Positions 1 to 62,000 of a DNA stretch of 62,000 nt are shown here, one piece after another (positions within the stretch are counted from its first letter, which is position 1; each line of letters starts with the position of its first letter). A model generated the notes under the pieces. It did not search any database, was not told the origin of the DNA, and saw only the letters and a program-made list of their open reading frames with translations. Source of the stretch: Chiloscyllium plagiosum (lineage: Eukaryota); NCBI RefSeq assembly GCF_004010195.1, contig NC_057753.1:2333285-2395284 (forward strand), given 5' to 3'. Both the position numbers and the translations under genes were made by a program.

Positions 1-900
1 TAAAGCAGCACTGCCAAAGATGGCACCACATATCATATAGGATACTTTCTATCAGAAACACTTGTGTGCTGAAAACTGCCTGTGTACAGAAATGTAACTA
101 TATTCCCCAATGTCTAATAGACTGAAACTGAAATCACCACTATAACTGTACGAATGTATAAAATGTGTGTGTGTGTGTACTTATTTATTGTTCATAATTT
201 CCTGATATCATTTTAATTAAGTGGGTCCATTTTCCCGTTCTGTTCTATATTAAATGGAACTTTTACATTAATTTGCTGAAATGGTTTTCATATGTGCCTC
301 CCTTGTGAGGAATGCCAGGCTACACAACCCTGTCTTCTCTCTCTTATTTTCTTATATGGTGATCCGTCTGGAGGTCACAAATCTGGCTGTGAACATCTGC
401 CATTTGTAACTGTCAAGCATCTGCAGTCATTTTGAATCTGCTAAAAAGCTCCAGGCAGTCATTTTGCCAACTAAAGGCATGGGCCACTACAGAAACATGG
501 AGCACGAGACCCTCTACAAATGGGTTTCGACACATCAAGAAGAATGTGAATGCTGGAATCGTGCTGCCAAATCTGAGATTGACGTCATGCTTGGATCTAT
601 TATTGATTGAATGTGGAACGGCATGTTCAAGTTTACAGTCCGATGATGACTGTGGACATTATAGTCTGAGAAATCAAAATGCTCATGTGAAATTCCTGTT
701 TTCCTAATGTAAGGCAATAACAAAAAATAACTTACATTTATATTGAAACTTTGACGTAGTAAAGCCTCGATAGTTGCTTCGCAGTTAATCAGAAACTGCA
801 TTCGAAGAGCTCGATTTGAAGGAGGATCTTAGAGCGGGGATTTACGGAGGGAATGCAGAGTTCGTTGCCTCGGCAGCTGACAGCAGTCCACTAATGGTGG
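1..900. repeat. Segmental duplication block, inverted copy of ~20365-21286
   Basis: Base 1 onward (taaagcagcactgccaaagatgg...) is the reverse complement of ~21286 downward. ORFs 535..801(-) and 20463..20657(+) translate near-identically (MQFLIN.E.TIEALLRQSFNIN). Confidence 0.92.
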
Positions 901-3248
901 GTTGACTTATCTGTGACATAGGGAAGGGTTATGTGGCGACGCCGCATCACAGGAATTCACGGTAAGACAAGGAGTCCTCAATTATGTAAAGTGGGATAGA
1001 GTGTCCAATGAAGAGTGGTGAAGTCATACTAGGAGTGCTAGGCAAACTTTCAGTTCCAGGAATACAAATTGTCCTTGCTAATGATCTAGCTGATTCACCG
1101 GTAGGAGTGCTGCCTACAGTGGGTGAAATGCCAGTCAAAACTCAGGCAACTGAAATATTGCAGGACTCATATCCTGGGACTTTTCCTGACTGTGTAGTAA
1201 CAAGGCCAGAAAGTCACCAGTTGAAACAGGAGAAATTAAAGCGTACAGATAAGGAAGTTGGAGTGGAATTAGCAGAGACCTTATTTGATCAGAAAGTTGA
1301 GACAAGCCAGGAGCAGATAGGTGGCAATGCAGACATTTTTTATCTCGGATAAATTAAATGACTTACAGGAGAAAGATGAACATTTAAAGCCATTGCATCA
1401 AAAGGAATGCACAGAAAAATAATCCGAACGTATTCCTGAAAGTTATGATCATAAAAATGATATCTTAATAAGGAAATGGAGACCATCACATATTCAGGTA
1501 TACGAGAAATGGGCAGACTTTCATCAAGTCATTTTCCCAGTGGGTTTTCGGAAGTAGGTGTTGCGAGTAGTGCATGAGCTACCACCGGTTTATTTAGGAG
1601 TGAGAAAAACTCATGCTAAAATACAAAAAAAACATTTTTACTGTCCTGGACAGCACAAGGATACAACTGAATTTTGCCTGACATGTCAAACATGGAAAAT
1701 CACAGGCAGTAATAAAACCCGTACTTTTAATATCTATTCCTGCTTTTGAGGAACATTTTACAAGAGTTTTAATTGATGTGGAGCGACGTGCGCGCTAGAT
1801 TTCCAGAGGCACAATATCACAGCTAAAACGATTGTACAGGATGTCTCAAAATTTTCAATAGATACGGACCACTGACAGAGATACAGTCAGATCAATGGTC
1901 AAACTTCACATCAAGATTATTCACGGAAGTTGTAGACAGCTTTGGAATAAAACAATTCAAATCTACTGCATATCATTCCGAGTAACAGGGGGTGCTAGAA
2001 CCGTTACAGCAGACATTAAAAACCATGTTGAGGGTTTATAGTCAAGTCTATCCAGACGACTGGGATAAGGGAATTCTGTTTGTGCTTTTTCTGATCAGAG
2101 ATGCACGAAATTACTCGATCAAGTTCAATCCATTTCAATTAGGTTTAGGATATAAAGTGAAAGGAACGCGAAAACTGAAAAAGGAGAAATTGGTAAGTTA
2201 TAATTCAGGGATCACACATTTGGACTAGATGTCAAATGTTAGGAAACGATTAAATAGAATGGGAGAGTTGGCTAGACAGCTTTAAAAAGTTTCACAGCAT
2301 ATTATGAGACAGGGAGCAGACAAGAAATCAAAAAGTCGCAATTTTCCTATTGGGGACAAGATGTTAGTGTTACCTCCAGTAAAAGGTTAAACTTTAAAAG
2401 CAAGTTTTAATGGACCTTATCAACTCTAAAGGAAATTAAGTGAGGTGAACTATTTGATAAGGACTCCAGCCAGAACAAATCTCAGGTGAATATGCTCAAA
2501 TAGTACTTTGACAGGGAAGGAAAGCCGAAGGAGTCTGTGTTATTGCTTACAACACAACGAAAAACAAGTGAAGAGGATTCTGAATTGGACATTCCTCAAG
2601 TTAAATTGGACAATATGAAATGTGTCAAAACTTGGGCTGAATTATTAAGTTACCTTCCAGAGAAAAATGCCCGAAAAGAGTATAACTATCACGTGGGGGC
2701 ATATGTGGGAATAGTCAGGGAGGTACTAACCTAATAATGCATAGTGCAGATCCAGGAGATACTGTTCTTATTAAGCAACATCCTTCTGATATAACCCTCT
2801 AAAGTTGACACAAGTTCACAGGGACATTGGGCCCATGCTCCAAGAAGACATTATCGAAGTGAATTACAGCGACTGGTGGACACCAATAGTAATGGTGCCT
2901 AAGCCAGATGGTACCAAACGATTATGTGTGGACTATTGCATAGTCAATGCAGTGACAAAGATGGATGTATGTACGATTCCGTATTTGGAAGACTGTGTTG
3001 AAAAGGTGGGACAAGCAACTTATATTTCTAAGTTGGACTTGCTCAGACGATACTGGTAGGTACCTTTGTCACAAAGAACGAAAGCAGTTTTCGCTTTTGT
3101 AACACAGAATGGACAATAACAATTTGAAGTCACGCCATTTGGTATGAGAAATGCACCAGCCACATTTTAGAGACTAACCAAGAAGGTAATTGCCGGACTA
3201 TCCAACTGTAATGTATATATTGATGACTTGGTGACTTTTAATCACACA

Positions 3249-4867
3249 TAGAACATAGAACATAGAACAATACAGCACAGAACAGGCCCTTCGGCCCACG
3301 ATGTTGTGCCGAACATTTGTCCTAGCTTAAGCACCCATCCATGTACCTATCCAATTGCCACTTAAAGNNNNNNNNNNNNNNNNNNNNNNNNNNNNNNNNN
3401 NNNNNNNNNNNNNNNNNNNNNNNNNNNNNNNNNNNNNNNNNNNNNNNNNNNNNNNNNNNNNNNNNNNNNNNNNNNNNNNNNNNNNNNNNNNNNNNNNNNN
3501 NNNNNNNNNNNNNNNNNNNNNNNNNNNNNNNNNNNNNNNNNNNNNNNNNNNNNNNNNNNNNNNNNNNNNNNNNNNNNNNNNNNNNNNNNNNNNNNNNNNN
3601 NNNNNNNNNNNNNNNNNNNNNNNNNNNNNNNNNNNNNNNNNNNNNNNNNNNNNNNNNNNNNNNNNNNNNNNNNNNNNNNNNNNNNNNNNNNNNNNNNNNN
3701 NNNNNNNNNNNNNNNNNNNNNNNNNNNNNNNNNNNNNNNNNNNNNNNNNNNNNNNNNNNNNNNNNNNNNNNNNNNNNNNNNNNNNNNNNNNNNNNNNCAC
3801 TAAGAATCCTACCGTTAACCCTGTATTCCGCATTCTTATTTGTTCTTCCAAAATGGACAACTTCACACTTGGCAGGGTTGAACTCCATCTGCCACTCCTC
3901 AGCCCAGCTCTGCATCATATCTAAGTCCCTCTGCAGCCGACAATAGCCCTCCTCACTATCCACAACTCCTCCAATCTTCGTATCATCTGCAAATTTGCTG
4001 ACCCACCCTTCGACTCCCTCTTCTAAGTCATTAATAAAAATTACAAACAGCAGAGGACCCAGAACTGGTCCCTGCGGAACTCCACTTGTAACTGGGCTCC
4101 AGGCTGAATATTTACCATCTCCCACCACTCTCTGACTTCGACCGGTTAGCCAGTTTTATATCCAATTGGCCAGATTTCCCTCTATCCCATGCCTCCTGAC
4201 TTTCCGCATAAGCCTACCATGGGGAACCTTATCAAATGCCTTACTAAAATCCATGTACACTACATCCACTGCTTTACCCTCATCCACATGCTTGGTCGCC
4301 TCCTCAAAGAATTCAATCAGACTTGTAAGGCAAATCCGTGCTGGCTGTCCCTAATCAAGCAGTGTCTTTCCAGATACTCATAAATCCTATCCCTCAGTAC
4401 CCTTTCCATTACTTTACCTATCACCGAAGTAAGACTAACTGGCCTGTAATTCCCGGGGTTATCCCTATTCCCTTTTTTGAACAGGGGCACAACATTCGCT
4501 ACTCTCCAGTCCCCTGGTACCACCCCCGTTTCCAGTGAAGTCGAGGAGATCATTGCCGACGGTACTGCACTTTCCTCTCTTGCTTCCCACATAATCCTAG
4601 GATATATCCCATCAGGCCCGGGGGACTTGTCTATCCTCAAGTTGTTCAAAATGTCCAACACATCTTCCTTCCTAACATGTATCTCCTCTAGCTTACCAGT
4701 CCGTTTCACACTCTCCTCTTCAACAATACGGTTCCTCTCATTCGTAAATACTGAAGAAAAGTACTCATTCAAGACCTCTCCTATCTCTTCCGACTCAATA
4801 CACAATCTCCCACTACTGTCCTTGATTGGACCTACCCTCGTTCTCGTCATTCTCATGTTTCTCACAT
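3249..4867 (-). mobile_element. Young 5'-truncated CR1 LINE (ORF2 RT plus 3' UTR) nested in the Gypsy RT
   Basis: ORFs 4317..4904 and 3322..4128 give KSPGPDGIYPR, NYRPVSLTS, GVPQG and KFADD. (TTCTATG)n 3' tail at 3249-3270. N-gap 3368-3797. Confidence 0.95.
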
Positions 4868-5863
4868 GAAAGGAACATTTGCAACATTTATCAGACTTGT
4901 TCAATTAACTTCAGAAGGCAGGCTTGGTGATAAACCTGGTTAAAAGTGAATTTACCAATGCCGATGTCACTTTCCTTGGTCACTATATTGAACATGGACA
5001 AATCGCCTCATGGGATGCTAAAAAGAGGTAATTGGGGAGTTTCACATACCATGGACAAAAAGAGCAGTACAATGATTCCTGGGATTGAGTGAATTTCTTC
5101 GAAAACGTGCCCCAATGTTTGGCAGTGTGGTTGCTCCAGTCACTAAATTGCTAACGAAAGGCAAAAAGTTTCAGTGAACAGCGGAATGTCAAAAGTTATT
5201 TAACAGCCTGAAAGCTATAATAACCACAGCCCCAGTATTACCCACACCTAACTACGCAGAGCCATTCAGGATGGCGATCGATGCAAGTGATGTGGGCTGT
5301 TGATGCAAATGATGTGTGTGTTGGTGCTATTCTCTTGCAAGAAGATGACGAGAAAATGGAAAGACCTATCGAGTATTTCTCCTGGCATTTGAACATTCAT
5401 CAGCATAAATATTCGACCGAGAAATAGACATTAAGCTTGATGTTGGCGTTACATTTCTATGCTTACGTTACCAATAGATTATCTGAGACAATCATATGCA
5501 CTGATCATAGCCCACTGCAGTTTATCGAGCAGTGTGTGGACAAAAATGCCAGACTGTTTAGATGCAGCTAGCTGCAACCATTCAATTTGAAAATTGTGTG
5601 TATGGCAGCACAAGAACACATAATTACTAACGTTTTGTCAAGACTTGAATGAGAAATGGAGGTATTCGGTGGCTGGAGTAAAACAGAATTTAGTAGTGCA
5701 TGTTTGCATGTTTATTGTCAATGCAATGCATATATGTGGTGTCGAGTACTAACAATTTAGGATTAAGCGGTTTTAAAATAAAACCATCTTTGTATATCGT
5801 TGGTTCATCTTTAATGGGGGATCCGTGACAATACTGCTCCTTTAACAAGGTGATACTGTCATT

Positions 5864-6177
5864 TCATAGAATCTGCACACTGCGGAAACAGGCCATTTGG
5901 CCCAACAAGTGCAAACCGACCCACCGAAGAGTATTACAACCAGACCATTTCACTTAGCCTATTACTTTAGAGTTCCCGTGACTAAAGCACCTGGTGACAC
6001 ATCCCCTGAACACTATGGACAATTTAGCATGGACTGTGGGAGGAAACCGCAATAAATCCAGGCAGACCCGGGGAGAATGGGCAAACTCCACACAGACAGT
6101 TGCCCGAGGCTTGAATTGAAGCCGGTTCCCTTGTGCTGTGAGGCAACAGTGTTAAACATTGAGCTACCATGCCGCCC
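5864..6177 (-). mobile_element. HE1-like tRNA-derived SINE (diverged), inserted in the Gypsy LTR
   Basis: Reverse complement starts GGGCGGCATGGTAGCTCAATG (A box) and has a B-box-like motif. Homologous to the copy at 10927. Confidence 0.85.
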
Positions 6178-7142
6178 TGTCCTTGGCGTGTTTTGTTTTT
6201 ACAGAGAGGTCGTAAAAGACACAGACTCTGAAATGGTTTCAGGGTCAATTTGAGTATAGCTAACAAATACTGTCCTAACAAAAAGGCTTTCAAGTTTATA
6301 AAAGAAATGTATAATGAAAGGGGAGTGCCCGGTTTTCCCAGCTCCTCTTTTCTCTGGTTTGATTTGGTTGTTAGTAGTAGTGTTGAAAAAGCTGCTGGAC
6401 CCCAAAGAAGTAGGCTGATCCTCCTCTTTCCCAAACTTCCCTCATGTAAGACCTTGTGTTTGATTTTTTTTTCTTTTGAGCCAAGGGGTTTTTAACAGAA
6501 TTGTTGCAAGTATTGGAATAGCACCATTCAGTTGAGATAATCTGTTGGATGTTTACAAATGTTAAGTTATTCTGTATTCAGTTCTCTTTAGTTTGTGCTT
6601 CATTTGGTAGTTGAAATCTTGTAAATAAATTGTATTTTGTTAAGGTTTGACCAGCAGCATCTCTCCTAGAGTATTCACTTTACACCCGGTTAAAGCAACG
6701 AGGAAAGTGAGGGTCTAGTCTAGCATTTTGAAATGTTTTGAGGGGTCTGGCCCATGCCAATCAGAACTGAAGGAGTGCAGGGACCTCTGAACATCTTACT
6801 GCTACAAGAGGCTCCAGAGAGTGACTGCCTCCCTGGAGCCTCTAGCATGGTTCTGAAATGCAGTCTGTGATCGAGGCACTGCAGGAAACGTCTGCTGCTT
6901 TAAACAGAATGACTATCTCTCTGGCCTTACAATCCGCAACCAAGTCTCCAACAATCTGGCAGCGTACAAGCAATGATTTTTGAAAAAACTCATTTATAGA
7001 TTGTGGATTAAGACTGGCTAGGTCAAAATTTATTATCTATCCCAAATTGCCCAGAGGACAGTTAAAAGTCAACCACACTGTTGTTCTGAATTCAACGTTG
7101 GGTAGACAAGATAAAGCCCCCTTTGCCTTTGCGAAAGTATAT

Positions 7143-7490
7143 TCATAGAATCATTGCATTACTACAGTGTGGAAACAGGGCTTTAGGCCCAACAAATCAC
7201 ACTGACATTCCGAAGAGTATCCCACCCAAACCCCTTCTCCTAACCTATTACTCGACGTTTATAGCTGACTAAAGCACCAAACCTACACATTCCTGAACAC
7301 TATGGGCAATTTAACATAATCAATTCACCTGAGCTGCACATTTTTGGATTGTGGGACAGAATCGGGGCATCTAGAAGAAACCCACGCAAATATGGAAGCT
7401 CCACACAGACTGTCATCCAAAGCTGGAATTGAACCCGGTCCCTGGTGCTGTGAGGCAGCAGTACTAACCATTGGGTCAACGTGCCATCCC
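7143..7490 (-). mobile_element. HE1-like SINE (diverged)
   Basis: Reverse complement has GGTTAGTACTGCTGCCTCACAGCACCAGGGACCGGGTTCAATTCC and a CCTGTTTCCACACTG tail. Confidence 0.85.
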
Positions 7491-9189
7491 AAAGCACGAG
7501 CAGCTGCAAAACTCCAGGGCCAGTCCGGGATAATAACAACCCTACAATCAACAATATGTTTGATGGTCATTATTAACCTTAATTCCACATTTTAAAAATT
7601 GATTATAAATTCAGTCATCTGCTGTGATTTAATCCCAGGTCCCCAGAACAGTACCTTGCTCTCTGGATAAAAGAGCTGTGATAAAACCACGAGGTCATCA
7701 CACTACCCCAGCCCCCACCTCCAATATAATATGGCTCCAGTAGAGGGATAATGAACAGGAATAAAGAACAAGACTCCATTTACTTCCTTTACTGGACCTG
7801 CATCATAAGCCACTTCAACATGTTGGCTGTCAAAGAGTCTATGCGCAATGAGAAATTGGTGTGAAATGTTGGCCAAGCTTTTTCTTTGTTATGGTGCTGG
7901 AATGACAAATGTGAGTGGCAATTTCAGCATGGTGTGAAATTGACTTCAGTGACCTTCTATTGATTTGTGACGTGATCTAGGAAAGTACCACTAATAAGCA
8001 ACAGCAAGTGAAGGCACAATTTCAATCATGCAATTTAAGGGATGCAAGTTTTCACTCTCCTAACTGTTGTCTACACAGGACTCCCGCTGCAAATTAAGCA
8101 GTAGTTGTTTGATATGCTCCGTTTTTTTTTTGGAAACACCCGAGTGGCCAGTTCTTATGCTCAGTTTTATTCTGACGAACATATTGCATACACGATTCGC
8201 CTTGTTGACATTCCTGCGTGCATAAAAACATACATCTCACGGTTCTTATTGATTCCTTTGGAGTATGGAAATTACACTGAATTCTTCGTTTTGCTCTTAT
8301 TCCAGTAGTTAGTGCCTGTGGCTTCAATAGCAATGATTTTCTTTCCCCTGTGTGATATACAGTGAGCGAAAACTCTTGTCGTAATACAAAATGGGAAAAA
8401 ATACAACAGTAGCTTACAAGCAGTTTGAAGCCACCAAATATGATATGAGTTCTAAGAAAAAAAATGGCGTTAACAAATTGTGCAAGAAGGAAGAAACCAA
8501 TGCATATCTCTTGATGATTCGCAAAGATTATTTGTGTTATTTGTGATTTAAAAAAATCAGAGAAGTGCAATACTCCAGTGCGTTTTATTAATAACAATAA
8601 ATGGCAATGAACAAAACATTTTCGATATTAGTCAATCATGGAGGCTGGATTTCTAAGGAATACCTTGGCAACTATTTACTTCTCTGCCAATACTTCTGTC
8701 TTCTATTGGGCCATCATCTCCGAAGTTGTATGCTTCTAAGTGATCCGAAGTGATTTCAAAGATTTTATGCAGAAAATACTAATGCTTTCAACGAACAAAG
8801 AGCAAAGAAAATTATAGGCCCTCCAAGCCTGCACTGATCCAGATACTCTATCTAAACCTCTCGCCGATTTTCCAAGGATCAGTATCCTCCTGCTCCCTCT
8901 CACATTCATATAGCTGTCGAAATACATCTAAAATGACGCTATTGTGCCCGCCTGGAACATTATTTCCTGGTATATTATGTCCCTGACCTGATCGCATCTC
9001 ATCAGTAGTTTATATGAGTCAAAAGAAAGTGCTAATGCTTATTGTGCTGTGCTAGTTGTAATGATCTTTGAAGGAATATCTTCTGGCAACTGAGTTATCA
9101 TGTCCATAATCGTAAGGTAATTTTGGTGTCCTGTATTTGTTTCTGACACTAGCCTGAATCAACCTATGAACACTCAACCGAATTGTTAA

Positions 9190-9600
9190 TCAAAACTACA
9201 ATGGGTAGAACCAGGGTACACTGTTAATCACGCATATAAAAATACACAAAGATTTTTCTTACAATATGCTGTACAATAAAGGCAAGCTCCTGTTACCCAG
9301 CTGCAATTTTTCTTAGTACAATATTACATTTATACATTGGACAACAAATGGCCACAATTCAATCGAATGCAAAAGCAATTGTTAACTCAACATAGCTGTC
9401 AAGGCCATCACAAATTATGGCAGAACAAATACGATATCAGACAAGAACTGATGGAATGTAAATCACAGGAAAGAACTTCTGCACTTGCTGAATCACGGGA
9501 GTTGGACAATTCGCATATTGATAAGTCTCTCTTTGAACCAAAAATCTGAATTTAAATCTGAATGAGATATAGAAACGCAGCCAGAGACTTTGGCAGCATA
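9190..9600 (-). pseudogene. Decayed GPR139-like exon 2 (TM2-TM4/ECL2 relic)
   Basis: Minus strand reads KVSGCVS..., FFPVIYIPSVLV*YRICSAIICDGLDSYVELTIAFAFD*IVAICCP, then after a frameshift YCTKKIAA, then VINSVPWF. This is colinear with LSGCVT / YFP..LRSALIYTFIDNSVWLTVTFTFDRFVAISCQ / YCTETLAA / IINNIPWL of the intact gene. Confidence 0.8.
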
Positions 9601-10577
9601 TATAGAATGAGCACCAAAGTTCATCTTTCGAGTGCGATTCTGTTCTTTGAGTTTGGTAAACGGTTGCCATGCCAGGTAGATTTTTGTCAGCAACTAGCTG
9701 GAATAAAGTGGAATTGTGTAGACACAACAGAAATTCTTGTTTATGCTATCGGTCATTGTGAAGAATTCTTAGTTTCACGAGAGCATATGAAGACAACGAT
9801 GCTGGAGTCTAGTTATCCGGGATGTCAGCTGGTGGAACGAATCAACTGACATATGTATTTGAGCCAGGCAAATGAAGATGTGGGTGCAGAATATAACTTT
9901 TCTGAGTCCATACACTTCCACTAAATTCACACATGCTAAACAGAAAAAAAAAGTCAGCAACACATGTGAGTGTGCAGTACTGGACGTAATAATTCTGAAG
10001 GCAGCAGTGAGTTCTGCAAATATCCACACCATATATAAACAAACCCACATGGACCAATATGCAAATCCACATGAACTGTTGTATACAGAATGTAACTCTA
10101 CTCAACTTCGTCTGTCTACAGAATATAAACAGCCCCACGTAGTCAAATTGATGTACTGTCTCAGAGAAAATTAACATTGCACCTGACTAGTCATTGCACC
10201 AGTACGATATTTATCATCAGTGAGATTGCACTGATTTCAATTTTTTCTGAAGAAGAATTATATTTTTGACCGCATTGTGTCATGAACACCGTGTATTGTC
10301 CAGGAAATCATAATCTGCTCCTTATATGTTTGAGAAGATGTACAAATCGTTTATATGTAATCCCTTGGTTTTTAGTTTATTACAGTGTTCAACCTCATGA
10401 AAGCAAAAACATTCTTTTCCACCTCACAAATTCAAACAGGCAGCAGATGCACTAATCTTATGATTAAATTAATATTGAAAGAACAACCATCGAATTAGTC
10501 CCCTGGTACCTGGCGTTAGGTATAATTATCACCCGTCTTCAGTGAATTACCAAATGCACTCAGAAGCTTCAGCAGAA

Positions 10578-10647
10578 ATGCACGGAATACCAAAGGGTCT
10601 GCTGTTTTCGATTTACTATCCTATCCTTGCAGTTATAGGGATTCCAG
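10578..10647 (+). CDS. GPR139-like GPCR gene A, exon 1 (MHGIPKGLLFSIYYPILAVIGIP+G)
   Basis: ATG in agaaATG context, 70 nt, ends CCAG|GTAAAG (phase 1). Joins in frame to the exon at 12784 to give TM1 YYPILAVIGIPANLVVIVILS, as in GPR139-family receptors. Confidence 0.9.
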
Positions 10648-10926
10648 GTAAAGTATTGGATTCACTTACAAACTGTGTCATTCATCGGTGAACTGCATTA
10701 TTTATACCATTTTATGAACAGTGCATCTCCTTTTATCTCTCATGATGTTTACTATCTTTGGACAAAGCAGATTGTCTTTGCTGTACCTTTGCAACTCTAT
10801 TTTCCTATCCAAAATCATTTCGAACCTGAAAGCTGTTAATTCATCATTTAGATGAAACCATCGACCATTGGTGACATAATTTCTCAGTGTTAGTGGCATA
10901 GTTTATCTTCTTGAATATTATTATAT

Positions 10927-11236
10927 GGGCGGCACGGTGGCACAGTGGTTAGCACTGCTGCCTCACAACGCCAGAGACCCGGGTTCAATTCCTGCCTCAG
11001 GCGACTGACTGTGTGGAGTTTGCACGTTCTCCCCGTGTATGCGTGGGTTTCCTCCGGGTGCTCCGGTTTCCTCCCACAGTCCAAAGATGTGCAGGTCAGG
11101 TGAATTGGCCGTGCTAAATTGCCCGTAGTGTTAGGTAAGGGGTAAATGTAGGGGTATGGGTGGGTTGCGCTTCGGCGGGTCGGTGTGGACTTGTTGGGCC
11201 AAAGGGCCTGTTTCCACACTGTAAGTAATCTAATCT
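10927..11236 (+). mobile_element. Young full-length HE1-like SINE in the gene A intron
   Basis: GGGCGGCACGGTGGCACAGTGG (A box), GGTTCAATTCC (B box), (AATCT)n tail. Absent from the paralogous introns at ~33120 and ~60270. Confidence 0.95.
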
Positions 11237-12783
11237 ATTTAACTATTTTAACATTGTACATTTTTTGTGGTGCCAATAGTATTTCACCCCGTTCAGTTTT
11301 ATTTTCATGTGACAGTACCATGCTATTGCGTCATTTATATTTTCTTCATTTCCCATTATCAAATCATGATGTGCATGCTCATTTATTCTCACCATTATTG
11401 TATAAAGCTTTCTTCTTATTGTTACAATTCAATGATATTCCTGTTTTTTATTGCTAATGCTATTCGGTTCAAGGTAATGTAAAGGTATTATAGCGTGAAA
11501 GTTCAGTTACTGAGACATTGACACTGTTGTTGGTGAATCTTTACTCCATTTTCATAGTGTAACGAGAGCCGCACTACATTTTTGATGGTGTTCCTGTATG
11601 GGGTTTATCTTACTGTTATCACAGTAAAAAAAAACTCTTTCTTTCGTGGCTGACACAATTTAAGTGGGCGATGAATAAACTGTTCTCAGCGTGTGATGTT
11701 GTGTTATTATCAATGTATTGTATGGAAATTCCACATTATCAGTGTTGATGAGGAATTATTGCACCAATCACTTTTTGAATTTGTTATGTTACGAAAAATT
11801 AAAAAGAAACTTGGCAATGAGTTTGAAATATTGGAGCAGTGTTTGCGAAATTTGATGTATCGCTTTCATGAACAGGAATTATTAGGCACAGCCATGGTTT
11901 CCAACATAAACGCCAAGAAGCTGTTGTCATGTGACAATGCAAGTGAAAATATCCTGAGATGACAGACTAAGATGCGTTTTTATTGGTCTCTAAAGCTCAC
12001 TGCTTGAATCTAATTCTTCACTTTCTCATGAGCCTCTGCTGATGGTGCTAAACTGAAAACGTTTGAGAGTCAGATTTTCTCCTGCTTTGAGCATCTCATA
12101 AAGCATTATATTTTTGAAATTTCTTTTTCCAAGTTGAGTGAAAAACCATAACTCATAGTATCCCTTAAATGTAAGATGTCACACATTTCCTTTGTTTCAA
12201 GTATCAGCGATTGGATAAAGTTCATCAATTGTTACATGGATTGCAGGCCAGCAATGATGAAGTGATTTCATGCCTGAACTCAGTAGGAAGGTCTTTCTCC
12301 GAATCAGAACCCATCATCTACCAGTTCAAACGCTTGAAGATAAGATACAATTTGCTGTACGCTTAAGAGATTTGAATTACTAAAGACCCTACCAGCGTCC
12401 AACTTATGTTATCCCTGCAGTCTCGACTGACATTTTGGTTGTGTGTTCATTTTCCTCTATTTCAGAATAACTGTAACCGAGATGACTGGTAAGTTCACCA
12501 ACAGTGATTAGTTGGGCAGTAACACACTGGAATGAATCACATTGATTCACAGTGAGGTATGATATTTGTACATTTTAGTTTCTCAGTCTGTGATTATGGA
12601 CCTTCATATTTCCTGTAATTCACTCTCGATTAGTCTTTGCTTTCTTATTCAATATGACTGCAATGCCATTTCTTGTTTTCAAATCCATAGCACTTTTGCT
12701 TTGATCTAGCTCGAATCTTTCTGTCTTCAGCGCTCTCTCTTATGAAAAACGATTTCACTCTCTCTCTCCCTCTTTTATTATAG

Positions 12784-13682
12784 CTAACTTGGTTGTGATT
12801 GTGATCCTGTCTCGAAGAACATGCGGTCTCTCTGGCTGTGTCACTTATTACCTGGTGTCAATGGCAGCAACAGATCTACTGGTCGTAGTCACTGCAGTCC
12901 TCTTAAATCGGATTGCTGGGATTTATTTTCCAATGAGTTTCCTGTCCATCACTCCACTGTGCAGTTTGCGTTCTGCATTAATTTATACATTTATAGACAA
13001 TTCTGTCTGGTTAACAGTCACTTTTACCTTTGACCGATTTGTGGCCATTTCCTGCCAGAAGCTGAAAATACGATATTGCACTGAGACATTGGCAGCACGG
13101 GTCATAGGAATCGTGTCCACCCTGAGTTGTATTAAAAATGCCTTCTTATATTTTGTATATGAACCAATGTACATAATTAACAATATACCGTGGTTGTGCA
13201 GCCTTAAAGCTATATATTACTCGTCACCTGCGTGGGTTGCATATGATTGGATGTGGATCATTGGAACTCCCTGTCTCCCATTCATTTTGATTGTACTGCT
13301 CAATACCCTGACCGTTAGACATGTTCTCACCGCCAACAGAGCCCGCAGGAGAGTTTCGACTAAGAACAATGGAGAGAACCAGAGAGACCCAGAAGTAGAG
13401 AAGCGTCCAAAGTCTATTGTTTTACTTTTTGCCATCTCTTGCAATTTTATCCTACTCTATTTGTTTTTCATGACAACGACCCTCTATGTCCGAATTGGCA
13501 ATGTTTCTTATTTCTCTGTTTCTGATTCCAGTGAATCAACGTTCGTTCTTGAGGAATATGGGTTTATGCTTCAGCTTCTGAGTTCCTGTATCAACGCCTT
13601 CATTTATGTCGGAGTGCAGGCTAAATTTAGAGCAGAATTAATAAATGGTGTGAAATATTCATTACGGTTATTACGTAAGTAA
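12784..13682 (+). CDS. GPR139-like class A GPCR gene A, exon 2 (total 322 aa)
   Basis: Pyrimidine tract and TAG acceptor at 12781-83. Uninterrupted ORF with TM2 MAATDLL, C3.25, DRF, TM5 TPCLPF, TM7 SCINAFIY and helix 8 KFRAEL. Confidence 0.93.
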
Positions 13683-14389
13683 CTCAAACTATGACAATAG
13701 AACACATAGCCAAGGTGCCACTGGAAAGAGAAACAAGCAATTTATCAACACATTAGGAAAGTTATATATCAGTAAGTTGTGATATTCGGAGGTTTCCTCT
13801 CCATGTCCAGATTGCATATGAACCCGCTTCCAAGAAATTACATTGCTAAGTTCGATGAACGACTAGTCTCAGTGATTTTATTTTCAATTCCCAATTGTAT
13901 TCAGGGATATGTATGTTAGGTGCATTAATCAGGGGTAAATGTAGAGTATTAGGCTCGGGGAATGGTTTTGGGTGAGATGTTGATCGCAGGGTCGGTGTGG
14001 ACCTGTTGCTCTGAAGGTCCTGTTTCCACACTGCAGGGATTCCATGATTTTAAGATTTCTTTCAGCCGTGTTGTCACATGTGCGTTCTTATGAGCGTTCA
14101 TTGAGTTGACGATCACTGCAGAGTCATGTCAGACAATTAAGCAAAAGATATTGTACAAAGTTCCGCATATTTTGCCGGTACTGATAGTCCAAGTAGCTGC
14201 TATGACTTGGTACTGGTTTCGTACAATTTCCCTGTAAACCCACGAAAACCCCACTAAAATAATCATCCAATGCCAACTTCGTTCCATTGATTGATGATCC
14301 CTCGTCCACTATTCCGGTCGGTACATTCAGAAATTGACCAGTAGTTGTGTAATGAAGTATATTTCCTTCGACAACGTTAGCTTCATTTG

Positions 14390-14800
14390 CAAGTTCCCCT
14401 TAACCTTTGACCCCCTCCACCCTCTCCCCCATTCTTTATGCTTTTACACATGGGATGCTTTTATCCCTGTCTTTTCTGCCTGGACTGCACATGATGTTGA
14501 AATCATCTATTGTATGTCTTTTCAAATTTGTCCTCTTCAAGGGCTGTTGGCCCATTTCTCCAATCTGACTTTCAACTGAAGCTCTATATCCCGGGAACAT
14601 TGTCAAAATGACTGCGGAATTCTCTCCAATGTATTCCAACCGTCCCTCGACTGTTCACAGCTGTAACAGTATTTCGGCTGAGGTCTCACTAATGCCTTGA
14701 TAAAGTGTAACATTATCTCCTTTCTCTTGTATCTGTGATCGATGTAATAATTCCTAGGATTTTGTGTGCTGCACTCATAAAATGTGAATATCAAGTCTTT
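14390..14800 (-). mobile_element. Old CR1 3' fragment
   Basis: ORF 14603..14794 has KALVRPQPKYC, similar to the CR1 C-terminal LVRPHLEYC. Confidence 0.7.
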
Positions 14801-15859
14801 TTCACTCCTTTGAATCTATGAAGAATGTGTTTTAAAAATATCTTCCACAAGATAATCATGCTTTTCTCCTGTCTTATTACTTGCAGTTCTTGCTTCTCAG
14901 TCATTCAGTGCAATTCAAGAAAGTAATAATAGAACGAAAGAGGGCTGTAAATGTTTTTCCCTTTACATTATTGCAAGTCAATTTTCATTCTACGGTGACT
15001 AGGGTGAGAATGAGGCAACAATATGAGGTCTGTGGTAGTTGGTATTGCTGAATCCCAATGTCCAGTTGACAATTTTCCATTTGTATATGAATAGTGTTTA
15101 GATCCACCGTTTCGTGAACGCCCATTGTCATTTCACTTGTTTGTGCAAGTAGAGAAGCAACAGAATATTCCATTAACCGGTCAAAATGCATTTCTCAATC
15201 AGCAACAGGTTTTAAAAAATGCATTCTCGCCATTTGTTTCATTGTACCTTTATAAGTTTGTCATGTTCAAATTGACAACTATTGCTTCAGCCGCCTTCCA
15301 ATCCTGATCCATGCCGGTGGCACAACAGTCAAAGATATTATGGCTGTTCGCAAACAGATTTAAAACGTGTGCTCTTCAAATTTCCATGAAGAAAAAGCTA
15401 TAGGTAAATACTGAAAACGCAATTTCAATATTTTCTCATGAAGACCATCCTCGCATTAGACATTCCTGCAATTTTGGAAATATTATTTACATTTGCCTTT
15501 CGTCCAGGGACTTTGGAATATGTAAAACATTTCGGGTCTTGAACCGACTTGATTTGGAAAAGACTGACATAACATTTAGCATGTACAAGTAGAATTGGGC
15601 ATCATCAATACAACCATTCGGAAATAGTCATGTCAGCACTGAACATAATCCCGACTGAACTGAATATATCAGAAAATGCTGGCAATACAGAAAAAAGACC
15701 AGAAAACATCAGTGGAGAAAGAATAGCAGTTAACTCTTCAATGCTTCTTGTTACTCCTGCAATGGTTACTGTCCTCGATCAGTCATACTGTTCCAAAGTA
15801 AAGGCCTTTTAACATATTCAGCGTTGGGAAAATATGGCATCAACTGAAGCATTCTCCTG

Positions 15860-16500
15860 GAAATTATGGTAATAGATTTTACAATATCAGTGGTCATGCT
15901 GCAAGAGGTACATGGTCAGTTGAGACCAATGGCTTAGTTCTCACACATGAACACACTGGTGACGCTTCAGTACACAGCATGTGAAAGGAACTTATTGGTA
16001 GTGTTCTGGGCAGTACAAAAGTTAATCTACATTGTAGGCTTGAAACCATTGACAATTTTGATGAAACATCCACCCATCCCGATATGCATGGACGGATGTA
16101 CTAAAGGTGGCACCATTAGCTAAACATGATTGCTAGATGGATGCTGCTATTACAAGGGAGAAACATTGAGGTATAAGGGGTTAAATGTACTACTATGTGA
16201 GCAGATAATTGATTTACCAGGGGCCACTCCATGACTAAGGGTTGGTGATAGCAAATGATTCCAAGGCATCATTTGTAACAAAACAAACAGAGGGAAAAAC
16301 TTTTAAAAAGATCACAGGGAATATTCAAGACAGGAGACAGTTTGAGCCAGAAGTGGGGGAAATTTAGGAGAATTCCAGATCACCTGTGAACCATTTTATT
16401 GACAGCTCCTCATCAGTACAGAAAGGTCAACGGGACAGAAGGGTTGTGACCTCTATGCAGAGGATGAACAAAGAGGGGAAGTTGATGACATAGCAAACTG
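15860..16500 (+). mobile_element. Retrovirus-like pol fragment (tether plus start of RNase H), inverted paralog of ~25160-25870
   Basis: Reads LQEVHGQLRPMA..., CERNLLVVFWAVQK and FIDSSSS. DNA is homologous to the reverse complement of 25200-25800. Confidence 0.7.
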
Positions 16501-16699
16501 TCAAAGAACACGAGTGCCAAAGCAAATAAGATTGACAGAGCACCTTCTCTGTCGGAGGTGAGAGGATTTGTAACTGTCGATAGAAACACGCGACCATCCA
16601 TTTCCTTAATGTGATCCATGTTCAAAAAGGTGAAAATAAGAGAAAATGGAGTAATGAAAATAAAGGCTCATTACAAGTTATCACCAACCTCCAACATTG

Positions 16700-17290
16700 C
16701 ATTCTCATGGTCCTCAAAGTTTCGCAGTTTCCCCATGGTGGGAGCTTTTCTTGTGTCATCTGGGTTTATGACAAACAGAACGGGTACTCTTCCCACCAAG
16801 AGTGATGAGATTTTGATCCCCTAAGCTGAGTAAATGGGTTGAAACACTTTTCACTGTCAGCGCACCGAATCGCCCTCACTCGAGTCTCTCAGTATTCTTC
16901 CTGCTGGACCAGTATCCAAATATTCTCAAGCAGTCAAAACCAAACATTTCTTTACGATTTGAAACGCGCTGACATTCAACTCCAAATGATTCAAATGATG
17001 CTGTCAGAAGTTGATGCATCATTTTCTTTCAGGTTTCTTTCCAAGAATTCCTCCAAACAAAATCACCAAATAAGTGATCACAGTTGATCAAGTACAGTTG
17101 AACAAACATCACATAAATGGTATTTCCTGTAGATTGTCAGATGCCTGCTGACCACATATTATCCAGGACACAGAAACCTGAAAACCCTCTTGCAGCCAGT
17201 TAGCCTTTAGTATATCTGGAGAAAAACTTAATTTAGGTGACAATGACCTATAACAAGTTGCCTACAAAGGTACTGGAAATATAATTGAAT
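16700..17290 (-). pseudogene. C2H2 zinc-finger gene relic (start of the finger exon plus upstream intron)
   Basis: Direct homolog of 18770-19230 and 47140-47720. Minus strand gives APTMGKLRNFEDH, similar to MGKPWKC. Confidence 0.6.
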
Positions 17291-17309
17291 CGAGGATAAG
17301 AAAGGTAGG

Positions 17310-18720
17310 TTAATTGTTTAAAAGCTTACCTCAAGTGTCAGGAGCCTCCATTTGCAGCTGGAGCGAGGAACGGGGTGCTGCTGGGAAGGTAAATGAATTG
17401 TTTAAAAGCTTCCCTCTGGAATACGTGGAGCGCACACTGAGCAGGTGCGGACACAGGTTGGCTGGGTAAGTAAGGTAATATATTTGGGCGGTCGCTTTAC
17501 CTGAAACAGTACCCAAGTAGTGCCTCCCACTCATCCCCTTCCTTTAACTGAAAAAAAGGATTCTGTGCGCTGGCTTGGTAAGTTACGTTCTCTCTCGCTC
17601 GCGCTCGCGCTCTCTCATCCTCTCTCTCTCGTTCTCTCTCTCTTGCTCTCTAATAGTCTCTGAGGGAATTCGAACAGTGGGATTGGAGGTTAGAGCAGTT
17701 GAATGCTCCTCCCAATGAATCAAGTGGCTCTGTCAGAAGTTGATGTATCATTTGTTTTCAGATTTCTTTCCACATATCTTCCTGCAAAAATAAACTCACA
17801 AAATAAGTGATCACAGTCAGTACAGTTGAATCAACAGAACGTAGGTAGCAATTCCTGTAGATTGCCAGATGCCGGCGGATCACATATTACCCAGGACACA
17901 GAAACGGCAGATGGGTTTCAGTCAGGGTCACCACTAGTATCCCCACTGACTTCATACACGGCAAATTCACCCATCTCCAGCTCCTCAAGAACCACTTGAG
18001 GCAACTGTAACTGGGGATGGATGAACTTCGGATCATCCAGGAGGCAGCGGGGGTAATTGAAAGGAGTTACATGGAGGTAGTCGCACCTCAGATACAAGAA
18101 AAAAGACAGATGGGTTTTAATCAGGGAAAGAAAATGGAACTGGCACATGTGCAGGGGTCCCCTATGGCCGTTCTCCTCAATAACAAGTATACCATTTTGG
18201 GTACTTTTCGGGGAGACGACTTCCCAAGGTAAGCCATGGGGTACAGGTTTCTGGCACTGATTCTTTCCATGTTGTCAGAGGGAAGTGCTGGTGGTGGGGA
18301 GGTGGCGGAAGAGCAGATCATTTGTCATTGGGGACTCCATAGTCAGGGGAACGAACACAAGATTCTGTGGGAACGAGAGAGACTCACAGTTGGTGGGCGG
18401 CCTCGCACGTGCCAGAGTTCATGATGTCTCGGATTATGTTTTTTGGGATCCTAGAGGAGGAGGAGGAGCAGTCCCAAGTTGTGGTCAAGATAACACCAAC
18501 GACATAGTTAGGAAAAAGGACGGGGATTTAAGGCAGAAATTCAGGGAGCTAGAGTGGAAGCTTAGAGTTAGAACAAACACAGTTGTTATCTTTGCTTTGT
18601 TACCCAAGCCACTTGCTAGCGAGACGAGAAATAGGGAGAGAGAGGAGTTGAACATATGGCTACAGGGATGGTGCAGCAGGGAGGGATTCAGATACTTGGA
18701 TAGTTGGGGGTCATTCTAGG
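17310..18720 (+). mobile_element. CR1 LINE 5' UTR and ORF1 (SGNH/GDSL esterase) remnant
   Basis: ORF 18285..18719 has VIGDSIVRG...TNDI...LNIWLQGWCSREGFRYLD. Interrupted at ~17716-17915 by a zinc-finger-gene fragment. Confidence 0.88.
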
Positions 18721-20340
18721 TGAACGGGTCTGTGCATTTCCAGCACCGATGGGAAAGGGAATCCATTCCCACAGTCCCCAAATTTCCACACTTTTCCTGT
18801 GAGGGGAGCTTCCCTTGCGTTGCTCTGGGTTTCAGATGACAAGCACAATGGGCACATAGTCTTTCCCCACCAAGTGTGGTGAGATTTTGATCCCCCAAGC
18901 TGAGTAAATGGTTTGAAGCACTCTTCACAGTCATCACACTGAATCTCCCTCACTCGGGTCTCTCAGCATTCGTCCTGTCGCACTAATATCCAAAATCTCT
19001 TAAGCAGAATGGCTGCTGATGTTCAAGTCCAAATGAATCAAATGGCTCAGTCAGAAGTTGATGTATCATTTGTTTTCAGATTTCTTTCCACGTCTTCCTG
19101 CAAAAATAATCTCACAAAATAAGTGGTCACAGTCAGTACAGTTAAATGAATATAACATAGTTAGCAACTCCTGTAGATTGCCAGATGCCTGAAGATCACA
19201 AACTACCCAGATCACAGAAACGGCAGATGGGTTTCAGGCAGGGAATGAAAAGGGAACCGGAAGTTTGTGCAGGGGTCCTAGAGCAACGGAAGGAAAGTTC
19301 CCCTCAAGGAGAAACTGTACAAATGTGGGGACTGTGGGAAACCCATGGGCAGCCAGCTATCCTTATGGATACATGGACAAAAACTCATTTAGGTGAAATG
19401 ACTGGTAACGAGCTGCCTACAAAGGTGCTGGAACTGCAGCTGAATCACAGGCATGTTAATGAAATGTCAGGGCTGCTTGAGGAAAGAAAGCCAGTAAAGT
19501 TGCTGAATGACTTTCTGCTTCCCTATTAAATAAAAAAAAAACAAGAAATACAGGATGTTACTCCAATACGATATCAGTTGAAAAATAATAGCCATGAAAC
19601 GTTCACAACAGCGAATAATATCAGATATGCAACACATGAAGCAACATACATGCACATTTTATTTCAATGTGCCAATCCCTTAAAATTTGCTCAGTTATAT
19701 GAGAAATTATCCTATTAATAGTGACATGGGGAAAGAAGCAGTCCTTTATTTGGGTGAAAATTGTGTACGTTTCAAACTGAGGGATACAAAATGAAAATAC
19801 CGTAAAGAGGAACGCAGACTATCTCAGTACTTTTGTAGAGTCTGCTCCGTCCATGGATTCACTCAATTCTGACAAGTGAGCAGTGTCTCTCCACACACAC
19901 ACACCCACCTCCCCCACCCTCTCTCGCTCCCTCTCAGGATGAGGAATGGAAAAAGGGGCACATTGATTTGGTCCCATATATTGCCCAGATGAAAGGATTT
20001 TCCCTGTGTTACTGACAAGGCTACTTTCGCGTTGTGACGACCACAATTGGGCCGGGGCGGACAGTGGGCCTGCACTGTGCCTGCAACGCCCTGCAGCTGA
20101 GGCACGTGGGAAGGGGCAGAAACTTTGCAAACTCCCTTTGCTCTCCTCCAAGTCAATGCAGTTTGAGTTCAAGCATAGCAGGGGGTTACATTTCATCTTC
20201 ACACTCACAGAAAACATCCCCCTGTGTGAATCCAACACTTAATTCCCCCCACCATTCCATGGAAGTAGCGATTTGTGAGACACCATGTTTAGAAGTGTTA
20301 CCAAAGCTACTGTTAGGGAATTGGCAGAAACTGTTTCTTT
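18720..20340 (-). pseudogene. C2H2 zinc-finger pseudogene with upstream GC-rich promoter-like region (~20040-20110)
   Basis: ORF 18711..18953: CDDCEECFKPFTQL..H and KVWKFGDCGNGFPFPSVLEMHRPVH. Minus-strand acceptor TTTTTGCAG|GAAG at ~19100. Whole block is directly homologous to ~47090-48620. Confidence 0.72.
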
Positions 20341-21075
20341 TATAAATCATTTCAATTCAATCTCCACCATTAGTGGAGTGCTGTCAGCTGTCGAGGCCAT
20401 GAGCTCTGGAGTCCGTCCGTAAATCCCCTCTCTAAGATCCTCCTTCAAATCTAGCTCTTCGAATGCAGTTTCTGATTAATTTTGAAGGAACTATCGAGGC
20501 TTTACTACGTCAAAGTTTCAATATAAATGCAAGTTATTTTTTGTTATTGCCTTACATTAGGAGAACAGGAATTTCACATGAACATTTTGATTTCTCAGAC
20601 TATAATGTCCGCAGTCATAATTGGACTGTACACTTGAAAATGCCGTTCAATCAATAATAGATACAAGCATGACGTCAATCTCAGATTTGGCAGCACGATT
20701 CCAGAATTCCCCATTCTTCTTGATGTGTCGAAACCCATTTGTAGAGGGTCTCATGTTCCATGTTTCTGTAGTGGCCCATGCCTTTAGTTTGCAAAATGAC
20801 TGCCTGGAGCTTTTTAGCAGATTCAAAATGACTACAGATGCTTGACAGTTACATATGGCAGATGTTCACAGCCAGATTTGTGACCTCCAGACGGATCACC
20901 GGATAAGAAAATAAGAGAGAGAAGACAGGGTTGTGTCGTCTGGCGTTCCTCATAAGGGAGGCACAGATGAAAACCATTTCAGCAAAATAATGTAAAAGTT
21001 CCATTACTATAGAGCAGAAGGGGAAACTGGACCCACTTAATTAAAATGATTTCAGGAAATTGTAAATAATAAATA

Positions 21076-21077
<2 letters not shown>

Positions 21078-21122
<45 letters not shown>
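21078..21122. repeat. (CA)n microsatellite
   Basis: About 22 CA units. The inverted paralog at ~164-178 has only about 7 units. Confidence 0.97.
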
Positions 21123-21124
<2 letters not shown>

Positions 21125-22199
21125 TATATACATTCGTACAGTTATAGTGGTGATTTCAGTTTCAGTCTATCAGACTTTGGGGTATAAAGTTGCATTTCAG
21201 TACACAGGCAGTTTTAAGCGCACAAGTGTTTCTGATAGAAAGCATCCTATACGATGTGTTGAGCCATCTCTGGCAGTGCTGCTTTACAGCACCGGGGCAT
21301 ACGTTCGATTCAACACTTACGTGACTGTCTATATGGAGTTTGTATATTCTCCTAGTGTCTGCGCAGATTTGTTCTGATTACTTCCCAAAGTTCAAGAATG
21401 TGCAAATTAGATGACTTGGCCATGCTCAATTGCCCATTGTAAGCAGGAATGTGTAGGTTAATTACGATAATATTGGGAATTGCAGAGATACATGGATATG
21501 GTAGAGGATTGGGTCCGGGTGGGATTCTCTTCAGTGGCGCCATGTGGACTTAACTGGCCAAATGGCCTGCTTCCATACTGCTTCTATGATGAAATGTCTC
21601 GGAAAAACATGCCTAAATTTTATATTTGAGCAAGAATTAAAATAATTGTTTGATCCCACAAAAACCAAGATTCATTGGACAATTGTCATTGCATACTTTA
21701 GTATTGTGAAATGCAACTTATAAACATCCAGGAAGGGAGTTAATTGAGTTTTAGTGAAAACCCAACTGTACACCGGAAAAAAAGGCCTCCTCGCAGGGAA
21801 AACGAAGCGACAAATCGGGTCAGCAGCCAATCTCTTAGAGAACAGAAGAGATTTTAAAGCATGGAAAATAATCAATTGCAGCTCAAGTGCAGATCACTGA
21901 GTCCAATGATGAAGGGAAAGATGGCAGAAACTGAATTTCACCCTCAGCGATGAAATTCGAATCGGTGCTATCTCATTTAGTAAGAAGTTCCAGTCTAGGA
22001 TGGAGACAATAAAGTTTATTGACAAATAAACTTTCGCTTCAAATTAATTTGCAGCATGCAAACAGCAGGGGTCGTAAACTGTAGTTGCAAAACAGAGAGA
22101 CTGTGTTTGATCTCCCAGGATTGAGCAAAAGAGAAGCTGTCCTATATTTGTCAGGCTTGTTAAAGAACAATAACACGAAATGTAAATATATTACTTTAT

Positions 22200-25100
22200 A
22201 TTTGAACTGAAATTACAAATTTTGTAGCAATTTGCAGAAATTCACATTCATTTCTATTGTTTGAAATAAAGTGATTAGGGAATTTGGAATAATTCATCGT
22301 GGTAAGTTAGTACCTAGTTTATTAGCAATTAACTTGATTCAGCTGGTAAATGTCTGGGGAGGAGAATAACTGTCAAATGCATCGTAAGATCCGAAGGACT
22401 GATTATGGAGATGTCTGGTAGATATCATGAGATAATACGAGGATAAGGGTTGTCTATGGAGTTGTCCATCATGAATCCTGTGATTACATGATTGAATGTA
22501 TAGATTAGGGGTGTGTGGCTAATAATGGAATCAATGTTGCGTGGGATTATTTTAATGTGAAATGTACAAAACTGTTGTATTTGTTCGGGGACAGTCCTCT
22601 CAAATGTTAGGCTATAAAGGTCGATTTGTTCGACTGCACGCTGGACTCAAGAGTCCTCTTTGATATTTCTCTCTAAAAGTGTCCAAATTGGTCAGTGACT
22701 TGACATAAAATGCTGTACCTAATGATCTTTGCCCAATTTATCCTGCCCCATACCCCTGCAATTTCACATCCGTTTACCATCCAAAATGGTAATTCTATAA
22801 CCCTATACAGAGCACCTGCCGTCCTTAGTCTGGTCTCAGCCCAAAAAGGATGCGATGTTAAGTCTGAAGCCCTTTACTAGCCGAGCTTTACCGCTTGTAC
22901 CTCTGGGGTGCACAGTTTGTTATTACTATTACATTTTACTCCATTCTCCCTTTTCCTTTGGTTCCCTGTAGGAGGAATGTAATCAGAACAGCCCCAAGCC
23001 CAGCTTATTCAAAATATAGAGCTTTGGAAATTATCATCTCATTGGGTTGGCCTCTGAAAAAGAAACATAATTTCTGATCTTATTTGAATTTTATTGTCAT
23101 TTCTTTTCCTTTAATGAGTACATTATTTGCAAGTTCAATTTCTAAACCCTGTCGGCAATTCATGCAAATCGGTTGTCAGTTCTAATCGTTCATCCCTTCC
23201 TATAGGAGAAAGTGAGGTCTGCAGATGCTGGAGATCAGAGCTGAAAATGTGTTGCTGGAAAAGCGCAGCAGGTCAGGCAGCATCCAGGGAACAGGAGAAT
23301 CGACGTTTCGGGCATAGGCTTATGCCCGAAACATCCCTTCCTATAACCCCATGTCGGTTGTGGGGTTAACTACGTCAGTAAACATCCCGCCAAATTATTC
23401 TTTCTTTTCGTCTTTTGTTTTGTCTTACGACTTCGCAACAGCATTCAATTTATCGAGGCTTATGGGAGTGGTATGTTTAAAAGGGTAATACCTCCACCAT
23501 CTGGGGTGAGTGCTAATGTACGCATGGACAATCCAACCCAACATTGCCCAATTCTAGAATATCACGAACTCCCACTGTTACATGTTCATGATGATAGTTG
23601 TCATGTTTTCATCCAACGGGCATCAACATTTGTTTTGATATCATTAGCGGTTATTTAGGGCTGAAATTGCTTTATGTACTATGGGGCTCACGTTTTCTAT
23701 CACATCATATGGTCCTGCAAATCTCGGGTCCAGAAAAGAGGTATTTGGTGCACAGGGATCTGTACCTTTTTCCCAACTTGCAGTTCCACTGGTTTTGCCT
23801 TGGAGTCATAAGATGTGCTACTTTGCTGTAGATCCCTATCCATGATATTAGCAGCAACGTAGTTCAACACTTTTGCGCTCTCAGTCAGCTCTTGAATCCA
23901 TTTGTCTTTCATTAATCTGTCTACTTCTGCTGGCTCAGGTTTTATTCTAACAGTAGCTCCAGGTCACGCATTCTCCACCTGTCATTAGCCTATAGGGGCT
24001 AAATTTTGTAGAGGAGGCTACAATACTTGCTGCTATCATCAGGACATGAAGGATAACCATTAGACAAGTATTCTGACATTGCTGTGCCATTTTGGCTAGC
24101 ATGTTCTTCAGTGTTCTATTCATTCTCTCCATTATACCACTGAGTTATGCCCCAGGGTATGCAGAACCTTTGTTTAATCCCTTGCGGTGTCATGGCACTC
24201 TGCATTTAGTGGACCGTAAAATGCTTCTTTCTTGATCTGATTCTATACTCGTCAGTAAACTCTAAATATTAAAAAAAAACCCTCTCCAACAATGTTGGCA
24301 GAATCTTAGTAATGTTAGTTCAAGTAGGAAACTCCTCTACCCATTTGGTGATTTTTATCTATTATCACCAGAATATGCTTATGTTGTCCCGTGATAAAGG
24401 TAGTGGAAACACAAAGTCAATTTGTAGATTGTATGCAGGGCCCCTCGACTGACCTTGTGGATCTAAAAACTCCTTTCTTAATATTTCTGTTGGTATTACT
24501 TTGGGCAATTATTAGATTTTTTTATGGAATGTTCCATGCCGCCTTTATTCGTGGCCACCAAAATGCCTCTTTCTACCTCAGCATAATGTTCTTCCACCTC
24601 GATATCCACATATAGTGGTACAAATAAGTTACCCGATTCCTTTCTCCCCGTCGTGCTACAAATTTCCTTCAACACAACACTACACCCTCCTTCCCATGCA
24701 TGCTCTTTTAGACACTCATATTTCTCTGATTCTTTCCCTTTCAATACTTTTTACGCAAACATTTCATTTTTCTTGTATCTCTTGCCAAATCAATTAGAAC
24801 CAGCTCTTTCACTTGCTGCACTTCTATTCCTTCAATCTGTAGCGGGGATTCCTCTTCAGTTGTTACCTTTTTTTTGGCTCATCGATCTCGTGATAACTTA
24901 GAATGAGCCTTTACTTTCATTCCTCAATGATCTCGTTCTTTCACAGTTTTGAAAATGTATCGCAGTAAGGGGGCAGATTGTCGGATATTTCCATCAACTA
25001 ATACATATTCTTACGCATCCCATACAGAAGGTATTCTTTCAAATTGTTGCACACATGCATAGATAACAGATCCTGTGCGATACTGTTCCGGGTACTCACC

Positions 25101-25870
25101 ATATATGCCACTGCTGCCAACTCAGCTGCTTGAGCACTCTTTGTCAGTTTGAGAGCTATATTACCAACTTCGACTCCATGTTCATCGTCCACATTGATAC
25201 CATAACTTGTTTTCCGTTCTCCATTCTGTTCTAATAAGGAGTCGTCACAAAATGTTTAAGAGGGCGTTTGGCATTTTCTTGCTGCTCTCCTGCTTCTGCC
25301 TCTATCTGTCTCCTGTCTTGAATAATCACTGTGTTCTCTTTCACAGTTTTCTCTCCTATTTGTTTTGAAACAAATGGTGCATTGGGATCATTTGCTATCA
25401 CCACTTGACACTCATGGGTTGTCCCCTGGTAATCAATTTGTCTGCGAACACTGAAGTACTTTTAACCCTTTCTGCCTCAATGTTTCTCCTTTGTAATAAC
25501 AACATCCATGTAGCAATTCCTTTTGGCTCATGGTGCCAGTTTTAATACATCCATCCAGAAATAGTTGGTGGGTGTATGTTCCGTCAAAATTGTCAATGCT
25601 TCAAGCCTACAATGCAGGTAAAACGTGATACTTTCCAGAACAGTGCCAATAAGTGCATTTCGCGTGCTGTGAATCCCTGCTTCACTGGTATTATCGTGCC
25701 GTGAGGCATAGGCAATTGGTCTTGACTGACCATGAATCTCTTGCAACAAGACCATTGATATTGTGGAATGCATTGCCACAATTTCCAGGGAGAAAGGGTC
25801 AGTCGGTACCATTGTTGCCCATTGCTGATTATGACAAAATAGTTTTAATTTCGAATAATATCAGTGATCG
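22200..25870 (-). mobile_element. Degenerate endogenous retrovirus-like element: tether, RNase HI, integrase with GPY/F motif, post-integrase region and probable 3' LTR
   Basis: Minus-strand peptides: LLQEIHGQSRPIAYASR..EMHLLALFW..LTEHTP (25500-25800), SAQAAELAAV (~25120), MERMNRTLKNML...FSPYRLMTG (~24000) and FLDPRFAGPY (~23720). Confidence 0.8.
23205..23331 (-). mobile_element. Short Penelope-like pLTR foldback insertion
   Basis: 14-bp target site duplication CATCCCTTCCTATA (23191-23204, 23332-23345). Same family as the element at 31155-32649. Ends in the hairpin GTTTCGGGCATAGGCTTATGCCCGAAAC. Confidence 0.85.
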
Positions 25871-27608
25871 AGGACGGTAAAGGTTCTAGGAGCAGGAAGA
25901 AGCAATGAATAACTGTCATTCTTTCTCCACAGACGTGTCTCGTCTTCTTTGGATTATCAACATTTTTCGATATATTCCATCTATTGGGGTTAAGTTCACT
26001 GTTGATATCTTTATTTCAGAATGGTTGTATTTATGATGCCCAATTCTCGCTGTACATGCCCAATTATATTCCAGGCTCTTCCAATTCAAGTAGCTTCAAT
26101 TGCAGGACTGGCAATCAAGATTGAAAAAAGTTAAAGTTGCAAAAATTTGAAATTATGGAATTGCATTTTCAGATATTCATCTGAATATTCAGGTCTTTTC
26201 TTTGCGGAAATTTAAATAGCACACATTTTAAAGGTCTCTTTAAAACGGTTCATTATATTTTTGGCCATGTTGCGAGCAGTATGTTTGAGGAGTGGAAGAC
26301 AGGCTGAAGTTATCAACTTGAACACGACAAGTTTCTAAAATTGCATTGAAATAAATGTTGAGAACTTATTTTTCACAATCTTCTGTTCATTGAGAAAGGA
26401 ATGCTGTTGAATCTACGGAATGTTAATTTGCTGCTCTACTTATTTCCACAAAAGAGTAAAATAACAACGGGTGTTCAAAAAACGATCGATCGAACAACCG
26501 TGCAGACCACCGATTTCCACCTCACTCCCACTCTGGTCACCGTAGAATGACAATTCAATTGCAAAAATGCCACGGGACAAGAATTTACACCGCTCTTTTG
26601 TTCTATTATTAATTTCTGTGAAATTGCACTGAATGAGTGAGGATCAGGAATATCAAGTATCAAGAGAGCAGAAACATTTGAATGTCTTAAAGAAGAACGT
26701 TCTAAACTTTTTTTTCACAGATTCAATGGCGTCAGAAAAGCTTGATATTCGTATTTTTATTAATACATCATATAGTAGGTTGGAGTTACTAATTTGGTTA
26801 CATACTACAAGAGAAAAGAGACAATGCTGTAATTTATCAAAAAAAATTAGTTCGATGTCAGCTGGAGTATTTTGTACAGATTTGCTCATTCGATGGAGTA
26901 CGGGAGTGCATTGGTGGGACTTCCGCAGACATTTATGAAAATGTATCCAGGGATGAAGAGCTTCAGCTAAAAATTGCGATGTGAGAAATTGAGACAATTT
27001 CCCTTTGAGATTTAAAAGAAATCTTAAAAGTGGTTGCAAAATCGTGGGAGGTTCAAAGAGAAAGATAGCGATACACTGGTCCCCGTTATGAAAAGATGCA
27101 AAATGGGAGTGCAGAGATTAAATCGAACTTGTGAATGAAGCAGATGCTGGAGAATAGAATATGCTTTATTACACACTTAGTGGTCAAGTTCACGAATGGA
27201 CTTTCTCGAATAGTGGAGCAGGCAAGCTCAATCAAGGCAATAAGACTGCCATAAGGTATTTACTCTAATATAGTAATAGCAGAGATACTGGAAATGGTAG
27301 GAAAATGGTCCTAAGTTAAACGCCAACTTCGAGAGTCAGTGTTTGTACAATAAGCAGAATGGGATCACTTTGTATCATACAATTTGGCACATGACTTGAT
27401 TTCACTCTGCAGTGATCGCCAGCGCCATGAACATTCTTAAGAATGCACCTGTGATCACACAGTCATGACAGCTTGAAAACAAAATCTCTCAGATTGTTCA
27501 CTGATCAAACTAAGAAAAATATTTCTTGGAAAACGGGCTATTTGCAATCAGGACATTTAGAGGAAACGCTGTGTTATCATAAACTGTTTGTGCAGAATTT
27601 TACGGTTG

Positions 27609-28519
27609 TCACAGGTTGAGGAACTCACGTAATAACCTCAATGGATATTTCACCCCATTCATTAATTCTGCTCTGAATTTAGCCTGCACTCCGGCGTAAA
27701 TAAACGGGTTGATGCAGGAACTCAGAAGCTGAAGCATAAATCCATATTCCTCAAGAACGAATGTTGTTTCACTAGAATCAGAACCTGAGAAATAAGTAAC
27801 TTTGGCAATTCGGACATAGAGGATCGTTATCATGAATAGTAAATAGAGTAGGATGAAATTGCACGAGATGGCAAAAAGTAAAACGATGGACTTTCTCCGT
27901 TTCTCGACCTCTGGGTCACTCTGGTTCTGTCTATTGTTCTGATACCGGACTCTCCTGCGGGCTTGATTAGCTGCTCGAACATGTCTGACTGTCAGAGCAT
28001 TCAGCAGTACAATCAGAATGAATGGGAGACAAGGGGTGAGAATGGATCGCATCCAGTCAAATGCAGCCCAGGCAGGTGATGTGTAGTATATAACCTTTAG
28101 GCTACACAACCATGGTATATTGTCAATTATGTACATAGGGTCATACACAAAATATAAGAAGGCATTTTTTATACAACTCAGGGTGGAGACGATTCCTATA
28201 ACATACGCAGCCACCATCTTAGTACAATATCGTATTTTCAGCTTCTGGCATGAAATGGCCACAAATCGGTCAAACGTAAAAGTGACTGTTAGCCAGACGG
28301 AACTGTCTATAGATGCATAAATCAAGGCAGAACGTAAACTGCATAATGGAGTGATGGAAAGAAAACTTAATGGAAAATAAATCCCAGCAATCCGGTTTAA
28401 GACGACAGCAGTAACTATGACCAGGAGATCTGTCGCTGCCATTGACACCAGGTAATAGGTGATACAGCCAGAGAGGCCACATGTTTTTCGAGACAGGATC
28501 ATAATAACGACCAGGTTAG
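27609..28519 (-). CDS. GPR139-like class A GPCR gene B, exon 2 (total 326 aa)
   Basis: Minus-strand acceptor ttcatcacAG|CTAACCTG. Intact ORF with DRF, TPCLPF and NPFIY. About 85% amino-acid identity to gene A by manual count (~46 differences in ~298). Confidence 0.93.
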
Positions 28520-29109
28520 CTGTGATGAAAGAGGAAGACAGTGACAGAGAGCGAAATTATGTGTCAGAGAGTGAGAGAGAGGTGAAGAAAGATAGAGATT
28601 CCAGTGGCATCAAAACGAAAACACTGTGGATTCAAAAACACAAGGGAATGCAGTAGGATTGAATAAGCAACAAGAGTTGAATCAAGAAAGTAAATAGAAA
28701 CAATATTGAACATAAGATGCATCATCATAGACTGGAAAACTAAAACTAACTAATATCACATCTCACCACGAATCAATGTGATTCATTCCAATGTGTTACG
28801 AAAAACTCATGACTGTTGGGGAACATGTAAGTCACCTTCATTAGACTTATTCTTAAACATAGGAAAATGAACATGCAACCAACAGTTTAGCGGACACAGC
28901 TGGCAAAAAAAATGTTAATTGCTGGTCAAGGACACCGATAACTCGGAGCCCTTCAGTGTACAATAAAATGAATCTTCTGTTGAACCATTGGAGCTGACAG
29001 GTAAAGAGTTCTGTTTCAGAGAAATATCCTCTTATGATGTCACGCATGAAAGAACTTGATCAGTGCTGCCTGCAATCCATGTAATAATTGATTAATCTTA
29101 CCCTGCAGT

Positions 29110-30676
29110 TACGATATGAAATGGGGCTGAGTTGAGTATGGTTGCCATTACGAAAGAGATAGTGCTAGAAAAGTTAAAAAGTCTTAAAATTGATAAATCT
29201 CCTGGCCCCGATGGGATACACCCTAGAGTTCTGAGAGAGGTGGCTGAGGAAATAGCAGAGGCATTGGTTGAGATCTTTCAAGAGTCACTGGAGTCAGGAA
29301 AGGTCCCGGATGATTGGAAGATGGCTGTTGTAACCCCCTTGTTCAAGAAAGGATCAAGGCAAAAGATGGAAAATTATAGGCCAATCAGCTTAACCTCGGT
29401 TGTTGGTAAAATTCTAGAATCCATCATTAAGGATGAGGTTTCTAAATTCTGATTAGAACAAGTCAACATGGATTTAGTAAAGGGAGGCCATGCCTGACAA
29501 ACCTGTTGGAATTTTTTGAAGAGGTAACAAGTAGGTTAGACCAGGGAAACCCAGTGGATGTGGTCTATCTAGACTTTCAAAAGGCCTTTGATAAGGTGCC
29601 ACACGGGAGGCTGCTGAGCAAGATGAGGGCCCNNNNNNNNNNNNNNNNNNNNNNNNNNNNNNNNNNNNNNNNNNNNNNNNNNNNNNNNNNNNNNNNNNNN
29701 NNNNNNNNNNNNNNNNNNNNNNNNNNNNNNNNNNNNNNNNNNNNNNNNNNNNNNNNNNNNNNNNNNNNNNNNNNNNNNNNNNNNNNNNNNNNNNNNNNNN
29801 NNNNNNNNNNNNNNNNNNNNNNNNNNNNNNNNNNNNNNNNNNNNNNNNNNNNNNNNNNNNNNNNNNNNNNNNNNNNNNNNNNNNNNNNNNNNNNNNNNNN
29901 NNNNNNNNNNNNNNNNNNNNNNNNNNNNNNNNNNNNNNNNNNNGCCAAAGTACAGAGGGATCTGGGAGTGCTAGTCGAGGATTCTCTAAAGGTAAACATG
30001 CAGGTTGAGTCCGTGATTAAGAAAGCGAATGCAATGTTGTCTCTTATCTCAAGAGGGTTGGAATATAAAAGCAGAGATGGACTACTAAGACTTTATAAAG
30101 CTCTGGTTAGGCCCCATTTGGAGTACTGTGTCCAGTTTTGGTCCCCACCCCTCAGGAAGGACATACTGGCACTGGAACGTGTCCAGCGGAGATTCACACG
30201 GATGATCCCTGGAATGACAGGTCTAACATATGAGGAACGGCTGAGGATACTGGGATTGTATTCAATGGAGTTTAGAAGATTAAGGGGAGACTTAATAGAG
30301 ACGTACAAAATAATACATAGCTTGGAAAAGGTGGATGCTAGGAAATTGTTTCAGTTAAACGAGGAGACTAGGACCCGTGGACACAGCCTTAGAATTAGAG
30401 GGGGTCATTTCAGAACAGAAATGCGGAGACATTTCTTCAGCCAGAGAGTGGTGGGCCTGTGGAATTCATTGCCACAGAGTGCAGTGGAAGCTGGGACGCT
30501 AAATGTCTTCAAGGCCGAGATTGATAGATTCTTGTTGTCTCGAGGAATAAAGGGCTACGGGGAGAACGCTGGTAAGTGGAGCTGAAATGCGCATCAGCCA
30601 TGATTGAATGGCGGAGTGGACTCGATGGGCCGAATGGCCTTACTTCCACTCCTATGTCTTATGGTCTTATGGTCTT
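29110..30676 (+). mobile_element. Young 5'-truncated CR1 LINE in the gene B intron
   Basis: KSPGPDGIHPR, YLDFQKAFDKVPH and LVRPHLEYC motifs. (TATGGTCT)n tail at ~30655-30676. N-gap 29633-29943. Absent from the gene A intron. Confidence 0.95.
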
Positions 30677-31154
30677 AAAAGTATTGCACCACCAATTTCA
30701 GGTATGCTGCCAGATATAGTTTCTTCATCAACTTGGAAAAAGTGCTGAAGGTGGAAAGGATGCCATGCATTGTTAGATGCTGTGAGCAGGAGAAAATCTG
30801 ACTCTCGACAGTTGTCAATTTAGCGCCATTAACAGCGCAACATGTGAAAGTGGAGTACTGGAATCAAATAATGAGTATTAGAGACTGAGAACAAAGCATC
30901 ATGCTCTGTCCTCTACGGACAGTGACAATTTCATAGACAAATGCAAAGAGCTTGCTGGCTTGTATGACTGAAACCAGAGCTGTCCCGAACGATGCCTGCT
31001 CAGGAAACTGCTTCATCAAATTCAACAAGAAAATCTTCAATATTTCAACCTCGCTATCAACTAATTATTTGCAGTAACATCACTAATACACAAAGTGAAT
31101 AACGCCAAAATACCTCAGTGACACTGTGAGAATATAGTGGTATTATAAACACAG

Positions 31155-32649
31155 TTGAAACTTTATTGCTGGAACAGCACAGCAGGTCAGGCAGCATCCA
31201 GGGAACAGGAGATTCGACGTTTCGGGCACAGGCCCTTCTTCAGGAATGAGCAGAGAGTGTTCAGCAGGAGAAGATAAAAGGTAGGGAGGAGGGACTTGGA
31301 GGAGGGGAGTTGGAAATGTGATAGGTGGAAAGAGGTCAAGGTGAGGGTGATAGGTCGGAGTAGGATGGAGGCGGAGAGGTCAACAAGAAGACTGCAGGTC
31401 AGGAAGGCGGTGCCAGGCGGGAGGGATTCGGCTGAGACAAGGGGGGGGGAGGGGGATGAAGAAACTGGTGAAGTCCAAGTTCATCCCCTGCGGTTGGAGG
31501 GTTCCCAGTCGGAAGATAAGACGCTCCTCCTCCGACCGTCGGGTTGTTGTGGTTTGGCGGTGGATGAGTCCAATGACCTGCATATCCTCGGTGGAGTGGG
31601 AGGAGGAGTTGAAATGCNNNNNNNNNNNNNNNNNNNNNNNNNNNNNNNNNNNNNNNNNNNNNNNNNNNNNNNNNNNNNNNNNNNNNNNNNNNNNNNNNNN
31701 NNNNNNNNNNNNNNNNNNNNNNNNNNNNNNNNNNNNNNNNNNNNNNNNNNNNNNNNNNNNNNNNNNNNNNNNNNNNNNNNNNNNNNNNNNNNNNNNNNNN
31801 NNNNNNNNNNNNNNNNNNNNNNNNNNNNNNNNNNNNNNNNNNNNNNNNNNNNNNNNNNNNNNNNNNNNNNNNNNNNNNNNNNNNNNNNNNNNNNNNNNNN
31901 NNNNNNNNNNNNNNNNNNNNNNNNNNNNNNNNNNNNNNNNNNNNNNNNNNNNNNNNNNNNNNNNNNNNNNNNNNNNNNNNNNNNNNNNNNNNNNNNNNNN
32001 NNNNNNNNNNNNNNNNNNNNNNNNNNNNNNNNNNNNNNNNNNNNNNNNNNNNNNNNNNNNNNNNNNNNNNNNNNNNNNNNNNNNNNNNNNNNNNNNNNNN
32101 NNNNNNNNNNNNNNNNNNNNNNNNNNNNNNNNNNNNNNNNNNNNNNNNNNNNNNNNNNNNNNNNNNNNNNNNNNNNNNNNNNNNNNNNNNNNNNNNNNNN
32201 NNNNNNNNNNNNNNNNNNNNNNNNNNNNNNNNNNNNNNNNNNNNNNNNNNNNNNNNNNNNNNNNNNNNNNNNNNNNNNNNNNNNNNNNNNNNNNNNNNNN
32301 NNNNNNNNNNNNNNNNNNNNNNNNNNNNNNNNNNNNNNNNNNNNNNCCAGCCCGGCACTGCCTTCCTGACCTGTAGTCTTCTTCTTGACCTCTCCGCCTC
32401 CATCCTACTCCGACCTATCACCCTCACCTTGACCTCTTTCCACCTATCACATTTCCAACGCCCCTCCTCCAAGTCCCTCCTCCCTACCTTTTATCTTCTC
32501 CTGCTGAACACTCTCTGCTCATTCCTGAAGAATGGCCTGTGCCCGAAACGTCGAATCTCCTGTTCCCTGGATGCTGCCTGACCTGCTGTGCTGTTCCAGC
32601 AATAAAGTTTCAACTTTGATCTCCAGCATCTGCAGACCTCACTTTCTCC
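31155..32649. mobile_element. Penelope-like element with inverted pseudo-LTR arms and a GIY-YIG C-terminal remnant
   Basis: 31155-31415 and 32347-32615 are inverted repeats. ORF 31380..31583(-) RRSEEERLIFRLGTLQPQGMN matches the GIY-YIG C-terminal E..LI..L.TL.P.G.N motif. Flanking duplication TATTATAAACACAG(T) at 31141 and 32650. N-gap 31618-32346. Confidence 0.88.
31212..31247 (-). ncRNA. Minimal type I hammerhead ribozyme motif (Penelope-associated)
   Basis: Minus strand: ATTC-CTGAAGA-A-GGGC-CTGT-GCCC-GAAACGTC-GAAT (stem I, core, stem II, GAAA, UC site). Mirror copy at 32521-32556(+) has one stem II mismatch. Confidence 0.7.
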
Positions 32650-33384
32650 TATTATAAACACAGTGCACTGACAATAACACATCACACGCTGAGAACAGTT
32701 TGTTAATTGCCCACTTGAATTATGTGAACCACGCAATATTTAACAGTGATAACAGTAAGGTAAACCATATACAGTATCCTCATCAATAATCTCGTGGGAT
32801 ATTAGTTACACTGTGGTAACGGATCAATGATTCATCAACAGCAACACCACCAATGACTCTATAAATGTATAATATATTTGTGTTACTTTTCGACAACAGC
32901 ATTGGCAACAATACAATAGGATTGCATTTGTTCTGTGAAAAAAGAAGAAGAAAGCTTCATACAAAAGCAGTTTGAATAAAACTCGAAATTGATATATGCA
33001 ATGATTTGTTATTGGTAAATGAAGAAAATATGGTACTGTCAGTAGATAGTAAAAATCAAAAGGGGTGTAATTATAATGGCATCGTAAGAAACTTACACTG
33101 ATAAGTGATTATGTAATAATATTCAAGAAGAAAATTAAGCCACTAATACTGAGAAGTTATGTCATCATCTGATAGATTCTGTCATCCGCAGATGAATTAG
33201 CAGCGTTACAGTGGAAAATTATTTAGTACAGGAGAAGAGATTAGACAAGTTAGAGTGAAGAAAGTGTGCCTTAAATTAAGTTAATACACATCATGGAAGG
33301 GAAAGGGAGAAGCATTGTTGGTCAAATTGTGCAAATTATGCAGTTTAGCGATGATTGACTGAGTTACTAAGTCCAATACTTTAC

Positions 33385-33454
33385 CTGGAACCCCGATAAC
33401 GGCAAGAAAGGGATAGTAAATGGAAAACAGCAGACCCTTTGGTATTCCATGCAT
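33385..33454 (-). CDS. GPR139-like gene B, exon 1 (MHGIPKGLLFSIYYPFLAVIGVP+G)
   Basis: 70 nt, CCAG|GTAAAG donor, phase 1, in frame with the exon starting at 28519. Confidence 0.9.
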
Positions 33455-33899
33455 CTCTGCTGAAACTCTGAATGGTTTCTATAATTCACTGAAGATTGGT
33501 CGTAATTATACCTGATGCCAGGTACCAGGGACCTAATTAGATGGTTGCTGTTTTTTAAGGTTAATTTAACAATGAAATGAGTGCATCTGCTGCCTGCTAG
33601 ATTTTCTTAAGTGGAATAGAATGTTTTTGTTTTCATGAGGTTTGACGTGGCAATAAAGTGAAAAACGTAGAGATTTCATAATCACGAATGTGTGCCTCTT
33701 CTCAAATGTACAATGAGCATACTATGACTATGGGACAAAACTTCCTTTTGCATTACACAAAACGCTGAAAAATACCTTCTTTGTCAGAGGTGATAGCATT
33801 TGTATATGTCGACGCAAACATCATACTGTTCACCTGTTTACTGCAATAAAGTTTAGAAACGTTGAAAGGAAGAGTTAATTGAGTAATGAATGTAATGGC

Positions 33900-35450
33900 T
33901 CATTATGTATTATCACCAAAGAGAAATAACCAGGTAGATGAATTTGCCAAAAACGGCAACGACTAACAAAGAATGACTGTTGCAAATTGAATGAAAAGAA
34001 GTGCAGGAAAAGAAAAAGGTGGCCCAATTGATTTTGCAGGAGATCAAAGAAAGTATAATGAGTTTAAAACAAAAGTGGAAGGCAAGGCATCAGAGGAATT
34101 TCAGGGACAAATCACGTCCATGTAGAGGAGGGTGTGGTGTTGTGCAAAGGGAATTTTACAGCCGCAGATGCATAAATGAATCAGATTTTTTTGATATTAT
34201 ACTAAATATTGATATCAATGGTGGGAGAGCAGTGTGGAGAGGCAGAAAGAGATATTTTTGTGTCAACGAACGAAAGGAGATATTGAACATTATTAAAAAA
34301 TATTTAATATGCGCCCAAATTAGACTGAAGAGAAACGTGAAGAAAGGAATTCTTAGGCACATAGTGTCCCTGCACAAATCTACAAATTCGTTTTGTGTTT
34401 CCTCTCATCCTTACCAGGGGAGAATATAAACATATCCTGATGACAACAGGTACCTTCACCAAATGGATAGAGGCGTTTCCAACTCAAACTAATGCAACAA
34501 AGATTGCAGCAAAATATTTTGGTAAAGATTTGTAATCACTGGGGTTTACTGAGGAGTATAGAATCAGGTCAAGGAAGAATCATGTTACGGCTCTTTTAAT
34601 GCAGAGTGCCATGACACTGGAAGGGATTGATCAAAGGTTTCACGTACCTTGGGCCCGAATCAAGTGGACTAATGTACAGTATGAATAGAACACTGAAGAA
34701 CATGCTAGCCAATATGGCAAGCAATGTCAGAATGCTTGGCTAATAATTATCCCTCATGTCCTGATGATAATAGGAATTTCTGTGTGCTCCACTACAGGAT
34801 TTAAGGGCATGGAGAAGCATGCAATAGTAATAATGAATTGCAAATACCAGAGGGACAGGCGTGACAGCTCAGCTGTGAAGATGGCTTCAGACTTAACACC
34901 TCAACCTTTTTTGTGGTGAGACCGTAATGACAACGGCAGATACTCTGTTTAGGATAACAGAGTTACCACTTTGAGGTAGATTCGGATCCATACGAACTAA
35001 CAGGGGGATAGTGACTACAGAAATGGGACACAGATCCTGAGTGACAGCAGTTTGATGCCAAGTCACTGGCCAGTTTGGACACTGCTGGAGGAAATATCAA
35101 AGTGGATTCTTGAGTCACATCTTTAGTGGAACAATTCGAACTAAATTCAGAACTCTTTATCATGTGGCATTGGAGAGGACCCTCTCTGGGACCCACTGTT
35201 TCGGCCAAAAAAGATACAGCATTTTAAACATTTCCAATTAAATTAAACACATGCAACATTGATGTCATTATCAGCCACAGACCTCTATGTATATAATTCA
35301 GTAACACATGATCAATAATGCACAGCTCCACAGACAGCCCAAAGTCCTCCCATAATCTCATGATAATGACGAGACACTTGCATCATCCACCCTTGGGATC
35401 TTACAATTCTTCTGACGGTTGCTGACATTTACGAGCTATCCCATGTTAAT
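33900..35450 (+). mobile_element. Second remnant of the same retrovirus-like family (integrase, post-integrase region, LTR part)
   Basis: TFTKWIEAFPTQT (~34455) and MNRTLKNMLA (~34681). 34850-35010 and 35280-35430 match the reverse complement of 22700-22900 and 22330-22500. Confidence 0.75.
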
Positions 35451-36392
35451 CCCTAATAACTGGATATCTGCTAACCATGATGAATTCTTCCAAAAACTCT
35501 CATCACCTTATTACAAAAATTACAGAAGGATGTGAATTTCTACAACTGTTATAACATTTGCAACATCAGTTCCAATGTGAAGTTATATACGTACACTTGA
35601 TGTTATCGTGCAAATGTCCTTCGATTTCTTGCAATAGTTCAAGAATGCGCAGCTGAGCCTGCCATGTAGAATTATCCATGGTAACCAGGAATGTATCGGT
35701 TAAGTCAATTGGAAAATGCAGAGTTGCTTGAATAGGGGAGAGGTTTGAGTCTGGGTGAGTCAGCGTGAACTCAGAAGGCCAAAGGGCCTGCTTCTATTCT
35801 GTTTCTATGAAGGGATGTATCAGAACAACCACCCCGAAGTTTGAAGTTTAGCAAGGCTCAAAAGAAGTATACGAACCCACAATTATCTAAACTCATTGGT
35901 AACTGTTATTGGATATCAAGAAAAAGGTTATTCTGAAATGCAGCTCACAGGCATTCTGGCAGGGAGTTAGTTGAAGTTTTATGAGTAGCCAACTGTGGAC
36001 AGTAAAGAAAGAAAACACTTTGCAGGGAAGATGAAGCAACAGAGGATCTAAACATAACATCTCTAAGAGAGCAGAAGAGTTTGTAAAACATGGAAAATAA
36101 ACAATTGTAGCTCAATTCCAGATCCTTGCATTCAATTAGTGAACGAAATTCACCCTCACCAATGGAATTCGAATCGATATTGTCTTATTTAGTGAAAGGA
36201 TCGAGCATAGAAAGAGTAAGATCTATAAAGAATTTACCTTCTGTTTTAAAACCAATTCACGGCATCTGAAAAGCAGGGTTCATAAACTGCGATTGCAAAC
36301 CAGACAGATTTTGATCTCCCAGATTCTAGTGAGACAAAAAATATCCCCTATTTGTTCGCCTTTTTAAAGAAGGGTGTGGGGCTGATGTATAC

Positions 36393-36732
36393 AAAGTTAA
36401 AAATCACACAACACCAGGTTATACTCCAACAGATTTATTTGGAAGCTCTAGCTTTCGGAGCGCTGCTCCTTTATCTGGTGATCAGGAGAATATGATTGTA
36501 AGATGCAGAATTTATAGCAAAAGTTTATAGTGTGATGTAACTGAAATTATATGTTGAAACGTTCTTTTTCAGTATATAATTTCAGTCACATCACACCGTA
36601 AGCTTTTGCTATAAACTCTGTGTCTTACAATCTTATTCTCCACAACCACCTGACGAAGGAGCAGCGCTCCGAAAGCTAGTGCTTCCAAATAAATCTGTTG
36701 GACTATAATCTGGTGGTGTGTTGTTTTTTACT
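36393..36732. mobile_element. ~340-bp palindromic Penelope-like foldback element (second family)
   Basis: Left and right halves are imperfect reverse complements centred at ~36560. Carries a hammerhead motif. Confidence 0.8.
36647..36681 (+). ncRNA. Minimal type I hammerhead ribozyme motif
   Basis: CAC-CTGACGA-A-GGAGC-AGC-GCTCC-GAAAGCTA-GTG: stem I CAC/GTG, CUGANGA core, 5-bp stem II, GAAA, UA site. Confidence 0.72.
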
Positions 36733-36744
36733 CACTAGCACCTG

Positions 36745-37005
36745 GCAGCGGTAGCAATGCTCAGATTAATATTCGCTCATCCTGCCTTCTAGCTTCCAAC
36801 TTCATCTCCTCTACTCAATTTTCAGTTTCTCCACGCTTTTCCTGCCGAAATCATTTGGACAGATACGTACCACGACTTCTGGTTGCTCTCCCTCCCCCTT
36901 AAGAATCCTGTAGATTCGATCCGAGCCATCCCTGATCCTGGGACCCGGGAGGTAACATATCATACGGGAGTCTCGTTCACGAGCACAAGATCTCCTGTCT
37001 GTTCC
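36745..37005 (-). mobile_element. CR1 ORF1 esterase fragment
   Basis: ERDSRMICYLPGPRIRD...ILKGEGEQPEVVV within ORF 36811..37206. Confidence 0.8.
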
Positions 37006-37719
37006 TGACTGTGGCATTTTTACTATTGCTTGTGCAAGGAACTGCGTCGGATAGACTGCATCTTTGCTGCTTCTCCCCATTGATGAAACCACATAAACAG
37101 TGTTTATAACACTAAATGTTCCACGCAGAAGCAGGAAAACAAAGAGGCCAGTGTCATATATATATGACAAACAAGCTAAATAATGATTTTTTTTGTGTGC
37201 CTTCACAGATCATCTCTGAATAAGTGGCTCAATGAGCCAGTGACGTGGAGGAAATGAAAGGAAAACTGATTTGCTGTGAGAAATTTGTGTTGAAGAAATT
37301 TGTGGAATTGTAGCATGACAAATGGTTGAAACATAATATTCAGCATTCTATCCCTAATCTTCTGAAGGATGTGGGAGTAATGAAGGTCAATAGTGCAGTG
37401 ATGATGATCTTCCAAAATTCCATACATTCTGAAATGTTTGGTGAAATTTGTGAATTAACAAATTTTATCCGATTATGTTAAGACACAAGCAGAAAGAAAA
37501 GTGGGAGCCGTAGATCGGTTAGCCTTGTACCACCCGTTGGGAATATGTTTGATTCTGTTGATAACGGTGATGTAGTTGTCATCTGGTGTGCTGATCTCCA
37601 CCTTGCAGAGGTTGAATAACTACAATCAGAAACTAGCTTCTCTCTACTATGAAGCATGGCTGTGCATCAATCATTTGTTTGTAGGACGTCACTTTCTGTA
37701 ATATGAGAGTCGCTAGATG

Positions 37720-40490
37720 AGTCAGTACTTAATGACCACCTTTGCCACCCTTGAGAAAGTGGTAATGATGAGTTGTCTTCTTGAACCGCCTCAGTCCAGG
37801 TACTCCAATGCCATTAGGAGATGAGGTCCAGGATATTTGTCCAATGATACTGATGGTGCATAAGAAAATGTCAAGTTAAAACAATCATAGAATCATGGAA
37901 ACAGACCATTTCGCTCAAGTCCAAACCAACCCTCCGAAGAGTAACCCACTCTGACTAATTTCCCTCATCTATTACTCTACTTTTACCTTTGACTAACAAG
38001 GAGGGCTTAAAACAAGAAACTGCAAATGATTGTGTTCCAATTAATTTTCGTCCTTGCCGTTCTAGATGGTGGTAGTTGTGTATGTGAAAGATGCTGTTGC
38101 AGGAGCATTGCTGAATTTCTGCAGGGCGTAATGTATTTGTTATATGCACGTTAAACATTACTTCTATTGTGCGTCAGTGATGAAGAGAATGGATGCATAT
38201 GCATGTAATGCCAATGAAGTGGGCTGCTTTGTCGTTAGTTGTGTCAAGCTTCTTAAGTTTTGCCGGAGCTACGCAACTCGGGAATATTCCATCACACGCT
38301 AAACATTGACTTTTAGACAGTGGACAGGGCTTAGAGTGTGAGGGGGTAGGTTGCAGCCCATATATGGTCAGTCTATTTTCTGAACAGCAATAACCCCCAG
38401 GAAAGTAACAATGAAGGATTCAGTAATTGCAATGTCAATAAATGTGAAGAAACGGTGCTTAATTTCTCTTTCTGTTGGAGACAGCCATTGTTTGGCTCTT
38501 GTATGATACAAATATTTGTTGCACATTTCATCCAAAACTGGATAATGCTCAGCTTGCTGCGCATTTCGACAGAGATCACTGCAGCAGCTGAGGAATCGTC
38601 AGTAGTCATGAATTTGTGGAATCTCCTTCGATCATTGCCATGGCTTCTTTTCTTATGATGGAAGGAATATCACTGATGAAGCCTCTGAAGGTCCTTGGAA
38701 TGTGAACATACCATAAGGAACTCCGACAGAGAAGTGCAGGAGCTGAAATCACTGACTTCCACCAACCATAAATGTGTTCTTTTTGGTATGAGTACAACCA
38801 CAGGCCAGTTTTCCCAGATTCCTATTGATTCCAGTTTTGTTCTTGTAACTTGAAATAACACTCGTTGAAATTGGCGTTGGGGACAAGAATGGCAAATTTC
38901 GCCTGACTGTTTGAATCTAACTTTTTGTGCACGTTTGAATCAAGGTTGCAATTATTTCAGGAGCTGAATAGCCTTGTCTGAGTCCAAATGGACATCACTG
39001 AACAGAGTTTTGGAGAACCAGAACAATCACTGAACAGGTTAGTGCTGAGCATGAAAATGTGTTGCTGGAAAATCGCAGCTTGTCAGGCAGCATCCAAGGT
39101 ACAGGAGAATCGACGTTTCTGGCATGATCCCTTCTTCAGGAATCATGTTCATGCCTGAAACGTCGATTATCCTGTTCCTTGGATGCTGCCTGACCTGCTG
39201 CGCTTTTCCAGCAACACATTTTCAGCTCTGATCTCCAGCATCTGCAGTCCTCACTTTCTACTAGTGCTGAGCATGTACTGCTTCATAGCATTGTTGGTGA
39301 GAGCTTCTGTCACTTTGCTGATGCACAAGAGTAGACTGGTAGGATGGTAAGTTATTGGGTCGGATTTGACATTCTATTGTGTGCACGATACACTGCGACA
39401 ATTTTGTACATTGACAAGTAGATGCCACTGTTCTGCCTGTAGTTAATAGAATGGCGTGCAAGTGAGATATGCAATGGAGGGAATTCCTTGTGCACGGGTT
39501 ATCAGAATCCATTGCAGTGATATTTTCAGAGACCATAGCATTTGCAGTATCTCTTGTCTCCAATCGTTTCATGATGCCGCGTGGAGTCAATTGATTGACT
39601 GAAGGTTGGCATCAGTGATGCCAAGTACCACAGTAAGAGGCTGGAATTGATCATCCACTTGACACTTCCGGCTGTAGGTTCTTGCAAATGCTTCAATCTT
39701 AAATTTTAGTCTGATGGGCCGAATTGATGATGAAGATATTTGTAAATCTCCTCTTCCTCCAGTGTGTTAATTGTCCAGTATCATTTATGACTGTAGAAAA
39801 GCATGACAGAACTTCAAATTGATCCATTGATTATGGAATCACTTGACTTTGTCTTTAATTTGCTGCGTATGCCTTTTGGCAGACAAATGGTCCTTTTGAT
39901 ACGTTTGTCATGTTGGTGCATCATTTTAGTAACTCTCATATTGTTGCTTTTAGACCGTTCTCCGCAGATTCTTAAAAATCCCCTGCCTTGATGGTCATGG
40001 TGGAGATGGGGATTTGTCGGTCTTTGAGATTGCAGATTGCATTGGAGTACAATTCTGCTGTTGTTGGGTTCTCAGAACACTTCAGTCTCGAGTTGTTGGA
40101 TCTATTCAAACTTTGTTCCAATTAGCACAGTAATAGTGCCAGAAAGGGGGATAAACGGTTTTCTCAATATAAAAGCTGGACTTTGTCTCCACTAGTACTA
40201 TGTGGTACTAATTATAACTGATACTTCCATGGACAGATGCATCGGTCGCTGGCAGATTGGTGAGGTTGAGGTGAAGCACGGATTTCTCTCTTGTTGCCTC
40301 CCTCACCATTGACCTGGACCAGCAACAATGCTCACTCGGTCTCAGCTAACCAGGCACTAGTGCAGCTGTCGAGACCCTCTTGGTGTTTGTGATTAAAGTC
40401 CCGCACCCACACAACATTCCGTACACGTTGCACCCTCAGTGCTTACTCCAAGTGTTATTTGGCATGTATGAGTATTGATTCATGCGTTTG
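37720..40490 (-). mobile_element. Old CR1/L2-group LINE ORF2 remnant; direct paralog at ~53340-55190
   Basis: TPRGIMKRLETRDTANAMVSENI resembles the LINE ORF2 K..GPD.I region, followed by a frameshifted NYRPISLL-like segment. Colinear copy in the duplicated block. Confidence 0.7.
39054..39261. mobile_element. Penelope-like pLTR foldback insertion
   Basis: 14-bp target site duplication TAGTGCTGAGCATG (39040-53, 39262-75). Inverted arms. The paralogous site at ~54165 is empty. Confidence 0.88.
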
Positions 40491-41554
40491 TCAAATTGAG
40501 GTCAACATGTATGGAACTGCTCTGTCCACTATAGATGTCTTGGGATTGTGCTTTTAAAGTCTAAATTGATTTTAGGGTGATGGATATGATCTGCTTGGTT
40601 TGATACTCCAATCAATCTGTATCATATCACATGGATTGGCATAAACCTGAAATTGTACAGGCAGGATATGTCCATTCTGAAAAAGAAAATCTATAGTGAA
40701 TATAAAAATGTTGCACAGGACAATTTAGTATCCAATCCATCTGTTGAAACTTGATCAGGATTAAATGAAAAATAATTGAGATTCAATAGACTATTTTTCT
40801 GGAAACTGGAAATGCCAACAATGGATGTTCAGACGAAGAACTGATGAAATTCACACTGAATAACAACACAACTATCTGGTCTGCCAGGTAGCCTTTTGTT
40901 CGCAACTAGTTGAAATAGATGGCAATTGCGTACAAACTAGAGAAATTCTTGTTTATCATATCTATCATTGTGATGGATTGCCCTTTCACGGGAGCATATG
41001 AATACAGCGATGCTGCATTGTAGTTATTCAGCATGTCAGCTGGTTAGAATGAATCTGTTGACGTATGTTATTGAGGGAGTTTAATGAAAATGTGGGTGCA
41101 GAACATAACTTGCTTGAGCAAAAAACTACTGCTAAATTCACACATGCTAATAGAAAAAAGGTGAGCAACAAATTTGAGGGTGCAGTATTTGATATGACGA
41201 TGCTGAGGGCAACACTGATTATTGCAACTATCCATATCATATATAACAAAACTGACATGGACCAATATGCAAATCCATATGCACCATTCGAGACAAAATA
41301 TTTAACTACGTATGTCTATAGTATATAAACAGTCCCGTGTAATAAAATTTATGTCCTGTCTCAGAGAGATTAGCAATGACCCTGACTAATCATTGCGCTG
41401 ATTGCAATTTTTTTCTAAAAAGCATTATATTTTTGATTGTATTGTGTCATGAACAACGATGTTCTGTCGAGACAATCGTCGTCTGCACCTTCTATATTTG
41501 AAAAGGCAAGTGTGTTATTATGTCATCCCTTGGTTTTTTCACTTTATTACCATG

Positions 41555-41723
41555 CAGGTCAGGCAGCATCCAGCGAACAGGAGAATCGACGTTTCGGGCA
41601 TAAGCCCTTCTTCAGGAACGTCGAATCTCCTGTTCCCTGGATGGTGCCTGACCTGCTGCGCTTTTCCAGCAACACATTTTCAGCTCTGATCTTCAGCATC
41701 TGCAGACCTCACTTTCTCCCCAT
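41555..41723. mobile_element. Penelope-like pLTR foldback insertion upstream of orphan exon 1
   Basis: 12-bp target site duplication TTTATTACCATG (41543-54, 41724-35). Empty at paralogous sites ~10380 and ~59745. Hammerhead core on the minus strand at 41584-41618. Confidence 0.88.
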
Positions 41724-41926
41724 TTTATTACCATGTCAAACTTCCTGAAAGCCAAAAACATTCTGTCCCAACTAACAAAATTTATCTGGCAGCAGATGCA
41801 CTCGTCTTATTGCTAAATTAATTTTTAATAAAACAACCAACTAATTAGCCCCCTGGTATCTGGTATTGGGTATAATTACCACCAATCTTCAGTGAATTAC
41901 AGAATTCGCTCAGAGCTTCACCAGAA

Positions 41927-41996
41927 ATGCATGGAAAACCAAGTGGTTTACTGTTTTCCATTTACTATCCCATCCTTGCAGTTATCGGGATTCCAG
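41927..41996 (+). other. Intact GPR139-like first exon C with no cognate exon 2 (MHGKPSGLLFSIYYPILAVIGIP+G)
   Basis: 70 nt, ATG, CCAG|GTAAAG. About 1 kb of upstream sequence is homologous to gene A. Intron homology stops at ~42065. Confidence 0.85.
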
Positions 41997-42099
41997 GTAA
42001 AGTATTGGACTTACTTCGTAACTGGTTCAATCATCACTGAACTGCATCATTTGTTCAATTTTATCAGTTATTTGCCATTCAAATACTAATTTTAAACTG

Positions 42100-43160
42100 A
42101 TGGTAGAACCTGTGTGAAATGAACTTTCTGAGGAAGTGGTGGATGTGGGTACAATTAAAAGACATTTGGATAAGTACGTGAATTAGAACGGTTTGGAGGG
42201 ATTCAGTCCAGGAGCACGCAGGAGGGGCCAGTTTAATTTGTGATTCCGGTTGAACAGGAAGTCTGTTTCCATGCTGTATGACTCTATAGCAGGTTCATAG
42301 ATCCTTGAATGTGGATTCGCTTGAAGACAGGTTCGTGAAGATGTTTGGCATGCTAATCTTTATTGGTCAGTGCATTGAGTACAAGAGTTGGGAGGTCATC
42401 TTGCAGCTGTACAGGACATTGTACAGGCCACTTTTGAAGTATTGCATGCAATTCTGGTACCAGTGATCCCACTCTGCAACAGCACACTAGAGATAGTGAC
42501 TAAAATTGGCTGGGACACGGATAGAATCATAAAATCCCTACAGTGCAGAATGAGGCCATTTGCCTCATTGAATGCATTCACCATAAGAGTTGGAATGTCA
42601 TGTTTAAGTAATATAGGACATTGGTCAGGCCACTTTTGGATATATTACATTCGATTCCGGTCTCCCTGGTATAGGATAGCAAAGATGTTGTGAAACTTGA
42701 AAGGCTGCAGAAAGGATTAGGACGGATGTCACCAGGGTTAGTAGTAGTATAAGGGGAGGATTAAAAGCATGGAAATGTTTTCCTGGAGCGTCGGAGGCTG
42801 AGAGGTGACCATTGAGGTTTATGAAATCATGAAGGGCACGGAAAAGATAAATAGACAAGGTCTTTTCCCTGAAGTGGGCATGTCAAAACGAGAGGTTTAA
42901 GGTGAGAAGAGAAAGGTTTAAAATGGACCTGAGGGGCAACAGGTTCACGCAAAAGGTGTTGCGTACATGGAATGAGCTGCTAGAGGAAGTGGCCAGTATA
43001 TTGACATTTAAAAGACATCTGAATGTGTGTGTGAATAAGAAGGGCTTGGAGGGATATGGGCCAAGTGCTGGCAAATGGAATTAGATTTCTACAGGACATC
43101 TTGTCACATGGATGCATTGGAACAAAAAGTCTATTTCCGTGCTGTATATCTCTATGCCTG
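42100..43160 (+). mobile_element. Stacked CR1 3' fragments
   Basis: RRERFKMDLRGNRFTQKVLRTWNEL...FKRHL, plus 3' UTR-like tails at ~42280 and ~43150. Confidence 0.8.
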
Positions 43161-45019
43161 TTTGATAACAGATGCTTTATTTCAATTGATATAAATATTG
43201 TTATAAATAATATTGAGTTGCAAGGGAGAGAGAATTCCTCATATAGGGCACAATAAGAATCATAGGAGACCCCTATTTCTGGTTTACTTCCTAATGAACA
43301 AACATTAACCATAAGCATCGACTACACATTCATTTCTAATTTTGTTTCACTTTTCTCATTTTATTCGCTGCTTTCATGACACTTTGTGTTTGGATGATTG
43401 ACAGGCTGGGAGATTGTGTCTTGATTGACTGAATGGCGTCTTGATATGGAAGGTGTAAAAGGGGTTAAATCTTCAGCAGAAATCCAGCGGAACTGAGAAC
43501 AGACGAGATATTACTTTGAGGGAACAGGGAGATGAACAGAGAACAGGGAAAACAGGACCTGAAATCCAAGATGACACCAGATCACTATGTTATCAGTGCT
43601 TTGATAGTAGTGCAAATCCTCTACATTTACCTAGCTTCCCATTTATTTTGAGTGGCACGTACTCCCTCGATATTTATGAACCAATCCTTGTCATCCTGAA
43701 GCCATGTCTCTATAAAGAGTCTCAGATCATATTTATTCTCTTCACGGTGTGCAGTCAATTCAAACACTGCTGTTACAATGCAGCACACATTCAGACACAC
43801 AGTTCTTAGTTTCAAGTTTTGTGATATTTTGAATCCAGTTTGCATTGTAGTCCCTTTACTCTCCTTGTCCCGTTTCATCATTTTCGAATGTTATGTTCAA
43901 TCACTACATTGCTTACCTGCCTTCGTTTGCATTGACCATGCTAAATTGCTTATAGTGTCCAGCGATGTACAGGTTGGGTGGGCTAGCCATAGGAAATGCA
44001 GAGTTATAGTATTCGTAGTAATAGAAGCAGGGGTAGGCCATTTGGCCCATCGAGACTGCTCCTCTATTCATTAGGATCATGGCTGATCTATCCATCGTCT
44101 CAGCTCCACCTACCTGCATTGTCACAAAAAATCCCTAATTAACCTACCATGCAAAAACTCATACAACGGGGTGTTGAAAATACTGGATGAAGTTGCATCT
44201 ACTGCTTCCTTGGACAGAGCATTTCATAGATTCACTATTCTCTAGGAAAAGCAGTTGCTCCTCATCTCTTTCTTAAATCTATTCCCCCTAATCTTGAGGA
44301 TATGTCCCCTAGTCCTAGTTTCACTGACCATCAGAGACGACTGGATAGGATGAGGTGTGGGTGAGTGTGGGTGATATTCGCTTAGGAAGGGTCAGCGTGG
44401 ACGTGGTACTCTGAATGCCCTGCTTCCACACTGTAACGCTTCTGAGATTTCCCGCAGTTGTGTTTGCCCCAGATCACAGCATGCAAACCTCCCACCTTCT
44501 GCAAATCTAAAGATAATTCCCACCCTGCACTCTTGTATGTGTGTTTTCTGACTGCTTAATCGCTTCTAGTGAATACCGCCCCACCTCCAGCTGCTGCCAG
44601 TAAACTTCACAATGCTGATGAAACAATGCAATACCTGCAGCCCTAAAAACCTTTAGGCTTCTAACAATATCAGTTACTGATTCACCGCACGTTCTGATGC
44701 ATAGCCTTGGAAATACAATGTTGGAGGCTGTGAGTAATGAACAGTTTAAAACGAAAGCACACCTAAAACTTCACTACGTTGCCTCCTCAGCACACTTTAT
44801 TTACTGGCAGTAAACCTTAAAGCGTTTCATCTCAACAGTGCAATGAGTTCTCACCTTCAGCAAAAATTCTGTTGTACTCACTCATTCACTCACCCAGTTG
44901 CTGTCTCACAAATGAAAGATTTTACTGTAACTTCTGTTCGCAGTAGTGGCAAAGCATATTTGAAAGCTGCTTTGAAAGCCGGTGCTCACAACAACATTTC
45001 TGCTTTTCCTGATTACGAT

Positions 45020-46760
45020 TAGATTCATACAGCACTGAAACATGGGTTGTTTGGTCGAATTCATCCGGGCCGATAAAATAACCTTAAGTAATCTAGTCCC
45101 ATTTGCCAGCATTTGACCCATATTCTTCCCAACCCTTCCTATTCATATACCCATCCAGATGCCTTTTAGATATTGTAACTGTACTAGCCTCCATCAGTTT
45201 CTCTGATTGTTCGGACCACCCTCTGTGTGAAAACGTTACCTCGCTGCTCCGTTTTAAATATTTCCCCTCTCATCTCAAAGCTATGCCCTCTAGTTGTGGA
45301 CACCCGTATTTTGGGGGAAAAGATCTTGGCTATTTACCATATCCATGCCTCTTATGGATTTCTATATTTCACCTCTCAGCTTCCAATACTCCGAGGAAAT
45401 GAGCTCCAGCCTATTCTGACTCCAACTCTGGCATCAACCCTGCAAAACCTTTCTGAACCATTTCAAAGTTTCACAACATCTTCCTCTAGCAGGGAGACGA
45501 GAACTGTATGTAGTATTCCAGAAGTGGCCGAACCAATGTCCTATACAGCCACAGAACTGACCTCCAAACTTCTATACTCAATGCACTGACCAATAAAGGC
45601 AAGGCTTCTTCACTACCATGTCACCTGCGACTACACTTTCAAGATTGTGTAAACCTGCACCACAAGTTAACTTTGTTCTGCAACACTCCCCTTAACTGTG
45701 CAAATTCTGCCGTGATTTCCCTTTCCCTATCTCATAATTATCAAAATTAAACTCCACCTGTCACTCCTCAGCCCATCGGCCCATCAGCCCATCCAATCAA
45801 TTCCAATTTACATCGAAACTTATTTCCTCTCTTAGTCCCTAAAATCTGAAAAGCTCCATCCCACAAACACTCCCTGCATTCTCGCTTTACTGAACCTAAT
45901 CACTGTTGTACCTCATCCTGGAGGGTCTGGTTCATGCTTTTACCGGCTCACACTCAGTGGGATGTCACTGAAACATACAGAATACTGAACAGCTAGTAGA
46001 GAGTGGACGCTGGGAAAATGTTTCCACTGACAGGAGAGATTAGGACCCGATGGCACATCCTTGGAATAAAGGGAAGACTATTAAGAACTGAGATAAGGAG
46101 AAACTTCTTCCACCAGAAAGTGGTGACACTATGCAATTCACTACCACAGAAGGTTGTGGATGCCAGGTGGTGGAGTATATTAAAGACTGAGATAGATAGG
46201 CTCATGAGTATCAAAGGGATCAAGGGTTATAGGGAGAATAAGGTTGAGAAACGTATCAGCCAGGATTTAATAGCAGAGCAGACCCGACGGACTAAATGGC
46301 CAAACTTCTATCACAATGTCTTATGTTCCCTTGCTATCCTGGACACAGAGTGTGAGAATTTGGAGTAGGAGTAGGTCATTTGGTCTTGCACCAGCAATGA
46401 ACAGATCCTAACTAGATATGACCCTGCCTACATCTCGGTGGATAGACTGAGACTTTTTTTTTCACTGGAGCATAGGAAGGTTAGGGGTGACCTTAGAGAA
46501 GTTAAAAGAACACATAAGATCATTAGACCGTAAGACCTAGGAGTGGAAGTAACGCCATTCGGCCCATCGAGTCCACTCCAACATTTACTCATGGCTGATG
46601 GGCATTTCAACCCCACTGACACACACTCCTTCCGTTGCACTTAATTCCTTGCGAGATCAAGAATTCAACAATCTCTGCCATGAAGGCCTTTAACGTCCCG
46701 GCTTCCACTGCCCTCCATGGCAACGAATTCCACAGGCCGACCACTCTCTGGCTGAGTGAA
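45020..46760. mobile_element. Cluster of CR1 3' fragments (45020-45790 -, 45960-46330 +, 46510-46755 -)
   Basis: RRNFFHQKVVTLCNSLPQKVV in ORF 46003..46368. Reverse-complement CR1 tails at ~45025 and ~46515. Confidence 0.8.
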
Positions 46761-46769
46761 TCCTATCCA

Positions 46770-47490
46770 GCAACAGTGGCAGCCGAACGGTGTATCCTCG
46801 GTGTACCCACTTGTGGATCAGCAGTTTAGATGACTGAGTAAACTCCCTCCAACACACGTAGCAAAGGAAGGCCTTCTCTCCCATGTGGAACCTCTCGTGC
46901 GTCTGCAGGTTTCACATCTGACTGAATCCCTGCCAGCTCACTGAGCAGGTGAAAGGCCTCGCCCCGATGTTGACTGGCAGGTGTGTCTGCAGCTGGGATG
47001 GTTGAGTGAATCCTTCCACCCATCGACAGCAGACGAACACTGGTGCATCAGCAGGATGCACAGCCAACTTAAATTCCTGGTATCAACGTGCCTGTGCATT
47101 TCCAGCACTGATGGGGTATGGAATCCTTTCCCACAGATCCTACATTTCCATGGTTTCCCCATGTATTGCTCTGGGTTTACCGGCTAGCTTAATGACAAAC
47201 AGAATGGGTACACAGTCTGTCCCCACATTGCATGGTGAGATTTTGATTCCCCAAGCCGAGTAAATAGTTTCATGCACTTTTGACATTCAGTGCATTGAAT
47301 CTCTGTCACTCGGTTCTCTCAGTATTGTTCCTGCCACACCAGTGTCCAAAATCCCTCAACCAGACAAAAGCAAGCATTATTTCTCGATTTGAATGGCTGC
47401 TGATATTAAAGTCACAATGAATCAAGTCGGTCTGTCAGAAGTTGAATGATCATTTGCTTTCAGATTTCTTCGCAGATATGTTCCTGCAAA
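46770..47490 (-). pseudogene. C2H2 zinc-finger pseudogene (several degenerate fingers); upstream region extends to ~48620
   Basis: MGKPWKCRICGKGFHTPSVLEMHRHV, GEAFHL and MGEKAFLCYVCWREFTQSSKLLIHKWVH occur in shifting frames. Minus-strand acceptor TTTTTGCAG at ~47485. Confidence 0.85.
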
Positions 47491-49899
47491 AATAAATTCA
47501 CAAACTAAGTGATTACTGTCAGTGCAGTTAAATCAACATAACAATGATGGCACTTCCTGTAGATTGCCAGAGGCCTACGATTCACATATTGTCCAGGACA
47601 CTGAAAGCAGAAAGACCTCATCCAAACAGCTAGCATTAAGGAAATATGGACAGGAACTTCAGTTATGTCACAATGACCCGGAACAAGTTGCACACAAAGG
47701 TACTGGAAATGGTGCTGAATCAAGGACATGATAATGGCATGTCAAGACTGCTTGAAAAAATAAAGCCAGTAAAGTTGCTGAATGACTTCCTGCCATCCTA
47801 TGAAATTAAAAAAGATGACAAGAAATATATGATGCTACTCCATGACTATATTCAAAGGTTAAAAAATAGTAGTCATGAAGCTTTTACAATAGCCAATAAT
47901 ATCAGATATACGCCATATGAAGCAACATACATCTACGTTCTATATCAATATGCCAATCCTTCAAACGTAGCTCAACTCCATACGTAACTACCAGTTTTAA
48001 TTGTGAACATGAAGAAAGAACAAATTCTTCTTTAGAGTGCAAAACGGCATACGTGGCAAGCTGAGGGAATACACAATGGAAGTGTCTTTAAGGGACAGAG
48101 AGCATCTGAAAACCTTTGAAGAGTCTGCTCCCTCCCTGGCTTCACTCCAGTTTCTAGAAGTGAACAGCGTCCCCCCGCCCCCTCCCCCCACCAGGATCCT
48201 GAATGGAAAGAGGGAGACATTTCTTTGCTCCCAGATGTCGCCCAGAGGGAAGGAGTTTCCCTCGAAACTAACAGGGCTACTTCCGCGTTATGATGTCACA
48301 ATGGGGAGGCGGGGGGGGAGGGGGGAGCAGTGGGCCCGCACTGCGCCTGAGCTGCTGTGCAGCTGAGGAAGGTGGGGAGGGGAGGAACCTTTGCAAACGT
48401 CCTTCACTCTTCTCTAATCAATATGGTTTGAGTTTAAGCAAAGCACGGGGTTTCATTGTATCTGCACACTCACAGAAAACCTCCTCCTCTGTGAATGTAA
48501 CACTTTACTCCCTCTTCCACTCCATGGAAAAAGCGCTTTGTGAGACTCCAGAATTGGATTTGCTACCATAATCGCTGTAGGGTGTTTGGTAGAAAGCGTT
48601 TTTTTTCCTGAACCGTTACAATTCAAACTCATTCTTGCCATTGAAATACTAATGTTGCACAGAGGGTGGTTCATGGATGGAATGAACTTCTTGAGGAAGT
48701 AGTGGATTCGGGTATAATGAAAAACACATACGGATACATAAATACATAAAAGTTTAGAGGGATACAGCGCAGGAGCAGGCAAGAGGGATTAGTTTAATTT
48801 ATGATTGTGGTTGCCATGGACTGGTTGGTCCAAAGTACTGATTCCGTGCTGTTTGAAACGATCGCAGGTTCATAGTTCCTTGAAAGTGGAGTCGCAGGAA
48901 GACAGGAGAGTGAACGTGTTTAGCACGCTTGGCTGTATTGGTCGGTGCATTGAGCATAGGAGTTGATAGCGGATGTTGCGCCTGTACAGGACATTGGTTC
49001 GACCATTTATTAATTGCGCGCAATTCTAATATATGTGACCGCACCCTGACACACCATACATCACAAATCTTAACTGAAATTGACTGGGACACCAGGTAGA
49101 TGAATTAGTCAAAAAGAGGTAACAACTGAAGAAGGATGACTGCCGCATATTGAAGGAATAACAAACATCGAGAGAGAAAAAGGTGGCTTCAATTGATTTG
49201 GCAGGAGATCAAAGAAAGGATAAAGAGTTGTAAAAAGTATGGGAAGGAATCAAAGGAATGTTTCCGTTAAAAGATTGTAATCCAGAGACATATTGTGGGA
49301 ACGTTCATTTAAATCTTAATATGATTTCTATTATAGGTAAGGGAACCTGTTGTTATTAGCAGATCTGTGCTGTACGTTAATCCTCAGCTGTCAAACACCC
49401 TCTGAATAATTAGCAATCGTCAAGGAAGTTCGGCCAAGTCAATTTGTTATGGTGCTGAAATAACAACTGCTAGTGGTTATTTCAGGTGGTGTGAAATTGA
49501 CTTCATCAACTATATATTGATTTATGATCTAATCTGCTCTGGAGAAGATACTACGAATGAGCCACAGAACATGAGCTTGAAGCCATCAATTTAAGGAATG
49601 AAAATTTCCACCCTCCCAGCCATTCTCTACACAGCATTCAATTTGCAAGTTGTGGTGTTGTTGTTTAACGCCCTCAGCTACAGTTACACCGAACATCTTA
49701 ACACGTATAAGACCGATCTTGGTGATATTCCTGCAGTCATTCCGTTGCATAATATCACTCATCTCAAACTACTTAAGGCCTGCGCAGACTGGAAAATTCG
49801 TTAGATTTTGTCTTGGTGCTTTCCTTCCAAGAGTTATTTCTTCTGGCTGCATTTTGGGCGGCAATGATGTTCTTTTTTGCATATTGTCGCAAGATACAG

Positions 49900-51605
49900 A
49901 CCAAGGTGCCACGGTCAGGGATGTCTGTGATCGAGTCCACAGGATTCTTAAGGGGGAGTGTGAGGTGTCAGAAGCCGTGATACACACGGTGGGAAGCTAA
50001 ACGTCAGGACGCACAACGTAGTAATTTTAAGATTGCTACCGCAGCCATTGGCAAGTGATGGTCGTGTGAAGGGACATTGGATGACCAGACATGCGGAACA
50101 TCTCGTCATGAGGAAGAAGGGATCTTACTTAATTTTGAGGAGATAAAGATCAGACAGTGCTCTAGATGGTTGCAAGTTAGCCAGGTAGGAACTGAAGAAT
50201 GGGCTTAGCAAGGTAAAAGTGGGCAAGAAAAAAGCCTATGCGGTTAGGAAAAGGAAAACCCCAAGGCATTCTACACTTATGTGAGGAACAAGACGATGGT
50301 CAGAGTGCGGGTAGGACCGGTCAGGGATAATAGAGGGAGCTTGTGTCTGGTGTTCGAGGAGGTTGGAGAGGTCATTAATGAATACTTTACTTTAGTATTC
50401 ACTAGTGAGAGGGACATTGTCGTTTGTGAGAAAAGAGTGAAGCAGGCTCATATGCTCGAACAGTTTGATGTTAAGAAGGAGCATGCACTGGAAATTTTGA
50501 AAGACATGAGGATATAGAAGTCCCCTGGGCGAGATGGGATATAACCCAAGGTTTCTTTGGAAATCAAGGGAAGAAATTGCCGTGACTTTGGCGATGAACT
50601 TTGCATCCTCACTGTCCACTGGAGTGCTGCCAAATGAGTGGAAGTTGGCAAATGTCATTCACTTGTTCAATAAAGGGAACAGGGACAACAATAGGAATTC
50701 TCGACTAGACAGTCTTACATCAGTGCTGGGCAAATTATTGGAGAGGATTTGTGATTATTTGGACAGGCATAGATTAGATTACTTACCGTGTGGAAACAGG
50801 CCCTTCGGCCCAACAAGTCCACACCGACCCGCCGAAGCGCAACCCACCCATACCCGTACATTTACCCCTTTAACCTAACACTACGGGCAATTTAGCATGG
50901 CCAATTCACCTGACCCGCACATCTTTGATTAGAGACAGCCATCATGGCTTTGAGAGGTGAAGGTTATGCCTCACAAAAGTTCTTGAATTCTTTCAGATGT
51001 GACAAAACACATTGATGAAGGTAGAGCCGTGCATATGGTGTACACGGGTCAGTTTCTCCATGATAGGATTATTCTGAAAGTAAATAGGTATTGGATATAA
51101 GGAAATCTGGCTGTATGGTGACAGAATTGGCTGGTCCAAAGAAGACAACGAGTGGCAGTCGATAGAAAGTATTCAGCCTGGAGCTCGGTGACTGAGGTGC
51201 TCCGCAGGGATTTGTTCTGGGACCTCTTCTCTTTGTGAATTTTATAAATGACTTGGATGAGGAAGCGGAAGGATGAGTTTTCAAGTATGCTGATGACAGG
51301 AAGGTTGATGGAGATGTGCATAGTGTTGAGGGCTGTTGAAGTTTGAAACAGGACTCTGACAAGATGCAGAACTGGACTGTGAACTGACAGATAGAGTTCA
51401 TCTGGAAAAGTGTGAAACAATTTATTTTGGATGGTCGAAGTTGGATGCAGATTACGGGGTTAAAGGCAGGATTGTTGGCAGGAACAGAGGGGTCTTGAAT
51501 TTCACGTTTGTAGATGTCTCAAAGATGCCATCCAAGTTGACAGGGTTGTTCAGAAGGCGTATGGTGTGTTGGCTTTCATTAGCAGCGGGATTGAATTTAA
51601 GAGCA
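49900..51605 (+). mobile_element. Degenerate CR1 LINE (ORF1 piece plus ORF2), with a nested young 5'-truncated HE1-like SINE at ~50770-50927(-)
   Basis: RVHRILKGE, RVRVGPVRD, WKLANVIHLFNKG and KYADD motifs. The SINE segment is the reverse complement of the 3' half of the 10927 copy. Confidence 0.87.
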
Positions 51606-52334
51606 ATACTCCTAAGTGTTTCTGATGAAGTGCATTAACAATAGTGAAAGACAATGAAGAAAACGTTTACATGATAGTCAATCACAGAGGCCAGATTTCT
51701 CGGGGAAGGCAATGTCGACTCCTTATTGCTGTGCCACCACCACTGTCTACTAATGGGACATAATATACTTATGAATGTCTGCAAAATGCGATTTGCTGTG
51801 TCTGACAATGGCAAATTTGCTTGCCTGGAAAGTGATACAGTTTTTCCAATTTTGATACTGGCTGCCAGATGTTAGGAATGACAAATATGTAAGGTAAACA
51901 TGTAAGTGAGATCATTCTGAAGTTTCTTTGTCTTTCAGAAGAACGTTTTTAAGTCGCATTCCATGAAAACACAAACATCAGCTGACTCGTAGCCTCATTT
52001 CCTTTCAATATACAATAATAAACCTGAAACACAAAACCATCTAATTATCTCCCTCGAACCTTGCATCAGGTATAAATTTTACCAGTTCAATGCAGGCTGC
52101 CAAAGGTTTCAAATCATCTAATAGAATTACACAAAGAACTAACATTTATGTCCATTTCCAAGTAGTATATGGTGCTTGCAGCTGTCAGAGTTTCAGATCA
52201 ATTATTGCAGTCAATTAATCACTGTGGAAATCATATGTTTGGTACATCGATTCTACAATTTAACTTATACCGGCTTCCAATATGTTCTGTCTGTCACTGA
52301 CTGAACAGTATGCTTTTGTTCTCAGCTGAATCTA

Positions 52335-55300
52335 AATTGACGACCCCAGAGTGTGGCATTTTCACTGTTCCTTGCACAAGGAACTGCATCACATAGACTG
52401 CATCTTCTCTGTTTCCCGACATGGATGAAACGCCACCACAAGAAGCATCGCTGACATTGTTTGTAACACTGCATGGTTCAGACAGAAACAGGAAAACACA
52501 GGCCTGTGCCACAGATACATTATTGAAAAACTAAATAACAATTTTGTATGTGCCTTCACTGAACATATGGGCGGCACGGTGGCACAGTGGTTAGCACTGC
52601 TGCCTCACAGCGCCTGAGACCTGGGTTCAATTCCTGCCTCAGTCGACTGACTGTGTGGAGTTTGCACATTCTCCCCGTGTCTGCGTGGGTTTCTTCCGGG
52701 TGCTCCGGTTTCCTCCCACAGTCCAAAGATGTGCAGGGTCAGGTGAATTGGCCATACTAAATTGCCCGTAGTGTTAGGTAAGGGGTAAATGTAGGGGTAT
52801 GGGTGGGTTTCGCTTCGGCGGGTCGGTGTGGACTTGTTGGGCCGAAGGGCCTGTTTCCACACTGTAATATAATCTAATCTAAAAATCTATAATCAATCTA
52901 ATATTCGTTTTTTTAAAAAATAATATCTCAGAATGAGTCATTCACTGAATGAGGGACGCTGAGAAAATGAAAAAGAAAATGATTAGGAGTGAGAAATATG
53001 GATTGAAAAAATAGTGGAATTGAAAGATGACAAATGCCTCAAAATCTAACGTTCAACACTCTATTCTAATTATTTCACAGATGGAGTGAGGAGCTACGGT
53101 TTCAGATAATGCATTGTTCGCGATCTATCAAAATTCAGGAGATTCTGAAGTGATTCTTGAAGATTAAAAAATAACAAATGCAATCCCATTAGTTTATGCA
53201 GAGCCAAAAATAAAAGGGGAATCTACAGATTTGTAAGTCTTCCATCAACAGTTGGGAAAATACTTGCGTCTGTTGATAAGGGTGCTGCTGTTGTTTTCTG
53301 GGATGCTAATGTCTACCTTGCAGAAGCTCAACGCCTATGATGAGGCAATAAACATTATTGCTAATGAGTATTGGTGATGAAGGGAGTGGATGTTTGTGCA
53401 TGTAATGCCAATCAAGTCAGCTGCATTGTCCTGGAAGGTGTCAAGCTTCTGGAGTGTTCTTGGAGCTATACCACTGGTGAATATTCCAACGTACTCCTGA
53501 CTTTGCCTTCAAGATAGGGAGCATGACTTGTAGAGTCAGGATAAAAGTTATAGCCCATATAGGGCCAGTCCAGTTCACTTTCTGGACAACCATAATATCC
53601 TAGTAAGTTACCAGTGAGGGATTTAGTTATTGCAATGCCAATGAATGTGCAGGAACGATGACTAGATTCTCGTTTTGTTGGGGATAGCCATCGCTTGGTG
53701 CCTGTTTGATATAACTATTGCTTGCCACATTTCAGCTCAAATGTGGATAACAGTAAGCTTGATGTGCATTTGGACGAGGACCACTTCAGTATCTGCGGAA
53801 TTGTGAATTGTGATACATATTCTGGAATTACCTTTGAACGGTCTGAGTATCATTGATGAAACATCTGAAGGTTCTTGGATTGAGCACAGATGTCAGAAAT
53901 GTCCAGGTGCTGAGATCACTGGCCTCTACCAACCAGAACTATGGAGCATCTAACAGATATGCGTGCAGGCAAAGAACAGCTTTTCGTGATACCTACTCAT
54001 TCCAGTTAGGATCTAAGACCTTCAAACAACACTTGGTGAAATTGGCCTTGACGACACCTGAGTTCATGAATTAAAACTGTTTGCCCATCTTTGAGCCAAA
54101 GCTGTAATGAAGTCACGACTTTAGTGGAAAACAGGAGCCCAAATGGACATGACTGAGCAAGGCATTGCTGAGCTGGTAATGCTTGATAGCGCTGTTGATT
54201 AAACCTCCATCACTTGGCTGATGCTCGAGATTAGACAGATTAGATGGTAATATATTGGATTGGATTTGACATATTATTATGTACACGACAGAGTGGGACA
54301 ATTTTGTCCATTGGCAAGGAGATTCAGTGCTGCAGCTGTACTTTATAGGCAAGATGAGAGGTCTATGGAATTCCTAAACAATTTGCAGCACTGCTTCCAG
54401 GACCCATAATATTTGCATATCTAATGACTCCAATCTGTTCTTGATAACACGTGCAGTAAATGGAATTGGTTGAAGATTGGTATCTGTGTTGTTGGGAAAC
54501 ACTGGAGGAGGCTGGAATGGATCATTCTCTTGGCTCTTTTGGATGTAAATTCTGGCAATTTCTTCAGCCTTACCTTTTGCTCTGATGTGCTAAATTGAGC
54601 AGAAGGGTTTTTGTTAGCCTCCTCCGCCGTCTCCAGCAGTGATTTGTTGGATTATCCACCATCATTTTTGAAAATGTGACAGCAGTGCACAACTTCCGTT
54701 TGATCCATTTATTAGGAATCGTTTGACTTTGTCTTTTACTTTGCAATTATGCTGTTTGGCAGACGAATAGACCCATTGGTACGTTTGCCATGTTGGTGCA
54801 TCGTTTTATGTCTTGTGCTGTTTCTGTCTTACCCTTCTCCTTTCTCAATTGAACATCCTCTGCCTTGCTGGCCATGATAGAGTGAGTCAGTCCTTGAGAT
54901 TGAAGATGACACTGGAGTACAATTCTGTTGTTGCTGAGGGTTCACAACACCTTTGTGTTGAGTTGCTAGATCTATTCAAAATCTGTTCCATTTCCCACAG
55001 AAATTGTGCCACATAGTTTTGTGGACGGCATTTCCAATGTAAAAGCGGGACTTGTGTAAAGAAGAGCAGTATGGTAGTCATTCCTACTAATATTGCCGTG
55101 GACTAATGCTTCTGTGGCGAGCAGATTTATGAGGTTAGGCATCAATATTTATTTTGTTAGTCCCATCACCGTTGCCCTCCTCCAGCAGCTGTGCACTTTA
55201 GAGTGATGCATATGATCTGCTTGGGTTGATACTTGTATCACTCTGGACGATTGCACATCGAACGATACAAACTGGATATGAAGAGACAGAATGTGACCAT

Positions 55301-55510
55301 TCTGAAGAGGAAAATCTATAATGAATATTAAAATTCTGAACAGGATAATTTAGTACCTAATCTATCAGTTCAAAATTGATCTAGTTCAAAATAGAAAGTA
55401 ACTGAACTTCATTGGACTACTTTGTGGGAAACTGGACATGCTAACAATGAATATTGAGACAATTTACAAATAAAATACGTACTGAATATAATAAAAAAAT
55501 GGTCTGATGC
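52335..55510 (+). repeat. Direct segmental duplication of ~37005-40880
   Basis: Colinear matches, e.g. tgtggcatttt...caaggaactgc..atagactgcatc (37010/52352) and gatatgatctgcttgg...aaaatctata (40585/55210). Confidence 0.85.
52569..52890 (+). mobile_element. Young full-length HE1-like SINE
   Basis: Near-identical to 10927-11236, with A and B boxes and an (AATCT)n tail. Confidence 0.95.
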
Positions 55511-55972
55511 ACACAGAACTTAACACCAGCTGCCCAAATTAACTTGACACGTTTTATTAAGTTGGCTGTACAGTTGCAGGGGCATTGACCACCGTAATTC
55601 TTCTCTTTTGTGATCATGCAAACAGAATAATGATCAAGAGACAGAACACGGCTTCATTTTCTGAAGAAATTAGATAATCAAAATTGACCTTCTCAGTGAA
55701 AATCAATGTTTTTACCTTACCTCGGCAATTCTTGTGTAATAAAGAATTACACCTGGGATCATCATATAGTCTCTTGATATTTAAGACTATAATCCTGTTG
55801 GATCCTAGTAGATACATAAATAAGTCTATTCTGTCGTGTCTTAAAGAGCAGTGCAACAGTATCTACATTAACTTGTTTGCTAAAGTACATTTAATTGAAC
55901 TAAACAAACAAGACAGCTAGCAATTTACCTGGAGCCCACTAGTTCAAAATGAGCGAGGAAACACTTGCAGAA

Positions 55973-56042
55973 ATGCAAGCAATACTAACAGGTATGTTGT
56001 TTGCCATTTACTTACCCGTCCTTGCAGCCATTGGAATTCCAG
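55973..56042 (+). other. Intact divergent GPR139-like first exon D (MQAILTGMLFAIYLPVLAAIGIP+G); in-frame upstream ATG at 55949
   Basis: Same 70-nt length, agaaATG context and CCAG|GTAAAG donor as the other first exons. Confidence 0.82.
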
Positions 56043-56689
56043 GTAAAGTATTGCAGTTAGTCCATAACATAGTGAGCGACTCATCAGATGAAGCAACTGC
56101 TCCCATTATGCCAGTAATGCTCTTCCAGACATCATTTCTCCCGCATCGTTTTCTCTTTTACTGCTCCAGTATGATCAGTATATAACCAATATCTTTTCCA
56201 AATGTTTCAAAATAAACCTATTATGTATTTCATTTAACTGTATGAGTATTAAAATATGACTTTTTACATTTACTGGCACAACACTGCACAATTAATGTTA
56301 TAATTCTCCCACTGAGAATTCCCATTTTGACAACATGATAGTTTCCCAATATTATTTAAAGTGTAGTCGTATTTTACATTTAATATTCTTCCTTGAAAGT
56401 TAACATTTTGGTACTTAATTTATAACGTTTCATGATATGAGCATAGTTCTATGCTATGACTATTGATATCAATTGCATTTGCCACTATCCCTTCAACAGA
56501 TAATTTTAGAAAAGAATGAGAAGCTACTAGTACCAGAAATGAAGACTTGCAATCAAGAAATTGAGTATCAATATGACTTTGTCACTGCACTCATTTTTCT
56601 ATATTCTGCACGAATTCTGCTTGATATAGCCAGGTTTAGGGTTGTGAATTATTGGCAACCAATTTAGTTTTATTAAGTTGAATCAAGAG

Positions 56690-57562
56690 ATTTCCAGTCA
56701 TACAACAAGGAAACAGACCCTTCCATCCAACCAGTCCAGGTCAACCAAAATTCCAAACTAAACTAGTTCCACCTGCCCGCACATGGTCACACATGGGCCC
56801 ATATCCCTCGAAGCCTTGCTTATTCACACATTTACCTAAATGTCTTTCAGACATTACAACTGCAACTGCGTCCATTACTACCCATGGAATTCATTCCACA
56901 CACGAACCAGTCTCTGTATAAATCAATTGCCTCTGATGTCTTTTTAAATTCTTTCTCCTCTCACCTTAAAACTATGATGATAATTCTTGAAATCCCCCAC
57001 TCGAGGAAAAAGACACTTGACCCTCACCTTATCTGTGCCCTTCACTACTTTCTAAACCTCACGGAGGTCATCTACCAAACTCCTACGGTCCTATGGTAAA
57101 CGTCACAATCTCTCCACCCTATATGTGTAACTCAAATCCTGCATTGCCGGAAAAATCCTGGGAAATCGCATCTGAACCCTCACTGGCTTAATAATATCCT
57201 TCTTATGATGGGAAGACCAGAACTGGACACAGTATTCCAGAAGAGGCCTCACTAACGTTTACAACACTGCCCAAAGTTGCATTTTGACATGAGCAAGTTT
57301 TGTCTTTGTACTTTTTCCAAAATGTCGTACGTCACAAATAACCAAATCAAACTCCATCTGCTACTCTTTAGCCGATTGACCTATCTGATTAAGATCTCTT
57401 TGTAATCTTACATAACCTTTTTCACTTTTTCACTGTACTACCAATCTGTGTGTCATTCAGAAACTTACCAACCATGCTTCCCATATTCCCATTTGATATT
57501 ATTTATATAAATGAGAAACTAAAGTGGACCCAGCATTGATCCCTGTGGAACACCGCTGGTCA
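56690..57562 (-). mobile_element. Old CR1 3' fragment
   Basis: Reverse complement has GVPQGSMLGP-like DNA at ~57540, gaggcctcttctggaatactgtgtccagttctgg (RPLLEYCVQFW) and a 3' UTR. Confidence 0.8.
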
Positions 57563-57836
57563 CACTTTTAATTGATTGTTTAATTGATTCCAACAATGCT
57601 ACGTCAACAAAGCATTTATCGAAAACAATGCATGCAGCTCTATCTCTACAGGCTACCTTATGTATTTTAAGTAATATTATGCGATCCCGTTACTGTCCCT
57701 TTTTCTAGATCACACAATCTAACTGCCCTCGAATCTTTGTGTTAGCTGGTCTATATAAATTGACTCTGAGTACAGTCTATCTTGTTCCACTTCACTCTTA
57801 TTATCTCTATCATTTCTCATGACTGTTACCACCTGA

Positions 57837-58010
57837 CAAACTTTGGTTCTCGTTATGCTTTCCCCTATGAAAAACATTCTGCACATTCGTGTAACATACT
57901 GATTTCTTTTTTTCCGATAATCAGAGGTACTTATTAAACAAGTCACTTGGCTTAATATTCTGCCAAAGGTATATGGGGTACTTACTTTCACTTTGATAGA
58001 TTTATGTAAT
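57837..58010 (+). pseudogene. Heavily decayed GPR139-like exon 2, probable partner of exon D
   Basis: Follows a pyrimidine tract with no AG. Reads N(fs)LVLVMLSPMKNILHIRVTY*, with the same LS-x5-L-x3-VTY spacing as the intact genes, then ACTTTCACTTTGATAGATTT = TF(T)FDRF with a 1-nt loss at 57984-58003. ctcgaatcttt at ~57729 matches the gene A intron end at ~12710. Confidence 0.6.
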
Positions 58011-58669
58011 AATGATAATAGCATTAACATTTCATTTTCCATCTAATATCTAGCGCTGAATAGTTATCTGCAAATTTTCTTTCAGTCAATAAGAATTTTG
58101 AATGTTTCTCTATTTTGCATGCTAAGATCAATCTTTCTTGGGCATGACTTAGTAACTTAAAATTGAGGATGTACTGTTATCACTAAATAACTTCTTACTA
58201 ACCAAATTAAGTGGACATATCATGACTTGAAATCTAATTGAATAGGCAAACTTCAATGGAATATTTTGGAGAACCTCTGGTAACAAATGAAACGCTAACG
58301 CTTGTTCTGATCCTTTGGGTATTCGTCACATTGTGCCTTAATCATGCCTTTGAGACTCTAATGGTCCCTCTCCAAAGTTATATGTGTTTGTCAATGATTC
58401 ATATTGATTTCAAACATTTTATGCACGAAATGCTCGTGATTTCCGGGAACATTGTGTCACTGATCTGAAAATATTTCATCGGCAGTCTATATAAGTAAAA
58501 TCTGTGCTAATGCTACAAATACTGTGCTAACTGTAATAATCTTTGAAGGAATATCTTCTGGCAATTGGGTGATCATGCCCATAATGATATGGTAACATTG
58601 AGGCACTGCATTTGTTTTTGATAATCGCCTGAAACAATTCACTAACACCCGAATGAATTGTAATTCAAA

Positions 58670-58960
58670 AATAGCAATGGGTAGAACCAGAGTAAACTTA
58701 ATTATGTATATGGGTCTTTATAAGAAATTCACAAGATTTTTTAATATAATGTACAATAAAGGCAAGGTCCTCTTACACACGCTACCACTTTCTCTGTGCA
58801 AATTTAAATTCTTGTATCAAATGACAACAAAGCAATCGAACGTGAAAGTATTGCTATCAAGTACGGCATAGATTACATCAGAACAAATGCTACACCAGAC
58901 AAGAAACTGGATAGGAAGAATGATCACGATAATGCAAAGTTTGCACTTAATGAACAGGCG
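58670..58960 (-). pseudogene. Decayed GPR139-like exon 2, paralog of 9190-9600
   Basis: Minus strand gives TFTFDCFVVI*YKNL, IKKSCEF and RPIYIIK (compare TFTFDRFVAISCQKL, IKNAFLY, EPMYIIN). DNA is colinear with 9190-9480. Confidence 0.75.
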
Positions 58961-59940
58961 AATTCCACAGATTCACAACTTTAAACCAGAAATCTGAAAA
59001 CATTGACGAAATGCAACCAGAAACGCCTGCCATATCAATACTTCTTTTGTAAGCCACGAGCTGAAATACAGGAGATTGTGTGTATATGAGAGAGATTTTA
59101 GTCTCGGCTATCCTTTATTGTGAGCGAGTGTTGTTTCGGCAGCATATGCATACAGCTATGCTGAAATCTAGTTATCCGGTTTGGTAGAGGCTTGAATGAT
59201 GCTGGTGACATATGAATTCTCTGAATGAATATGAATTAATCTGAAGCTGTAGATGTAGAATATAACTTTACTGACCAGAAGAAAAATCACTAACTTAACA
59301 CGCACTAAACAGAAAAAAGTAGCAGCAAACGTGAGTACTGGATGTGATCTTGCTTAATGCAACAGTGAGTACTGCAGCTATCCGCGTCATACATAACAAA
59401 ACCCACATTGTTCAGTATACAAATGCTGAACCAGGCACCTTTGTAGACACAATCTAATTCTGCTAAACGTAGGCCTGTCTACAAGATGTAAACGTTCCAT
59501 GTAGTAAAAATAATTTACCGTCTCAGAAAGATTAAGCATTACACCTGACTAATCATTGCACTGGTAGTAAATTTATCAGAAGTGAGATTGCACGGATAGC
59601 AATTTTTCTGAAAAGAATGATATTTTTGAGCATACTGTGTCATGAAAAATGATGTTTTGCGTCGACACTCATCGTCTGCTTTTTGTATATTTGATAAAAC
59701 ACACAATTTGTTTGTTATATAATGTCTTGGTTTTTCACTTTTTTACCATGACAAACCTCATGAAAGCAAATACATTCTAATGCATCTAACTAAATCTAGC
59801 AGGCAGCAAGTGCAGTAATCGTATTGTCGAATTAATTTTAAATGAACAACAATCTAATAAGCTCCCCTGGTACTTGGCATTGGATATAATTACCAGCAAT
59901 CTTCAATGAATTTCAGAATACGCTGAGAACATCAGCAGAA

Positions 59941-60010
59941 ATGCATGGAATACCAAACGGTTTGCTGTTTTCCATTTACTATCCTATTCTTGCAATTATC
60001 GGGATTCCAG
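59941..60010 (+). CDS. GPR139-like gene E, exon 1 (MHGIPNGLLFSIYYPILAIIGIP+G); exon 2 expected beyond the window
   Basis: 70 nt, CCAG|GTTAAG. Downstream intron 60011-61300 is colinear with the gene A intron up to ~12340. Confidence 0.82.
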
Positions 60011-61469
60011 GTTAAGTATTAGATTTACTGAGTAACTATATCAATTATTGCTGAACTGCATCATTCGTACCCTTTCATCAACAGAGCATCTGCTTTTCCC
60101 TCTCATGATGTGTATTATCTTTCTTCATGGTCGATTTTCTTTCCTCTAACTGGTCTAAGCCATCCACCTATATAAAACCTTAACGCCATTAATTCATCAT
60201 TTTGATGAAAACATCTACTGAATGGTGACATAATTTCTCAGTATTAGTAGCATAATTTTCTTCTTGAATATTGTTGCGCAATCACTTTAGCAGTGAACAT
60301 TTCTTGTGTTACCATTATAATTTGATCCACTTTCAGTTATATTATCTTGTGACGATACTACATCATTGTGTTTTTTAATATTTTCAGCGTTTGCTATTAA
60401 CAATTCATCATGTACATAAGATTCGATTTTTTCATTCATTTTGTGTGAATCTTTCTTCTTGGTATTACAGTGCAAATACACCCCTATAATATGATTGCCA
60501 TTGCTGTTGAGGTCATGTAATGTAACGGTATTAAAATGTAAATGTACAGTTGGTGAGACATTGGCAATGTAAATTTTGAACTGTTATCTCAATGTAACTG
60601 GCGTCCATCTATATTACTGGTGACGTTATTGTATGTGGTTCACCTTATTTTTATCACTGTATAAATATTGTTTGTTGCGTGGCTGACACTATTTAAACGG
60701 GCAATTACAAACAGTTCTCAGCGTGTCATGTGTTATAGTCTACATATTGTGTGTAAAATATCACAATATTATTCAATGTAAATGAGGAATTACTGCATTA
60801 TTCACTTTTTGAATTCGTGATGCTACTGAAATACTGAAGTATGCTTCCCTAACTTTGATGTACAGTTTCAGATAAAATGCTGGTAAACTCTTATCATTTA
60901 ACGAAGATATTGTGATTGTCCATAGATGACAGAGCAGGCTGTTTTTTCCTCAATCATTAATACTCACTTTGAATTCCATTCTCCACTTCCACATGATCGA
61001 CCACTGGTGTTACTGCACTGACAACTGTTGACAGTGAGATTTTCTCTTGCTTCCAATTCTGACAATAAGTAATATTTTCTTCTACTTTCAGCACTTTTTC
61101 CAAGTAGAGCGGGAAATCATAACTGCAAGCATCTCTGAAATGAAAGGCACAGCATTCCTATTTCAAGTATAAACTGCAGGATAAATTTAATCATTTATTA
61201 CATGGATTTCTGGCCAGTACCGATGAAGTGATTTCGTGCCAGAATTCAGTAGGAGGGTATTTCTCTGTGTCAGAACTCTTCATCTGCGAGTTCCAATGGT
61301 TTAAGAGAGGGTTCAGTTTGCTCAAGAGGTCTGAATAATATTTAGAAGATGTGTGCGTACCATTCAGAGAATTAAAAGCAACAGAACTGCCGGACAGAGC
61401 AGCCCATGTTCTCGAGAAGGTATCAATGTAACACTCTGTCAAACATTTCGATTAGCTTGTTGCCTGGAG

Positions 61470-62000
61470 ACTAAAATAGTATTTTCCATCATTATTTGCT
61501 GTGGAAAAGGACATGAAAGATATAGAATGTAGGGAAATACATGGTCACGTGTTGAAAATGTCCATATTACAGAGGAGGAAGTGCTGGACGTCTTGAAACT
61601 CATAAAGGTGGAAAATTCCCCAGCACCTGATCAGGTGTACTCTAGAACTCTTTGGGAAGCTGGCGAAGTGATTGCTGGGTCTCTTGCTGAGATACTTGTA
61701 TCATCCATGCAGTGAGATGCCGGTAGTCTGGAGGTTGGCTAACGTGGTGCCACTGCTCAAAAAGGGTGATAAGGACAAGCCAGGGAACTATAGACCAGTG
61801 AGCCTGACCTCAGTGGTGGGCAAGTTGTTGGAGGGAATCCTGAGGGAGGATGGACATGTATTTAGAAAGGCAAGGACTGATTAGGGATAGTTAACATGGC
61901 TTTGTGCATGGGAAATCATGTCTCACAAATTTGATTGAGTTTTTTGAAAAATAACGAAGAGGATTGATGAGGGCAGAGCGCTAGATAAGATCTATATGGA
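61470..62000 (+). mobile_element. CR1 LINE ORF2 fragment, running off the window
   Basis: WRLANVVPLLKKGDKDKPGNYRPVSLTSVVGKLLE. Confidence 0.92.

Follow-up and report, generated by a model that had tools for sequence, protein, structure and literature searches.

GPR139, together with GPR142, is an orphan class A receptor activated by L-Trp and L-Phe. The zebrafish GPR139 orthologue is 70% identical to the human protein (PMC7318219), and coelacanth, gar and teleosts have an orphan clade, 'GPR210A/B', that has been named beside GPR139/142 (Rinne et al. 2019, PMC6504862); the sections of that account drawn on here hold no shark data, the word 'shark' occurring 0 times in them. The same supergroup takes in the protostome MIP/sex-peptide, FMRFamide, myosuppressin and proctolin receptors, according to the portion consulted of a further study (PMC8514136). 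The excerpts used here describe sharks as having few olfactory receptors and few GPCRs overall (PMC11979771, PMC8455134), the catshark repertoire comprising 8 OR/OR-like, 3 ORA, 3 TAAR, 2 TARL and 32+3 V2R genes (PMC11979771). A literature search, which extended to 12 of the 24 whale-shark supplement files (no match), found no prior paper on the expansion described below. The family members are filed in databases under the automatic name 'probable GPR139'; Marra et al. 2019 (PNAS) reportedly noted that GPR139-like sequences are numerous in white shark and whale shark.

Results

The window, that is, the whole stretch of 62,000 nucleotides that was analysed, holds a real cluster of carpet-shark receptor genes. 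An earlier reading of this DNA, made from its sequence only, had claimed two intact genes in mixed orientation, and both are open, with two exons each. Gene A lies on the + strand, its first exon (10578..10647), which encodes the N-terminus and the outer half of TM1 and ends at a GT donor, being joined to a second exon (12784..13682) to give a receptor of 322 aa with a Pfam 7tm_1 domain. Gene B lies on the - strand, with exon 1 at 33385..33454 (reading 33454-33385, GT donor) and exon 2 at 27609..28519 (reading 28519-27609), and encodes an open receptor of 326 aa. In both genes a GT-AG phase-1 intron follows the GxP codons. The intron of gene B holds one LINE and two N gaps.

The three additional first exons of that reading, C (41927..41996), D (55973..56042) and E (59941..60010), are likewise present and intact, each 70 nt long, on the + strand and followed by a GT donor (GTTAAG in E). 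Exons C and D have no exon 2 inside the window; the similarity of C to gene A ends about 70 bp inside the intron, while D is divergent and finds its nearest match in another subfamily (P0087). Exon E probably belongs to a third gene, with its exon 2 beyond the end of the window, because its intron is homologous to that of gene A as far as 61322, where LINE sequence takes over. We also identified a dead first exon that had been overlooked, F (52127..52196, +), which lacks both ATG and GT donor and carries an in-frame stop (nhmmer E 0.003 against E 5 for the best of the reversed control), bringing the first exons in the window to six, two of them with an exon-2 partner inside it. The non-receptor neighbour at 46801..47153 (-) is a C2H2 zinc-finger pseudogene relic (tblastn E 2e-7, in-frame stop).

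Three exon-2 relics had been proposed and two were found. Copy 1 (9208..9471, -) spans the end of TM2 to ECL2 with stops and frameshifts (nhmmer E 1e-13; 19.7 bits with the protein profile, where the reversed control reached 3.9), and copy 2 (58685..58891, -; nhmmer E 1.3e-9) is its duplicate. They are copies of one old pseudogene, a single gene death copied twice, because they occupy the equivalent place upstream of exons A and E within a continuous 72%-identical block. No third exon-2 relic was detected in the window by nhmmer, a relic-trained profile, sliding local alignment or a broad protein profile, the reversed-window control of these searches giving nothing better than E 6. The segment 10142-10435 was rejected as a third relic, its 6.1-bit match being full of stops and lost under the broad profile; the hydrophobic frames 9778-10101 and 41031-41315 (-) were rejected as receptor parts, falling below every Pfam cut-off and lying in upstream DNA of flank-level identity. 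Two-exon genes have been copied here as multi-kb blocks, in both orientations and with dead and orphan parts.

The encoded proteins are class A GPCRs, scoring 65.6 and 75.1 bits against Pfam 7tm_1 (cut-off 30.5). The structure model (pLDDT 72) has seven helices, helix 8, an ECL2 hairpin and an N-terminus of 7 residues; helix 1 starts at residue 8, in keeping with the claim that only about 10 residues precede it. Across 82 aligned close relatives the N-terminus is 7 residues long in 77 and bears a glycosylation sequon in none, and all 82 (82/82) keep Cys 3.25 as well as the ECL2 Cys. The sequence-only reading had set DRF in place of DRY, and ISCNFILLY in place of a CWxP motif, against GPR139 orthology; both motifs are present, and their weight in that argument is less than was stated, as DRF/ERF is found too in coelacanth, amphioxus and an invertebrate relative, and human GPR139 itself reads LWAP, lacking the C of CWxP. 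The W-to-Y change at 6.48 is, in these alignments, a trait of the gene A/B subfamily, because W is retained in 75/87 broader family representatives and Y is found in 70/82 close relatives, and the loss of P6.50 runs through the whole family (P in 9/87 broad representatives).

Database searches recovered 1,248 relatives among 3,517 candidates at E<=1e-3, a figure that is not a gene count, as isoforms, alleles and mis-joined models are found among the protein clusters. The best 120 of these 1,248 comprise 119 named shark proteins and 1 unnamed; 73 come from horn shark (53 on one contig) and 18 from whale shark (13 on one contig). Gene B aligns with 527 and 600 genomic contigs from the same species or one very close to it, of which 368 and 406 are <90% alike, although this depth over gene B does not equal copy number. 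The copies are thus numerous, clustered and accompanied by dead parts, which bears out the earlier picture of an expanded birth-and-death family related to GPR139. The expansion had also been called lineage-specific; this does not stand, as the family spans sharks, skates, rays and a chimaera, with many subfamilies of 35-55% identity present across sharks, rays and chimaera. Gene models join some annotated members to neighbouring C2H2 zinc-finger (P0101) or TRIM (P0170) genes, and because members adjoin such genes, duplication-prone DNA may drive part of the family's number.

Genes A and B are 85% identical (dN 0.08, dS 0.44, dN/dS 0.18), with exon 2 at 85.5% identity against 72% for the intron, a substitution pattern that shows purifying selection on the coding sequence. 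Gene B is 95% identical to a Hemiscyllium ocellatum protein (P0001). Residues seen in none of the 82 relatives number 10 in gene A and 4 in gene B, a comparison that favours B, whose orthologue is in the set; gene A is possibly under relaxed constraint (P295A, R232P). P295A was discarded as proof of the death of gene A, T occupying that position in 62/87 broad representatives.

Members vary more in the predicted ligand pocket than elsewhere in the outer membrane halves. In comparisons of related sequences, of which many come from a single species, with positions assigned by motif offset rather than by measured contacts, the 27 generic class A pocket positions averaged 1.22 bits in the close relatives (n=82) against 0.91 at 76 other outer-half membrane positions (p 0.016), and 2.84 against 2.21 in the broad set of P0001 plus 87 representatives (p 0.0003). 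The outer halves of the membrane segments vary more than the inner halves (0.99 vs 0.54), so that, as judged from the alignments, the intracellular face is conserved and the pocket variable. Position 6.51 (R244 in GPR139) is R or K in 6/6 amphioxus and 7/7 bony-vertebrate relatives, and R in only 5/87 broad representatives, indicating that the basic residue has mostly been lost in the family. Pockets as variable as these suggest that the members sense a wide range of chemicals.

The family is related to GPR139 without being orthologous to it. Both have two coding exons, and a phase-1 intron in human GPR139 may correspond in its TM1 codon to that of the shark genes; both carry the motifs GxPAN in TM1, S-x-W in TM3, WI..P..LN in TM5, LFxI in TM6 and ML..L..IN.F.Y in TM7. 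They differ in that GPR139 is a single conserved gene whereas the shark family has tens to hundreds of copies, and in that the Cys 3.25-ECL2 pair and the hairpin of the shark family are missing in the GPR139 alignment. The family consensus is about 27% identical to human GPR139 (about 75/276 aligned residues; 22% in Foldseek), and at the Trp/Phe pocket of GPR139, mapped by motif offset, gene B has F3.33->Y, H5.43->R, W6.48->Y, N7.38->F, R6.51->F and E3.32->I, with P6.50 and N7.39 replaced as well. The earlier statement that these are not GPR139 orthologues is therefore upheld: identity is low, most ligand-pocket residues differ and the genes are multicopy.

A search of solved structures with the family consensus left GPR139 and the TRH receptor tied at 51 bits. 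GPR139 was the best such match of the salamander (53 bits), coelacanth (70) and amphioxus (129.5) relatives, and the profile matched an amphioxus 'GPR139' with probability 99.7; searches from the amphioxus relatives reached only amphioxus proteins and one weak unnamed match, and not true GPR139/GPR142 proteins. Foldseek returned GPR15, CXCR2, C3aR and CCR receptors among its top matches (E 4e-8 to 7e-7, 15-22% identity), a flat series that picks out no single receptor and says only 'class A'.

Trees were built from 64 rows (fast tree) and from 37 of those 64, picked to keep deep branches; true GPR139 and GPR142 were not among the rows. Among bony vertebrates, a conserved gene of a salamander stands nearest to the family (100/99), followed by coelacanth/teleost orphans 25-33% identical to gene B. 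The vertebrate clade had support of 81/61 in the 37-row tree and an SH-aLRT of 99.7 in the fast 64-row tree, a tree uniting the six bony-vertebrate rows was rejected (p-AU 0.029), and chondrichthyan monophyly excluding the salamander gene appeared in 50% of bootstrap trees (37-row tree). The coelacanth/teleost orphans are probably 'GPR210', the coelacanth record presumably being GPR210B, to which it was matched by accession numbering. The nearest non-chondrichthyan matches of the shark family include coelacanth and teleost proteins, not GPR139, which fits what the consulted part of the GPR210 description says; the difference is that the salamander gene is nearer to the shark family than these orphans are. 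There is also a likeness to nematode Srw-type receptors: the Atlas look-alikes, at 0.96-0.98, have Srw/Srx in addition to 7tm_1. Identity to the one unnamed relative of this protostome/nematode kind that was measured is about 23%, and the expansions are independent.

Some paralogues appear to be transcribed: one single-cell run, whose record leaves the tissue unidentified, held 24 paralogue reads in 13 million records, and a second run of the same sample held 0. All 24 RNA reads are <90% alike to gene B, none comes from it, and no splice joint is visible in them.

Discussion

Our preferred reading, held tentatively and at somewhat under even confidence, is that the window belongs to a single cluster of a chondrichthyan multigene class A GPCR family that would have arisen from an orphan of the GPR139/GPR142/'GPR210' group and become a diversified ligand-sensing repertoire. 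That the family as a whole serves to detect many chemicals is probable; it shows the features of a chemoreceptor repertoire (a large clustered family, pseudogenes and a variable pocket). Its operation can be pictured in three steps: (i) each paralogue would bind a different small ligand, be it an amino-acid derivative, a metabolite or a short peptide; (ii) the ligand pocket would be capped by the disulfide-tied ECL2 hairpin, with no contribution from the N-terminus; and (iii) the signal would leave via the conserved cytoplasmic side, probably through Gq/Gi as in GPR139. GPR139 couples to Gq, and its Gi coupling is taken from a PDB entry title.

Where such a repertoire would act is a separate matter. 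The most likely single site may be the chemosensory cells of nose, mouth, gill, skin or gut, a placing that we rate noticeably short of an even chance. With OR, TAAR, V1R/ORA and T2R receptors the family shares its large clustered organisation, birth and death, very short N-terminus, variable pocket and conserved inner face; it differs in having its coding sequence interrupted by an intron in TM1, and it gave no olfactory, V1R or TAS2R Pfam match, only 7tm_1, with none of these receptors among the PDB matches listed. What speaks against such a site is that, in the part of the catshark study used here, a brain-plus-olfactory-epithelium library had 0 GPCRs among its 50 top genes, and V2Rs are viewed as the main nose receptors (PMC11979771). 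At its boldest, and we consider this rather doubtful, the family could be a fifth chemoreceptor repertoire of cartilaginous fishes, outnumbering the known OR, TAAR, V1R and V2R genes together and derived from a GPR139-related orphan that survives in salamanders; if true, it would resolve why keen-smelling animals seem to have only about 50 odour-receptor genes. If the role is chemosensory, a vertebrate chemoreceptor repertoire has here arisen anew and independently; if it is immune, the oldest group having adaptive immunity possesses a large family of innate sensors. Whatever the function, at least 73 distinct proteins in one shark under the label 'probable GPR139' alter the shark GPCR count, and a search for the ancestral ligand could use the conserved salamander gene as its one tractable stand-in.

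Immunity and skin nerves, too, have GPCR families that are large, clustered and variable in the pocket (FPR, MRGPR). An immune or barrier repertoire, which leukocytes, mast-like cells or skin nerve endings would carry and which would sense microbial, parasite or damage-derived peptides and metabolites, is a possible though less likely alternative. The receptor anatomy would be identical under it, and the zinc-finger and TRIM gene-model fusions and the zinc-finger relic in the window would suit it, but mammalian olfactory clusters, too, lie among ZNF and TRIM genes. TRIM69 is reported to be expanded in cartilaginous fish, in the portion consulted of one study (PMC7677710). The chemoattractant receptors among the Foldseek matches would also favour an immune role, yet they belong to that flat series, and the family's relatives group with GPR139 instead. 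Chemokine receptors, moreover, use an N-terminal region for which the 7-residue N-terminus leaves no counterpart.

A largely passive expansion, in which segmental duplication within repeat-rich clusters multiplied a receptor for a single internal ligand and most copies are redundant or decaying, is improbable. Units whose copies take in neutral flanks, transposon relics and a pseudogene relic, the shortage of in-window partners for first exons and the excess of private residues in gene A (in a comparison that favours B) are consistent with it; the dN/dS between genes A and B, the persistence of many subfamilies in sharks, rays and chimaera, and the concentration of variation in the pocket above a conserved inner face argue against it and for the ligand-sensing repertoire. 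Finally, it is very improbable that these receptors are true co-orthologues of GPR139 (or GPR142) that sense L-Trp and L-Phe: the database names, the two exons, the tied best place of GPR139 among solved structures, the shared aromatic 3.33 and the His at the H187 position in many members would speak for them, but the consensus falls far below the identity of the zebrafish orthologue, the TRH receptor equals the GPR139 score, and gene B lacks E3.32, W6.48, R6.51 and N7.38/39.

Receptor genes and gene fragments

The window is vertebrate genomic DNA with a GC content of about 40%; it includes three N gaps as well as LINEs and SINEs. As the sequence-only reading had claimed, it contains two intact class A GPCR genes in mixed orientation, both open and both of two coding exons: gene A on the forward strand (10578-10647 joined to 12784-13682; 322 aa) and gene B on the reverse strand (33454-33385 joined to 28519-27609; 326 aa). 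In each, a first coding exon of 70 nt is followed by a phase-1 intron within TM1, and the only Pfam family matched by the proteins is 7tm_1. The genes form an inverted, tail-to-tail duplicate, with DNA identity of 66-79% across exons, introns and flanks. The protein from gene B shares 95% identity with a Hemiscyllium ocellatum protein and 87% with one of whale shark, which points to a hemiscylliid carpet shark as the source.

Three additional intact first exons were likewise confirmed, all on the forward strand: C (41927), D (55973) and E (59941). The intron of E is homologous to that of gene A up to 61322, where LINE sequence follows, so that E probably belongs to a gene that continues past the end of the window. 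The homology of C ends about 70 bp into the intron and that of D is confined to the exon; no exon 2 for either was found within the window, and they may be orphan or alternative first exons. C, D and E all point the same way, no exon 2 separates them, and they could act as alternative promoters serving one downstream exon 2. A sixth first exon (52127-52196) is dead, having neither ATG nor GT and carrying a stop. Three exon-2 relics had been claimed, of which two were found (9208..9471 and 58685..58891, both reverse); they lie some 1.1 kb upstream of exons A and E, at the same place within one 72%-identical block, and so represent a single death copied twice.

Proteins A and B differ at 48 of 322 residues (dN 0.08, dS 0.44, ratio 0.18), and exon 2 is 85.5% identical between the genes, versus 72% for the intron. 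Gene A looks less constrained than gene B; it carries ten residues, including P295A and R232P, seen in none of 82 close relatives, versus four in B, whose orthologue belongs to that set. In a 37-row tree the branch of gene A is also longer (0.10 versus about 0.06), and its first AATAAA or ATTAAA lies 3 kb beyond the stop, versus 0.44 kb. P295A as proof that gene A is dead was considered and rejected, since the P7.50 position is T in 62 of 87 broad family representatives and P7.50 is thus dispensable in the wider family.

An expanded chondrichthyan family

The proposed expansion is real. A search with gene B gave 1,248 related proteins out of 3,517 candidates, counted as 90% clusters with isoforms and mis-joined models among them; the 120 matches listed include 119 named shark proteins, of which 73 are from horn shark (53 on one contig). 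A profile search of 50% representatives yielded 131 at E<=1e-30, and all 20 high-scoring representatives looked up are chondrichthyan (sharks, skates, rays and Callorhinchus). Two whole-genome runs, from this species or one very near it, gave 527 and 600 contigs that matched the gene B stretch, of which 368 and 406, respectively, were less than 90% alike to it, with matches concentrated on exon 2; this shows many paralogues rather than a copy number. The RefSeq gene entries carry a misleading automatic name, and no account of the expansion was found in the literature searched, while Marra et al. reportedly mentioned it in passing in 2019.

Human GPR139 and the TRH receptor each score 51 bits with the family profile, and the identity of that profile to human GPR139 is only about 27% (75 of 276 residues), whereas zebrafish GPR139 is given as 70% identical to the human protein in the available part of PMC7318219; the receptors are thus, as suggested, not GPR139 orthologues. 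The closest non-chondrichthyan matches, nearly all auto-named GPR139, are a salamander gene and proteins from coelacanth, teleosts and amphioxus; among solved structures, the salamander (53 bits), coelacanth (70) and amphioxus (129.5) relatives tested match GPR139 best. The Pleurodeles, axolotl and Lissotriton forms of the salamander gene make up one 90% cluster (database proteins P0219, P0271 and P0274), and no amniote relative occurred among 30 representatives looked up.

In the 37-row tree, which holds neither true GPR139 nor GPR142, 26 chondrichthyan and two salamander rows form one clade (100/99), coelacanth and two other rows form a second, and amphioxus falls outside. A topology that keeps the six bony-vertebrate rows in one group was rejected (p-AU 0.029; the salamander branch is long), and among bony-vertebrate relatives the salamander orphan receptor stands closest to the shark family. 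Within subclades, shark proteins pair with ray proteins (100/99, 100/96), so diversification predates the shark/ray split. Rinne et al. 2019 (PMC6504862), in the part available, name coelacanth, gar and teleost orphans beside GPR139/142 'GPR210A/B', in a dataset described there without shark; our coelacanth and teleost matches are probably these, a link we infer.

Ligand pocket and proposed function

The model of P0001, a Hemiscyllium ocellatum protein, shows seven helices plus helix 8, together with an ECL2 hairpin and an N-terminus of seven residues (pLDDT 72), and its Foldseek matches were peptide and chemoattractant receptors (15-22% identity) in a flat list. The GPR139 pocket residues F109, H187, W241, N271, R244 and E108 (the last not important, according to the part of PMC5430874 available) are replaced in gene B by Y, R, Y, F, F and I. 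All 13 amphioxus and bony-vertebrate rows carry R or K at position 6.51, compared with R in 5 of the 87 broad representatives; as read from these sequences, the basic residue is lost in most of the shark family. Outer membrane halves are more variable than inner halves, and pocket positions vary more than other outer-half positions (p 0.016 for the subfamily and 0.0003 for the broad set, both optimistic because the sequences are related).

Given a conserved signalling face, a variable pocket lacking an N-terminal part, and many subfamilies kept in cartilaginous fishes, the sequences and the model suggest that each receptor probably binds one small ligand, differing between receptors, and that together they would form a repertoire across these fishes. 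As to where such a repertoire would act, (i) chemosensory cells are our tentative choice; about 50 odour-receptor genes are known from catshark by the available part of PMC11979771, fewer than the at least 73 members that this one subfamily has in horn shark, but a nasal role is weakened because the top 50 brain-plus-olfactory genes given there include no GPCR; and (ii) immune or barrier cells are a somewhat less likely site. Mostly passive duplication, in place of a ligand repertoire, is improbable.

Gene B was not found in any indexed RNA run. One single-cell run contained 24 partial reads, all less than 90% alike to gene B, among 13 million records, and the other contained none; the 24 reads suggest that some paralogues are transcribed at a low level in an unnamed tissue, but may instead be genomic carry-over.

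Neighbouring elements

A C2H2 zinc-finger pseudogene (46801-47153, reverse) lies between receptor units, and its 5' region (47085-48630) recurs as partial copies at 16700-20364. Database models join family members to zinc-finger (P0101) and TRIM (P0170) neighbours, indicating that receptor clusters are interleaved with such genes. An LTR-retrotransposon RNase H relic (Pfam RT_RNaseH; 25531-25860, reverse) lies downstream of gene B, with a homologous stretch downstream of gene A (15539-16507), so the relic predates the A/B duplication.

LINE reverse-transcriptase remnants, which we take to be CR1-like, occur at 3330-4900, 29110-30690, 50280-51480 and 61730-62000, one in the gene B intron and another in that of exon E; two of the window's three N gaps lie inside such remnants. 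Two hydrophobic open frames, homologous to each other and about 100 codons long, lie upstream of exons A and C (9778-10101 and 41031-41315, both reverse); neither matched a Pfam family above cut-off, and they are probably due to chance. Three imperfect palindromes, 100-340 bp long and with 83-86% self-complementarity, occur at 36395-36732, 39047-39228 and 41554-41656, the latter two being head-to-head pieces of one short interspersed repeat. An inverted duplicate (1-900 and 20364-21286; 89% identical) is much younger than the receptor duplications, and two young SINE copies (10923-11237, in the gene A intron, and 52565-52881) are 96% identical.
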